Positions 1 through 64,000 of a DNA stretch of 64,000 nucleotides are shown here, one piece after another. Both the position numbers and the translations under genes were made by a program. Source of the DNA: a virus. Taxonomy: Duplodnaviria; Caudoviricetes. The notes beneath the pieces were generated by a model. The model did no database searches, was not told the origin of the DNA, and worked only from the letters and a program-made list of their open reading frames with translations. The stretch spans positions 1-64,000 of the IMG/VR virus record IMGVR_UViG_3300043821_000026, one strand, 5' to 3'. How positions within the stretch are numbered: the first letter of the stretch is position 1; each line of letters begins with the position of its first letter.

Positions 1-1
1 T

Positions 2-799
2 GATACTAAGGCTGTACAATATACAGCTAAAATTGACCCAGAGGAAACTGAACTTATTCGTAAAATTAAAATGGGCTATATTGATTCAGTATCAATTGGA
101 TTTAATTTTGATGCTCATTGTTCAACCTGTGGAAAACCTTTTGGAGAATGTTCACATTGGTTTGGTGACGAAAATGACACTCATATTTTAATGAGAAATA
201 TTGAAATACCAGAATTATCACTAGTGTATGCAGGTGAAGATAGAGATGCAACAGTTAGTGCGGATTTCAGTATTGAAAAATTTAAAAAAGAATTTAAGGA
301 TAAAAAAAGTGATTTTATGACTGAAAAAACTATCGAAGAGTTACAACAAACTGTTTCCGATAAGGAACAAGAAGTTAAAGATGTAACCGAGAAGTTTGAA
401 AAAGAACTTGAAAATAAAACTAAAGAGTTTGAAGCTTTTAAAGAAGACAAACTTAGTGCTATTACAAGATTAACTGCGGAAAGAAATCAATTCGAAAAAG
501 AATTAAAAGAAGCTAATGCAGAATTAGAACAATTCCATCAAGCTGTTGAAGAACAAAAACAAGCAGAACTTGATGCTAAAGTAGATGAAATTTATACTAT
601 CGCAGAAAAACTTAATGTAGCAGATACAATTGATGTTGAAAATGCTGATGAAACTTTTATTGACAGTACCTTAGGTATGTTAAAAGAGTTAGATGAAAAA
701 ACACCACAAATTGGTCAATTTAAAGATGACCAACAAGATGTTTTAGAAAAAGACGATACAAAGAAGTTTCATATAGAAAAATTCTTTAACAAACAATAG
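2..799 (+). CDS. Prohead (capsid maturation) protease with C-terminal coiled-coil scaffold region, 5'-truncated by window edge
   Basis: The frame is open from position 2 (DTKAVQYTAKIDPEETELIRKIKMG...), so the track start at 71 is internal. It carries HK97-type protease motifs 'KMGYIDSVSIGF' and 'ELSLV' plus a CxxC...CxH insert. The acidic coiled-coil C-terminal half begins at MTEKT (ATG 317). Lies upstream of the decoration and capsid genes. Confidence 0.8.
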   Translation, partial: DTKAVQYTAKIDPEETELIRKIKMGYIDSVSIGFNFDAHCSTCGKPFGECSHWFGDENDTHILMRNIEIPELSLVYAGEDRDATVSADFSIEKFKKEFKDKKSDFMTEKTIEELQQTVSDKEQEVKDVTEKFEKELENKTKEFEAFKEDKLSAITRLTAERNQFEKELKEANAELEQFHQAVEEQKQAELDAKVDEIYTIAEKLNVADTIDVENADETFIDSTLGMLKELDEKTPQIGQFKDDQQDVLEKDDTKKFHIEKFFNKQ

Positions 800-808
800 G
801 TGATTTAA

Positions 809-1258
809 ATGGATACAAGTGGTGACCAATTTACTGTTAAAGCTGGAGAAGAAATCGTAGATGCTATTAAAAAATATGGTACTACATCTTCTATCGAAAA
901 AGTAGGTAAAGCTGTATATATAACAGAAGATGGAGCTAAGGTTTCATCTGCAACTACAGACCCTGCTGCATTTGGTGGAATAATATTTGCAGTATCCGGT
1001 GAAGCAGAAACTAATTTAACAAGTAAAGTACCTTATTTTGATGGTAACTATACAATACCAAAAGGTAAATACTTTACAATGGCAAGAAATTGCTTAATTC
1101 ATGTAATGGGTGATGCAACTATCAAAGAAGGAGATATGATTACTCTTGGAGCTGATGGTTCATTTACAAAAACTACTGATGCAACCAAAAAAGTTGGAAC
1201 TGCATATAGTAACCCAAGTTCAAATAATATAATTTACGCTTACATAGGAGCGCAATAG
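809..1258 (+). CDS. Putative head decoration/cement protein
   Basis: 149 aa, between scaffold and MCP. Beta-rich with a 'IKEGDMITLGADGSFTK...VGTA' pattern typical of capsid cement proteins. GGTGA RBS. Confidence 0.6.
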   Translation: MDTSGDQFTVKAGEEIVDAIKKYGTTSSIEKVGKAVYITEDGAKVSSATTDPAAFGGIIFAVSGEAETNLTSKVPYFDGNYTIPKGKYFTMARNCLIHVMGDATIKEGDMITLGADGSFTKTTDATKKVGTAYSNPSSNNIIYAYIGAQ

Positions 1259-1271
1259 GTGAGATGATAAA

Positions 1272-2174
1272 ATGGCAAAAGATTTAGCTGAATTTGCTAA
1301 CGGCTCTGTAAAGATGAATGATAATGCATGGGACCCAGAGCTTAGTACAGATATTATAGAATATATGGAACAAATATCAGATTTCAGACAATTTGTTAGA
1401 ATATTTCCGACAGATAGTTTTGCAGTAGTATTACCAAGACGATGGTCTACTGGTATTGCTGTAGAAGTAGTTGAAGGTTCTGAAATACCTAAAGCACACG
1501 ATGTCTATGATAATATTAACATTAACTTAAGACAAAACGGTACTGGTATTAGAATGACTGATGAAGCTCAAAAAATGATGAAGTTTGACCAAAACTATTT
1601 CCAAAAAGAAGCTCAAAGAGCTGTTGAAAGAATGGCTAAAAAGGAAAATACAGATATCGCTAATGTATTATTAGCTGGTGCTGGATTAACCGTACAATCA
1701 GCAAATAAAGTATTAACATTTGATGATATAGTAGATACTAAAACTATTATGGAAGAAAATCCTTACGGAATGGAACCAAATGTTATATTAATGAGCGCAA
1801 GAAGCTATGCTGATTTAATTAAAGACCCTAACTTTAAAACCTACTCTAATTCTGGAATTGCTGGTGTCGTAACTACTGGTAATATTGGATTAGAAGTAGA
1901 TGGTATGAGTATTATAAAAATACCTGAAGTAGGAGATAATGTTTATTTAATAAACACAGCTGAAGACCCAATATGGTTAGTTCAAAATGGAACTATGAAT
2001 ACTGAAAGTTACAGAATACCTGAAACTCGTGAAGATGCTTTAGATTTAACTTTATATGAAAAACCAGCTGTGCTTAGACCAGACGCAATTGCAAAAATTG
2101 AAATTACTCGTACAGATGAAAAACGAACTTTCCCTGAAGGTTGGGACCCATTAACTGGCTACCCAAATCCCTGA
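1272..2174 (+). CDS. Major capsid protein (HK97 fold)
   Basis: 300 aa with the HK97-like pattern 'AVEVVEGSEIP', 'GIRMTDE', 'PNVILMS..SYADL', 'PAVLRPDAIAKI'. Expected synteny and GGTGA RBS. Ends CCC-TGA. Confidence 0.9.
   Translation: MAKDLAEFANGSVKMNDNAWDPELSTDIIEYMEQISDFRQFVRIFPTDSFAVVLPRRWSTGIAVEVVEGSEIPKAHDVYDNININLRQNGTGIRMTDEAQKMMKFDQNYFQKEAQRAVERMAKKENTDIANVLLAGAGLTVQSANKVLTFDDIVDTKTIMEENPYGMEPNVILMSARSYADLIKDPNFKTYSNSGIAGVVTTGNIGLEVDGMSIIKIPEVGDNVYLINTAEDPIWLVQNGTMNTESYRIPETREDALDLTLYEKPAVLRPDAIAKIEITRTDEKRTFPEGWDPLTGYPNP
2169..2174 (+). other. Putative +1 programmed frameshift site CCC-TGA (shifty stop) at the end of the MCP gene
   Basis: The last codon CCC is followed by TGA. The +1 frame (CCT GAT AAC TCT...) is open from here to 2703. 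Confidence 0.75.
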
Positions 2175-2703
2175 TAACTCTGTCGAGCGAGCCATCAAGT
2201 TTAACGTTACTGATGGCGCAAGTTCCGTAAATGGAGCAACTGTGCAATTATCTAATAACGAGAATACTTATAATGGAACTACTACTAATGGTAGTGTAAC
2301 ATTAAGTAATGTCGTTGATGGCAGTTATACTTATACTGTTACAAAAACTAATTATGATACTGTAACTAAAAGTGTAACAATTTCAGGTGATGAAACAATT
2401 AACGTTACAATGCAAATTAAGACTGGAACAGTATCTATAAGCGTATTAGATGGTACCAACTCTGGAGTAGCAAATGCTGTAATTACATTAACTGATACAA
2501 ATAATAGCAGTAATAAATTCGCTACAAGCAATAGTGGAACAGGTTCATCTGGTGGAGCAACTATCAGTTCTGTAAAATATGGAACATATAAAGTAACTCT
2601 TGATTTAACAAACGCAACAGGATATACAGCTCCTACTAGCATTGATAATTTAGTTGTAGATAGTAGTGCAGAAACATTAAATATTAAAGTAACTAAGAAT
2701 TAA
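2170..2703 (+). CDS. Tandem Ig-like/carboxypeptidase-regulatory-like domains, probably expressed as a C-terminal MCP extension via +1 frameshift
   Basis: The track ORF 2242..2703 has a GTG start and no clear RBS. The frame extends upstream as PDNSVERAIKFNVTDGASSVNGATVQL, completing the first beta-sandwich. It parallels the second domain (VSISVLDGTNSGVANAVITL). Confidence 0.75.
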   Translation, partial: PDNSVERAIKFNVTDGASSVNGATVQLSNNENTYNGTTTNGSVTLSNVVDGSYTYTVTKTNYDTVTKSVTISGDETINVTMQIKTGTVSISVLDGTNSGVANAVITLTDTNNSSNKFATSNSGTGSSGGATISSVKYGTYKVTLDLTNATGYTAPTSIDNLVVDSSAETLNIKVTKN

Positions 2704-2740
2704 GAGTGAATAAATAATTAATTAAGTCGAGGTAAGTAAA

Positions 2741-3124
2741 ATGGCAACAAAGAAAACAAAAGATTCAAGTCAAAAAACAATTAAAATCACATTTAATCCT
2801 TTAAATAGTGCGGCAATGGAAAAGGTAGTTTTATTAAAGAAAACTAGTGTTCAATTAGTAAACGGAGTTCAACAATCTGTGATAGAAGATTTAATTGAGG
2901 GATTACCACAAGTCTTTAGTGTTAAAAAAGACGAAATAGTTGAAGTAACTCCTGAACAATTTAAACAATTATATCAATTAGGTTTTGTTGAAACTGAAGC
3001 TGAAAGAGAAGCTAGAATTAATGAAGAAAAAGAATTGCCTTCTCAATTTGGTGTTGACCCAGATGTTAAAACAACAAGTCAACTAAATGACCTTTATAAA
3101 GATAAGTTCTTAATGGTTGAATAA
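2741..3124 (+). CDS. Hypothetical virion-associated protein
   Basis: 127-aa ORF with GAGGT RBS in the head-neck region. No recognisable motif. Confidence 0.6.
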   Translation: MATKKTKDSSQKTIKITFNPLNSAAMEKVVLLKKTSVQLVNGVQQSVIEDLIEGLPQVFSVKKDEIVEVTPEQFKQLYQLGFVETEAEREARINEEKELPSQFGVDPDVKTTSQLNDLYKDKFLMVE

Positions 3125-3951
3125 TGATGATAGATATAGCATATATACGACAAACATTACAACTACCTGATACTTTATTAGATACAACTATTAGTTATCT
3201 AATAAAACATTATTATGAGTATTTAGTTGAAATGATGAATTTAGATACAACAATGGAAAAAGAAGGTATTAGTACTGAAATAGTTAAAGACAATACTATA
3301 CCAGAAAATCCTTTGATAGATAGTAAATTAACAGTATTTCAACAAACACTTATTTTAGGTATAGCTTGTAATTTAAGTAATATGCAAATATCTATTAACA
3401 ATATTAATGACATTGAATATAATTATTTCATACAACATATTGATTTAACTAATATAAAATTAACAGATGATGGAATAAGATATATCTTAGATTGGTGTAT
3501 ATTATATAATTCTTATTTAGCTATTTTAAAAACTTATTCAACTGATTATTCAACTGTTGATTATATCAGAAGATTATTTAATCTTGATGATGAATTAATA
3601 CCTGATAATCAAATTGAGTTTTTATTAGACCACTATACAAATTTAGTAAAGGATAAATTAGGTGATAAAGCTGATGTAAATAGTGCTACTTTTAAAGAAG
3701 TTGTATATTTAGGTATAGCTTGTCAATTGTTTAAAACAAATCCAACAGCTATTATCAGTCCTAAGGAATATGAAGTTGGTGATGTAAGTGAAACATTTGA
3801 TACTTCATTTACTAAATCAGCAGATACTTGGTGTGATATGTATGATGATGCACTTAATGATTTAATAGCAGATACTGAAGGATTTCATGGCTTTAAAGCT
3901 TTTGGAAGAGGAAGCGCACGGGAGAAATATGGATATTACGGCCCTCAATAA
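3124..3951 (+). CDS. Putative head-tail adaptor with internally duplicated helical domain
   Basis: Expected position after MCP. Two homologous halves (YIR..L.L.D.L...I..L..HY...F.....LGIAC.L...WC..Y). C-terminal 'EYEVGDVSETF' resembles gp15/gp6-type adaptors. Confidence 0.6.
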   Translation: MMIDIAYIRQTLQLPDTLLDTTISYLIKHYYEYLVEMMNLDTTMEKEGISTEIVKDNTIPENPLIDSKLTVFQQTLILGIACNLSNMQISINNINDIEYNYFIQHIDLTNIKLTDDGIRYILDWCILYNSYLAILKTYSTDYSTVDYIRRLFNLDDELIPDNQIEFLLDHYTNLVKDKLGDKADVNSATFKEVVYLGIACQLFKTNPTAIISPKEYEVGDVSETFDTSFTKSADTWCDMYDDALNDLIADTEGFHGFKAFGRGSAREKYGYYGPQ

Positions 3952-4366
3952 AATTATTAAAAGACCAACTGAAAAATATATTTTACAAAAAAAGGTAGAT
4001 TATATAGTAGATAATACTAATAATATATTAAAAGATGAAGTTGGTAATATTATTACTAAAGATGAAGTTGGTAATATTGAATCTGAATGGAAAGATTTAA
4101 TAACTTTAGAGGGTGTGATTCAACTTAAACAAATATCTAATATTGATAATTCCGGTGAAGAAAGCGCAATACAATACGTTGGATATTTTAATCCAAAAAA
4201 ATTTAATATCGAAACAGATAATTTATCAAGCTATCGTGTAAAAATTATTCGTGATTATGAAATTGTTATTTTAAAAATAACAGAATTTAATCCAAATTTA
4301 TTTTTACGAAATGATAAGCACCATTATAAAATGGGTTTTGTGGAGGATAAAAAATATGGTAAGTAA
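3929..4366 (+). CDS. Putative head closure/stopper protein
   Basis: Synteny and the 'DEVGNIESEW' pattern. Start moved to ATG 3929, which follows a GGAG RBS (track start 3887). Confidence 0.55.
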   Translation: MDITALNKIIKRPTEKYILQKKVDYIVDNTNNILKDEVGNIITKDEVGNIESEWKDLITLEGVIQLKQISNIDNSGEESAIQYVGYFNPKKFNIETDNLSSYRVKIIRDYEIVILKITEFNPNLFLRNDKHHYKMGFVEDKKYGK

Positions 4367-5042
4367 AAATGGATTTAGTTCTATTAAATCAAAATACCCA
4401 TCTTTATTTAGTCCACAAGGTAATGTACATATGAGTTTTTACCCAATAGATACTTGGAGTGCTTTATTTATTATAGATGATGTTATAAGTAATACTTGTA
4501 ACTCTAAAACTAATAATGTTAAAGCTAAAGCCGCAGCTAGTGCTACTAAGGTATTTATAGACGAAGCACAGCAAAACTTTACCAAAGTTGGTTTACGTAG
4601 TTCTGGTAATCCATATGGTGAAAGTGATGATATGTATAATAAATTTTTTGGTCAAATTAATGATAAAGGATATTTAGTATTAGGTAATAGTGCGATAAAT
4701 CCTGCAAATGGCCAACCATATCCTGCTCATTTAGAATTTGGTTATAATGCACATGGTACAAGAGTTGGTCCTTATAATTATATTAGACCTGCTGTATATA
4801 AGGCAGCAGAAAAATATCGTCAAGAATTAAGTCGAGATACTATGTTAGAAGTCCAAAAAATGATTGCTTTACGAAGTGTATATGCTAATGTTTTATCTGC
4901 GATACCACCAAATAAAAGCAAAACTGTAAGAGTTGGCGATTTTGAAACATACGATTCAGATTTAGGTCCCGGCTCAACATATACTACACCAACATATGGT
5001 AGTCAATATAGTATGCCTACAACATATCCAAAGAGTTTTTAA
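4356..5042 (+). CDS. Putative neck/tail-completion protein (HK97 gp10-like)
   Basis: Motif 'YPAHLEFG....GPYNYIRPAV' typical of gp10-like neck proteins. Start moved to ATG 4356 after GGAGG. Confidence 0.6.
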   Translation: MVSKNGFSSIKSKYPSLFSPQGNVHMSFYPIDTWSALFIIDDVISNTCNSKTNNVKAKAAASATKVFIDEAQQNFTKVGLRSSGNPYGESDDMYNKFFGQINDKGYLVLGNSAINPANGQPYPAHLEFGYNAHGTRVGPYNYIRPAVYKAAEKYRQELSRDTMLEVQKMIALRSVYANVLSAIPPNKSKTVRVGDFETYDSDLGPGSTYTTPTYGSQYSMPTTYPKSF

Positions 5043-5043
5043 A

Positions 5044-5814
5044 ATGAAAACAAGAAATGAAGTAATTTATTCAGTTCGTGAAATTATTGGAGATGAAACT
5101 CCAGAAGGGTTTTTTACTATTTTAGATGATGGTACAAAGGTTCCAAATTATCTATTTAAAGATGGTAAAAGTATATATCCAGAAATTAGAATATCTCCAT
5201 TTATTGATAATCAAGAAAGAACTATGTTGGAATCTAAATTATGTAGTGCATGGAGAAACTTTAAGGATATTTATAAAGGTAAATTTCAAATTGATATTTT
5301 TTCTACCAATATACCTCAATTAAATAAAATCTGTAGAGAGATTGAAACTCGTATAAAAGATTTTACAGATGTTGAGGCAATTTTATACGATTATACACCA
5401 GATTTTGTTCAAATTGGTGATTATTATAAAAATACTATATATGATAAAGAAAATTTTAATATTGGTTGGTTAAGTATTGATGGAATTATGTTAAAATCAG
5501 TATCTAATATAGATGAGTTAGTTGAAAATTCATGGTTTATTAGTAATGATGGTTTATATGTCAAAACTGACTTAGATATTACAAAGTTAAAAGTATTATG
5601 TATATATGGTGGAAGATTCTTTAATAATCATGACAGCTTATATCGTCGTGGAATATTTTCTTTAAGAATTTCAAATACACAAAATTTAAGTGCATTAGAA
5701 AATAATGAAGTAGAAAGAATTATTATAGAAATAGATATTATATATGGATTAGATAGACCTCGTAAAGATGGTCCTTTAGTTGATAATATAAATATAGGTG
5801 CTAAAGATGGCTAG
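5044..5814 (+). CDS. Putative tail terminator protein
   Basis: Located shortly upstream of the sheath gene. 'FQIDIFS...LNKICREIE' pattern of tail terminators. ATG 5044 follows the previous stop directly. Confidence 0.5.
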   Translation: MKTRNEVIYSVREIIGDETPEGFFTILDDGTKVPNYLFKDGKSIYPEIRISPFIDNQERTMLESKLCSAWRNFKDIYKGKFQIDIFSTNIPQLNKICREIETRIKDFTDVEAILYDYTPDFVQIGDYYKNTIYDKENFNIGWLSIDGIMLKSVSNIDELVENSWFISNDGLYVKTDLDITKLKVLCIYGGRFFNNHDSLYRRGIFSLRISNTQNLSALENNEVERIIIEIDIIYGLDRPRKDGPLVDNINIGAKDG

Positions 5815-6070
5815 ACAAAAAAAAGAAGAAAATAAAGATAATGAAATTAATACTACTTCTCCTACTATCAAAAAACAAGAAGAAGTTAAGAAAGTAGAAA
5901 AAGTTAAAACTACTAATGAACCTAAATATCCAGCTAAAAAATTAGCTGATGAAATAGGTATACATAGATTTGACTTTGATACAATTTCAAAATTAAAAAA
6001 TATAAAATATGATGATTTAATAACTAAATCAGAGTTAGTAGAATTATATAATAAAATACTAAGAAGATGA
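5807..6070 (+). CDS. Small hypothetical protein preceding tail sheath
   Basis: Lys/Glu-rich 87-aa ORF. ATG 5807 follows a GGTG RBS. Confidence 0.55.
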   Translation: MARQKKEENKDNEINTTSPTIKKQEEVKKVEKVKTTNEPKYPAKKLADEIGIHRFDFDTISKLKNIKYDDLITKSELVELYNKILRR

Positions 6071-6074
6071 AAAT

Positions 6075-7730
6075 ATGGTAAAAGGAATTCCTTATATTAG
6101 AATAAAAACTAGTAGCGATAAAGCATACGATAAACCAGACCATACCTATTTATGGGGAACTATTGTAGAGTCTACAAGAGGTCCTGTTAATACTCCAACT
6201 TTTGTGGAAAGTAAAGAACATGCTAAACAATTATTTGGTGTTAACTTAGACCCATTCTTTGACAATGGTGGTCGTGGATTAATGGTTATTCGTGCTGGTA
6301 TTGAAGATGAAACTCGTAAAATTACTAAAGGAAGTTTAGATTTACAAGCTAAAATGGACTATTCAATGGTAATGGAAGATGGTGCGGAATCTACAGCTGT
6401 AAGTAAGACAGCAGAAACAATTATAAAATTAGAAAATAATAATCCGGGTAGTAATAAAACAACAGTAACATTTACTACATATCCTCGTGGTGGATACTCT
6501 ATCAAAATATCAACCGATAATTTTGTCACCATTAATATACAAGGTGCTAAAACATTACAAAAATTAGTTGATACAATTAATAAAAAATCTTACACACTTA
6601 CTGCTACATTAACTGAAAGTGGTAAAATTTTTGATAGATTAATGACAGGTAAAACCAATCCTGACGGAGAACCAACTCAAAAAGGTCAAATTACATCTAT
6701 TACTAAAGATGGTAATAAAATTATTGATATCTTAGAACCAGCAGCTACTTTTGCTGGAACAGATGGTATATATGATACTGTTAATGATTGTATACCTAAT
6801 AATACTGAACCTTATTATGCTTTACAAGCTCATACTAATGCTTTAGAATTATTTGATAACATCAGAGTAGCTGGTGTATTTTGTATAAGACCAGAATCAG
6901 ATATTCAAAATGCTTACATATATCATTCAGCAAAAATGAGTACTGATGATGTATGTAGATGGAGATATGCTGTTATTGGCGCTAATGATGCAGATATATC
7001 AACTGTTGATGAAAACTTAAATCCTAGCATTGAAGGTTTATTAAGTAGAGCATTATTATGTGATAGTCAATATATTATATATATTGGACAAGGTGCTTAT
7101 GATTATGATGGTAATTATATCCCTGCATATAAAATGCCGATGTATTGGGCTGGATTAAGAAGTAAATTATCTTATGGTATTTCTATGTTTGGTGGAGATA
7201 CAGAAAAGGTTTTATATAGCTATTCATATGATGAAAATGAAAATAAACCTTTATATGATGTTGCTCCATTATTAAAAGGAGAAACTACTGTTCCTTTCGA
7301 ACCAGATACATATGTGGCATTAAATGAAGGCGGAGTTGTAACTTTGAAGAAAGAATATGACACCGTCACTTTTAGAGAAGGTGTTACTACAATGCAAACT
7401 GGTAACGATTATGGTACAGAAGAATCTGTAGTAAATATCGTTAAATATGCTCTTGACCAAACATACGATGTATGTTATTCATATCAAGGTAAAAATTTAG
7501 TTAGCTCATTAAAAGCATCTCTTGAAGAAGCTATTAAAGTAAAATTAAATGATATGCAAACATTTGACCAAACTTTAGTTGATGTTGAATCAGATAGTAT
7601 TAAAGCTTATGATGTTAGTGTTATCGTAACCCCTAGAGCAGGTCAAAAAGTTGGTAAAATATATGTTAATCTTAAGATTACTCCAGTATATGCTTTAAGA
7701 CAAATTGAAGCAAGTGTAATCGTACAATAA
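6075..7730 (+). CDS. Contractile tail sheath protein
   Basis: 551 aa. N-terminal 'RGPVNTPTFVES...FG...FFDNGG' and C-terminal 'LNEGGV...FREGVTT...IYVNLKITPVYALRQI' sheath motifs. Confidence 0.9.
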   Translation: MVKGIPYIRIKTSSDKAYDKPDHTYLWGTIVESTRGPVNTPTFVESKEHAKQLFGVNLDPFFDNGGRGLMVIRAGIEDETRKITKGSLDLQAKMDYSMVMEDGAESTAVSKTAETIIKLENNNPGSNKTTVTFTTYPRGGYSIKISTDNFVTINIQGAKTLQKLVDTINKKSYTLTATLTESGKIFDRLMTGKTNPDGEPTQKGQITSITKDGNKIIDILEPAATFAGTDGIYDTVNDCIPNNTEPYYALQAHTNALELFDNIRVAGVFCIRPESDIQNAYIYHSAKMSTDDVCRWRYAVIGANDADISTVDENLNPSIEGLLSRALLCDSQYIIYIGQGAYDYDGNYIPAYKMPMYWAGLRSKLSYGISMFGGDTEKVLYSYSYDENENKPLYDVAPLLKGETTVPFEPDTYVALNEGGVVTLKKEYDTVTFREGVTTMQTGNDYGTEESVVNIVKYALDQTYDVCYSYQGKNLVSSLKASLEEAIKVKLNDMQTFDQTLVDVESDSIKAYDVSVIVTPRAGQKVGKIYVNLKITPVYALRQIEASVIVQ

Positions 7731-7743
7731 GGAGGAATAGAAA

Positions 7744-8181
7744 ATGGCTAACCCAGTATATTTTGAAACAGGATATATAGTAATTGGTTCTAAACAATTT
7801 AGAGTACAAGAAATTACTGTTAACGCAACTAGAGATTTAAATCCATATTATGTTAGTGATTCAAAAGAACCATTAAGTATAAGAGCAGGTCGTAAGAAAA
7901 TTGAATTCACTTGTAAAAGAGCATTTTCAGATGCTATCTTAGCAAAAATGTATGAATACGATTGTGAATTTACTATGATTTTATTTAATGCAGACCCTGA
8001 TACAGACCAAAAATTAATGACATTAAATAAATGTAGACTTTCTCAAGATAACATTGGGCCTATTAATGGTCAAGATGTTGTTATGGAAGATATTCAAGGT
8101 CAAGCAGGAAGTAGAAGTTTAGATTTCGATGAAATCAACGCTGCTGTAGCTGCTGCTTGTAACTTATCTAGTAATAGTTAA
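7744..8181 (+). CDS. Tail tube protein
   Basis: 145-aa beta-rich ORF directly after sheath. AGGAGG RBS. Confidence 0.8.
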   Translation: MANPVYFETGYIVIGSKQFRVQEITVNATRDLNPYYVSDSKEPLSIRAGRKKIEFTCKRAFSDAILAKMYEYDCEFTMILFNADPDTDQKLMTLNKCRLSQDNIGPINGQDVVMEDIQGQAGSRSLDFDEINAAVAAACNLSSNS

Positions 8182-8182
8182 G

Positions 8183-8213
8183 AAGGAGATTTTATTCTCC
8201 TTATATTTTTTTT
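8183..8213 (+). terminator. Hairpin + T-run after tail tube gene
   Basis: AAGGAGA (8183-8189) pairs with TCTCCTT (8196-8202), followed by a T8 run (8206-8213). Confidence 0.6.
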
Positions 8214-8215
8214 AT

Positions 8216-8250
8216 AAAAATTTTTTTTATTTATATAGTACATAATTAAA
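8216..8250 (+). promoter_or_regulatory. Repeated viral promoter copy P1 (archaeal TATA box)
   Basis: AAAAA-T-rich spacer-TTATATA (8231-8237)-GTACA. The same layout recurs at four other intergenic sites. Confidence 0.6.
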
Positions 8251-8283
8251 TATTATATTAACGATTAATTTCGAGGTTAAAAA

Positions 8284-8847
8284 ATGGTAGATAAAATATT
8301 TGATAAATCAAATCTTAATGAAAAAAGCGAAGATGAAAATAAAGATATTTTCGATGATGTAGCAACTGCGGATGAACAAATAAATACTAATGCAACTGCG
8401 GATGAAATACTTAAGCAAATGCAAGACGAAGTAGATAAAAAATCTAAACAAAGAAAACAAAAACGTTTAGATGAATATAAATCAGTTGCGGCAACAAAAT
8501 CTGCATTATTTTCAAGAACTGGTAAATTAATAGATATACCTATACCTATTAATGATGATGAAATAATGATTTTTAAAGTTAGAAGATTATCTGAAGCTGA
8601 TAATTCTGATATTCTCGACCGTTCATTAGCTGTTAAAAGTTTAGAAAATATGACTGCTGAAGAATTAGAAGAATCAAATGAATATAATTTTAGATTATTA
8701 GAAAAAGCAGTTGTTGAGCCTAAAATGACCGCAACTGATTGGAAGCGTGTTGATACTGCATTAATGAGAGAATTGGTTACAAAAATTAGTGATGTATTAA
8801 GCAATGTTGATGATACTGTATTATATGAAGATTTTAGAAAAAAGTAA
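8284..8847 (+). CDS. Tail assembly chaperone (gpG-like)
   Basis: Between tube and tape measure. 'FKVRRLS...AVVEPKMT' pattern. Ends in slippery A-AAA-AAG-TAA. Confidence 0.8.
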   Translation: MVDKIFDKSNLNEKSEDENKDIFDDVATADEQINTNATADEILKQMQDEVDKKSKQRKQKRLDEYKSVAATKSALFSRTGKLIDIPIPINDDEIMIFKVRRLSEADNSDILDRSLAVKSLENMTAEELEESNEYNFRLLEKAVVEPKMTATDWKRVDTALMRELVTKISDVLSNVDDTVLYEDFRKK

Positions 8848-9029
8848 GGGAAGATAGCGAATTTCAAATGGATTATTTCTTATGTAGAATATTAGGAAAA
8901 ACTCCGGGTCAAATTCGAGAATTGGAACTTCGAGGTTTATTAACACCAGAGCAAAAAATATTCCTTATAGCAGGAATGGAGTATGAATTTGAATTATCTG
9001 GCGAACGAGGACCTATGTTCTTTTTGTAA
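8838..9029 (+). CDS. -1 frameshift extension of tail assembly chaperone (gpGT-like); not in the ORF track
   Basis: Heptamer A AAA AAG at 8838-8844. The -1 frame reads VREDSEFQMDYFLCRILGKTPGQIRELELRGLLTPEQKIFLIAGMEYEFELSGERGPMFFL* (61 aa, stop 9027-9029). Confidence 0.8.
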   Translation, partial: KKVREDSEFQMDYFLCRILGKTPGQIRELELRGLLTPEQKIFLIAGMEYEFELSGERGPMFFL

Positions 9030-9034
9030 ATATT

Positions 9035-9071
9035 AAAGCCAAGCAATTAGTAGTTGCTTGGCTTTTTTTTT
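9035..9071 (+). terminator. Hairpin + T-run after the chaperone extension
   Basis: AAAGCCAAGCAA (9035-9046) / TTGCTTGGCTTT (9054-9065) form a perfect 12-bp stem running into a T-run. It starts 6 nt after the -1-frame stop. Confidence 0.75.
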
Positions 9072-9107
9072 AAAAATTTTATTATTTATATACAACAAAA
9101 AATAGAT
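9072..9107 (+). promoter_or_regulatory. Repeated viral promoter copy P2
   Basis: AAAAA-TTTTATTAT-TTATATA (9086-9092)-CAACAAAAAATAGA, then GAGGT RBS of the tape measure gene. Confidence 0.65.
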
Positions 9108-9136
9108 ATTTATTTAATTTTAAAGAGGTTTAAAAA

Positions 9137-12100
9137 ATGCCATATGCAATGTCAACAAGTGACCAAATTATTAATTTTGCTTTTAGAAGTACAAATCAAA
9201 TGGGAGGAACATTATTAGCTGTTCAATCTGGGCTAAATTCATTAACAGCTGTAGCAGGTTCTGTAGGTAGAGGATTATCAGATGCGATGAGTTTAACGCA
9301 ATCAGCAGCGTTAGCTATTGGAACAATTTCAGTTATGGCTTTTGGGCAAGCAGTTAATGCTGCCGGAGAATATGAAGCTAAAATGGCACAAGTACAGGCT
9401 ATTTCTGGACAAAGTGCTGCGGAAGTTGCTCAATTAGGAAATTCTGCTCAACAATTATCTGTTAAATACGGTATGTCACTTGATAATGTTACTAATGGTT
9501 TAATTACTTTAGGTCGTGCTGGTATTAATAATGCAGCTACTCAATCAGGAGTATTGGAAGAAGGATTTAAAATGGCAAAACTTGAAGGTATAGACCTCAA
9601 TACAGCATTAGAAGATTTAATTACAACAACTAACTTATTAAGCCAAACTAATGTTGATATGAATTCACCTGAATATATAACTCAAGTTAAAGAAATGAAC
9701 ACTAAACTTCTTACCGCATCTCAAGTTGCTCCAATTGATGTTAATGATGTAATAGAATCATTACAATATTCAGGAGGTTCAGCTGCGGCATCTCATATGG
9801 ATACAGATAATTTATTAGCTACCATATCAGCTATGGGAGCTAGAGGTACTAAAGGTTCGTTAGCGGGTACTGCATTACGTAATTTTATGACTAGAGATAT
9901 TACTTCTACTGGTAAAAATGCTTTAGAAAGTATTGGTATAACACCAGATGATTTTTGGAAAGCTGGTGGTAATCAAATGCGAAACATATCTGAATTAAAG
10001 CAAATCATTGATGAGAGAATGCAAACATTGGGTATGTCTAGACAAGAGCAATTATCATTTTGGTCTAAGTTTGCAGGACAAAAAATGGCAAACCAATTAA
10101 TGAAAATTGACCCATCTGAAGTTGAAAAATATCAAGAACAAATAGAAAAAGGTGCTGATGTTGAAAATGAAATGAATACCATTTTAACATCAACTAAAGA
10201 ATTGTGGAATGAAATAACAGCTGCTGGTGAAAATTTTGTTGTTAATGTTGGTTCTAAAATACTAGCTGTTGTAAATCCTATATTCCAAGTAGTTAAAGGT
10301 ATTGTTAGTGGAATAGGTAGTATACCATATTTAAATGATATTTTAGGCGTATTAGGAGCTGGTGGATTATTAGTAGGTGTTAGTGCTGGTGCTATGGCTT
10401 TATTTAACGTATTAGGTCCTAGTATAGCGTCATTAGTTAGACGTTTCAGAGAAGGGGAAAGTTGGACAAGTAAAATTAAAAATGAAGTTTTATCAATTAA
10501 AGACACTTGGAATGCAATGAAAAATCCAGCAGCATTTCAAGAAGGTGCTATAAGTTTAAATGACGCAGAAAGACAACAAATACTACAGGAAGCAGCTCGT
10601 AGACGATATGGTCAGTACGGATATCCACAAACTATTCAAGATAAAATGTGGGCAAAGGATGATGCTATTAGTAAAGGCCATGCTGTAAAAGAAATGTTTT
10701 ATGTACCAATAGAAGAAAGAGATAAAAATAAACATTATGTCAAGCCTACTGATGAATTAATTAGTATGATTATTGGTGAAAAATATGAATCATCAAAAGA
10801 TTTAGTTTCAATTGGTTCTAATAAGAATAATTTAAATACAAAAAATCAACCACCATCAGGTACAAATGAAGCCGAAGATAGAGCTAATCGAAATGATAGG
10901 GTAAAAAATATCAACGATAATCTTATTAAAATAGTATCTAATATGTCAGACTTTATGAAAACTTGTAATGATGGTATTAATGGTATATCAACTTCAATAA
11001 CAGATAATATAAGTATTAGTAATGGTCATCTTAAAGAAATTGAAGCAAAATTAACATCAATATCTAAAGTTGGCGAAAAAATTAGTACTGCTAATAAATA
11101 TTTAAATAATATTAATGAAAAAATTAAAAAATTAACCACTACTTTAGATAAAATCAATAAAAGAGAAGATACAACAAATAATGACCAAAAAGCAGAAATG
11201 GTTATTACACCTAATTCTGATAAAACAAATATTACTGTGGGTATAAATTTTAATAAAGAGGAAATTAATAATCTTAAGAAACAAATAGGTAAGCTAGAAA
11301 TAGTACCTAAAATCAAAATTAATGAAAAAGATTTTCAATCTCAAGTTAATTCTTTGAAGTTAAAAACTAATGTTATACTAAATACGGATAAAAATGATAT
11401 TGAAAAGAAAATAGAAAATATAAACAGTAATGTTGTTTTAAATATTAAAAATCTCAAGGAAATTGAACACATTACAATAACACCAAAAATTAATATAAAA
11501 TATCTACAGGAAGAATTAAGTAAAGCTAGTATGTCTGTAGAGTCGAAAGGTAATAATATTAATCCTATTGATTCTAAATCTATGTCTTCTGGTATTAAAG
11601 AAGGTATAGCATCATCTATAGATAATATATCTACCAGTATATATAATGGTATAAAAAAATCTGAAATAGAACTTATAGATATTATTAAGAAAGGAATAAA
11701 TGCTCATATTTCTGATAAAAATAGAATCGAATCCCAAGCTCGACAAAGAATTATTGAAGAACGTAATGGAAGAGAGGGGCTAGCGGGATTAAGAGAGGAA
11801 CTTAGTTCTAACAACACCAATACAAATGTAAACGATGGTAGTATAGAAAATCTTATTCAACAAAATCGTACTGCAAAAGGGTCTTTAAACCCACAAAATA
11901 ATAACGAATTAGTAACAGAAGCTCATACTGTAATACCTAATAGTGATGAAGATACTTTTTATAATAAGGAAAAAACCGTTCGTGAAAAAAGAGCTGAAGA
12001 AAGAGAAAGACAAAGAAGAGAGGAAAATAGATTAAACTCTTTGTCTATGGCATTAGTAGTTGCTGAACAAAAAGAACAGCAAAGACAATTATTACTATCT

Positions 12101-15100
12101 CAAAATAATCAAAACCAAAATAATCAAAACCAAAATGAGCCGGAACCAATTTTTAATAAAATGTATGGGCGTGATTTACGAAATGCACACGTACAAAAAA
12201 CTAAATTATATGAAGATGACCCACAAGGTTTAAATTATGAATTATTAAATCAAGAACGTAAACAAGAACGTAAATTATCTCAAAATACTACATCTAAATT
12301 TGCTAATTTTAGTGGAGAAGGTTCTGCACTATCATATGTAAATCATAAATTTGCACAAAATAAAAATACACAAATTGGTGAATCTGATTTTGTTAAACAT
12401 CTTACGAGTCCTTTTGATATTGATTTTGGTTTTATGACTAATAATCAAACCCCTTTAGCTCAAATACCAAGACCATCAAGTGTAGAGGCAAGATTTGCAG
12501 ATTTTAATAAAATAGATTTACAAGAATATATGAATCGTAGTGTATTCCCTAAATCATTGGGTAGATTTGTAGACACACCTTCACCACCTACCCATTCATC
12601 TAATGCATCTTATGTTTATGAAGATGGTCGGATGAAAAAAATTATACATCCAAATGAAAGCGACACTCTTATCAATGATAATACTGTACCTTCAGCATTA
12701 AAGTTTAATATTCCATTTAAATCAGATATCGGAAATGGTATGCAATCTTTAGATTCATTAGCTACACATCCTATAGATGAAAATATACAATTTCCATATA
12801 CTGATTTTTTCTATAATCTCTTACAACGCTTTGAAGATAAAAGAAGAAAAGAACTTAAACAAGTTGCGATAAATAAAGATAAAAGAAGAAAAGAACTTAA
12901 ACAAGTTGCGATAAATAAAATTAAAAACAGTCGAAAAGAGAATCCTTCAGTATTAAAATTTAGTATTCCATTTAAATCAGCTATTGGAAGTGGTATGAAA
13001 TCTTTAGATTCATTAGCTACATATCCTATAGATGAAAGTATACAATTTCCATATACTGTTGGAGCGGGTATGAATAGTTTACCATCATATCAACCTCGTA
13101 TTAAAGTGGTTAATGATATATCAAAATATAAAGAAATTGGTAGACATAGATATTATCAAGAACAACATCAAAAAGCTATTGATGTAGCTTCTATGACATC
13201 TCATGCTGAACCTCGTGATTATATATCTCCACAAGAAAGAAGAAAACTAAATATACGTACAAGTAATACATTAACTTCACTATGGACAGAAGGATTAGGT
13301 GCGTATATGTCATCACCAACTGGTACAGAGCGAGTATTAAATAATGTATTAGATGCAAGGTTACGAGCATCCAGTAGTCCAAATGTAAAAGAAATACGAG
13401 AATCAGAAGATAGAATCAAATTGTTTAAAAATAAAATGAAAAAACAATTAGAAGCAAAACTTGCCTTAGAAAGGAAAAAGATTAATCTTATTAAATCTGA
13501 AGAATTGGAGATTCAAAATAGGATTAATATGTTAGGTTATGGAAATACTAAGCAATTTACTTTACAAAAACCACAACTTGCCTTACCCGCTCCAATGCCT
13601 CAAAATATGACCGTTTTAAGTCCTCCACAAGAGGGGTCAAATTTCCATTATCTTGATACACGAACCAAAGAAGAAATTGGTAAAGAAATTTCACAAGGAG
13701 TTAAATGGGCATTTGATAATAATATTAATTTAAATAAATTTGCAAGTAATAAAAAATCTCCTATGCGGGTGTATCAAATTTCTGAAGCCCCACAACCGGT
13801 AACTACAAATAATATTGTAGCAGGAGCTACGCCAAACTTACCAACGGTTCCTATAACATCTAGTAGTTGGTTTAATGATTCTGAAGTAAATAATTTAGAG
13901 AATATAAAACATAAACTTCAAAGGGCTAATATTACAAACACAAATAAACTTGGGCATATTAGCGGAGATACTCTTACAAGATTAAATACTGAATCATATC
14001 GTACCAATACCAATATTGTATCAGATGATATTTTTGGTCCAGTATTACCTATACAATCTAAAGAACCAATAATTCCAAATAATATTAATACAGCAACTCA
14101 ACATAGAAAAGAAAATGAAGATAATCGTAAACGACAACAACGGTTATCAAATATAGAAAACAGTACAAATGAATCATCTATACTTGATTATATCCAATGG
14201 AAACAAGAACAAAAAGATATAAAAGAACAGGATATTAATAACCAAATCAATACAACTATGGGATATAATGTTAATGACTATCAAGCTTATATCGATATGG
14301 CACAAAATTTACCAGATGAGAATGGAGTTTTATATGGAAGTAAAGATAAAACAATACAAGGTGGTCAATTAGTAACTCCACAATATAGTAGTACAATCGA
14401 TATTATTAATGAGAAAAATCAAAAACAAATAGACAGAGATAAAAGACAAAAGGAAAGAAAAGAAAGAAGAGCTAGACAAGAAGCAAGAGAGAAAGAGATT
14501 CATGATAAAGGTTATAAATTACCAAAAGATGGTGGTACTAAAGCAAGTCGTTTTGCTCATAACTATGTAAAATCTATGGAAAATGGTTTTAAACGTATTA
14601 AAAAAATGAATTTTAAATCAATTGAAAAGAGTTTTAAGAAAATTCAAAAACTAGGAGCTAAAGCATTTAATAAAGTAACGAATGGTTTAATGAATGTTGC
14701 AATGGTTGCAGCTCCACAATTTGCTGACCAAATTTTCTTACTACAAGCTGGTATGGAATTAGCTGGTGGTGTAATGGAAGTTCTTAATTTACTTAGAGAT
14801 GAAGAAATTATGGAAATTATTATGACCGATATTGCTGTAGGAGCATTAACAGTTGAATTAGGTGCATTAATTTTACCTATAATAGCTGTAATAGCTGTAG
14901 TTGCTTTATTAGTTAAATCATTTGATGATTCTGCTAAGAAAAATAAAGAAAATGCAGATAAATTTAGTAAACAATATGATAAGCATTTTGAAAAATATAA
15001 TTATTATAAAAAACAATTAAAAAGCACAACAACAGCACATGATGAATATGCAGCTAAAATGAAACAAGAAGAGTCTATGATGAAAGCTGCAAGTTCTCAA

Positions 15101-17023
15101 TATGCTTACTATTCAAATAAAGTTGCTGAAGATAATTCAAATGATGTTTTAGGACAATATGGTGTAAGAGGTCAAGCAATAGCTGCATTTGGAATGTATG
15201 ACTTTTCCGATTTAGATAAAGAAACAGCAGATACTAGTGGTAGTATTAGAAGTGTTAAACAAGAAGGATTAGGTAATCAGTTCTGGAATGACTTGTTTCC
15301 ACAAATTGCAGGTCCAGCTAGTGCCGTATATGAAACAATAGACCCAACCGCTGGTTATCAAAAAGATATTCAAAATTATTATGATAAAAATGAAAAAGAT
15401 TTTAATTTAATGGACCAATATAAACAACCATTATCAACATTATTTAATGTAGAAACTGGTTTATTACCTAAATACGGTAATAGTAAGGAAGCTGTAAGAG
15501 CTAGTAAAGAATATCAAGACGCTATGAAGTTAGTTACTGATAAAACACATATGACATCTGAACAAGTTGAAGATTATTTAGATTGGATGGAAGGTAATCA
15601 AGTAGTACAACAAACTAAACAAAATATGCAATCAACTACAGACCAACATATGAATGCAGTTAGGGCTACAGTAGATGCTGCATGGACTGGCGAACCGATA
15701 GATACTTCTCGTCTTAAAGGTATGACAGAAATTCAAAAGAAAATGATAACATATGAAGCCACAAAAATTGCCAAAGAAGAATGGAAAGAATTAATTATGG
15801 CTAAAATATTATTAAATATTAAAAAAGGTGTAGATTGGATACATCTCATCTGTACTGCCCTTAAGGATATACCGGGAACTATTGCTGGTACTAATAAAGA
15901 TTTTAACAAAGGATGGAAAACAATACAAGGAGATTATAAAGCATTAGAAGCAATTGATAATACTCCGGGATATTCTGATAATCCTTTTGAAGCTATTCCT
16001 AACATGGCTCAAGCTAATGTTAATATGGCTGGTGATTATGTTAGAACCGAATTAGCTTCTGGAGATAGCTATGAAGCTGCAAAATCTGAAACAGAATCTA
16101 AAGAATCAGCTCCGGGAGTTACTCCGGGTGGGTTAGCTAATTTAAAAGCAAAAGAAACAGCTGCTGCATCAACACAAAATTCTGTTGGAGCTGGTGCTAC
16201 ATCAGCTGGAGCAGCTGCTGCAACTAATTCAGCTGGAGCTGGTGCTACATCATCTGGTGCTAGTAGTAAATCTAAAGATTCTAAAGCATCAAAACCTAAA
16301 AAACCAAAAACCCCAATAGAATATATTAAAACAGATGTATCTAAAATTAGACTTAGTGCAGCTAGAATTGCAAATTCTATAACTGGAGTAGCTGCACCAT
16401 TAGGTTTTGTAGCAAATCAATTTTTACCTAAAAAATTACCAAATAGTAAAGTTAGTAATCCAAAACATGCTGGAGCTAAAATGGTATTAACTAGAGGTTC
16501 TATAAATAATGCCGGTAACAGAATAGACCCTTTAAGTAGAATAAATACAAACGTAGGTAAGATAAGAATTAGTGAAGCTCGTTTAGCTAATTATTTAGTT
16601 CCTAAAAATCAAAAAAATAATCCAATTAAACAGTTAATTACTAATACATATAAAATCAGAGTTAGTGCATCTCGTATTGCAGATGTAGTAGCACCTGTAA
16701 AAGGTAAAGGTAAAGGTAAGGGTAAAGATAATAAGCCAAAAGGTGGCGGAGCTACAATAGAAATTAGTGGTGATTGGTATGTTAATACTACTGGTGACCC
16801 AGATGACCTTAAATCTCAAATGATGCAAATATTTGAAGAAATAAGTGATAGAATTAATCCTAAAGTTGTATCACAAATATCTGGTACACCACCAGCTTCT
16901 AGTAGCTCAAGTACAACAACAGATTCTAGTACAACTAATAATGCAAATTCTAATACAGCAACTACAACAGATGGTAGCAATAGTGGTACTAGCAGTAGTG
17001 GAAAAGATAGTTCAAAAAAATAA
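9137..17023 (+). CDS. Tail tape measure protein (TP901-type N-terminal core) with a large central non-canonical region
   Basis: 2628 aa after the chaperone. Core motifs 'YEAKMAQVQAISG', 'GTKGSLAGTALRN', 'ALESIGI'. Hydrophobic segments flank a long polar centre. Confidence 0.9.
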   Translation: MPYAMSTSDQIINFAFRSTNQMGGTLLAVQSGLNSLTAVAGSVGRGLSDAMSLTQSAALAIGTISVMAFGQAVNAAGEYEAKMAQVQAISGQSAAEVAQLGNSAQQLSVKYGMSLDNVTNGLITLGRAGINNAATQSGVLEEGFKMAKLEGIDLNTALEDLITTTNLLSQTNVDMNSPEYITQVKEMNTKLLTASQVAPIDVNDVIESLQYSGGSAAASHMDTDNLLATISAMGARGTKGSLAGTALRNFMTRDITSTGKNALESIGITPDDFWKAGGNQMRNISELKQIIDERMQTLGMSRQEQLSFWSKFAGQKMANQLMKIDPSEVEKYQEQIEKGADVENEMNTILTSTKELWNEITAAGENFVVNVGSKILAVVNPIFQVVKGIVSGIGSIPYLNDILGVLGAGGLLVGVSAGAMALFNVLGPSIASLVRRFREGESWTSKIKNEVLSIKDTWNAMKNPAAFQEGAISLNDAERQQILQEAARRRYGQYGYPQTIQDKMWAKDDAISKGHAVKEMFYVPIEERDKNKHYVKPTDELISMIIGEKYESSKDLVSIGSNKNNLNTKNQPPSGTNEAEDRANRNDRVKNINDNLIKIVSNMSDFMKTCNDGINGISTSITDNISISNGHLKEIEAKLTSISKVGEKISTANKYLNNINEKIKKLTTTLDKINKREDTTNNDQKAEMVITPNSDKTNITVGINFNKEEINNLKKQIGKLEIVPKIKINEKDFQSQVNSLKLKTNVILNTDKNDIEKKIENINSNVVLNIKNLKEIEHITITPKINIKYLQEELSKASMSVESKGNNINPIDSKSMSSGIKEGIASSIDNISTSIYNGIKKSEIELIDIIKKGINAHISDKNRIESQARQRIIEERNGREGLAGLREELSSNNTNTNVNDGSIENLIQQNRTAKGSLNPQNNNELVTEAHTVIPNSDEDTFYNKEKTVREKRAEERERQRREENRLNSLSMALVVAEQKEQQRQLLLSQNNQNQNNQNQNEPEPIFNKMYGRDLRNAHVQKTKLYEDDPQGLNYELLNQERKQERKLSQNTTSKFANFSGEGSALSYVNHKFAQNKNTQIGESDFVKHLTSPFDIDFGFMTNNQTPLAQIPRPSSVEARFADFNKIDLQEYMNRSVFPKSLGRFVDTPSPPTHSSNASYVYEDGRMKKIIHPNESDTLINDNTVPSALKFNIPFKSDIGNGMQSLDSLATHPIDENIQFPYTDFFYNLLQRFEDKRRKELKQVAINKDKRRKELKQVAINKIKNSRKENPSVLKFSIPFKSAIGSGMKSLDSLATYPIDESIQFPYTVGAGMNSLPSYQPRIKVVNDISKYKEIGRHRYYQEQHQKAIDVASMTSHAEPRDYISPQERRKLNIRTSNTLTSLWTEGLGAYMSSPTGTERVLNNVLDARLRASSSPNVKEIRESEDRIKLFKNKMKKQLEAKLALERKKINLIKSEELEIQNRINMLGYGNTKQFTLQKPQLALPAPMPQNMTVLSPPQEGSNFHYLDTRTKEEIGKEISQGVKWAFDNNINLNKFASNKKSPMRVYQISEAPQPVTTNNIVAGATPNLPTVPITSSSWFNDSEVNNLENIKHKLQRANITNTNKLGHISGDTLTRLNTESYRTNTNIVSDDIFGPVLPIQSKEPIIPNNINTATQHRKENEDNRKRQQRLSNIENSTNESSILDYIQWKQEQKDIKEQDINNQINTTMGYNVNDYQAYIDMAQNLPDENGVLYGSKDKTIQGGQLVTPQYSSTIDIINEKNQKQIDRDKRQKERKERRARQEAREKEIHDKGYKLPKDGGTKASRFAHNYVKSMENGFKRIKKMNFKSIEKSFKKIQKLGAKAFNKVTNGLMNVAMVAAPQFADQIFLLQAGMELAGGVMEVLNLLRDEEIMEIIMTDIAVGALTVELGALILPIIAVIAVVALLVKSFDDSAKKNKENADKFSKQYDKHFEKYNYYKKQLKSTTTAHDEYAAKMKQEESMMKAASSQYAYYSNKVAEDNSNDVLGQYGVRGQAIAAFGMYDFSDLDKETADTSGSIRSVKQEGLGNQFWNDLFPQIAGPASAVYETIDPTAGYQKDIQNYYDKNEKDFNLMDQYKQPLSTLFNVETGLLPKYGNSKEAVRASKEYQDAMKLVTDKTHMTSEQVEDYLDWMEGNQVVQQTKQNMQSTTDQHMNAVRATVDAAWTGEPIDTSRLKGMTEIQKKMITYEATKIAKEEWKELIMAKILLNIKKGVDWIHLICTALKDIPGTIAGTNKDFNKGWKTIQGDYKALEAIDNTPGYSDNPFEAIPNMAQANVNMAGDYVRTELASGDSYEAAKSETESKESAPGVTPGGLANLKAKETAAASTQNSVGAGATSAGAAAATNSAGAGATSSGASSKSKDSKASKPKKPKTPIEYIKTDVSKIRLSAARIANSITGVAAPLGFVANQFLPKKLPNSKVSNPKHAGAKMVLTRGSINNAGNRIDPLSRINTNVGKIRISEARLANYLVPKNQKNNPIKQLITNTYKIRVSASRIADVVAPVKGKGKGKGKDNKPKGGGATIEISGDWYVNTTGDPDDLKSQMMQIFEEISDRINPKVVSQISGTPPASSSSSTTTDSSTTNNANSNTATTTDGSNSGTSSSGKDSSKK
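12689..13058 (+). repeat. Nested duplications inside tape measure gene
   Basis: A diverged 115-bp direct repeat (12689-12803 and 12944-13058) encloses a perfect 42-bp tandem (12836-12877 / 12878-12919; DKRRKELKQVAINK x2). Confidence 0.85.
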
Positions 17024-17035
17024 TGAGGTAATAAA

Positions 17036-18049
17036 ATGGGAAGTAGTGACTCAAGCGATGTAGATTCTGAAGCAACAACAGATAGCTCAACAGATGGTTC
17101 TCTTAGCGATGAAACTGGTTCAACAGACTCAACAGACTCAACCGAAGAAGAAGAAAAACCTTTTGTTATATTAGGAATTAAATCGACTGAAGGAAATGTT
17201 GATGATAGTGTTCCAGAAAAATATAAAAAATTATGGCAAAATTGGAGTAAACAAAGAGGTTTATTAAAAATAAAACCAAAAATGCAATTTGCTTATAATA
17301 CTAAAGGTGAAGGTAATAAAAAATACGACCAAGATTTAATTGAAAAAACAAGTGTTAATTATCTTAATGCAGATAATATTACACAACCTGTAACTCAAAT
17401 TGTACCTATTCAAAATGTTAAAACAACACCACATTTAACAGGTTTTTCATTTTTTGATTCTAGTGATGGTAATTATGGAATTGAAAAAGCAACAACTGAA
17501 CATATGACCGTAGAATTTGAAGTTATGTTTAGTGAACTTATGCTATATTATTATAACTATAAAAATTATGCAAAAACATATGGTGGGTCACAATGGATGG
17601 GGCTTCAAAAATTAAGCGCCGTTACTGACTCAACTCTTGTTAATATCGATAAAAGAGAAGAGGCAGACGCATTTGTTAAAGTACGTGAAAGTTTTTTACA
17701 GGAATATTCAGGATGGGCTTGTACTTTTACATCTAGTAATTTTGGTAGTTTTGATGGAGTTATAACTGAATTAAGTTATGATATAGAAGAAGGGGAAACA
17801 GATGCTAAATATAGTGTTAAAATTGAAGAAGTAGTTGTGCCAACAGATACTACAACAAGTTCTGAAACTGGTAAAAGTAATGCTATTTATGGATATAGTG
17901 CAAGTTATTTTGCTAAAAATGGTGTTAATAATAATACAGCACATAATTTAAAAGTAGATAGTGGATATTCTAATTCAGGTAATTCATCTGCTATAACCCA
18001 AACATCAAGTAGTAGCGCATCTATTAACCAAAGCGAGGCGAATAATTAA
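17036..18049 (+). CDS. Putative tail tube initiator / baseplate protein
   Basis: Directly after the TMP. 'FDGVITELSYDIEEG...YSVKIEEV' is typical of tube-initiator folds. Acidic Ser/Thr-rich termini. Confidence 0.55.
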   Translation: MGSSDSSDVDSEATTDSSTDGSLSDETGSTDSTDSTEEEEKPFVILGIKSTEGNVDDSVPEKYKKLWQNWSKQRGLLKIKPKMQFAYNTKGEGNKKYDQDLIEKTSVNYLNADNITQPVTQIVPIQNVKTTPHLTGFSFFDSSDGNYGIEKATTEHMTVEFEVMFSELMLYYYNYKNYAKTYGGSQWMGLQKLSAVTDSTLVNIDKREEADAFVKVRESFLQEYSGWACTFTSSNFGSFDGVITELSYDIEEGETDAKYSVKIEEVVVPTDTTTSSETGKSNAIYGYSASYFAKNGVNNNTAHNLKVDSGYSNSGNSSAITQTSSSSASINQSEANN

Positions 18050-21000
18050 TGCCAAAAGCATCATCTAAAGACAATACTGGAGATTCAAAATCTGATGACT
18101 CTAAAACTAAAACATCAACCAATAATGGAAATGATGATAGCGATAACGGTAAATCAAAGTTATATTGTGAAAAATTAACTGTTAAAACAGCTTCAGATAA
18201 TAAAACACATGGATATTTCACAAAATTTTATTTAACATATGATGTTAATAATTCTGTCGCACCTGCTAGTTTAATATGTGGGCATATTAGTGATGATGTA
18301 ATTAAATATTGGGCTAACAATAATGACTATGTTACAGTATATAGTGGATATAAAGATGATGATAAACCAACTGAAGTGTTTTATGGAAAAGTTACACATG
18401 TTAGACAAAGAGGATATCAATTAGAGCTTCAATTAGACAATATTGGACGAAGGTTTAAACAAAAAATACCAGAAGAATTTAGAAGTTCATATATATTTAA
18501 TCAAAATGTTAGAGATGCTTTTCAAGCTATTTGTGAATTTATTGGCGTTCATTTTGTGTGTCCACCTCATGTAGACTTAGATGACCAAAATGCTTCAAGT
18601 TCAACTGATGCAAATTCTGCTAATCAAAATATTAGTACAGAAAATGGAGTAGCATCTTCAAATGCAAAAAGTGCTGGTAAACAAGGTTCAAGTACAGGCT
18701 CAACTGTAGGTGCAGTTGCTGGTGCAGCTGTAGGTGCAGTTGCTGGAGGATTTAGTACAGGTACTGTACAAGGTGCTGTAGCTGGAGCTAAACAAGGAGC
18801 CAATACTGGGTCAGCTGCTGGAAGTGCAATAGGTGGCGCTGTAGGTACAGCAGCTGCTAATGCAGTTAATGCAGCTACTGGAGCAACAGATGGGACAGGC
18901 ACAACCGATGAAGAACCAACAGAACAAATAGGATATCAAGGTATTGAATTTGATAGCACAGGAGCTATTTGTAAATCAGGAAAAAAGATAGAAGAAAATC
19001 CTGATATCATTAAAGCAACTGAAGCATTAACAGATTTACCTTTTGATTTATATGTAAAAGCTTATGAAGAATATTTAGAAAAGAAAAAAGAAGCCGAAGA
19101 AGCTGCTAAAAAAGCAGCATCAAGTTCTTCATCTGGAACTTCAGGAACATCTTCATCTAGTGGAAGTAGTAAAAGCTCATCAGGAAGTAGTTCAAGTAAA
19201 TCAAGTAGTAGTTCATCAAATAAACCAAAAACAGTTACAGACCCAAATAATTCATCAATAACATATACGCTTAACGCAAATGGGACAGTTACTAGAAAGG
19301 TTAATGGAAGCCCATATTCATGGGGTACTAATGTAACTGTTAAGTCAGTTAATTATGTACCAGCGAATATTAGAAAAAAACTCGGTGGTACTTCTAGCAA
19401 TACAGAAGCCGCTAAATCTATAATTAGTGATGTTAAAAGTAAAGGTAGTAGTTCAAGTAAATCAGGTACTGGTTCTAATACATCAAATGAGCAAAAATCT
19501 ACTGATGTTCAACAAAAAAAGAAAAATCCAGAATATCCAACACCTGCTGATATTCATGAAGATTTAATGAAATATCTTAGAGGTGAAACTTTTGAAGAGT
19601 TGCATGATGAGATAATGGATTATGATGCAATAACTATAGAACCAAAAACAGCGTCTTCATCATCAACTACATCAACACCAACTACAAATATGGGAACAAC
19701 TGGTACGACAGGTACTACAGGAACTGGTACGACAGGTACTACTAGCAGTACTGGTAGTTCATCAAGTGGAAGCTCTAAATCAAGTAGTTCATCAAGTGGA
19801 AGTTCTAAATCCAAAAATGGTGTTGGGTCATATATTCAAACAGCTGGAAGTGTACAATCTGGTATTAATAATCAGAAAACAGCAAGTAAATCATCTAACA
19901 AAGATAAAAGTACTGGTAGTGGTACAAGTGCTAAAAGTAATGCACAAAATGCTTTAAGTACATCTACTGCAAATGCAGCAGCTACAGGAACATCTGGTAC
20001 AGCTACTGGAGCAAATGCAGGTATGACAGTTGTTGTAAATAGTGATAACATTCAAGGAAAAGACGCTGACCAAAAAAGAATTGATGCTTGTGTATCAGCG
20101 TTACAACAAGCAGGATATACTGCTCAAAGTTCAGGTATTGACCCTAACGCACATTGTAGTGATACTAAATCAAACCAAAATTCATATATTGTATGTATTG
20201 TTGGTGGAGCTTGTTCAGGAACTTTTAATGATATGTTAAGTAGTGGTTATCAATCAACATTACAAAGTAATAGTGATAAAGTAGGTATAGCTTTTATGTA
20301 TGCTTATTCTGGAATGACTAATGGATTAAAAGGAGTTAGTTGGCTTCCAAGAGCGCACGATGATACATTTAGCGACCCTAGTTTTACTGGAATGTCTAAT
20401 CCAGTTCAAACATTACAACAAGGTGGAATCGGATATTGTGAAAGTGGAGATGAAACACAATTTCCACAAGAAGTAGTTAAAATGGTAAGTGGTAGCGCCG
20501 GAGCCGCCCAATCAACAGGTGGTGGGTCTTTAATATATAAAGATAAAACATTTGAAGACTGTATTAGAAGAATATGTGAGTCTACTGATTCAGTATTTAT
20601 TGTTGAATGTAATGCAGCATTTTTATTCCCTTATACAGATTGGATGCAATTATTAAATCAGAAAAAAGGAATAAAGCATATCTACAAAATGGATATGGAT
20701 ACAGACACTTTTGAGTTTAATTACGCTAATGATGGATTCTATAATTCTGTTACTGTAAAATATAAAGGTGGAAGTGTAACAGAAAAATACGAAGATTTAA
20801 TTAAGATTTACGGCGAGAATAATAAAGAATTTGAAGATGAAGAAATTGATGAAGATACAGCAAGATATAAAGCAAATTCATATCTTGCACAATATGTTAG
20901 AGCATACAATAATAAAACACGTTTAAGAGCTTTGCAAAGATATAGATATCTAGGCGGTAATTTTTATACTGTTCAAAATCCATTAACAAATCATAATGAA

Positions 21001-21486
21001 TTCTATTTCCTTAAAGGATTTAGTATGAGAACACAAAAGAAACAACCATTATATATAGATTTAGAGTTAGGTTTTGGTCCTGATAATCCAGAAGATATTG
21101 AAGAACCTAATGGTAGTAGTGGTACTGGGGGAACAACTTCAGGTGGAACTAAAGACCAAATTTGTCAAACATTAGCTCAACAAATAAGATATTCATTTGA
21201 TTATACTTGTGATTGGTCTGATGCTGCTTGCGTATTACAAGAAGGTAAAACTGACTGTTTTGGTATGAGTAATTTATTATATACTCAATTAACAGCTGCT
21301 GGGGTACAAGCAAGAGTTATTGAATACGCATCATCAGCTGCACCTAGTGGTAGACACAGAAGTGTACAAACTAATGAAGGTGGAACTTGGACTGATATCG
21401 ATTATAGAAGTTATGGATTTGATACTAATTTTGTAAATATGAAAACTAAATCTGGCTGTCGAGTTTTAAATGGTGGTGGCAAATAA
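18049..21486 (+). CDS. Baseplate hub-like protein 1 with inserted 'PRAHDD' domain and C-terminal transglutaminase-like Cys protease (putative pseudomurein hydrolase)
   Basis: Hub-like N-terminus (VFYGKVTHV) and late 'GFYNSVTVKY' segment. C-terminal TDCFGMS...GRHRSV...WTDID gives a Cys-His-Asp triad. Long Ser/Thr/Gly linkers. Confidence 0.7.
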   Translation: MPKASSKDNTGDSKSDDSKTKTSTNNGNDDSDNGKSKLYCEKLTVKTASDNKTHGYFTKFYLTYDVNNSVAPASLICGHISDDVIKYWANNNDYVTVYSGYKDDDKPTEVFYGKVTHVRQRGYQLELQLDNIGRRFKQKIPEEFRSSYIFNQNVRDAFQAICEFIGVHFVCPPHVDLDDQNASSSTDANSANQNISTENGVASSNAKSAGKQGSSTGSTVGAVAGAAVGAVAGGFSTGTVQGAVAGAKQGANTGSAAGSAIGGAVGTAAANAVNAATGATDGTGTTDEEPTEQIGYQGIEFDSTGAICKSGKKIEENPDIIKATEALTDLPFDLYVKAYEEYLEKKKEAEEAAKKAASSSSSGTSGTSSSSGSSKSSSGSSSSKSSSSSSNKPKTVTDPNNSSITYTLNANGTVTRKVNGSPYSWGTNVTVKSVNYVPANIRKKLGGTSSNTEAAKSIISDVKSKGSSSSKSGTGSNTSNEQKSTDVQQKKKNPEYPTPADIHEDLMKYLRGETFEELHDEIMDYDAITIEPKTASSSSTTSTPTTNMGTTGTTGTTGTGTTGTTSSTGSSSSGSSKSSSSSSGSSKSKNGVGSYIQTAGSVQSGINNQKTASKSSNKDKSTGSGTSAKSNAQNALSTSTANAAATGTSGTATGANAGMTVVVNSDNIQGKDADQKRIDACVSALQQAGYTAQSSGIDPNAHCSDTKSNQNSYIVCIVGGACSGTFNDMLSSGYQSTLQSNSDKVGIAFMYAYSGMTNGLKGVSWLPRAHDDTFSDPSFTGMSNPVQTLQQGGIGYCESGDETQFPQEVVKMVSGSAGAAQSTGGGSLIYKDKTFEDCIRRICESTDSVFIVECNAAFLFPYTDWMQLLNQKKGIKHIYKMDMDTDTFEFNYANDGFYNSVTVKYKGGSVTEKYEDLIKIYGENNKEFEDEEIDEDTARYKANSYLAQYVRAYNNKTRLRALQRYRYLGGNFYTVQNPLTNHNEFYFLKGFSMRTQKKQPLYIDLELGFGPDNPEDIEEPNGSSGTGGTTSGGTKDQICQTLAQQIRYSFDYTCDWSDAACVLQEGKTDCFGMSNLLYTQLTAAGVQARVIEYASSAAPSGRHRSVQTNEGGTWTDIDYRSYGFDTNFVNMKTKSGCRVLNGGGK

Positions 21487-24443
21487 TGTTTGTCGAAAGA
21501 GTAAAAGTACGAACACTTGATGATAATAAAACTCATGGTTATTTTAGCGAAATTGAAGTAGATATAGATAATGATGTACCTGTTGGTATTGCTAAACTTA
21601 CTTGTGGTTATAGTGAAGATGTCCGTAAATATTGGGATACAACGGAGTCACCTGTTATATTAGATATTGGTATTGATGGTAAGAAACATAATTCTTTTAT
21701 TGGTAGAGTTGAAAAAGTAACACAGAAAGGATATAGTTTAACAGTTTATCTACAAAATGCTGGTTGGAAATTTAAAGCTCATGTACCTAAAGAATTTAGA
21801 AAAACTTTTGTTGCTGGTCAAAAAGTAACAGATACTTTTCAAGCAATTTGCGAAGCATGGGGTTTACAGTTTTGTTACTCAATTGAAGAGTTAAATGACT
21901 ATTCATTTGCAACTGATGGATATTCAGTTCAAAAAGGTGGACAAACATTAGAAGAAGTTCCAAACGAAATAGATGAAATAACTGGTGTAGCAGATGCTAA
22001 AGCACAGATGAGTCAAACAAATAATAACAACTCTAATCTTAACAATAATGTTCTTACTGGAGCTAATGCTGATGATTCTAAAAGTGTAACAGATAATAGT
22101 AGTATTAATAATAAACCTGCTGATAATACAGCTAGTGGGCAATCTAGTTCCAATAATCAAAAATTTACTCAACAATCAAATAAAAACAGTAGTGGTACTA
22201 CTGGTACTACTGGTACTACTGGTACTACTGGAAGTAATACTCAACAAAATAGTCAAGCTCAACAAGAATCTGATAAAGAAGATTTAGAAAAAAAGGTTAA
22301 AAAATATAAAAAAGATTTTGAAGCTAAAATTAAAAAATTAATTCAAGGAGATTATATCTATCAAGATAGTGATGTTGTAAGTTCAGTATTTGATTATGAT
22401 GCTATAAGTGTTGTTCCTAAAGCTGTAACAGAAACTACCTCTACTAGTACACCAACAACCGTTGCTAGTGGTACAGGAACAACTGGTACTACAGGTGCAA
22501 GTACAAGTGGAACTAATGGTACTGCTGGTACAAATAATCAACAATCAACTGGAAGTAATTCTAATAGTCAGAAATCAAATCAACAATCAAATTCAAGCAC
22601 TACACAAACTACTGGAGGCACTAATTCTGGTGGTAGTTTTCCGGGAGCAGGTATACAATCACCTACTACCGAAACTATAACCGTTACTGGACAACGTTCT
22701 TGTTATTGTTGTCATTGTAGTGGTACTGTAACAAATACGTTTTATAACTATTGCCAACAATGTGGTAAGATTGGAACAATGTCTGATAACCCTAAAGGAA
22801 CAGCAGAACATGAAATAACATGTGATACTGCAAAAGGTGGATGTGGAGCAGATTATTGTGTATGTTGTGGTGGTTGTAAACAAAGCCCAACAAGCTGTTC
22901 TAATTCAGCTATGGCACTTATACCAGCTGGAACTGGAGCAGTATCTAAAACTAGTGGTGGAAGTACATATGTGAAAATACCTGATAAAACATTTTGGGGA
23001 TTAATGACACAAATTTGCGGAGCTACAGATAGTTTATTTATTGTTGCTAATAATTGTGTATATTTATTACAATATCGTGATTTATATAATTATGCAGACC
23101 AATACTCAAAAAATATTAATACAATTGAAAAAAAATACATTCAAAGAGATGGGCTTGTTGAAACATGGCCAGCAACAGGGTTCTACAATACAGTTGTTGT
23201 TAATGGTATAAAGGTTGCATATCAAGAATTAGTTGATTTATATGGTGAATCAATTTATCATTATGATTTAACAGAAGCTAAAACAAAAGAAGATGGGACT
23301 GCTAATAATGTAGGACAATCAACTCCTACCACTACAACTGTTGATAATTCTAAATCATCAAGTAGTAAGGATTCATCTCAAAAAAGTTCTAGTAGTAAAT
23401 CATCATCTTCAGATAAAGATGAAGATTATTCAAAAAATAAAATAAGTGATACTGCTAAAGCTATTGCGCTATTATCTCAACATATACGAGATTATGGTAT
23501 GGGGTTAAAATTAAGAACTTTACATAATGCTGGAATTACTCCGGGTTCTTTTGTTAAGGTAGATAATCCTCTTAAATTAGCTACAACACAGTCTAAAACT
23601 ACAGATACAAGTTCATCTTCAACAACAAATTCAACAACAAATTCAACAACAAAAACAATAGCTAAAAAAGCATCTGATTCAAATAAAAAAATAAACTCAA
23701 ATAATAAAACAGATTCTAGCAAAGATGATGACGATATAAAAACAACTAAAAATCTTGAACAATATTTTGTTCAAGGTTATACTATAAAATGGAGTAAAAA
23801 AGATAATTTAACTATGGATGTTGAGCTTAAATATGGTCCAGATACACCTGATGACCCAATTAATGCTACAATCACTATTGGTGGAGGTAGTGGTGGAACA
23901 GTTGGAAATACTTGTAATTTAACAGATTATGGACCTTGTACTAACGGACATAATGAAACGATGCAACCGGGTGATATGAGTGTTAATAATAATCAAAAAA
24001 TTAGTCCAGAAGGAGCTTTAGGAAATCCAACTGCTAATGATTATTGCCAAATCGGAAGTGCAAATACCGTTTATGGACAAGCTGTTCAAGGAATGACTCC
24101 GCAAGAAGTATATTACTTATTAACACAAAATCATCCATATTCATGCTATCCTGACTCCATCTATCCCGGAGGTTGTAGTGATGCATTTAATGCTGGTGGA
24201 TTAAACTGTGGAGATATGTCACGTTTATTAAAATGTTGTATGGATGTAATAGGAGTACCATGTTATATTATACACGTACCGGGTCATTTTTATTGTGGTA
24301 TATGCGTTAATGGAACATGGCAAACAATGGATGGGACAAGAAAGAATGGACATCATGGAGCTGCCGATGATACAAATACATGTCATTTTTCAGCAGCAAA
24401 TCCACATAGTACAAGTTTAGGTTATACAAGCAGTAATGTTTAG
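21486..24443 (+). CDS. Baseplate hub-like protein 2 (paralog of previous) with inserted Cys-rich domain and C-terminal transglutaminase-like domain
   Basis: Shares KTHGYF, F..ICE..G..F, DYDAI, DKTF..IC..TDS.FIV..N, GFYN.V.V and GPD.P.D blocks with hub 1. C-terminal LNCGDMSRLL...PGHFY...WQTMDGT triad. Confidence 0.7.
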   Translation: MFVERVKVRTLDDNKTHGYFSEIEVDIDNDVPVGIAKLTCGYSEDVRKYWDTTESPVILDIGIDGKKHNSFIGRVEKVTQKGYSLTVYLQNAGWKFKAHVPKEFRKTFVAGQKVTDTFQAICEAWGLQFCYSIEELNDYSFATDGYSVQKGGQTLEEVPNEIDEITGVADAKAQMSQTNNNNSNLNNNVLTGANADDSKSVTDNSSINNKPADNTASGQSSSNNQKFTQQSNKNSSGTTGTTGTTGTTGSNTQQNSQAQQESDKEDLEKKVKKYKKDFEAKIKKLIQGDYIYQDSDVVSSVFDYDAISVVPKAVTETTSTSTPTTVASGTGTTGTTGASTSGTNGTAGTNNQQSTGSNSNSQKSNQQSNSSTTQTTGGTNSGGSFPGAGIQSPTTETITVTGQRSCYCCHCSGTVTNTFYNYCQQCGKIGTMSDNPKGTAEHEITCDTAKGGCGADYCVCCGGCKQSPTSCSNSAMALIPAGTGAVSKTSGGSTYVKIPDKTFWGLMTQICGATDSLFIVANNCVYLLQYRDLYNYADQYSKNINTIEKKYIQRDGLVETWPATGFYNTVVVNGIKVAYQELVDLYGESIYHYDLTEAKTKEDGTANNVGQSTPTTTTVDNSKSSSSKDSSQKSSSSKSSSSDKDEDYSKNKISDTAKAIALLSQHIRDYGMGLKLRTLHNAGITPGSFVKVDNPLKLATTQSKTTDTSSSSTTNSTTNSTTKTIAKKASDSNKKINSNNKTDSSKDDDDIKTTKNLEQYFVQGYTIKWSKKDNLTMDVELKYGPDTPDDPINATITIGGGSGGTVGNTCNLTDYGPCTNGHNETMQPGDMSVNNNQKISPEGALGNPTANDYCQIGSANTVYGQAVQGMTPQEVYYLLTQNHPYSCYPDSIYPGGCSDAFNAGGLNCGDMSRLLKCCMDVIGVPCYIIHVPGHFYCGICVNGTWQTMDGTRKNGHHGAADDTNTCHFSAANPHSTSLGYTSSNV

Positions 24444-24452
24444 AGGTGAAGT

Positions 24453-25853
24453 ATGGATAATAAACCATTTTTTAGACCAACAGACGCAAGTTTTAGAAAA
24501 AGCGTTGCTGTTGTGTCAGGAAGTAAAACAGCAGGAGCAAAAATTCAAGATTTAGAAGATGACGATAAAATTCTAAAAGAAGTTCAAGGATATGTAGAAA
24601 GAATTAACATGTCCCAAGTTCAATCAAATGGTTGGATTTGTCGTAGTGATGATGGGGTAAAGTATAATTGTTCTATATCATCAGAACTTTATACAGTACC
24701 TGAAGGTACAACAAAAAAAGGATATTTATATCCTAAAAAAAAGATGAGAGTTACTATATCAGTTAATCCTGTTAAAAGAAAATATACTATTACAGAAATT
24801 ACTGATGGATTTTCAAATATCAAAAATTGGGTCAAAGAGGATACTATTACCCTAGCTCATAATAATGCGGCTGTACAAGTTAGTAGTGATTCGACAAAAA
24901 TAGCATATAATGATGCTACAAATGATAAGAAAGAAAATAGTGTTAGTGTAGATGCTAATGGTGTTAGTGTTAACGGTGATGTTAAGGTTAATGGCAAAAA
25001 GGTTGAAGATATACTTAAAGCTACTATGCAAGATTATTTACAATTAGAAGCAGGTAATTCACTCTACACACAATGTGGTAATAAAATAATGATTGAGCAG
25101 TCTTATAATATCGCTAACCTAACGCTTAGAGATTTCGAAATTGATATTGCAAAATCAGGTAAGCGTATATGTCATATATACGATGAAGATATGTGGCCAG
25201 CAACTAGTAAGTCTTACTTAGCTTTATCTGATAGTCTTCAAACTTCTGATATTCTAAAAGTTAATACAAGTGGTGATATTTATCTATATACTTCTGGAGA
25301 AGAAGGACATAGAGTATTTAATACTTCTGTTACATGGGTAACTAATTTATCAGATAGGAAAAATGTTATTGAGTTTGGTGGGTCTGCTAGCTGTACATGC
25401 AACTGTCATCAAGCTGGAGAAGTAGTAAATACTGTTGCTTTAAATTATTGTCCTATGTGTAAAACATTTGGTCATTTAGTACAAATTGAAAATAAAATTA
25501 AATGCGAATCATGTAATTCAGAATTTTGCGGTGTATGCGGTAGAAATCTTAAAAAAGAATGTGATACAGATAAAAAACTAAAAGGAGATGCTAGTACTAT
25601 TACAGCAAAAGGTGAAGCTACCTGTAAATGCTGTGATGGCAAAAAAATAGTAGAAAAACGATATATGAACTATTGTCCAAAATGTAAAAAATGGAATACT
25701 TTATCAGAAAATAAAAGAGATGATGATAAAACTGATATTAAATGTTCTGGTTGTAGTTCTACATATTGTATATATTGTGGAGCATTAAATACAAATGAAA
25801 CTACTTGTAAAAAACAAGAAACAAGATTAATATATATTGGAAGAATAGAATGA
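24453..25853 (+). CDS. Putative central baseplate spike (gpV-like) with two C-terminal Cys-rich domains
   Basis: Follows the hubs. Putative OB-fold N-terminus, then short beta-strand repeats ending 'VSVDANGVSVNGDVKVNGKKV', then two multi-CxxC domains. Confidence 0.6.
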   Translation: MDNKPFFRPTDASFRKSVAVVSGSKTAGAKIQDLEDDDKILKEVQGYVERINMSQVQSNGWICRSDDGVKYNCSISSELYTVPEGTTKKGYLYPKKKMRVTISVNPVKRKYTITEITDGFSNIKNWVKEDTITLAHNNAAVQVSSDSTKIAYNDATNDKKENSVSVDANGVSVNGDVKVNGKKVEDILKATMQDYLQLEAGNSLYTQCGNKIMIEQSYNIANLTLRDFEIDIAKSGKRICHIYDEDMWPATSKSYLALSDSLQTSDILKVNTSGDIYLYTSGEEGHRVFNTSVTWVTNLSDRKNVIEFGGSASCTCNCHQAGEVVNTVALNYCPMCKTFGHLVQIENKIKCESCNSEFCGVCGRNLKKECDTDKKLKGDASTITAKGEATCKCCDGKKIVEKRYMNYCPKCKKWNTLSENKRDDDKTDIKCSGCSSTYCIYCGALNTNETTCKKQETRLIYIGRIE

Positions 25854-25863
25854 GGAATATAAA

Positions 25864-26991
25864 ATGGTAATAACGAATACAATGACTGCTTCAGAAATTA
25901 ATGAGCAAATATGGAATTTATATATACAATATGGATTAGTAAATAGAAAATTTACAAAGGGAAGACTTGGACTTTTAACATCTGCAATATCTACAGAATT
26001 AGGTGTTATTATGTCTATATTAAATTCGTACGCATCTCAATTTAGTATAGATACGGTAACAGATGCTTCGTTATTAGAATCAATGATTAAACCCTTTACA
26101 ATTAGAAGACCAGCAACATATTCTAGAGTATTACTTACATTTACAAGAGCAGATAATTATAATGAATCCGTAAGAATACCACGTGGTTTTGCTGTATCTG
26201 ATTCAGGAGATAGTACTGTTATATTTAAAACAGCTTCAGATATTTATTTATGGAAAGGAAACAAATCTGCAACAGGTGTTGCTTATTGTGTCAACACAGG
26301 TTCTAAATATAATGTTGTTGCAAATAAATTAACTTATTTCAGTAATTCAGAATGGAATACGGTTTTATATGTTAATAATGAAGAACCAGCATTTGGTGGA
26401 ATGGATGATGAATCACTTGAAAGCGCTAAACAAAGAGCTAATATGTTTAGATATGATAGAGATGGTACTACTGTACATCTTCGTTCATTAATGTATCAAT
26501 TAGGGCTAAATGTACAACAATATTACATTGAAGAATATGGTATGGGTTATGGAACAATCTTAATTATCTTAGATGTTGATTCAGAATCTGAATTTCAGGA
26601 TATTCAACAAAAGTTATTATATGATAAAGTAATGGGTGTAAAATATTATTTCGTTAGAGCTAATAGAAGATATGTAAACTTCTATGTTCATTTAAAAACT
26701 ATTGGCGCTTCTGATTATAGCGAAGCGGAAAAAGAAAATATTTATACAATTGTTCAAAATACAATTCAAAATATTTTTGCTTATTATTTATCTGTTGGTG
26801 TAGACTTATCTGTTACTACTTTAGTTACTGAAATTAATACACAATTATCTGGAAATTATAATATATATTCTGTTAGTGTTAGTTTTGATGAAGGAGTAAC
26901 TATTGAAAAAAATAATAAAATTAAAGTTAGTAAATATGAAAGAGTTTATACTAATAAAATTGTTACTGATATAACCTATATTGGTGAGTAA
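25864..26991 (+). CDS. Baseplate J-like wedge protein
   Basis: Motifs 'IPRGFAV', 'GSKYNV..NKLT', 'PAFGGMDDESLESAKQR'. 375 aa. Confidence 0.85.
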   Translation: MVITNTMTASEINEQIWNLYIQYGLVNRKFTKGRLGLLTSAISTELGVIMSILNSYASQFSIDTVTDASLLESMIKPFTIRRPATYSRVLLTFTRADNYNESVRIPRGFAVSDSGDSTVIFKTASDIYLWKGNKSATGVAYCVNTGSKYNVVANKLTYFSNSEWNTVLYVNNEEPAFGGMDDESLESAKQRANMFRYDRDGTTVHLRSLMYQLGLNVQQYYIEEYGMGYGTILIILDVDSESEFQDIQQKLLYDKVMGVKYYFVRANRRYVNFYVHLKTIGASDYSEAEKENIYTIVQNTIQNIFAYYLSVGVDLSVTTLVTEINTQLSGNYNIYSVSVSFDEGVTIEKNNKIKVSKYERVYTNKIVTDITYIGE

Positions 26992-26992
26992 A

Positions 26993-27508
26993 ATGATATG
27001 TAATAGAAATAGAATTCATGACGCAGAATCAACTATAGACGCAGATTCAGATATTAAACCATGTAAGAATAGTTGTTGCGAGGATGACCTTACAACGGAT
27101 GGAGATATTAGTGATATCTTAACAGACTTACATCCAGAAGGATGGGGGGAAAAAACTGACTTCTCACATTGTGATGGTGATATAACAATTGTTAATGATG
27201 AAGAAACATTATGGCAAGCATTGATTGGGGAAATTAAAACTCCTTATGGTGTATTACCTTCAGTAGGGCAATCTGAATATGGCTGTCATATATGGGATTT
27301 AATGGGAGATAATATGGACGCATTTTTTTATGAAGAATTTCGTAATGATATCGAAGAAATGTGTAAAGCTTATCCACAAATAAATAAAGTAGTTGATATT
27401 GATTTAAGAGTAGGAGATAAGGGTAGTTTATCTGTTGAATTAACGGTAGATTCAATCTATGGTAAATTTACTGGCAAAGAAAGACTGGCATGGACTGGCA
27501 GTTTTTAA
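26993..27508 (+). CDS. Baseplate gp25/W-like (sheath initiator) protein
   Basis: 'GDITIVNDEETLWQAL..EIKTPYG....EYGCHIWDLMG...YPQI' gp25/gp46-like pattern. ATG 26993 follows GGTGA. Confidence 0.7.
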   Translation: MICNRNRIHDAESTIDADSDIKPCKNSCCEDDLTTDGDISDILTDLHPEGWGEKTDFSHCDGDITIVNDEETLWQALIGEIKTPYGVLPSVGQSEYGCHIWDLMGDNMDAFFYEEFRNDIEEMCKAYPQINKVVDIDLRVGDKGSLSVELTVDSIYGKFTGKERLAWTGSF

Positions 27509-27517
27509 AATTATATT

Positions 27518-27560
27518 AAAAAATTTAATTCTTTATATAATACAAAAAATAAAAATTTTC
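27518..27560 (+). promoter_or_regulatory. Repeated viral promoter copy P3
   Basis: AAAAAA-TTTAATTCT-TTATATA (27533-27539)-ATACAAAAAATAAAAATTTT, then GAGGT RBS. Confidence 0.7.
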
Positions 27561-27585
27561 TTAATTAGAAATGAGGTATTATATA

Positions 27586-30500
27586 ATGGAATTAAACAAT
27601 TTAAAATTTGCTAATTGGTATAGAAATTTCCCAGAATGGTGGAGGCAAGATGCTTTTCTTGACGCTATCGGTGCGATTTTGGGTGAATTAAGTTTTTATT
27701 ACGCTTATTTATTATTAACTACAAAACTTGAGCAACCAGTTCAAGTATGGTTAGATGCTCAAAGAAATGAAGAAGATTATGTATTAACTAAAAATATCAA
27801 TATTAATAATGCAAATGAAGATGAAAGAAAATTACCGTACTATTTTTTAACACCAGCACCATTATATAAAACTAAAGGAACAATTGAGTTAATCTTTAAT
27901 TGTGAAAAATCAATTCAAAATCTTAAAATAATGATTAATGAAACTGATGGATTACAAATTCCATTTAGTATAAAATCAGGAACATTATTAATAGATTTAA
28001 CTGAAGGTAAAAATTACTTCAATGATGAAGAAGTATCTTTAACAACTATTGGCGAAGGTATTACTTATTTTAAAACATCAAGATATCAAAAAGAGATGAC
28101 TGGTAACGGTCCTGTTCATAATGAATGCGTTAGATTAACATTACTTAGCGACAATCAAGATGATAATGTTAATATTATTATGACTGTAACGCTAACAAAA
28201 CCAGTATTTCATGTTGAACAAAACATTAAATTATCTAGTATAGCTTTACTTCCAATATCAGAAGTTAGAATGTATGTCTACTACGAAACACCATTTAATG
28301 AAGAGCTAAATGGATGGAGATATGTATTTAAAAAAGAGTATCCAAAAGATAAAATTACTGTTTATGATAGATTAACAAAGCATTTCTACGCTAAAAAATT
28401 TTATGTAGAAGTTGGTTTTAGAGGTCTTGATTTTGGATTAACCGTTGGTTTTCCACAAAGATATGATTTAGAAGATACAAGAGATATTTTTTATATTAAC
28501 ACTAATTTAGATAAATGGGGAGATACATACGCATTACCTCGTAGATATTATAAAGATGGTGTTAATGATATTATAGATGAAGATGATTATCCAAACACAT
28601 TACCTCCATATTATCCATATGATGTAGAACAAGATTATTGGTACGAACGTAGATTAATGAATGAATATGTATGGAATCCAAATGCAGTTAATAATGTATT
28701 TGTAAGAGATAGTGAAGATAACAATGTTATATTTTTAGAAAGTATTGACCCATATGTTGAAGACTTAGTTATCGAAACAGGAAGTAAATTACCAACTGTT
28801 GATGATACACGTGAAATTAAAGGTATAATGCCTGTTAATGTATTCCAACAATCTACTGCTAGTGCGAATAAGCAAGTTAAGTTTGAAGAAATTGAAAATT
28901 TACTATCAGAGGATAATAACTATACATCGGTATCATTAAGTAAATTATATAATAAATCTATTGGCTTAGAAAAGTATCGAAGTTTTTTAGTTGATATAAT
29001 GTATGATTTATCTTCACTTCCAGAAAATATCTTTATTAAAGGATTTGAGTTTTGCATTGATAATGAATCATCTAATAATTCTGTTTCAAAAATTAACGAT
29101 ATTAGAACAGCAATATTATTAAATAATGTTGTTAAAGAAGAAAGTAATGTTTTAGCAGGTATTTTTAGACCAAAATGTGAATACTGTATATATGAAGATG
29201 ATTATAAAGGATATAAACAATATGCTAAAACATGGGTTAATCAATGTCCTCATTGTGGCAAAACTGGAACATTAAGAAGAGATAATGCAGATAATAAAAA
29301 CCTTCAAGATACAGGTGCATTAGTATGTGACCATTGTGGCGCTATATATTGTGGTTTCTGTGGAACCATGACTAATTTAGAAGATTATGGCAAAACAGAC
29401 AAAGATATTGTCTATAAATTAAAGAATGGTATTAATTTATCATATTATCAACCAATTACTACTTCTGGATATTACGAACAAACTAGAGATAAAATTATTT
29501 ATGGTGGACCTACAGATACTTTTGGGTTAACAGATATAGTTAATAATGGATATAAAGATATAGATTTAAGAGATTATCTACATGATTATGGAATGCACTT
29601 TATGTTCGGTATAACTAATTTAGATGAACAACAAGATTGTATTATAAATATATATAATGCAAAATTAAATATATATTATGAATATAAAGAAACAGATTTA
29701 ATATTATCTGCTAGTTTAAAATACAATAAAGATAGTAGTGCAGATTTAGATATTACACTATCTAATATTGGAGAAATTACCATTAATGACGATATATATG
29801 TTGCAACATCATCTTTATTAAATCTTGATAATACATCAAAAAGTAGAATATATATACCAGTAGATAGTTTAACACCAAATAGCTCATATCAAAAAACAAT
29901 TCATATCGCACCATCTAATACTATAAGTGATGGTATTTATGATATTTTAGTATCTTGTCAAGATATGCAAAGACATGTTAGATATAAACATAACTCCGAT
30001 GGATTAATAGAAACTAAACTTATTATCTATCCTGCTTATACTGTAAACAATAATGGCGTAAAAAGTATTCCAAAATTATATGCTTATATATCAGCCGAAG
30101 ATGGTTCTGTAATATCATATAATGAACATACTGATTCATCTATTGGTAATAAAGTTAAATTTTATGTTGATGATTATTTATTAAAAGATAATAACGGAAA
30201 CTATACATTTAATGTAGACAAAAATGTAAGTACTGCTCAAGATATTCCGATTCAAAGCAATTTAGCTGGAGTTTATAAATTAGAAGCTCAATATAGTGGA
30301 AATAGCAAATATGCTCCGTGTAATGGTATTTCAGATATTTTAATCAGTAAAGAAAATACCATATTGACAATAGATAAGACTTATACTTATAAACAAGATA
30401 GTAGTATGAGTTTTACAGCTTCAATTAAAACAGATAAAAATATTCCTGTTAATGAAGGTATGGTTACATTTTATATTTGCGATAAAGAAAATAATTGTAA

Positions 30501-33500
30501 TGAAGAAATAGGTCATACATATGTATCAAATGGTAAAGCAACATTAGAAACATCTGAAATTAATAAACCTATTGGAACATATAACATTTATGTAGAATAT
30601 AAAGGAACTATAGCTTATGGTCGTTCATCAGGTAAAACAGAATTAACACTTATTGGTGGAGATGTAAATCTAACAGTTTTCGATTATGATGTACTAACTG
30701 GCGATACAATATTTTTAGCAACAAAAGTATTAGATAGTATTAATAGAAATGTAACACAAGGATATATTAAATTCTTTATTTTAGATGATAAAGGAAGTGT
30801 TGTTGATACACCAAGTCAATCAATGATTGAAGTTAATAAACAAGGAATAGCTTCTATGCAATATACTGTTCCAGAAAAATTAATGGGAAGATATGATATT
30901 GAAGCTAAAAAATATACTATTAAAGCACAATACCTTGATATTAATAATATTTTTAACAGTAACGAAGATACTGGTATTTTAAAAGTTGATAGGTTATATA
31001 CATATATCGTACCATATGATTTATATGCAACACAGGGCCAAACTATTGGATTTTTGGTAAGAGTGATGAATAGTAATAGTATTCCAGCAACAGAAGGTGA
31101 AGTTACTGTAACTATTAATAATAAAGAATATGGTACTGCCACAGTTGATGAATATGGATATGCTAAAATATTTTATAATACATTATCATTAACTTATGAA
31201 GAATGGGTTGAATTAAATAAATTTTCATTCACTCAAGAAGACCCAGATTTTGGAACAAAGGAATATGATGCTAATGGAGCATTAATTACTGATAATTTAA
31301 TACAGATATACGATGGTAGTGCTAATGAATTAAATACAATATTAATGACTGATAAACGGTCTTTTAGTGTTGAAGATGGTAAATTATATGTAACATTACC
31401 TAGTGGAGATAGTGCTAAAGTATTTAGTATTGAGAATGGAAACTTATATATTCAGAAAGAAACTTTATCACAAAGTGATTTAATTGGTGATTATATATAT
31501 GATATTAATTATTCATCTGAACATAGGTATAAATGCTCAAAAGCATCATCTACATTATCAATGTTACCTCAAACAAATAGTATAGAATTATTACAATATA
31601 TTCAAGATTATAACGATACTACTAATCTTGTAGCAGGTATTGATTATGATGCGTCATCTACATTACCAACTAATGGATATATTAACTTTTATATTGATGA
31701 AAAACAAATTGGCGGTAATTGTACTTTAGAAGAAAAAGATTTAGATAGTAGAGATGGCACAACATATAAACAATTCGTAGCTACATTACCTAATCATTTA
31801 GTAAGCGAAATACCAAACACATACATTATCAAAGCTCAATATGTTGATAACTCAAACAATGTATTATTTAATACTTATAATAAATATATAGTTAATAAAG
31901 TTATGCCTAAAATAACTTTATCTATAGACAGAGTTCTTTCTAACAAAGTCAGTAAACTTACAGTAGGATTTAGTTTTATCAATCCATTAACAGCAATAAA
32001 ACCTGCTGGAAAGATTAGTATAATGTTACATCAATATACAAATTCCACTTTAACAACATGGGATAAGGGTATAGAGATTGATACAATTGATGTAGAAGAA
32101 GTTGGATATAATAATATATACTTTACAATACCAGAAAATGTTAGTGAAAATAAATTTTTCTTAACTGCTGAATATGAAGGAAATGAATATATCGCAGATA
32201 CCTATTATGAAAATGCAGGAGATAATAAATTTGCTTTAAATTTAGCTCAAGTTAAAACTATTATTAATTTACCAGAAAAGCAAGTAGCATTAGGTAATAA
32301 AACACATATACCAATTACATTAAGCCCAGAAGATAATGATATCATTAATGAAGGAACTATTAAGCTATATATAAGTACTGATTATTCATCTTATGCAAAT
32401 GATATATTTATTGGAGAAAAAAATGTTGTTAATAATGAAGTAATTTTTGATTACACAGTTCCAGCTGATTTATATATAAAAGATAAACAATATATACTAA
32501 AGGCAAAATATAATGGAATTAATTATGTAGCTACAGATGTAGCAAAAAATATTAAAATTATTGAAGGATTAGAAGAAATATATGTATCTAATAAAAATGG
32601 TGATGATATAAATAATGATGGTTCTGAAGGTAAACCATTTGCAACTATATCAAATGCTTTATCTTGTTTAAAAAATAAAGGAACTATTTATATTAAAAAT
32701 GGCGTATATGAAACAGAAGATATTAATTTCAATAAAGATGTAACTATTATTGGGGAAAATGATGTTATTATCAAAGGTAAAAATAAACAAGAAATAACTT
32801 TTAATGTTCTAGAAGGATTTGATGTAAGATTAAAATCTTTATATTTTGACCAAATAGATATGAAATATTATTTTATTATCAGCGGAGATAAATTAGGACA
32901 AAATAAAGGAGCTTTAACATTTAATGAGTGTTTATTAGATAAAATGGTTACCATACATAATCTAAATGGTTTCTTAACTATAAATAAATCAGCAATATTA
33001 GGAACAATTGAAGCAACAACTGGTACAAATGATTTAAATAATAATTGGTGGGGAACTAATACTCCTGATACTTCTTTAAATTTAGATAATTGGGTTACAG
33101 CTAAATTAAGTACATCATTAAATACTTATCCAACAGTTGGAGATACTTTTGATATCAATGTTGACTTTGTCAACGCTAATAGTGAAGATATATATATACC
33201 AAGAAGAGTTTCATTTACTTCACCATATGGTGAGTTCTCAATATATAGTGGAATGATAGTAAACAATCATATTTCAACAGAGTATTCAAATACTACAAGT
33301 ACCTGTGAAGTAAATGCTATAGTTGATAATGAAGTATTAAAATTATCAATCGAAGATTATATTAAAAACATAGAGATTAAGTTACAAAATATTGAAACAC
33401 CAATTGGGTATAATACACCAATAAAGGCTATGGTAATAAATACAGCAAATAAACTTATTGATTATGGTAGAGTTGAATTTTATTTAGATAGCAATCTTAT

Positions 33501-36500
33501 TAGAAATATTAACGTTGTAGATGGTATAGCTCAATTCCAATTATTTATAGATAGTCGTTTTAATCTTAATCAAATATATCAAATTACAGCTAAATATTAT
33601 GATGATAAAGATAGATATAATTCATCAACTGTTTCTAATTTAAAAGTAATAGAAGATAAAGATATTTGTTTTGTAGATACAGTTAAAATTTCTGGAGATG
33701 GGTCTTTTAGAAAACCATTTAATAGTGTTAAATTAGCATTAAAATCAGATAATAAAATAATATACATTAAGTCAGGTATATATAATGAAAAAGACTGGCT
33801 TATTGATAAAGATGTTACTATTAAAGCATATGACGACCCAGTTGTATTTAATAAAGGAAGTAAAATTTTCTCAACTGGTATTAATAAAAATATCATCATA
33901 GAAGGAATTGAATTTAGTGATTATGATTCAACTAATAGCATTGATAAAAGTTTAATATATAACAATGGTAATTTAACTTTAAAAGAAGTTATTATAGATA
34001 ATAATAAAGCCCAAGATAATATTATACAAAATGATGGAGTTTTAAATATAGTTAACTCTGCTATTGTTAAAAATACTGGATACGTCCTAAACAATGAAGG
34101 TACAGCTACACTTGATTATAATTGGTGGGGAGTTAATAATCCTGACTTTAGTTTATTACTTAAGAATGGAACTGTTAAATATTGGATTACAATGACATTT
34201 AATAGCTCTATATCCCCAATTAAGATAAATGACGTTACATTATTAACTGCTGCACTATCTAAATACACAGATGGTTCAAAAATTTATGATTTAGAAAATA
34301 CGAATATTCCTTCAAGAAAAGGTATCTTTAAAATCGATTCATATAAAGATTATGTTGATGTATTTAAATATGGTTCATTAACACCTTTAATTGATTATAC
34401 AGATTTAAACAATGAAGCAAAAAGCTTATACAACAGTATAGAGTTACCAAATTCATTAAAGGTATATTTAACATTAAATAAAAATACTAATTATTATAAT
34501 GATAATAAATTAGTGTTATCTTGTAATGTTTTAGATGGATACAATGAAAACGTAACAAGAGGAGAGGTTGAATTTGTAATAGATGGAGATGTTGCTGGTA
34601 GTGTTAATGTTAATAATGGTTTAGCGACATTAACAATATCTAATAATCTTAATTTATCATTAGGAGCGCATAATATAGAATGTATATTTAGTGATACTAT
34701 ATTAAGCCCAGCTTCTATTAAAGGAACATTTAATATTCAATTATTACCTATTATAATTCAAAATGAAGATATAATACCTTCAATTTATGATTTAACATAT
34801 AAAGCAAACGCTGTTGATAATAATGGTAATATTATATCCGATGAACAAATATTCTTTTATATAGATGATGAAGAGATAACTTCAACAAGTGATGATAGTA
34901 GTGATTATATTATAAAAGATGGTGTTATTAATTATACATTATCATATAATAAAAAAATAGCAGGAACACATAAACTTACTATAAAGGTAAATCCTAAAAA
35001 CACATATGACAAATTAGATTATACAACAGTATTTAATATACCTTTAAGCCCAACACATATAAGATATAAAGATACTTTATTATCAGAAATATTCGTTCCT
35101 ATTAACTCTACTGATAATATATTTAAAATAACTGACGAAAAAGGTATGTTAGTTAATGATGGATATATTAATGTATATAAAGATGATATTAAATTAAATG
35201 ATAATACAATTAAAATAACTGATGGTATGGTTAATATTGATGGAGTTACAAGTAATAAAGGAAGCTATACTATTACATTTGTTTATGATACAGATGGTAA
35301 GTATTACGCTTCAAATATTACAGCATTTACATTAAATGTTGGTGTTTACAATGTTGATATTAATATTGATAACATAAATTGTCAATATCTTGATAATGTG
35401 TCAATTAAAGGAAATATTTATGATAAAGATGGTGAAAAAGTTTCTAAAGGATTGTTAGATATTTATAAAGTAGATATTAATAATAATAATGAAGAGTTAA
35501 TCGCAGAAAACCTTCAATGTATTGATGGTAATTTTAATTATAACTATAATGTATTACTGAATGCAGGAATATATCATTTAAAACTTATTTATAAAAATAT
35601 TGAAGGAAGTAATGATTACGCTATTACTTCAAAAGTTATATCAATAACTGTATATCCTAGAGATGTTAGTTTTAATAAAAACAATGTTATCAACACAATT
35701 TCTAATACTTTATTATCTAATGAGCAATTCGATATCACAACTACAAAAGGTGTTCTTAATGAAGGAGTAGTTATAGCATCTATTAAAAATGGAGATAAGT
35801 ATGAACAAATTAGTGTATCTAATCTTGGAGTTAATAATGTTGTAAATAATATAGCAACATTAAATTTACAAATACCAGTTTTAGAAGTTGGTACATATCT
35901 TATTAGATTAGAATATATTAATAATAATCATTATGGAAAATCAAATGGAACTAGTATATCAGATAATGTATATGAGGATATTAAATTAAATATTACACCA
36001 AATTATACAAATATAGAATTACAACATATAAGATATGAAAAATTAACAAATAGTGTTGATGATACTGTTTATTATCCTATCACAACTACATTTGAAGCTA
36101 TAGTAAAAGATTCTCAAAAAATACCTGTTAATGTTACAACAGGAAAGATTACAATTTTTGAAAACGGAAAACAAACACAAGAAAAAATACTTACAAATGG
36201 TATGTGTAGATTTGATATTACACCTACTATATTAGGAAATATTGAATTGATTGCAAAATATTCGGATGATACTGGATTATATTCACAATCAAGTATTACG
36301 AAAGATATATTAGTATCACCATTACCAGTTGATATAAGTGTAACTGATATATCAGCATATAACGGTGATATAATCAATATTCCATACACTATTGATTCAA
36401 ATTATGATATTAAATCAAATGGTGAATTAGATGTTGTTATAAATGGGCAAGTATTAACAACTTCATATATATCAAACGGTGCAGGAACTATAAGTTTTGA

Positions 36501-38907
36501 AGCACCATTATTGCCAATTAAGAATAATCAAGATACATCATATCCATTATCATTGGTATTGAAAAAATCTAAACTATATGCAGACAATATATACAATGAA
36601 CAATATATTGTTAAGCCTAAAATTATCGATATTATAATGAATGATATTACAGCATCAATATCTGATACAATATTAATAAATCCAACATTTGATAGAAATA
36701 TTACAGGAATTATATATATCTATATAAATAATAATTTTATTGGATTACAAAAAATAGATAATGCTGATAGTATTGAGTATAAATATATCTTACCTGATAA
36801 TATTGATTTAGCAAACAACATAATAACAATTAAATTTAGTGGTAATGAATATTATAAAGAAAGTAGTGAAAACTTTAATCTAAACATTGATAAAAAAACA
36901 AAAAATATTACACTAGAAAATATTAGTGCTAATGTTGGAGGTATTATTACATTCAACTCAACAACAGATTTACCAGATGGTAAAAGAGTTGATTTCTATA
37001 TAGGTGATTCCGCAGTAAGCGAAGGTATTGTTAAAGATGGCAAAGTTAGTGGTACATATACATTACCTTATGAATATAAAAAGAATGAATATATTATTAA
37101 AGCTGTATTTAATGGTTCTGCTGTATTATCAGCTATTCAAAATACTGCTGTATTAAATTTATCTGTTGTTGATATATTATCTGTCGAAACTAGTGGATTA
37201 GAATGTTATAAAGCTGGAAATTTATCTTTATTATCTAAAATTACTGATAAAAATAATCATGCTGTAACAAGTGGTTTTATTGTCTATATGATTAATGATA
37301 ATACATTAGGAACCGTACCAGCTGGTACAGAATTTAACACTACATTACCTAATACATTATTAGACGACTCATATACACTTACTATTAAATATACTACCGA
37401 AGATTCAGATGCTTCTAATTTATATAATAATTATAACACAACTGATACTTTAATATTAAATAAAAATCCATTTAAAATAACTACAAATGCTATTATTGGC
37501 AATATTGGAGATGATATATCATTTAATAATATTACTATACAACACCCAACAACTCAAGAACCAATTAATGGAAATATTGAATACCAAATATTAAATGGAA
37601 CAGAAATATTAGATAGTTTTACAACAACAGTTAGTAATAATATATTTTCTTTAGATTTTATTATACCTACTAATTTAGTACCTAATACATATAGTACACG
37701 ATTTTCATTAAGTAGTGATATTTTTGAAGCAATAACTGGTTCTAATAATTTAATTATTAAATCTATAGATACTGTTTATGTAGATAATACAACTACAACA
37801 AGTAAATTATATGGTACAGTTGATAATCCATTCAATAATATTAGTGATGGTATTAAATCAGTATCAAATAACGGTATTATAAATATTAAAGGAGCATATA
37901 ATACACCATTAACTATTGACAAAAACATCACAATGAATGGTACTGACTGCGTTATATCTGGAGATAATAATGCTCCTATTATAACAAATAACGCAATTGT
38001 AAGTTTAAATAATATTACATTAAAAGATAATAAAACTACTAATTTAAGTTCCGGAATTGTAAATAATTCCAACATTAATGTACAAAATTGTACATTTGAA
38101 AACTTAAATAGTAAATTTGGTGGAGCTATATATTCAAATAATATTATTAATGTACAAAATTGTACAATTAAAAATAATGTAGGAATAAGTGGTGGAGCTA
38201 TTTATTTAGGTAGACAATCCGTAACTTCACTAATATCTGATAATATATTTAGTAATAATACTGCACAAGATGGTGGAGCTATTTATTCATATAATGCAAA
38301 TAATATTGTAATTGAAAATAATACTTTTGATACTAATATTTGTAGTAATAATGGTGGAGCTATATATGTTAGTGGAAATGGTAATATAGTTAAAAATATA
38401 TTTAAATCTAATAGTACAACAGCATCAACCAGAAACGGTGGAGCTATTGCATTAACTGATGGTTCAATTAATGTAGAATATAATATATTTACTAATAATA
38501 CATATCATGATGGAGATAATATTATATATAATGGTATTGGTGATTTTAACCTATCTAATAATTACTTTGGTAGTAATTTAATTAAATCCGAAATAATGTT
38601 ATTAATTAATGGTTCAGTTAATTTAACAAATTGGGTTAAATGTAGTTATTCAATAAATCCAAATCCAATGATTATTAATAATGATAATGAAATTAATATT
38701 ATATTTAATTCATATGATGGAACTTCGACATCATCTTTGGTAAAATCATTACCTGATTATAATATAGACACTAATTGTACTAATGGTACAATAACTCCAA
38801 CTATTAATAAAATATCAAATAACAATTGCAGTATAATATATAATACTACAGATGTAATTAATTTAAGTATTAAAGTTGGAAACGAGGAAATTAAATTTGG
38901 AGAATAA
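27586..38907 (+). CDS. Giant baseplate-anchored adhesin-like protein (~3770 aa): wedge I-like N-terminus, Cys-rich domain, many Ig-like (Big) repeats, three beta-helix modules
   Basis: Wedge-like 'NLDKWGDTYALPRR' motif and repeated 'VNEG.V.FY' / 'Y.G...Y' Big repeats. Three 'YV...G....PF..I..AL' beta-helix caps with 'N.WWG.N' and 'GGAIY' repeats, as in methanogen adhesin-like proteins. Start placed at ATG 27586 after GAGGT (track 27571). Confidence 0.8.
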   Translation: MELNNLKFANWYRNFPEWWRQDAFLDAIGAILGELSFYYAYLLLTTKLEQPVQVWLDAQRNEEDYVLTKNININNANEDERKLPYYFLTPAPLYKTKGTIELIFNCEKSIQNLKIMINETDGLQIPFSIKSGTLLIDLTEGKNYFNDEEVSLTTIGEGITYFKTSRYQKEMTGNGPVHNECVRLTLLSDNQDDNVNIIMTVTLTKPVFHVEQNIKLSSIALLPISEVRMYVYYETPFNEELNGWRYVFKKEYPKDKITVYDRLTKHFYAKKFYVEVGFRGLDFGLTVGFPQRYDLEDTRDIFYINTNLDKWGDTYALPRRYYKDGVNDIIDEDDYPNTLPPYYPYDVEQDYWYERRLMNEYVWNPNAVNNVFVRDSEDNNVIFLESIDPYVEDLVIETGSKLPTVDDTREIKGIMPVNVFQQSTASANKQVKFEEIENLLSEDNNYTSVSLSKLYNKSIGLEKYRSFLVDIMYDLSSLPENIFIKGFEFCIDNESSNNSVSKINDIRTAILLNNVVKEESNVLAGIFRPKCEYCIYEDDYKGYKQYAKTWVNQCPHCGKTGTLRRDNADNKNLQDTGALVCDHCGAIYCGFCGTMTNLEDYGKTDKDIVYKLKNGINLSYYQPITTSGYYEQTRDKIIYGGPTDTFGLTDIVNNGYKDIDLRDYLHDYGMHFMFGITNLDEQQDCIINIYNAKLNIYYEYKETDLILSASLKYNKDSSADLDITLSNIGEITINDDIYVATSSLLNLDNTSKSRIYIPVDSLTPNSSYQKTIHIAPSNTISDGIYDILVSCQDMQRHVRYKHNSDGLIETKLIIYPAYTVNNNGVKSIPKLYAYISAEDGSVISYNEHTDSSIGNKVKFYVDDYLLKDNNGNYTFNVDKNVSTAQDIPIQSNLAGVYKLEAQYSGNSKYAPCNGISDILISKENTILTIDKTYTYKQDSSMSFTASIKTDKNIPVNEGMVTFYICDKENNCNEEIGHTYVSNGKATLETSEINKPIGTYNIYVEYKGTIAYGRSSGKTELTLIGGDVNLTVFDYDVLTGDTIFLATKVLDSINRNVTQGYIKFFILDDKGSVVDTPSQSMIEVNKQGIASMQYTVPEKLMGRYDIEAKKYTIKAQYLDINNIFNSNEDTGILKVDRLYTYIVPYDLYATQGQTIGFLVRVMNSNSIPATEGEVTVTINNKEYGTATVDEYGYAKIFYNTLSLTYEEWVELNKFSFTQEDPDFGTKEYDANGALITDNLIQIYDGSANELNTILMTDKRSFSVEDGKLYVTLPSGDSAKVFSIENGNLYIQKETLSQSDLIGDYIYDINYSSEHRYKCSKASSTLSMLPQTNSIELLQYIQDYNDTTNLVAGIDYDASSTLPTNGYINFYIDEKQIGGNCTLEEKDLDSRDGTTYKQFVATLPNHLVSEIPNTYIIKAQYVDNSNNVLFNTYNKYIVNKVMPKITLSIDRVLSNKVSKLTVGFSFINPLTAIKPAGKISIMLHQYTNSTLTTWDKGIEIDTIDVEEVGYNNIYFTIPENVSENKFFLTAEYEGNEYIADTYYENAGDNKFALNLAQVKTIINLPEKQVALGNKTHIPITLSPEDNDIINEGTIKLYISTDYSSYANDIFIGEKNVVNNEVIFDYTVPADLYIKDKQYILKAKYNGINYVATDVAKNIKIIEGLEEIYVSNKNGDDINNDGSEGKPFATISNALSCLKNKGTIYIKNGVYETEDINFNKDVTIIGENDVIIKGKNKQEITFNVLEGFDVRLKSLYFDQIDMKYYFIISGDKLGQNKGALTFNECLLDKMVTIHNLNGFLTINKSAILGTIEATTGTNDLNNNWWGTNTPDTSLNLDNWVTAKLSTSLNTYPTVGDTFDINVDFVNANSEDIYIPRRVSFTSPYGEFSIYSGMIVNNHISTEYSNTTSTCEVNAIVDNEVLKLSIEDYIKNIEIKLQNIETPIGYNTPIKAMVINTANKLIDYGRVEFYLDSNLIRNINVVDGIAQFQLFIDSRFNLNQIYQITAKYYDDKDRYNSSTVSNLKVIEDKDICFVDTVKISGDGSFRKPFNSVKLALKSDNKIIYIKSGIYNEKDWLIDKDVTIKAYDDPVVFNKGSKIFSTGINKNIIIEGIEFSDYDSTNSIDKSLIYNNGNLTLKEVIIDNNKAQDNIIQNDGVLNIVNSAIVKNTGYVLNNEGTATLDYNWWGVNNPDFSLLLKNGTVKYWITMTFNSSISPIKINDVTLLTAALSKYTDGSKIYDLENTNIPSRKGIFKIDSYKDYVDVFKYGSLTPLIDYTDLNNEAKSLYNSIELPNSLKVYLTLNKNTNYYNDNKLVLSCNVLDGYNENVTRGEVEFVIDGDVAGSVNVNNGLATLTISNNLNLSLGAHNIECIFSDTILSPASIKGTFNIQLLPIIIQNEDIIPSIYDLTYKANAVDNNGNIISDEQIFFYIDDEEITSTSDDSSDYIIKDGVINYTLSYNKKIAGTHKLTIKVNPKNTYDKLDYTTVFNIPLSPTHIRYKDTLLSEIFVPINSTDNIFKITDEKGMLVNDGYINVYKDDIKLNDNTIKITDGMVNIDGVTSNKGSYTITFVYDTDGKYYASNITAFTLNVGVYNVDINIDNINCQYLDNVSIKGNIYDKDGEKVSKGLLDIYKVDINNNNEELIAENLQCIDGNFNYNYNVLLNAGIYHLKLIYKNIEGSNDYAITSKVISITVYPRDVSFNKNNVINTISNTLLSNEQFDITTTKGVLNEGVVIASIKNGDKYEQISVSNLGVNNVVNNIATLNLQIPVLEVGTYLIRLEYINNNHYGKSNGTSISDNVYEDIKLNITPNYTNIELQHIRYEKLTNSVDDTVYYPITTTFEAIVKDSQKIPVNVTTGKITIFENGKQTQEKILTNGMCRFDITPTILGNIELIAKYSDDTGLYSQSSITKDILVSPLPVDISVTDISAYNGDIINIPYTIDSNYDIKSNGELDVVINGQVLTTSYISNGAGTISFEAPLLPIKNNQDTSYPLSLVLKKSKLYADNIYNEQYIVKPKIIDIIMNDITASISDTILINPTFDRNITGIIYIYINNNFIGLQKIDNADSIEYKYILPDNIDLANNIITIKFSGNEYYKESSENFNLNIDKKTKNITLENISANVGGIITFNSTTDLPDGKRVDFYIGDSAVSEGIVKDGKVSGTYTLPYEYKKNEYIIKAVFNGSAVLSAIQNTAVLNLSVVDILSVETSGLECYKAGNLSLLSKITDKNNHAVTSGFIVYMINDNTLGTVPAGTEFNTTLPNTLLDDSYTLTIKYTTEDSDASNLYNNYNTTDTLILNKNPFKITTNAIIGNIGDDISFNNITIQHPTTQEPINGNIEYQILNGTEILDSFTTTVSNNIFSLDFIIPTNLVPNTYSTRFSLSSDIFEAITGSNNLIIKSIDTVYVDNTTTTSKLYGTVDNPFNNISDGIKSVSNNGIINIKGAYNTPLTIDKNITMNGTDCVISGDNNAPIITNNAIVSLNNITLKDNKTTNLSSGIVNNSNINVQNCTFENLNSKFGGAIYSNNIINVQNCTIKNNVGISGGAIYLGRQSVTSLISDNIFSNNTAQDGGAIYSYNANNIVIENNTFDTNICSNNGGAIYVSGNGNIVKNIFKSNSTTASTRNGGAIALTDGSINVEYNIFTNNTYHDGDNIIYNGIGDFNLSNNYFGSNLIKSEIMLLINGSVNLTNWVKCSYSINPNPMIINNDNEINIIFNSYDGTSTSSLVKSLPDYNIDTNCTNGTITPTINKISNNNCSIIYNTTDVINLSIKVGNEEIKFGE

Positions 38908-38909
38908 AA

Positions 38910-40316
38910 ATGGCAGAAGAAAATATATCTTATCAATATATAGGTCAAATAAAAGCAACTATTGATGGTCAAGAAGAATCTATAGGTGTTGAAGATATAG
39001 TTAAAACACCTACAACAATTACTATGAATAATATCACACAAGTATATGGTAGAAATATTATATTAGATGCAATAGTTACTGATAATAAGAATATTGGCGT
39101 TAATATTGGAGAAGTATTGTTTGAAATTAAAAAAATTGATGAAGATGTGTCCCAATATAAAACATTAGGATATTCAACAAATAATGATAATGGAAAATTT
39201 ACATACAATATAGAGAATATATCATCTTATTATGAGGGTAGTTATAATATTAGAGCAACATATATTCAAAATAGATATTATAAAGAATCTACCATTACAG
39301 ATGTTGTTTTAAAAATTAAAAAATTAGATATTGAAATATTAATTAACGATACAAATAATGAATATAAAATAGAAAATAATATACTAAATAAATATGTTAA
39401 GCCAAATCATGTCGTTGATATTAGTTTTAACATAAATTTATTAGATAATGGAAATATTGTTGATTCTGACGTTAATAAAATAAGTAATGAAGAAATTAGT
39501 TTTATTATTGATGATGTTGAATATAAAACAAATATTATAGATAATATTGCGCAATATTCTTTTAATAGTAATGATATTGGAGATATTGATAAATTAGAAA
39601 CTATGATAGTTAAAGTATCATTTAAAGGAACTTCTCAATATATTTCTTGTAATAAAATTAGTTATATTAATACAAGTATGACAGAAAAATTGTTATTTGA
39701 TTATATTAATATAATAATAAGCCCACTTAATACTAATATAAAAATTAAAGATATTTATAGTAAATATAATCAACAAACATATATCGGTGCAAATATTATT
39801 GATGAAAATGCTGTTAATGTTAAATTTGGAAACGTTATATACACGATTACTAAAGATGTTGATATTATTACAGATGGAGTAACAACTACTCAAAAACAAA
39901 CTATAGAAACTGGAGAAGGAAAAGTACAAGATGGATATTTTTATGTAATTACATCTATTAAAGACGATATCACAAATACAGAACAGTCTGATATTATAGA
40001 ACTTCCTGATTTAATTCCAACTAAAATAGAATTAACTATATCTCCATCTACAACTGTATCAGCAAATAGTAATGTTGTATATACAGCTCATGTTTATAAT
40101 AGTGGTGATAATACTATAAATATAACCGAAGGTGTAGTGATATTTTTAATGGATGATATTATCCAAAAAACTGTAGAATTAAATGAAGATGGTATAGCTA
40201 CATATCAAGATACTTTAACAAGTAAGGCAACTCATAAAATTAAAGCTATTTATAAAGGTATTTTTGAATATAATAGTTCAGAAAGTGATGTACAAAATTT
40301 AACTGTAGGAGATTAA
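38910..40316 (+). CDS. Ig-like (Big) repeat adhesin-like virion protein
   Basis: 'PTTITM..I...YG', 'V..GEV.F' and 'H.IKAIYKG..EYNSSES' Big-domain patterns. Confidence 0.65.
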   Translation: MAEENISYQYIGQIKATIDGQEESIGVEDIVKTPTTITMNNITQVYGRNIILDAIVTDNKNIGVNIGEVLFEIKKIDEDVSQYKTLGYSTNNDNGKFTYNIENISSYYEGSYNIRATYIQNRYYKESTITDVVLKIKKLDIEILINDTNNEYKIENNILNKYVKPNHVVDISFNINLLDNGNIVDSDVNKISNEEISFIIDDVEYKTNIIDNIAQYSFNSNDIGDIDKLETMIVKVSFKGTSQYISCNKISYINTSMTEKLLFDYINIIISPLNTNIKIKDIYSKYNQQTYIGANIIDENAVNVKFGNVIYTITKDVDIITDGVTTTQKQTIETGEGKVQDGYFYVITSIKDDITNTEQSDIIELPDLIPTKIELTISPSTTVSANSNVVYTAHVYNSGDNTINITEGVVIFLMDDIIQKTVELNEDGIATYQDTLTSKATHKIKAIYKGIFEYNSSESDVQNLTVGD

Positions 40317-40320
40317 GTAT

Positions 40321-41331
40321 ATGGTAGAAGATTTAACTAATAATGAAAAGAAAATAGATATTAAAATTTTTAAAGACATGAAATCCCGTGTCAACAAATA
40401 TATAGAACAAGGCGGAAAACCAATTGATGAAAGAAGAATTTATTTAGATTATGACACAAAAGCAGAATATGTATTATATTACAAATATAAAAATATGCTT
40501 GTTAGATATAACGCATATGTACAAAAATATAAAAAAGAACCAGAAAGTTTACAAATATCAGTTAATGCTAGAGCTATTGATAGCTTAAGTATTAAAATAC
40601 CTGTAAGTACATTTTTAGATATGAAGGCTAGAGTTGATGCTTATACTGGAAAATTAAATGATACCACTCATGTATATCTTGATATGACAACAATGTATGA
40701 TTATATAAACTATTCAACATATAAATATATGTTATTTAAATACAATGCTTTTATAAAAAAATATGGTAGACAACCTAATTATATAACAACAGCAATAGAA
40801 TCTACACAACCAAATACTACAGTAACAACTAAAAATTGTTATTCAAGTCCTAGATGGTTCTCTGGTACAGAAATGCGCCAAAATACATTGTGGTATTGCG
40901 GAGTAAATATTACACAACAAATATTAAGAGAAATAACAGGTGTATATTATTCAGAATCTGTATTAGCTAAATATTTAGGAACTACTAAAAGTGGTACTGG
41001 TCCAGATATGATTATATCTGTATTAAAGAAAATTTTAACTAATAATGGATATACTGTAAAACGAGCTGAATGGTTATATAAAAGTGATATAAGCTGGGAT
41101 GAAATAGGTAAGGCTATAGAAAACCCTAAAGTAGGATTAGGACTTCATGATTTGTATAGAATGCGCTGGGGCCATTATGAATATCCTGTTAAGCTATGTA
41201 AATCATCAGAAGTCATTACAATAGCAAATAGTTTATCTGGTGGATATTTAGAGGCTAGAAGTTTTTCAACAATGTTAAAATATATAAATGGTCAATCAGG
41301 TAAATCTATTCTAATTGTCGAAGTAGAATAA
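40321..41331 (+). CDS. Putative pseudomurein endoisopeptidase (endolysin): pseudomurein-binding repeats + C39-like cysteine peptidase
   Basis: Four N-terminal helical repeats (F.DM..RV..Y / Y..ML..YNA(Y/F)..KY.R.P) resemble PMBR. C-terminal 'RQNTLWYCG...SESVLAKYLGTT..GT...GHYE...IANSL' is a papain-like/C39 pattern, as in PeiR-type lysins. Confidence 0.8.
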   Translation: MVEDLTNNEKKIDIKIFKDMKSRVNKYIEQGGKPIDERRIYLDYDTKAEYVLYYKYKNMLVRYNAYVQKYKKEPESLQISVNARAIDSLSIKIPVSTFLDMKARVDAYTGKLNDTTHVYLDMTTMYDYINYSTYKYMLFKYNAFIKKYGRQPNYITTAIESTQPNTTVTTKNCYSSPRWFSGTEMRQNTLWYCGVNITQQILREITGVYYSESVLAKYLGTTKSGTGPDMIISVLKKILTNNGYTVKRAEWLYKSDISWDEIGKAIENPKVGLGLHDLYRMRWGHYEYPVKLCKSSEVITIANSLSGGYLEARSFSTMLKYINGQSGKSILIVEVE

Positions 41332-41340
41332 GTGATATAA

Positions 41341-42606
41341 ATGGCAGATGTAGCTAATAAACAGAAAATAAATTTAGGTACTGTTAAGGGGGATGATGGT
41401 AACATATACGTTCCTACCTTTGATGGTACAAGACTTAATTTTATTAAAAAACATAATCCACCTGAAGAAACAATTCAAGGTATGGATTTAAAAGGTCAAC
41501 AAGGAAATCAAGGTATTCAGGGTAACCCACCTGCTATTCATGGTACTTTAGATTCTCCATCTAAATTACCTACTTCTAATAATAAAGATGGTGATATTTA
41601 TTTAGTCAATGATGGGGTTACTCAAGGAATAGTATATCAATGGTATGAAAACGCATGGCATAATGTAGGTAATATTGTAGGACCACAAGGTGAACAAGGA
41701 CCTATGGGTACTAGTTATGCATTAGATAATTTATTTACATTGTCTGTAGATGATAACGGTGATTTGTATGTAATATATCCTACAGATAGTAAATTAACTG
41801 ATAAAAATTTTAGCTTCACTAAAGATGGCGATTTGTATTTTATATTAGACCCAGAAAATGGAGATTCCGCTACAAAATTATTTTTAGGTAACGCTAAAGG
41901 ACCTAAAGGTGATACTGGTATATCTATTAAAGCAGATAATTTTTATTATTTCACGATGGATTCAGATGGTAATTTATATGTTGTAGATGATAACGCTAAT
42001 GATTTTGGATACGACCCAGCAACAGGTAATTTGTATAAAAATTATACAGGAACTAATCCTATACTTATAGGAAATGTTCGTGGACCTAAAGGTGATACAG
42101 GAAATAGTTTAATTCATGCTGCAATTGTTACAGAATTACCAGACCCAAATTCGGCTGATATTAGTACTTTATATTTTATTAAAAATAGTGCTTCATCAGG
42201 AACAGACCAATATGATGAATATATTCTTGTTGATAATAACGGAACTAAAACATTTGAACAATTAGGAACTAAACAAATAGATTTGAGTAATTATTTTACT
42301 AAAACTGAAATAAATACTATGTTAGGTAGTTATTTATTAAAAACAGATAATATATCTGATAGTAAAATATTAGTTACTACAGAAAATTATGGTGCTGGAT
42401 TAACTCAAAACCAATTTAATGCTTTTGTATCTTCAGATATATTAACAGTTAAATCTACATTAACAAATAAAGCGAATAGTAGTGATGTTTATACAAAAAC
42501 ACAAGTAGATGCTATGTCTAGTGGTAAGGCTGATAAAACTGATGTATATTCTAAGGCTGAGATTGATGCTTTACTTGGTACAGCTAATGATATTATAACA
42601 GGGTGA
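41341..42606 (+). CDS. Fibre stalk protein A1 (short collagen-like GXY hinges, YTKTE repeats)
   Basis: GQQGNQGIQG, GPQGEQG and GPKGDTG motifs. 'IVTELP...LYFIK...YDEY...FEQLG' domain. KADKTDVYSKAE repeats. Confidence 0.7.
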   Translation: MADVANKQKINLGTVKGDDGNIYVPTFDGTRLNFIKKHNPPEETIQGMDLKGQQGNQGIQGNPPAIHGTLDSPSKLPTSNNKDGDIYLVNDGVTQGIVYQWYENAWHNVGNIVGPQGEQGPMGTSYALDNLFTLSVDDNGDLYVIYPTDSKLTDKNFSFTKDGDLYFILDPENGDSATKLFLGNAKGPKGDTGISIKADNFYYFTMDSDGNLYVVDDNANDFGYDPATGNLYKNYTGTNPILIGNVRGPKGDTGNSLIHAAIVTELPDPNSADISTLYFIKNSASSGTDQYDEYILVDNNGTKTFEQLGTKQIDLSNYFTKTEINTMLGSYLLKTDNISDSKILVTTENYGAGLTQNQFNAFVSSDILTVKSTLTNKANSSDVYTKTQVDAMSSGKADKTDVYSKAEIDALLGTANDIITG

Positions 42607-42612
42607 TTAATT

Positions 42613-44821
42613 ATGAGTTTAATGACTAATTTAACAACACTTAGAGAAACAATAGTAACAAACCTACAAAACAAGGGAATAACCGAAGCAAGTAATAGTA
42701 TGGGATTAACAACCTTAGCAAACAAGATTACAAGCATTAGTACTGGAGAAACATACACAATAAGCACAATTACACCTTTTACAACAACAGGATTCATTGA
42801 CGAACAAATTCCTATTACAATTACTGCAGTGGATAGTAAAAATAAACCTGCTGCTGTTAAAATTTATCTTAAAATTGATAATATTGTACAAGAAAAAACC
42901 GTGCAAACCTTAAAAAATGGTAGGGCTGTATTAAATTTTTCTTCAAATGTAGTAGGAGAACATACTATTCAAGCATTCATAAATGAAACAAGTGTTAGTT
43001 CTCCTATTACTATTACGTTAAGTAATCCTAATTATTATGTTAATCCTGCAGGGAAGTGATAGTAATGCTGGTACAAGCAGTACTGCACCATTTAAGACTT
43101 TGAATAAAGCAATTAGTACTGCAACAGATAAGAGTAGTATTTATGTTCAAGCAGGATACTATGTAGGAACAAGTAATACTGTATTAAGTATATCAAAAAA
43201 TTTAACAATTTACTGTAATGGTTCTGCACTATTTGATGGGGAGAATGTTAGACAATCCGGATTCACAGTAGCAAGTGGTTATAGTGTTACTTTGAATGGT
43301 TTAAAGTTTATTAATGGTTCAGGTAATGCTGGTGCTGTAACTGTGAATGAAAATTGTAGTATAATAAATTGTAATTTCACAAACAATGAGAAAAGTACTT
43401 CAACCGATGATGCGACAGGTTGGGGTGGTGCTGTTTATTGTATTGGTTCAAATAATTATATTTTTAATTCCGATTTTTATAGTAACAAAGCTTATAATGG
43501 TGGGGCTATTTATAACAATTCCTCAAATACTGTGACTGATTGTACATTTTCAGGTAATAATGCTTCAACTCATGGTGGGGCTATTTGGAACGATTCCTCA
43601 AATATTGTGACTGATTGTACATTTTCAGGTAATAATGCTTCAACTGATGGTGGGGCTATTTATAACAATTCCTCAAATAATACTGTGACTGATTGTACAT
43701 TTTCAAGTAATAATGCTTCAAGGAATGGTGGGGGTATTTATAACAGTTCCTCAAATAATACTGTGACTGATTGTACATTTTCAGGTAATAATGCTTCAAC
43801 TGATGGTGGGGCTATTTATAACAGTTCCTCAAATATTGTGACTGATTGTACATTTTCAGGTAATAATGCTTCAACTGATGGTGGGGCTATTTATAACAAT
43901 TCCTCAAATAATACTGTGACTGATTGTACATTTTCAAGTAATAATGCTTCAAGTAGTGGTGGGGGTATTTGTAACAATTCCTCAAATAATACTGTGACTG
44001 ATTGTACATTTTCAGGTAATAATGCTTCAGCTTATGGTGGGGCTATTTATAACGATTCCTCAAATATTGTGACTGATTGTACATTCAGTAATAATGCTTC
44101 AAATAAGGGTGGGGGTATTTGTAACAATTTCTCAAATAATACTGTGACTGATTGTACATTTTCAGGTAATAATGCTTCAAGTAATGGTGGGGGTATTTGT
44201 AACAATTTCTCAAATAATACTGTGACTGATTGTACATTTAGTAATAATGCTTCAACTGATGGTGGGGCTATTTATAACAATTTCGCAAATAATATTGTGA
44301 CTGATTGTACATTTTCAGGTAATAATGCTTCAAGTAATGGTGGGGGTATTTATATTGATGATGATAATGATAATGTTAAAAATTGCAGTTTCAAAAACAA
44401 TACACCAACAAATCTTTATATTATAGAAGAAACTTATTCTGGTACAGTAACAAACTGTTACTGGGGAACAGACACACCAACAACAAGTGATTATGGAACA
44501 ATCAATAATTATACCGTAACAAATAATGCAACTAGTAAAACCGTGTACAACATAATAAAATACACTAAAGCCTCTGCAACAACAGGCACAAACATACCAT
44601 TAACCTTTAAATGTTTAGATTGCAATGGTAATCCTTTAAGTAACATGGAAATAGTACTTAAAAATGGTACAACCACATTAGCAACACTCACAACGGATAA
44701 TTATGGAATAGCAACTTATACAGTAACAGTAACAGCAAACATGAGTTTAACAATCACAAATACTGCAACAAATAATTATAATTCATGTACAAGCGAAACA
44801 AGAACAATAACAGTGGCATAA
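42613..44821 (+). pseudogene. Adhesin head B1 (docking motif + Ig + polymorphic GGAI beta-helix + Ig), split by a single +1 frameshift at 43051-43053
   Basis: Track ORFs 42613..43059 and 43037..44821 join into ~735 aa if one G of GGG is removed. This restores the beta-helix cap motif YYVNPAGSDSNAGTSSTAPFKTLNKAI across the junction. Confidence 0.75.
43497..44352 (+). repeat. Coding tandem array, 11 near-identical units of 75-78 bp (beta-helix coils VTDCTFSGNNASxxGGAIYN)
   Basis: GTGACTGATTGTACATT recurs at 43532, 43607, 43685, 43763, 43838, 43916, 43994, 44069, 44144, 44222 and 44297. Confidence 0.95.
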
Positions 44822-44829
44822 AATATGTA

Positions 44830-44996
44830 CAAAAATTACAAACCATTACATGATTTGTTGTATCTCTTGTATGTGTTCCATTATAATCAATCCATCTATC
44901 TGTTGAACTTGTGAAATCATCATAGAATATATAATCTTTAACTGTTACACTCACAGTATCAGAATAATCATAGGTAGCTACACCACTACTGTTCAT
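44830..44996 (-). pseudogene. Inverted remnant of an adhesin/fibre-head gene
   Basis: The minus strand reads NSSGVATYDYSDTVSVTVKDYIFYDDFTSSTDRWIDYNGTHTRDTTNHVM, resembling an Ig-domain end joined to the start of a lectin-like domain. It occupies intergenic space where no + strand gene exists. Confidence 0.5.
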
Positions 44997-45089
44997 TAAA
45001 CTTTCATATAATGAACAAAAAATCTGTTATTTTATTAAGGATAAAATACAGAATAATATAGAAATAATAACTAATGATATAGTGATAAC

Positions 45090-45386
45090 ATGGTAGAACA
45101 AAAACAGTTTTTAGGAAATTTTAAAGTAGATATATCAAGCAAAGCCGATAAGGCTGATGTATATACTAAAACAGAAATAAATACAATGATGAATCATACA
45201 GGTGCTAATAGTAATACTTTAGTTCCTTTTATTAATATTAATAGTAAAGGTGTATTAAGTGTTAAATATGAATTATTTAATAATACTGATATACTAACCT
45301 TTAATACAATTATAGATAATGATACAACATATTCACCTAGTGATATGGAAGATATACCTTTATTAAATACAGTAATGGGAGAATAA
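45090..45386 (+). CDS. Minimal fibre stalk/adaptor A2
   Basis: 98 aa. N-terminal KQFLGNFK (cf. KINLGTVK in A1, KIANIK in A4) is joined directly to KADKADVYTKTEINTM (cf. A1). Confidence 0.65.
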   Translation: MVEQKQFLGNFKVDISSKADKADVYTKTEINTMMNHTGANSNTLVPFININSKGVLSVKYELFNNTDILTFNTIIDNDTTYSPSDMEDIPLLNTVMGE

Positions 45387-45388
45387 AA

Positions 45389-46237
45389 ATGACTTTAAAA
45401 CAAAAAATAGTAAATTTACAAAATAAAATGGCAGATAATTTAGCACGAAAAGGAATATCTGACTTAGAAAAAACAGTAGTTGATAGTGACAATAATGTAA
45501 CTTCTAAAGGAAGTAGTTTAATAGATATGGTCAATCAAATACCAAATACATGGGAATATATTAAATTTAATTTTACAGGTGATTTACCAGAAATAGTTGA
45601 TACAGGTTCAGATGTGATTAGTCAATATATTATTGGATTAAATAATTTAACTATTTCAAGTTCAGATATTAAATTTCCAGTACTACAATTTTGTACTAAT
45701 TCAGTATTTAAAAGTACTGCTATATTATGTGAATGTCCAGAATTAATATATGCTAAAAATATTAAATTTAGCGATGGAAAAGCAGCTGGAAATATTATAG
45801 GAAGTTGTGGTAAATTAGAATATGTTGAAGATATTGATACCTCCTTATTAGTAGACTATGAGGGAAGTGGTATAACAGATAATGCAGTTTTAAAAAGAAT
45901 TTCAAATCTTATATTACCAAATGCCGCATTATGTCAGTTTTATATATCAGCATGTCCTTTGTTAGAAACTATTGAAGGCATTGATTTATCATCTACAGAT
46001 TTTAATGGTTGGGTACCTACTACTTGTCCTGCACTTACTACTTTAAAAGTTTCCGGTCTTCATTTAGATACAAATTTAAGTACATTAACAACATTAAATC
46101 ATGAAAGTTTAGTTTATATAATTAATAATGCAAAAACAGTTACTGGGAAAACATTAACTTTAGGAGCAGTTAATTTAGCTAAACTTACAGATGCAGAAAA
46201 AAAAGTTGCTACAGATAAAGGTTGGACCTTAGCTTAA
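45389..46237 (+). CDS. Adhesin head B2 (docking motif + LRR/BspA-like solenoid)
   Basis: N-terminal 'MADNLARKGI...SLIDMVNQI'. Repeats C..L..I..(I/L)D.S. C-cap 'SLVYIINN...TLTLGAVNLAKLT..EKKVATDKGWTL'. Confidence 0.7.
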   Translation: MTLKQKIVNLQNKMADNLARKGISDLEKTVVDSDNNVTSKGSSLIDMVNQIPNTWEYIKFNFTGDLPEIVDTGSDVISQYIIGLNNLTISSSDIKFPVLQFCTNSVFKSTAILCECPELIYAKNIKFSDGKAAGNIIGSCGKLEYVEDIDTSLLVDYEGSGITDNAVLKRISNLILPNAALCQFYISACPLLETIEGIDLSSTDFNGWVPTTCPALTTLKVSGLHLDTNLSTLTTLNHESLVYIINNAKTVTGKTLTLGAVNLAKLTDAEKKVATDKGWTLA

Positions 46238-46247
46238 GGTGATTATT

Positions 46248-47753
46248 ATGGATTGGAATCTTCCAGAGATTCTAGATGTTGAATTTTTAACTGACGAAGA
46301 AGTTGAAGAATTAATTAAAATTAAAGCAAACATTGATGATATTTATACTAAATTAGAAACAGATAATAAAATTATCGAAAAGTTACAACCATATATAACT
46401 TCTGATGCTATCGATACTAAATACATAAGTAAGGATTTGTTGAATACCAAATTAGATTTATATTTATTAAAAAGTGAAGCTGGGATTACCTATGTTAATA
46501 ATTCACAACTTACTGGTGCTTTAAATTCATATATGAATACGGTAGATTTATATGATAATTTTTACAATAAAGGACGAACTGATGGTAAGATAGCAACTTT
46601 AGAGGGTACTATTAATAATAAACTAAGTACTTGTATGAAAATATCTGATGCTTATTCTGCATTTGTTACTATGGAGCAATATACAGGTCAAAGCCTTGTT
46701 GGAATAAATAACTTAGAAAAAAAAATAATATATCTTTTCGAAAATAATAATATTTTATTTAATCAATATATGGATTCAACTGTATTATCAAGTTCAGAAT
46801 GGACCGTTACAAATTGTACTGCAACTGATTATTCTAGTAATGGATATGGAGAAGTTACTATTGGAACATCAAAAACAGTTGGTTCTTTAATTATGAATAA
46901 TTTTATTAAGGTAGATAATAATTGTTCTATTAGTATTAATACATATAATCCATTTAACATTATTTACAATAAAGGACGAACTGATGGTAAGATAGCAACT
47001 TTAGAGGGTACTATTAATAATAAACTAAGTACTTGTATGAAAATATCTGATGCTTATTCTGCATTTGTTACTATGGAGCAATATACAGGTCAAAGCCTTG
47101 TTGGAATAAATAACTTAGAAAAAAAAATAATATATCTTTTCGAAAATAATAATATTTTATTTAATCAATATATGGATTCAACTGTATTATCAAGTTCAGA
47201 ATGGACCGTTACAAATTGTACTGCAACTGATTATTCTAGTAATGGATATGGAGAAGTTACTATTGGAACATCAAAAACAGTTGGTTCTTTAATTATGAAT
47301 AATTTTATTAAGGTAGATAATAATTGTTCTATTAGTATTAATACATATAATCCATTTAACATTATTACAGATACTAATAAAATACTTGCAGTATCTCCTA
47401 CTTATTCATCAGGAACAAGTATTACATATAAATCTTCAGATGGTACAGTTATATCAACAGCACAAGATAGTACTGCAAGTAAGCCATCAATTATTATTAT
47501 AACCATTATAAATAATAATATTACTTGTAATATTGATGGTAAGAAAATAACATTAACAAATGATGATATAATTAATAATTTTACAAATATCAAACTTTCA
47601 GTTACTAGTAATGGAACAAGTGCGTTTTATATTAATGATATTTTTACTATATCAAAATTAACCACTCCACAAACAGATATAGATTCATTACAATCAAGAG
47701 TAACTGCCCTCGAACAAGGTCTTACAACTTTAGATACCTACTTAAAGAGCTAA
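46248..47753 (+). CDS. Fibre stalk-like protein A3 with a perfect 134-aa internal duplication
   Basis: Short Y..K repeats (YISK, YLLK, FYNK), a beta-rich domain and a C-terminal coiled coil 'IDSLQSRVTALE'. ATG 46248 follows GGTGA (track GTG 46239). Confidence 0.6.
   Translation: MDWNLPEILDVEFLTDEEVEELIKIKANIDDIYTKLETDNKIIEKLQPYITSDAIDTKYISKDLLNTKLDLYLLKSEAGITYVNNSQLTGALNSYMNTVDLYDNFYNKGRTDGKIATLEGTINNKLSTCMKISDAYSAFVTMEQYTGQSLVGINNLEKKIIYLFENNNILFNQYMDSTVLSSSEWTVTNCTATDYSSNGYGEVTIGTSKTVGSLIMNNFIKVDNNCSISINTYNPFNIIYNKGRTDGKIATLEGTINNKLSTCMKISDAYSAFVTMEQYTGQSLVGINNLEKKIIYLFENNNILFNQYMDSTVLSSSEWTVTNCTATDYSSNGYGEVTIGTSKTVGSLIMNNFIKVDNNCSISINTYNPFNIITDTNKILAVSPTYSSGTSITYKSSDGTVISTAQDSTASKPSIIIITIINNNITCNIDGKKITLTNDDIINNFTNIKLSVTSNGTSAFYINDIFTISKLTTPQTDIDSLQSRVTALEQGLTTLDTYLKS
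46561..47366 (+). repeat. Perfect in-frame 402-bp tandem duplication
   Basis: 46561-46964 matches 46963-47366 (offset 402). No mismatch found by eye; the translation is identical. Confidence 0.95.
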
Positions 47754-47756
47754 AAA

Positions 47757-48635
47757 ATGACAGATATAAACACAGTAGCGACTGACCTTAAGTCAGTCAG
47801 AGATAAACTTGCTAATAAACTTACAGAATGTGGGGTTAATGTAAGTAGTGCCGATGGGCCTACGACATTAGCAAAGAAGATATCTTTTATTGGTACATCA
47901 GAAACTGAAATAGATAGTACTGATATTTATAATGGCAGTACCGATATTCAACAAAATAAAATAACTTTTAGAAATTATTTAGCAAACCAAGTAACTAAAC
48001 AAGGAACTACGGTATCTGATACTGATTCTATTTTAGATTAATTAATAAAATCGAAAACAAAACACCTCCTAATTATTATATTTTAACAGATGATGCTTCT
48101 ACTGATATGACAAGTAATTATGAATCTAGCGTAGGATTAAGAAATAGTGGTACTGGTACTATAACTCATAATAGTAATGGATACTATGTATTAGCTAACA
48201 CTAAAGCAAGTTCTATGAGTTATATACCAATTCAAGGTATTACATGGAAAGCAAAAATTTATTATTGAATTTGATAGCTATTTTCCAACAAGTAATTCAA
48301 ATGTAAGTACAGGATTCGTGGTTTGTCAAAGTAGTACAGATTGGTGTAGTCATTACGCTAATGATATGAATCTTTATTATTGGGGAACAATGTTAAGTAA
48401 TGTTTTAACTAAGTCATCAGTTAATTATACTTCACTTATAGCTGATTGGACGCATAATAAATATGTTATAGACAACGGATGGTTTAGTATGGTATTAACA
48501 AAACAAAGTGGAGAGAGTATTTATAGTACATCACAACAATTAGATAGTAGATTTAATACAACGACTAATGATTATGGTTTTCCGATTTTATGGGCTGCTA
48601 ATAGTTATTATATTAAGAATATTAAAATCTATTAA
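47757..48635 (+). pseudogene. Adhesin head B3 (two docking motifs + lectin-like beta-sandwich) broken by two compensating frameshifts
   Basis: Track ORFs 47757..48041 and 48318..48635 are in the same frame. A middle segment in another frame (INKIENKTPPNYYILTDDASTD...YIPIQGIT, 48041-48244) bridges them. One base is missing near 48039 and one is extra near 48245; the restored protein is ~292 aa. Confidence 0.75.
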
Positions 48636-48677
48636 AAATTTTTATATATATATACTCAAAAATACATATTAATTAAC

Positions 48678-49082
48678 ATGAATCAAAAATTAGATAAAAC
48701 TCAACATTCAGTATACAAACTAACATATCATTTAGTATTAGTAACCAAATATAGGAGAAAAGTAATTGATACACCTATCTATAATAGATTAATGAATATT
48801 TTTCAAAATATTGGTTTTAAATATAATGTTGTAGTTTTAGAATCTAATTTTGAATCAGACCATATACATATATTGTTTAAAAGCTTTCCTAATATTAATC
48901 TACAAAAATTTGTTAATTCATATAAAAGTGCAAGTAGTAGATTAATTAAAAAAGAATATCCAAAAATAAAAAGAAAGTTGTGGAAATCTCAATTTTGGAA
49001 AAGAGGGTATTTCATAACAATTACTGGTGGGGCAAGTATCGAAACTATAAAACAATACATAGAAAAACAACAAAGGAGGTGA
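48678..49082 (+). CDS. tnpA: IS200/IS605 Y1 (HUH) transposase
   Basis: 'HSVYKLTYHLVLVTKYRRKV', HUH motif 'DHIHIL', 'KSASSR', catalytic Tyr in 'IKQYIEKQ'. Confidence 0.97.
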   Translation: MNQKLDKTQHSVYKLTYHLVLVTKYRRKVIDTPIYNRLMNIFQNIGFKYNVVVLESNFESDHIHILFKSFPNINLQKFVNSYKSASSRLIKKEYPKIKRKLWKSQFWKRGYFITITGGASIETIKQYIEKQQRR

Positions 49083-49086
49083 GATA

Positions 49087-50226
49087 TTGAAAATAGTGAA
49101 TAAAGGAATTAAAGTTAGAATATATCCTAATAAAAAACAAAGAGAATTATTTCAACAAAACTTTGGTTGTTCTAGATTGGTATACAATCAAATATTAGAT
49201 AAATTAAACAATTTATATACTCAATATCCAAGAATGTATAAATTAAATATTAAACTAATCAATACATTGTTGAATCAAATTAAAGTAGAGTTTCCTTTTT
49301 TAAAAGAAGTTGAATCTACTAGCCTTCAACAAGCTAGTCGTGATTTGTTAAAATCTTATCAAATGTTTTTTAAAAACCCTAAATCAAATTTTCCTAAATT
49401 CCATACTAGAAAAAATACTAGATTAAGTTTCAGACAAACTGTAACTAAAAATTTAGTACAAGGAAATCATTTAAAAATAAGAAAATATGGTTTAATTAGA
49501 TTTGGAACTAGTAAGGAATATATTAACTTACTCAATTCAGAAGATATTAAAATTAATAATATAACAATTAGTTGTGATAATTTTAAATACTTTGCTATAA
49601 TCAATATTGAAGCTCCTGTTAATAAATTCAAATTAACTGGTATTAAAAAAGGCTTTGACTTAAATAGTAATAGAAATGGTTTTCTTGTTAGCAATACTGG
49701 TGAAAAATATCAATTTGATATTAATCATGAAATCCAAATGATTAAACAATTGAATAAATCATTAAGTACTAAGAAGAAAGGAAGTCGGAGTTTTAAGTAC
49801 TATACTAAAAGATTGAATAAATGGTATTGCAAAATCAAGAATAAATTAAATGATTTTGCACAAAAACTATCAACTAGTTTAGTTAAAGAATGTGATACTA
49901 TTGTAATTGAAAATAATTGGGTTAATATTCTTAAATCATTGACTAAAGGTGAACAAAATATTCGTTTTCCTTTAAGTAGATTTAAAGATATGATTCAATA
50001 TAAATTTGATTGGCATAAACCTGAAGCGACTGGTTTAGTTGAGGTTAACCCTGCGTATACTAGTCAAATTTGCCATGTGTGTGGTAGTATTAATTCTGTA
50101 CTAACATGTGATAATAGAGAATGGGTTTGTGTTAATTGTCAATCTGTACTTGACAGAGATATTAATGCAGCAATAAACATTCTGAACCGTTGGGACGACG
50201 GGGATTGCCTTTCAGCTCGAAGTTAG
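49087..50226 (+). CDS. tnpB: RNA-guided endonuclease TnpB
   Basis: N-terminal 'KVRIYPN..Q...F...FGC.RLVYN'. RuvC acidic residues GFDL / VIEN / DRDINAAINI. Zn finger CHVC...CVNC. TTG start after GGAGGTGA. Confidence 0.95.
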   Translation: MKIVNKGIKVRIYPNKKQRELFQQNFGCSRLVYNQILDKLNNLYTQYPRMYKLNIKLINTLLNQIKVEFPFLKEVESTSLQQASRDLLKSYQMFFKNPKSNFPKFHTRKNTRLSFRQTVTKNLVQGNHLKIRKYGLIRFGTSKEYINLLNSEDIKINNITISCDNFKYFAIINIEAPVNKFKLTGIKKGFDLNSNRNGFLVSNTGEKYQFDINHEIQMIKQLNKSLSTKKKGSRSFKYYTKRLNKWYCKIKNKLNDFAQKLSTSLVKECDTIVIENNWVNILKSLTKGEQNIRFPLSRFKDMIQYKFDWHKPEATGLVEVNPAYTSQICHVCGSINSVLTCDNREWVCVNCQSVLDRDINAAINILNRWDDGDCLSARS

Positions 50227-50280
50227 GAATCCACCACTTCTATAAGTGGTGGTAGTTCAAGCTTATATAATACAAAAATT
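50110..50280 (+). ncRNA. Predicted TnpB omegaRNA (reRNA); scaffold ends 50260, guide ~50261-50280
   Basis: By established TnpB biology the scaffold overlaps the tnpB 3' end and IS right end, and the guide is flanking DNA. The hairpin CCACCACTT-CTAT-AAGTGGTGG (50231-50252) is seen. The 5' boundary is approximate. Confidence 0.55.
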
Positions 50281-50300
50281 AGATTTTATTTAAAAGAGGT
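50261..50300 (+). promoter_or_regulatory. Repeated viral promoter copy P4, downstream half (separated from its upstream A/T tract by the IS)
   Basis: GC-TTATATA (50263-50269)-ATACAAAAATTAGATTTT, then GAGGT RBS. Confidence 0.65.
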
Positions 50301-50309
50301 AGTATATAA

Positions 50310-60900: not shown

Positions 60901-63900
60901 TTAATGTTACTAATAATAGTAAAAATGATAATGATGAATTTGGAGATTTATATTTAGATATTATACTACCTAAAGAATTAAGTGACTGTGTTATAGATGA
61001 TAAATACTTTAACTATCGAGATACTACATATCACAACATTATTACACTTAAAATACCTATACTAGATAAATGTAAAACTAATACTGTTTGCTTAGGTATT
61101 AAACCAAAAACAAAAGGTTCTTTCTCTACATTAATTGTATTATATGGAGATAATATTGACGTACAAACAAAAAGATTAACTATAAATGTTGATGATGTAT
61201 TTCCAGAATATCAACTAGAACATTATTTAAGTATATATAACTTTGAACGTAGTAATAAATATTATACATATCAAAGTATCTATGGAGCAACCGATTTACA
61301 AAAACTATTCCATAAAGGTGATAGGTCACTTCGTATGATTGAAAGAAATCCATATAGTGTCAAAACAAGTGAAACATATACTGGATTTAATTTAAAAGAT
61401 TTATGTTCAGACATTGAAAATTCTCGTTATATTAAACCAGTATTTTTACGTGAAGGAACTAATCAGTTAAAGAATGACTTATACCAAATATATCCTGATG
61501 GATTTATTCGTAGATTTGGTTTATTACAATCAGAGATATATCATAATACTGGAGTATTACCAAAAACAGTTGACATGATTGATAGTGTTATGAAATGGGA
61601 TGTCGACAATTGGGATTCTAAATTATGGGGAGGAGATATTTGGGATAGTGGTGTATTTAAAATTAGTATTGACTATTCTAAAATCCCATCTAATTTTAAT
61701 AGAATTAAAATGCCTCAATTACAAAATATTGTTAATGAAACAAAACCATATGGATTAAAAGGTATTGCATATTATTCTGATACTGAAGAATTTAGATTAA
61801 AAATAAAAATGAAAGATATTGCAACTACATTAATAAATAGCTGTAAATTTTTATTATCAAATATTGATATGGGTATACTTTCAAAATATATATATTCAGA
61901 TGGTAGATTAATAATGAATGATAACTCTGTAACATTTGATATGAATAAAATTAATTTAATATTCAATGATATTAAATATAAAACATATTCTCAAACATCA
62001 AGTAAAAATAATCGTAATGCATTTGGATTATTACCAAAAATGGATGTTAGTGCTTATTATTTCCAAACAAAATATTATCAAAACAAAATATCTGAATATA
62101 ATGATATTTTTAATTTTAATAATTTATCTAAATTTACTTTAACAAAAATCGTTAATAATAAAAAAGATTCAAAATATCATTACAGTATTGATAAAAAGTC
62201 ATATAATATTAATAATGCAAGTAATGATATTCATTCAACTGTTAAAAGTGAATTGATTAAAGACCCATTATTATCAAATGAATATCAATTATTATATGCA
62301 TTCAATGAAGATATAGTAAATAATACTGAATTTGGTGTGTATTTAGAGGATGATAGTGGAAAAAATATATTAAGAGCTTGTAGATTTAGAGATTTAGTTT
62401 CTGGACAAGATGGATTTAGATTAATGTTAAATGATGATGTTTTAAATCTAGTTAATATTAATAATAAAGTATATAGCTTCCAAATATTAGTACAAAGAAG
62501 TCAAGATGATTATTTACATTTCTTTTATATAATCAATAATGAAAACATAGCATATCATTTTGGTTTTTATAAAGATTATAATAGAATGAATAATCAAGGA
62601 GTTTATACATTAAAAACACGTAATATACCATCTACTAATAATTATAATTTTGATAATATATATGTTATATATGATGATTCAGATGTTACAGTTTCATTAT
62701 CAAATAATTATAAGACAATAACAAAATCTAATGATAATTGTATTCAAATTAAAGACGATATTATTTGGGATAATTTTAATAATTTATACAATAGTGGAGA
62801 ATATATTTCTTGTAAGTATTCTAATGATAAAGATAAAGAATGTATTTTAGGTAATAGTAAAAAATACACAAGCCCAATAGTTGCATGTTTTGATAATATT
62901 GATATTGATGATTCAGTACAAATTAAAGATATAGGAATAAAATTAAAGGCAGAAAGTAATAAATCAAACTTTATGAATGATATTGATGCAAGTATTATTT
63001 TAGATGGTAATTCTTACATACCAAAAGACGTTGGAAATAAAATCATTTATCCTAATAATGTTGCAAATATAGGGAAAGAATATTATCCATCAATTGATAT
63101 TGAAGAAGATAATGTTACATATTGTAATAATTGTGGTTCTAAATCAAATGGTATACATTCTTATTGTCCAGTATGCGAATCAACAGATGTTAAATTACTT
63201 ATAAGTACATATACTACTTGTCATCATTGTGGATTAAGTTCTAAAGGCTATTATACATTATGTCCTAATTGTAAGTCAAGCGATGTTACATATAATAATA
63301 TAAACAAAACATCTACATATTGTAATAATTGTAAAGATTTAATTGATGGATATTATGATATCTGTCCTCATTGTAAAAGTTCTGATACAGAAATTATAGG
63401 GGTAACATCAAATATAACACAATGTGATAATTGTGGACGTTTATCAGGTGGATTTTATTCATTATGTCCATTCTGTTTTTCACCAAATGTAGAATATAAA
63501 AATAGATTATCACAACAAGAATATAATTATAAGTTATATAGCAATGACGTAAAATATCCTTTTAACACTATACATTTTGATACAGATATTAATAAAGTAC
63601 AAGTTTGTGATTTAAAAATTAATATGAACAAAGATAGTCTTAATTTAGATAAATTATCATCTATGATATTACATATAAAAGGTAAAAATAATTTAGATTA
63701 CCAATTCCATGTATGTGGGGACTGTAATAATATCGGAGATGGTAAGCAAGATTACTGTTCATATTGTAATTCAGATAATGTTCAAAACTATGGAACTGAT
63801 TTTATTAAATTAATAGGATATGCAGTATTTGATGGTGTAATAAGTAATTTAAATATTGATTCACCTATTATTAATTATGGAGATTTTGATATATCTATTG

Positions 63901-64000
63901 ATATATTAAATTTAATAAAAAAGAATAAGAAAGAATCCTTTACTCTTAGATTCTTTATTCAAAATAATTATGAAAAATCATTATTACCTATTATTAATGG
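57978..64000 (+). CDS. Large (>2000 aa) adhesin-like virion protein with DUF11-like domains and zinc-ribbon repeats; 3'-truncated and absent from the ORF track
   Basis: ATG 57978 follows GAGGT (MFESYKTLPTVIEG...). The same frame reads cleanly where spot-checked, including 63120 and the window end (...QNNYEKSLLPIIN). The track reports no closed + ORF here. DUF11-like 'WNIGNLSVNEIKQLVITY' and 'PNVNELLDYTIEVTNN'. Five CxxC-x10-CxxC units. Confidence 0.85.
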   Translation, partial: MFESYKTLPTVIEGTTGHSTKYATQMLTNPNNLTSTDINLAYWGVKRPKYMGNYLRDWPDAVSSRNGSFFTPEKIIAKGFNKPSNVNDDGIIKSIKVIYKIGKISYSSKTAHGTFKAPTIELKNGNTSLSSIKGHAPPEDGIQNNSGENVNAKELKNTYTEPFDITNKILHIKDIPNLTVSFANTNNTSTNHCRVVMQYLQLEIEYEDTPCFRTSIAYSGDREKQLDSEFNVWVQVEGQNSISKNTHCEIKLPTGLEFDRNNIKTQYGDANNDVYRIMEKDGYNVIDWEVNQLNDTTVGTDIVGNINKIATAKIFIPVKATKTGEYTISSEVMEFADANYKGKDSRNFLVYKTTRTENLSLKLSQHLVNIGENVELDVFYTTNKGINGTVGIRSDTFNVKWYTYINGIETPIELPYTNNTYYFEVKTEEATTYVYKGIVDTSHSANGSFSAFKNDNTGATNTNAPSVSLTVQAPLFDRENLSLTVEDGTSVEYNHIIFTKGDDLEKPLIYKEYELDNSPVNKIRIEGHNKHIPLNQVQYVTFDVSLPKVDNIQDVISYKNLLFEPEIINQTDGTVDNIIVGCNSDISLLDSKYIVLNSISSGETKEIKLAVHSDVIKTDNITLLLYGKRTRMVKVTNTQKVTDDTANNIEKTTYTEYEETFSTPAKVLFEDLASLKLNIYNEQNIYDFTYNIDKYGDLFYTPFDLIYTVQNVSNIEAKNVKIKINEPQFFKIDNDKSSSNYNHETNIWNIGNLSVNEIKQLVITYTPTRKGIYQFSSQTIDSDKTFDDDIYQNEYRCNVMVDYVAKTNIVQNISNTQPNVNELLDYTIEVTNNTKTRNILTINIDDIGNFNDNHLGNHYQIESIDCEYGKFTKGTNKLIGTWVLENLGINKTYYLNLTLRPISTGSHDIRITSSEIDYSNTLIINILKNKAKVNMNAYQGIDLRTNKNTPALCTDYTQFCDDDFLSLGDEFGYVINVTNNSKNDNDEFGDLYLDIILPKELSDCVIDDKYFNYRDTTYHNIITLKIPILDKCKTNTVCLGIKPKTKGSFSTLIVLYGDNIDVQTKRLTINVDDVFPEYQLEHYLSIYNFERSNKYYTYQSIYGATDLQKLFHKGDRSLRMIERNPYSVKTSETYTGFNLKDLCSDIENSRYIKPVFLREGTNQLKNDLYQIYPDGFIRRFGLLQSEIYHNTGVLPKTVDMIDSVMKWDVDNWDSKLWGGDIWDSGVFKISIDYSKIPSNFNRIKMPQLQNIVNETKPYGLKGIAYYSDTEEFRLKIKMKDIATTLINSCKFLLSNIDMGILSKYIYSDGRLIMNDNSVTFDMNKINLIFNDIKYKTYSQTSSKNNRNAFGLLPKMDVSAYYFQTKYYQNKISEYNDIFNFNNLSKFTLTKIVNNKKDSKYHYSIDKKSYNINNASNDIHSTVKSELIKDPLLSNEYQLLYAFNEDIVNNTEFGVYLEDDSGKNILRACRFRDLVSGQDGFRLMLNDDVLNLVNINNKVYSFQILVQRSQDDYLHFFYIINNENIAYHFGFYKDYNRMNNQGVYTLKTRNIPSTNNYNFDNIYVIYDDSDVTVSLSNNYKTITKSNDNCIQIKDDIIWDNFNNLYNSGEYISCKYSNDKDKECILGNSKKYTSPIVACFDNIDIDDSVQIKDIGIKLKAESNKSNFMNDIDASIILDGNSYIPKDVGNKIIYPNNVANIGKEYYPSIDIEEDNVTYCNNCGSKSNGIHSYCPVCESTDVKLLISTYTTCHHCGLSSKGYYTLCPNCKSSDVTYNNINKTSTYCNNCKDLIDGYYDICPHCKSSDTEIIGVTSNITQCDNCGRLSGGFYSLCPFCFSPNVEYKNRLSQQEYNYKLYSNDVKYPFNTIHFDTDINKVQVCDLKINMNKDSLNLDKLSSMILHIKGKNNLDYQFHVCGDCNNIGDGKQDYCSYCNSDNVQNYGTDFIKLIGYAVFDGVISNLNIDSPIINYGDFDISIDILNLIKKNKKESFTLRFFIQNNYEKSLLPIIN

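What the first reader, a model, noticed from the sequence alone, without database searches (positions are those of the whole stretch)
1..64000. Morphogenesis module of an unusually large contractile-tailed virus of a pseudomurein-walled methanogen
Seen: capsid, sheath, tube and baseplate genes plus more than 35 kb of adhesin/fibre genes. The structural module alone exceeds 64 kb (truncated at both ends) and uses TATA-box promoters and a PMBR lysin. Established: pseudomurein is restricted to Methanobacteriales/Methanopyrales, and the classic cultured Methanobacteriales viruses (psiM2, Drs3) are siphoviruses with whole genomes under 40 kb. Inference: a large-genome myovirus lineage of gut-type methanogens whose virion is coated with host-style adhesins.
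Basis: partly seen in the sequence, partly recalled or inferred. Interest (0 to 1): 0.7.

Follow-up and report, generated by a model that had tools for sequence, protein, structure and literature searches.

The report
Large contractile-tailed virus of rumen methanogens
The window is the virion-building half of a complete 138.5-kb contractile-tailed virus from a widespread, unclassified lineage that infects gut and rumen Methanobrevibacter; its only sequenced cultured relative is the methanogen virus PhiF1, so it is a real and interesting member of a known kind of virus rather than a new kind.

Summary
The window encodes a capsid, a tail sheath (confirmed by fold), a tube, a tape measure, a baseplate and 36 kb of Ig-like and beta-helix fibre genes. 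It also encodes a protein with pseudomurein-binding repeats and a C39-like peptidase domain.

The contig is a closed 138,498-bp circle, so the left "truncation" is only the point where the circle was cut. The structural module, from terminase to the last fibre gene, spans about 77 kb.

About 33 genes are collinear with Methanobacterium virus PhiF1 (74 kb, cultured, sheath gene annotated). The premise that cultured Methanobacteriales viruses are all small siphoviruses is therefore incomplete.

Relatives of 136-157 kb are common in ruminant gut metagenomes. CRISPR spacers of M. ruminantium M1 (34/36) and of a species in M. smithii's genus (three perfect) hit two near-complete relatives. No spacer hit this genome itself.

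"Coated with host-style adhesins" holds only for domain types. The fibre proteins lack membrane anchors and are barely similar in sequence to host adhesins.

Tape measures of 2,300-5,000 residues predict very long tails.

This scan has met the lineage before on at least 28 other genomes, in reports I saw mostly about its DnaE polymerase.

Verdict: new member of a known kind; moderate interest.

The parts
1..799 (+). 3' part of a 347-aa scaffold-like head protein. The ORF starts at contig position 138254 and runs through the circular junction.
   Evidence: the contig ends overlap by 4 nt, and contigs L006 and L007 span the junction. The joined ORF is 34% identical to PhiF1 ORF17 over 247 aa. 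Weak PHROG scaffold/protease hits.
809..1258 (+). Probable capsid cement or decoration protein
   Evidence: Pfam Phage_cement_2 and Phage_cement, both below the curated cut-off. It sits just before the capsid gene.
1272..2174 (+). Major capsid protein (HK97 type)
   Evidence: Pfam Phage_capsid_4, 1e-8. 32% identical to the PhiF1 capsid protein, 4e-37. 134 homologue clusters, many on contigs of 131-157 kb.
2242..2703 (+). Ig-like (CarboxypepD_reg) capsid-decoration domains. In some relatives they are fused to the capsid protein.
   Evidence: Pfam CarboxypepD_reg, 7e-12. Relatives have capsid proteins of 395-445 aa carrying these domains.
2741..5814 (+). Five neck / head-tail joining genes
   Evidence: Position between capsid and sheath. 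Homologues of PhiF1 ORF22 and ORF25. Weak PHROG 5 tail-completion hit.
6075..7730 (+). Contractile tail sheath
   Evidence: PHROG 279, 9e-13. 31% identical to the annotated PhiF1 sheath, 3e-68. The AF2 model matches solved phage sheaths, Foldseek 3e-21.
7744..8181 (+). Tail tube
   Evidence: Pfam Phage_tube_2, weak. 46% identical to PhiF1 ORF27. Lies next to the sheath gene.
8284..9029 (+). Tail assembly chaperone with a -1 frameshift extension (8284-8847, then 8838-9029; slippery A AAA AAG at 8838-8844)
   Evidence: PhiF1 ORF32 homologue. The same pair of overlapping ORFs occurs in relatives.
9137..17023 (+). Tape measure protein, 2628 aa
   Evidence: Pfam PhageMin_Tail, 2e-18. PhiF1 tape measure homologue. 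Hydrophobic segments typical of tape measures.
17036..25853 (+). Inner baseplate genes. They are a PhiF1 ORF34 homologue; two hub paralogues (18049-21486 and 21486-24443), the first with a borderline transglutaminase-like hit near its C-terminus; and a PhiF1 ORF36 homologue (24453-25853).
   Evidence: blastp against PhiF1 ORF34, ORF35 and ORF36. Pfam Transglut_core, 1e-4, in the first paralogue.
25864..27508 (+). Baseplate wedge: J-like protein plus a small wedge protein
   Evidence: Pfam Baseplate_J, 2e-10. PHROG 6, 2e-23, and PHROG 975, 3e-6.
27571..40316 (+). A giant 3778-aa Ig-rich baseplate/fibre protein and a 468-aa Ig-like protein
   Evidence: Pfam Big_3_5. 12 and 3 Ig-like domains by iterated HMM. 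Homologues of 3683-3868 aa sit at the same place in three relatives. No membrane segment.
40321..41331 (+). Probable pseudomurein hydrolase: two pseudomurein-binding repeats plus a C39-like cysteine peptidase domain
   Evidence: Pfam PMBR, 5e-12. The N-terminus aligns with a solved pseudomurein endoisopeptidase, 8z4f. Q187, C193 and H285 have the same spacing as in PeiR and A0A126R2S0 (PMC13642728).
41341..47753 (+). Fibre genes: a tail-fibre protein, a Big_1 protein, a beta-helix/PMP-repeat protein (43037-44821), and two more ORFs
   Evidence: PHROG 3904 tail fiber, 9e-14. Pfam Chlam_PMP, 2e-37, and Beta_helix, 2e-29. The beta-helix gene is absent from four relatives.
48678..50226 (+). IS200/IS605 insertion (tnpA and tnpB) inside the fibre module
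   Evidence: Pfam Y1_Tnp, 3e-41, and OrfB/TNB domains. The only close TnpB relatives in the species genomes are two rumen Methanobrevibacter MAGs, 66-67% identical. Absent from four relatives.
50310..57754 (+). Four more fibre genes, two of them rich in Big_3_5 domains
   Evidence: Pfam Big_3_5. Iterated HMM.
57978..64000 (+). First 2007 residues of a 2924-aa fibre protein that ends at contig position 66752
   Evidence: Pfam DUF11. PhiF1 ORF39 homologue. Counterparts of 2433-2644 aa in relatives.
9085..9104 (+). Promoter-like motif with a TATA box. Other copies are at 27532-27551, 50262-50281 and 57927-57946.
   Evidence: 7 matches against 0.76 expected. The layout (T-run, TATA box, purine-rich ribosome site, ATG) resembles regions upstream of genes in Methanobacteriaceae genomes.

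Best explanation
The window is the morphogenesis (late) module of a complete, circularly closed 138.5-kb lytic tailed virus with a contractile tail. The virus belongs to an unclassified lineage of 136-157-kb viruses of gut and rumen Methanobrevibacter. The only sequenced cultured relative of this lineage found here is Methanobacterium virus PhiF1.

One long rightward gene block, with TATA-box-type promoter motifs at a few gaps, makes in order:
- the head: scaffold, cement, HK97 capsid, Ig-like decoration;
- the neck;
- a sheath and tube tail whose length is set by a 2628-aa tape measure (about 0.4 um by the 1.5 A per residue rule; inferred);
- a baseplate with two hub paralogues, at least one with a borderline transglutaminase-like hit;
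- about 46 kb of anchor-less fibre proteins rich in Ig-like and beta-helix domains.

Inferred mechanism: the fibres bind surface glycans or wall polymers of the methanogen, and sheath contraction drives the tube through the pseudomurein wall. The PMBR + C39-like peptidase, and possibly the hub domains, cut pseudomurein at entry and/or at lysis.

Shown: gene identities, gene order, the closed circle, kinship with PhiF1, and the host link of the lineage. Inferred: virion location of each giant protein, tail length, enzyme specificity, and the exact host species.
For: - Structural genes. Sheath fold.
- Terminase and portal lie at the contig's other end. The circle closes there.
- About 33 collinear homologues in PhiF1, at 23-46% identity.
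- Among 50,697 deposited phage genomes, PhiF1 is the only record with a capsid or sheath hit.
- The lineage is common. There are 134 capsid clusters, many on contigs of 131-157 kb. Four IMG/VR relatives span 135.9-152.3 kb, one with terminal repeats and estimated 100% complete. They share the same module order, including a giant protein of about 3,700 aa.
- Host, wall-binding domain: PMBR is found in this genome and in all four near-complete relatives. It is found in 86 of 103 genomes of a Methanobrevibacter genus and in 0 of 14 control genomes.
- Host, CRISPR: a species in the genus that contains M. smithii PS carries three perfect spacers against a 139-kb relative. M. ruminantium M1, identified by its exact genome length of 2,937,203 bp, carries a 34/36 spacer against a 152-kb relative.
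- Host, gene relatives: the only close TnpB relatives are in two rumen Methanobrevibacter MAGs. The only named cellular NrdD hits are Methanobrevibacter.
- Lytic lifestyle: no tyrosine integrase, and a capsid homologue in only 1 of 251 Methanobacteriaceae genomes.
- Fibre proteins have no signal or membrane segments.
Against: - No CRISPR spacer matched this genome itself. The best of 4,578 spacers matched 26-27 of 34 bases. Its host is therefore inferred from relatives that share only about a third of their ORFs at about 37% identity.
- One relative's contig sits in an NCBI MAG labelled "Bacilli bacterium".
- A characterised methanogen protein with the same PMBR + C39-like layout did not cut isopeptide analogues (PMC13642728). 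The lysin's chemistry is therefore open.
- Nothing here shows which giant proteins are in the virion.
- The TATA motif alone could also be read as a phage late -10 element.
Confidence: 0.85

Rival explanations
1. It is a phage of a low-GC bacterium (for example Bacilli), and the methanogen-like features are borrowed domains.
For: A relative's 139-kb contig is contig 1 of an NCBI MAG labelled "Bacilli bacterium". The replicase is a bacterial-type DnaE. PMP/beta-helix homologues are mostly bacterial.
Against: Methanobrevibacter CRISPR spacers hit two relatives, three of them perfectly. PMBR is conserved across the lineage. The core is collinear with a virus cultured on Methanothermobacter, including the split DnaE. 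Binning a 27% GC viral contig with low-GC bacteria is an easy error.
Confidence: 0.03
2. The element is an integrated or defective provirus, or a tailocin-like particle gene cluster, not a free virus.
For: IMG/VR classes the record as linear, with no end repeats.
Against: The contig closes on itself with no host flanks. Terminase, portal and capsid genes are present. No integrase was found. A capsid homologue was found in only 1 of 251 Methanobacteriaceae genomes. One relative has terminal repeats.
Confidence: 0.03
3. Many of the giant Ig-like and beta-helix genes are not virion parts. They would be cargo expressed in the infected cell, for example to alter cell adhesion or block superinfection.
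For: Their domain types are those of host adhesin-like proteins (PMC11532034). The beta-helix gene and the IS are strain-specific. No proteomic data exist.
Against: They lie inside the late operon, directly after the baseplate genes. They lack signal peptides and membrane anchors. Several are homologous to PhiF1 late genes or hit tail-fibre families. The giant, 2,400-2,900-aa and 1,650-aa proteins are conserved in position across relatives.
Confidence: 0.1

Closest known systems
Methanobacterium virus PhiF1 (GenBank MK994522; host Methanothermobacter thermautotrophicus; unclassified)
   Same: About 33 collinear homologues: TerL 36%, portal 39%, capsid 32%, sheath 31%, tube 46%, tape measure, hub, baseplate J, fibres, NrdD and the split DnaE. 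The strand layout is the same, and both have an enzyme aimed at pseudomurein.
   Different: PhiF1 has a 74-kb genome against 138.5 kb here. Its tape measure is 1259 aa against 2628 aa. Its fibre region is about 12.6 kb against 45.8 kb. Its host is a thermophile from digesters, against a gut or rumen Methanobrevibacter. Its lysin is PeiP-like, against PMBR + C39-like. Only about a fifth of ORFs are shared.
Haloarchaeal myoviruses (Hafunaviridae, Halomagnusviridae, Pyrstoviridae, Soleiviridae)
   Same: Archaeal tailed viruses with contractile tails (PMC10791045). From my memory, not checked here, some reach about 144 kb.
   Different: No capsid or sheath match at sequence level in the phage collection. 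The hosts have an S-layer, not pseudomurein. No PMBR domain.
MSTV1 / "Usuviridae", psiM2 and Drs3 (siphoviruses of Methanobacteriales)
   Same: Hosts of the same order, pseudomurein-directed lysins, and Ig-like decoration of gut-associated members (PMC11375127).
   Different: MSTV1 is 38.8 kb, temperate and has a non-contractile tail (PMC11375127); Drs3 and psiM1/psiM2 have siphovirus morphology (PMC9796341). From my memory, not checked here, psiM2 and Drs3 are 26-37 kb. No detectable capsid homology.
PeiR / PeiW / PeiP pseudomurein endoisopeptidases, and the C39-like PMBR protein A0A126R2S0
   Same: N-terminal pseudomurein-binding repeats and a C-terminal cysteine peptidase fold, with Q, C and H at matching spacing (PMC13642728).
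   Different: Sequence similarity to PeiR is marginal (E = 0.1). The activity is untested, and A0A126R2S0 did not cut isopeptide analogues.

Membership tests
Tailed dsDNA virus with contractile tail (Caudoviricetes, myovirus morphotype) | HK97-type capsid protein, portal and large terminase | tested here: met
   (Pfam)..
Tailed dsDNA virus with contractile tail (Caudoviricetes, myovirus morphotype) | Tail sheath protein | tested here: met
   PHROG 279, 9e-13. The AF2 model matches solved sheaths at Foldseek 3e-21, probability 1.00.
Tailed dsDNA virus with contractile tail (Caudoviricetes, myovirus morphotype) | Tube, tape measure with frameshifted chaperone, and baseplate wedge (J) | tested here: met
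Tailed dsDNA virus with contractile tail (Caudoviricetes, myovirus morphotype) | Contractile-tailed particles seen by electron microscopy | not testable with these tools
   No isolate exists.
PhiF1-like lineage | Collinear shared core of morphogenesis and replication genes | tested here: met
   About 33 homologues in the same order. PhiF1 is the only capsid or sheath hit in 50,697 records.
PhiF1-like lineage | Same family by gene-sharing or proteome thresholds | tested here: inconclusive
   About 20% of ORFs are shared at 23-46% identity. No network analysis against published catalogues was possible. PhiF1 itself is unclassified.
Virus of pseudomurein-walled methanogens (Methanobacteriales) | Protein with a pseudomurein-binding domain | tested here: met
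   PMBR is above the cut-off. It is conserved in relatives.
Virus of pseudomurein-walled methanogens (Methanobacteriales) | Host CRISPR spacers matching the virus | tested here: inconclusive
   None of 4,578 spacers matched this genome. Two relatives are matched by Methanobrevibacter arrays.
Pseudomurein endoisopeptidase (PeiW / PeiP / PeiR type) | PMBR repeats plus a Cys-His peptidase domain | tested here: met
   Q187, C193 and H285 have the same spacing as in PeiR and A0A126R2S0 (PMC13642728).
Pseudomurein endoisopeptidase (PeiW / PeiP / PeiR type) | Cleavage of the pseudomurein isopeptide bond | not testable with these tools
   A protein with the same layout lacked this activity (PMC13642728).
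Methanogen adhesin-like proteins (ALPs) | Ig-like (Big3/DUF11), beta-helix, PMP, transglutaminase and PMBR domain types | tested here: met
   set against the domain table in PMC11532034.
Methanogen adhesin-like proteins (ALPs) | Membrane-anchoring segment, and close sequence kinship to host ALPs | tested here: not met
   No signal or membrane segment in any fibre protein. The one Big_3_5 fibre protein tested gave a single hit in the two rumen Methanobrevibacter MAGs searched: 29% over 158 aa.
Jumbo phage (over 200 kb) | Genome above 200 kb | tested here: not met
   138,498 bp.

The most novel reading that the evidence does not exclude
The lineage's tape measures of 2,300 to 5,036 residues really do set contractile tails of about 0.35-0.75 um. 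If so, these would be, to my knowledge, among the longest contractile tails described (I did not check records). Together with a fibre apparatus of about 46 kb carrying 18 or more Ig-like domains (counted in three fibre proteins), this would be an adaptation for reaching capsulated or surface-attached Methanobrevibacter in the rumen.
Probability: 0.3. Interest if true: 0.7.

Novelty: new member of a known kind. Interest (0 to 1): 0.5.

Why it matters
Methanobrevibacter dominates enteric methane production, and few of its viruses are characterised. The only cultured one I found described is the 38.8-kb temperate siphovirus MSTV1.

This lineage appears lytic and is common in ruminant gut metagenomes. 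Its genomes are about twice the size of PhiF1's. That makes it a natural candidate for studying how methanogen numbers are controlled, and a source of wall-degrading and host-binding proteins.

It also gives PhiF1, so far an orphan, a large family. The size of its tape measures and fibre module poses a testable structural question.

Tried and rejected
- Spacer search with raw viral DNA against 251 Methanobacteriaceae genomes. Only two candidates per genome were scored. The short hits were AT-rich intergenic matches or were not in arrays.
- I then extracted 4,578 spacers from 113 arrays next to cas1 in 120 regions. None matched this genome; relatives were hit.
- Capsid search in 251 Methanobacteriaceae genomes gave one weak hit on a 2.3-kb contig, so there is no provirus evidence.
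- Homologues of the beta-helix/PMP protein are dominated by Planctomycetota and carry no host signal.
- The hub paralogues gave only low-complexity matches to solved structures.
- One Big_3_5 fibre protein was compared with two rumen Methanobrevibacter MAGs. It matched at only 29% over 158 aa, so I rejected recent capture of host adhesin genes.
- The Medvedeva 2023 compendium is not held. I could not check whether the lineage already has a proposed family name there.
- Literature searches found no description of large contractile-tailed Methanobrevibacter viruses. One rumen virome preprint reports a clade of Methanobrevibacter-linked viruses with no lysogeny signature that carry NrdD and dUTPase genes, which may be this group.

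Full report
**What is in the window.** All large ORFs lie on the + strand, and GC is 23-34%.

Profile searches give the standard order of a tailed-virus late operon:
- a scaffold-like protein (2-799) and a cement-like protein (809-1258);
- an HK97-type major capsid protein (1272-2174);
- an Ig-like/CarboxypepD_reg protein (2242-2703);
- five neck genes;
- sheath (6075-7730) and tube (7744-8181);
- a chaperone (8284-8847);
- a 2628-aa tape measure (9137-17023);
- inner baseplate genes, including two paralogous hub proteins; Pfam gave a borderline transglutaminase-like hit near the C-terminus of the first (18049-24443);
- baseplate J (25864-26991) and a small wedge protein (26981-27508).

After the baseplate comes an unbroken run of fibre-type genes to the window end:
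- a 3778-aa protein with at least 12 Ig-like domains;
- several Big_3_5 and Big_1 proteins;
- a tail-fibre family protein;
- a beta-helix/PMP-repeat protein;
- the first 2007 residues of a 2924-aa protein with a DUF11 domain.

The chaperone has a canonical -1 slippery site, A AAA AAG, at 8838-8844. It opens a 63-codon extension.

**The sheath call.** This call carries the "contractile" claim, so I tested it by structure. Only 63 representatives in 1.84 billion proteins match it. A model built on 30 of them (pLDDT 83, pTM 0.81) matches solved phage sheaths: phiCD508, DSY3957, phi812, P1, T4, and a Halogeometricum borinquense (archaeal) contracted-sheath structure. Foldseek E-values go down to 3e-21.

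**The whole element.** The window is the first 64 kb of a single 138,502-bp record, 27% GC, which IMG/VR classes as a virus.
- Its last four bases repeat its first four.
- A 6.8-kb contig (90-95% identical) and a 48.8-kb contig (about 75% identical) both read straight across end to start.
- With the overlap removed, a 347-aa ORF homologous to PhiF1 ORF17 runs through the junction.

The genome is therefore a closed 138,498-bp circle, and the window's left edge is only the cut point. Terminase and portal lie just before the junction.

The late module runs from 134,934 across the junction to 73,375. That is about 77 kb, or 56% of the genome. Of this, 45.8 kb (27,571-73,375) is fibre genes.

The other strand carries NrdD with an intein, a DnaE-type polymerase split into PHP and core genes, a D5-like helicase-primase, a methyltransferase and five tRNAs. 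No tyrosine integrase was found.

**Closest relative.** In 50,697 deposited phage and virus genomes, the capsid and the sheath each hit only one record: Methanobacterium virus PhiF1 (74 kb, host Methanothermobacter).
- The next-best terminase hit has 22% identity.
- PhiF1 is annotated with a tail sheath, baseplate J, tape measure, PeiP-like endoisopeptidase, NrdD and a two-gene DnaE.
- A six-frame comparison finds about 33 homologues in the same order.
- PhiF1 is unclassified (PMC9796341).

**The lineage.**
- The capsid protein has 134 homologue clusters in public data, many on contigs of 131-157 kb.
- Samples carrying relatives include ruminant gut metagenomes.
- IMG/VR holds relatives of 152,284, 145,330 (terminal repeats, estimated 100% complete), 138,976 and 135,897 bp.
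- These share 40-55 ORFs with this genome at about 37% identity. The module order is the same, including a 3,683-3,868-aa protein after the baseplate in three of the four and two long fibre proteins in all four.
- Full-length tape measures in relatives are 2,685 to 5,036 aa; two more (2,313 and 1,540 aa) may be cut short by a contig end or ORF calling. PhiF1's is 1,259 aa.
- The beta-helix/PMP gene and the IS200/IS605 insertion are absent from all four relatives.

**Host.**
- PMBR occurs in this genome and in all four near-complete relatives. It occurs in 86 of 103 genomes of a Methanobrevibacter genus and in none of 14 control genomes.
- I extracted 4,578 spacers from 113 CRISPR arrays beside cas1 in Methanobacteriaceae species genomes.
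- One array has three perfect spacers (37/37, 35/35, 34/34) against the 139-kb relative, plus a fourth with 29 of 31 aligned bases matching. Its genome belongs to the genus that contains a genome of 1,853,160 bp, the published size of M. smithii PS, and the two named rumen Methanobrevibacter MAGs.
- A second array lies in a genome whose single contig is 2,937,203 bp, the published size of M. ruminantium M1. It has a 34/36 spacer against the 152-kb relative.
- No spacer matched this genome itself; the best matched 26-27 of 34 bases.
- Indirect support for this genome comes from its TnpB and NrdD. Its TnpB has only two close relatives among 185,579 species genomes, both rumen Methanobrevibacter MAGs. 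The only named cellular NrdD hits are Methanobrevibacter.
- The "Bacilli bacterium" label on one relative's MAG is best explained by binning on composition.

**Promoters.** A 20-nt motif containing TTTATATA, which I recall as the methanogen box A (TATA-box) consensus, occurs seven times against 0.76 expected. All copies are on the + strand, and four lie 39-52 nt upstream of start codons. These gaps resemble regions upstream of genes in Methanobacteriaceae genomes. This fits archaeal transcription but is not proof on its own.

**The lysin.** The 336-aa protein has two pseudomurein-binding repeats that align with a solved endoisopeptidase. Its C-terminal domain has Q187, C193 and H285 spaced as in PeiR and in the C39-like protein A0A126R2S0 (PMC13642728). 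That second protein failed to cut isopeptide analogues, so the bond attacked here is unknown.

**Adhesins.**
- The domain types are the ones tabulated for host adhesin-like proteins: Big3/DUF11-type Ig-like, beta-helix, PMP, transglutaminase, PMBR and CarboxypepD_reg (PMC11532034).
- The viral proteins have no signal or membrane segment.
- The one Big_3_5 protein tested matched a rumen Methanobrevibacter MAG at only 29% identity over 158 residues.
- They follow the baseplate genes, and several are homologous to PhiF1 late genes.

I read them as virion fibres that work like adhesins, not as captured host adhesins. Enrichment of Ig-like domains in gut Methanobacteriales viruses is already reported (PMC11375127, citing Medvedeva 2023).

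**Verdict.** The feature is real and the reading is largely right. It is a large, probably lytic, contractile-tailed virus of Methanobrevibacter with an unusually expanded tape measure and fibre apparatus. It is a new member of a known kind, within a PhiF1-related lineage that this scan has already met on at least 28 other genomes. I could not check whether published catalogues have named the group.

Noticed in passing
window 8284-9029: The tail assembly chaperone has a canonical -1 slippery heptamer, A AAA AAG, at 8838-8844, just before its stop codon. It opens a 63-codon extension. Relatives have the same pair of overlapping ORFs.
   Followed up: partly
window 47754-50309: An IS200/IS605 element (tnpA and tnpB) sits inside the fibre module. 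It lies next to about 900 bp of coding-like sequence that is broken into short frames, possibly a disrupted fibre gene. Four relatives lack the element.
   Followed up: partly
window 46561-47366: A perfect (100% identical) tandem duplication of 402 bp inside the fibre gene 46239-47753. It looks very recent.
   Followed up: no
window 43495-44354: Eleven tandem 78-bp units (89% matches) encode the PMP repeats of the beta-helix protein. The gene has no counterpart in four relatives, so it is likely an accessory gene or a recent gain.
   Followed up: partly
window 1272-2703: In several relatives the capsid protein is 395-445 aa and carries the CarboxypepD_reg/Ig-like domains that here sit in a separate downstream ORF.
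   Followed up: partly
L027, L092, L094, L095 (relatives): Tape measure genes of 2,880, 2,944, 4,315, 4,561 and 5,036 residues in relatives, far beyond PhiF1's 1,259.
   Followed up: partly
contig 72659-73375 (L001:12659-13375): The last gene of the late block encodes a 238-aa protein with a single C-terminal hydrophobic segment (206-224). It is conserved in three relatives and is a candidate lysis (holin-like) protein.
   Followed up: no
G254:150034-151968, G255:123515-125377, L027:3245-5095: In G254 and G255 a homologue of the second hub paralogue (21486-24443) lies just upstream of the terminase gene, not beside the first hub gene. L027 has an ORF of similar size at that spot, whose homology was not tested.
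   Followed up: no
contig 76274-79288 and 75549-76168: NrdD is interrupted by an intein with a LAGLIDADG domain. Five tRNA genes (Tyr, Ser x2, Gln, Thr) lie beside it.
   Followed up: no
G254:137960-142675: The protospacer hit by the M. ruminantium M1 spacer lies in a region of the 152-kb relative that carries several diverged copies of the same short sequence.
   Followed up: no
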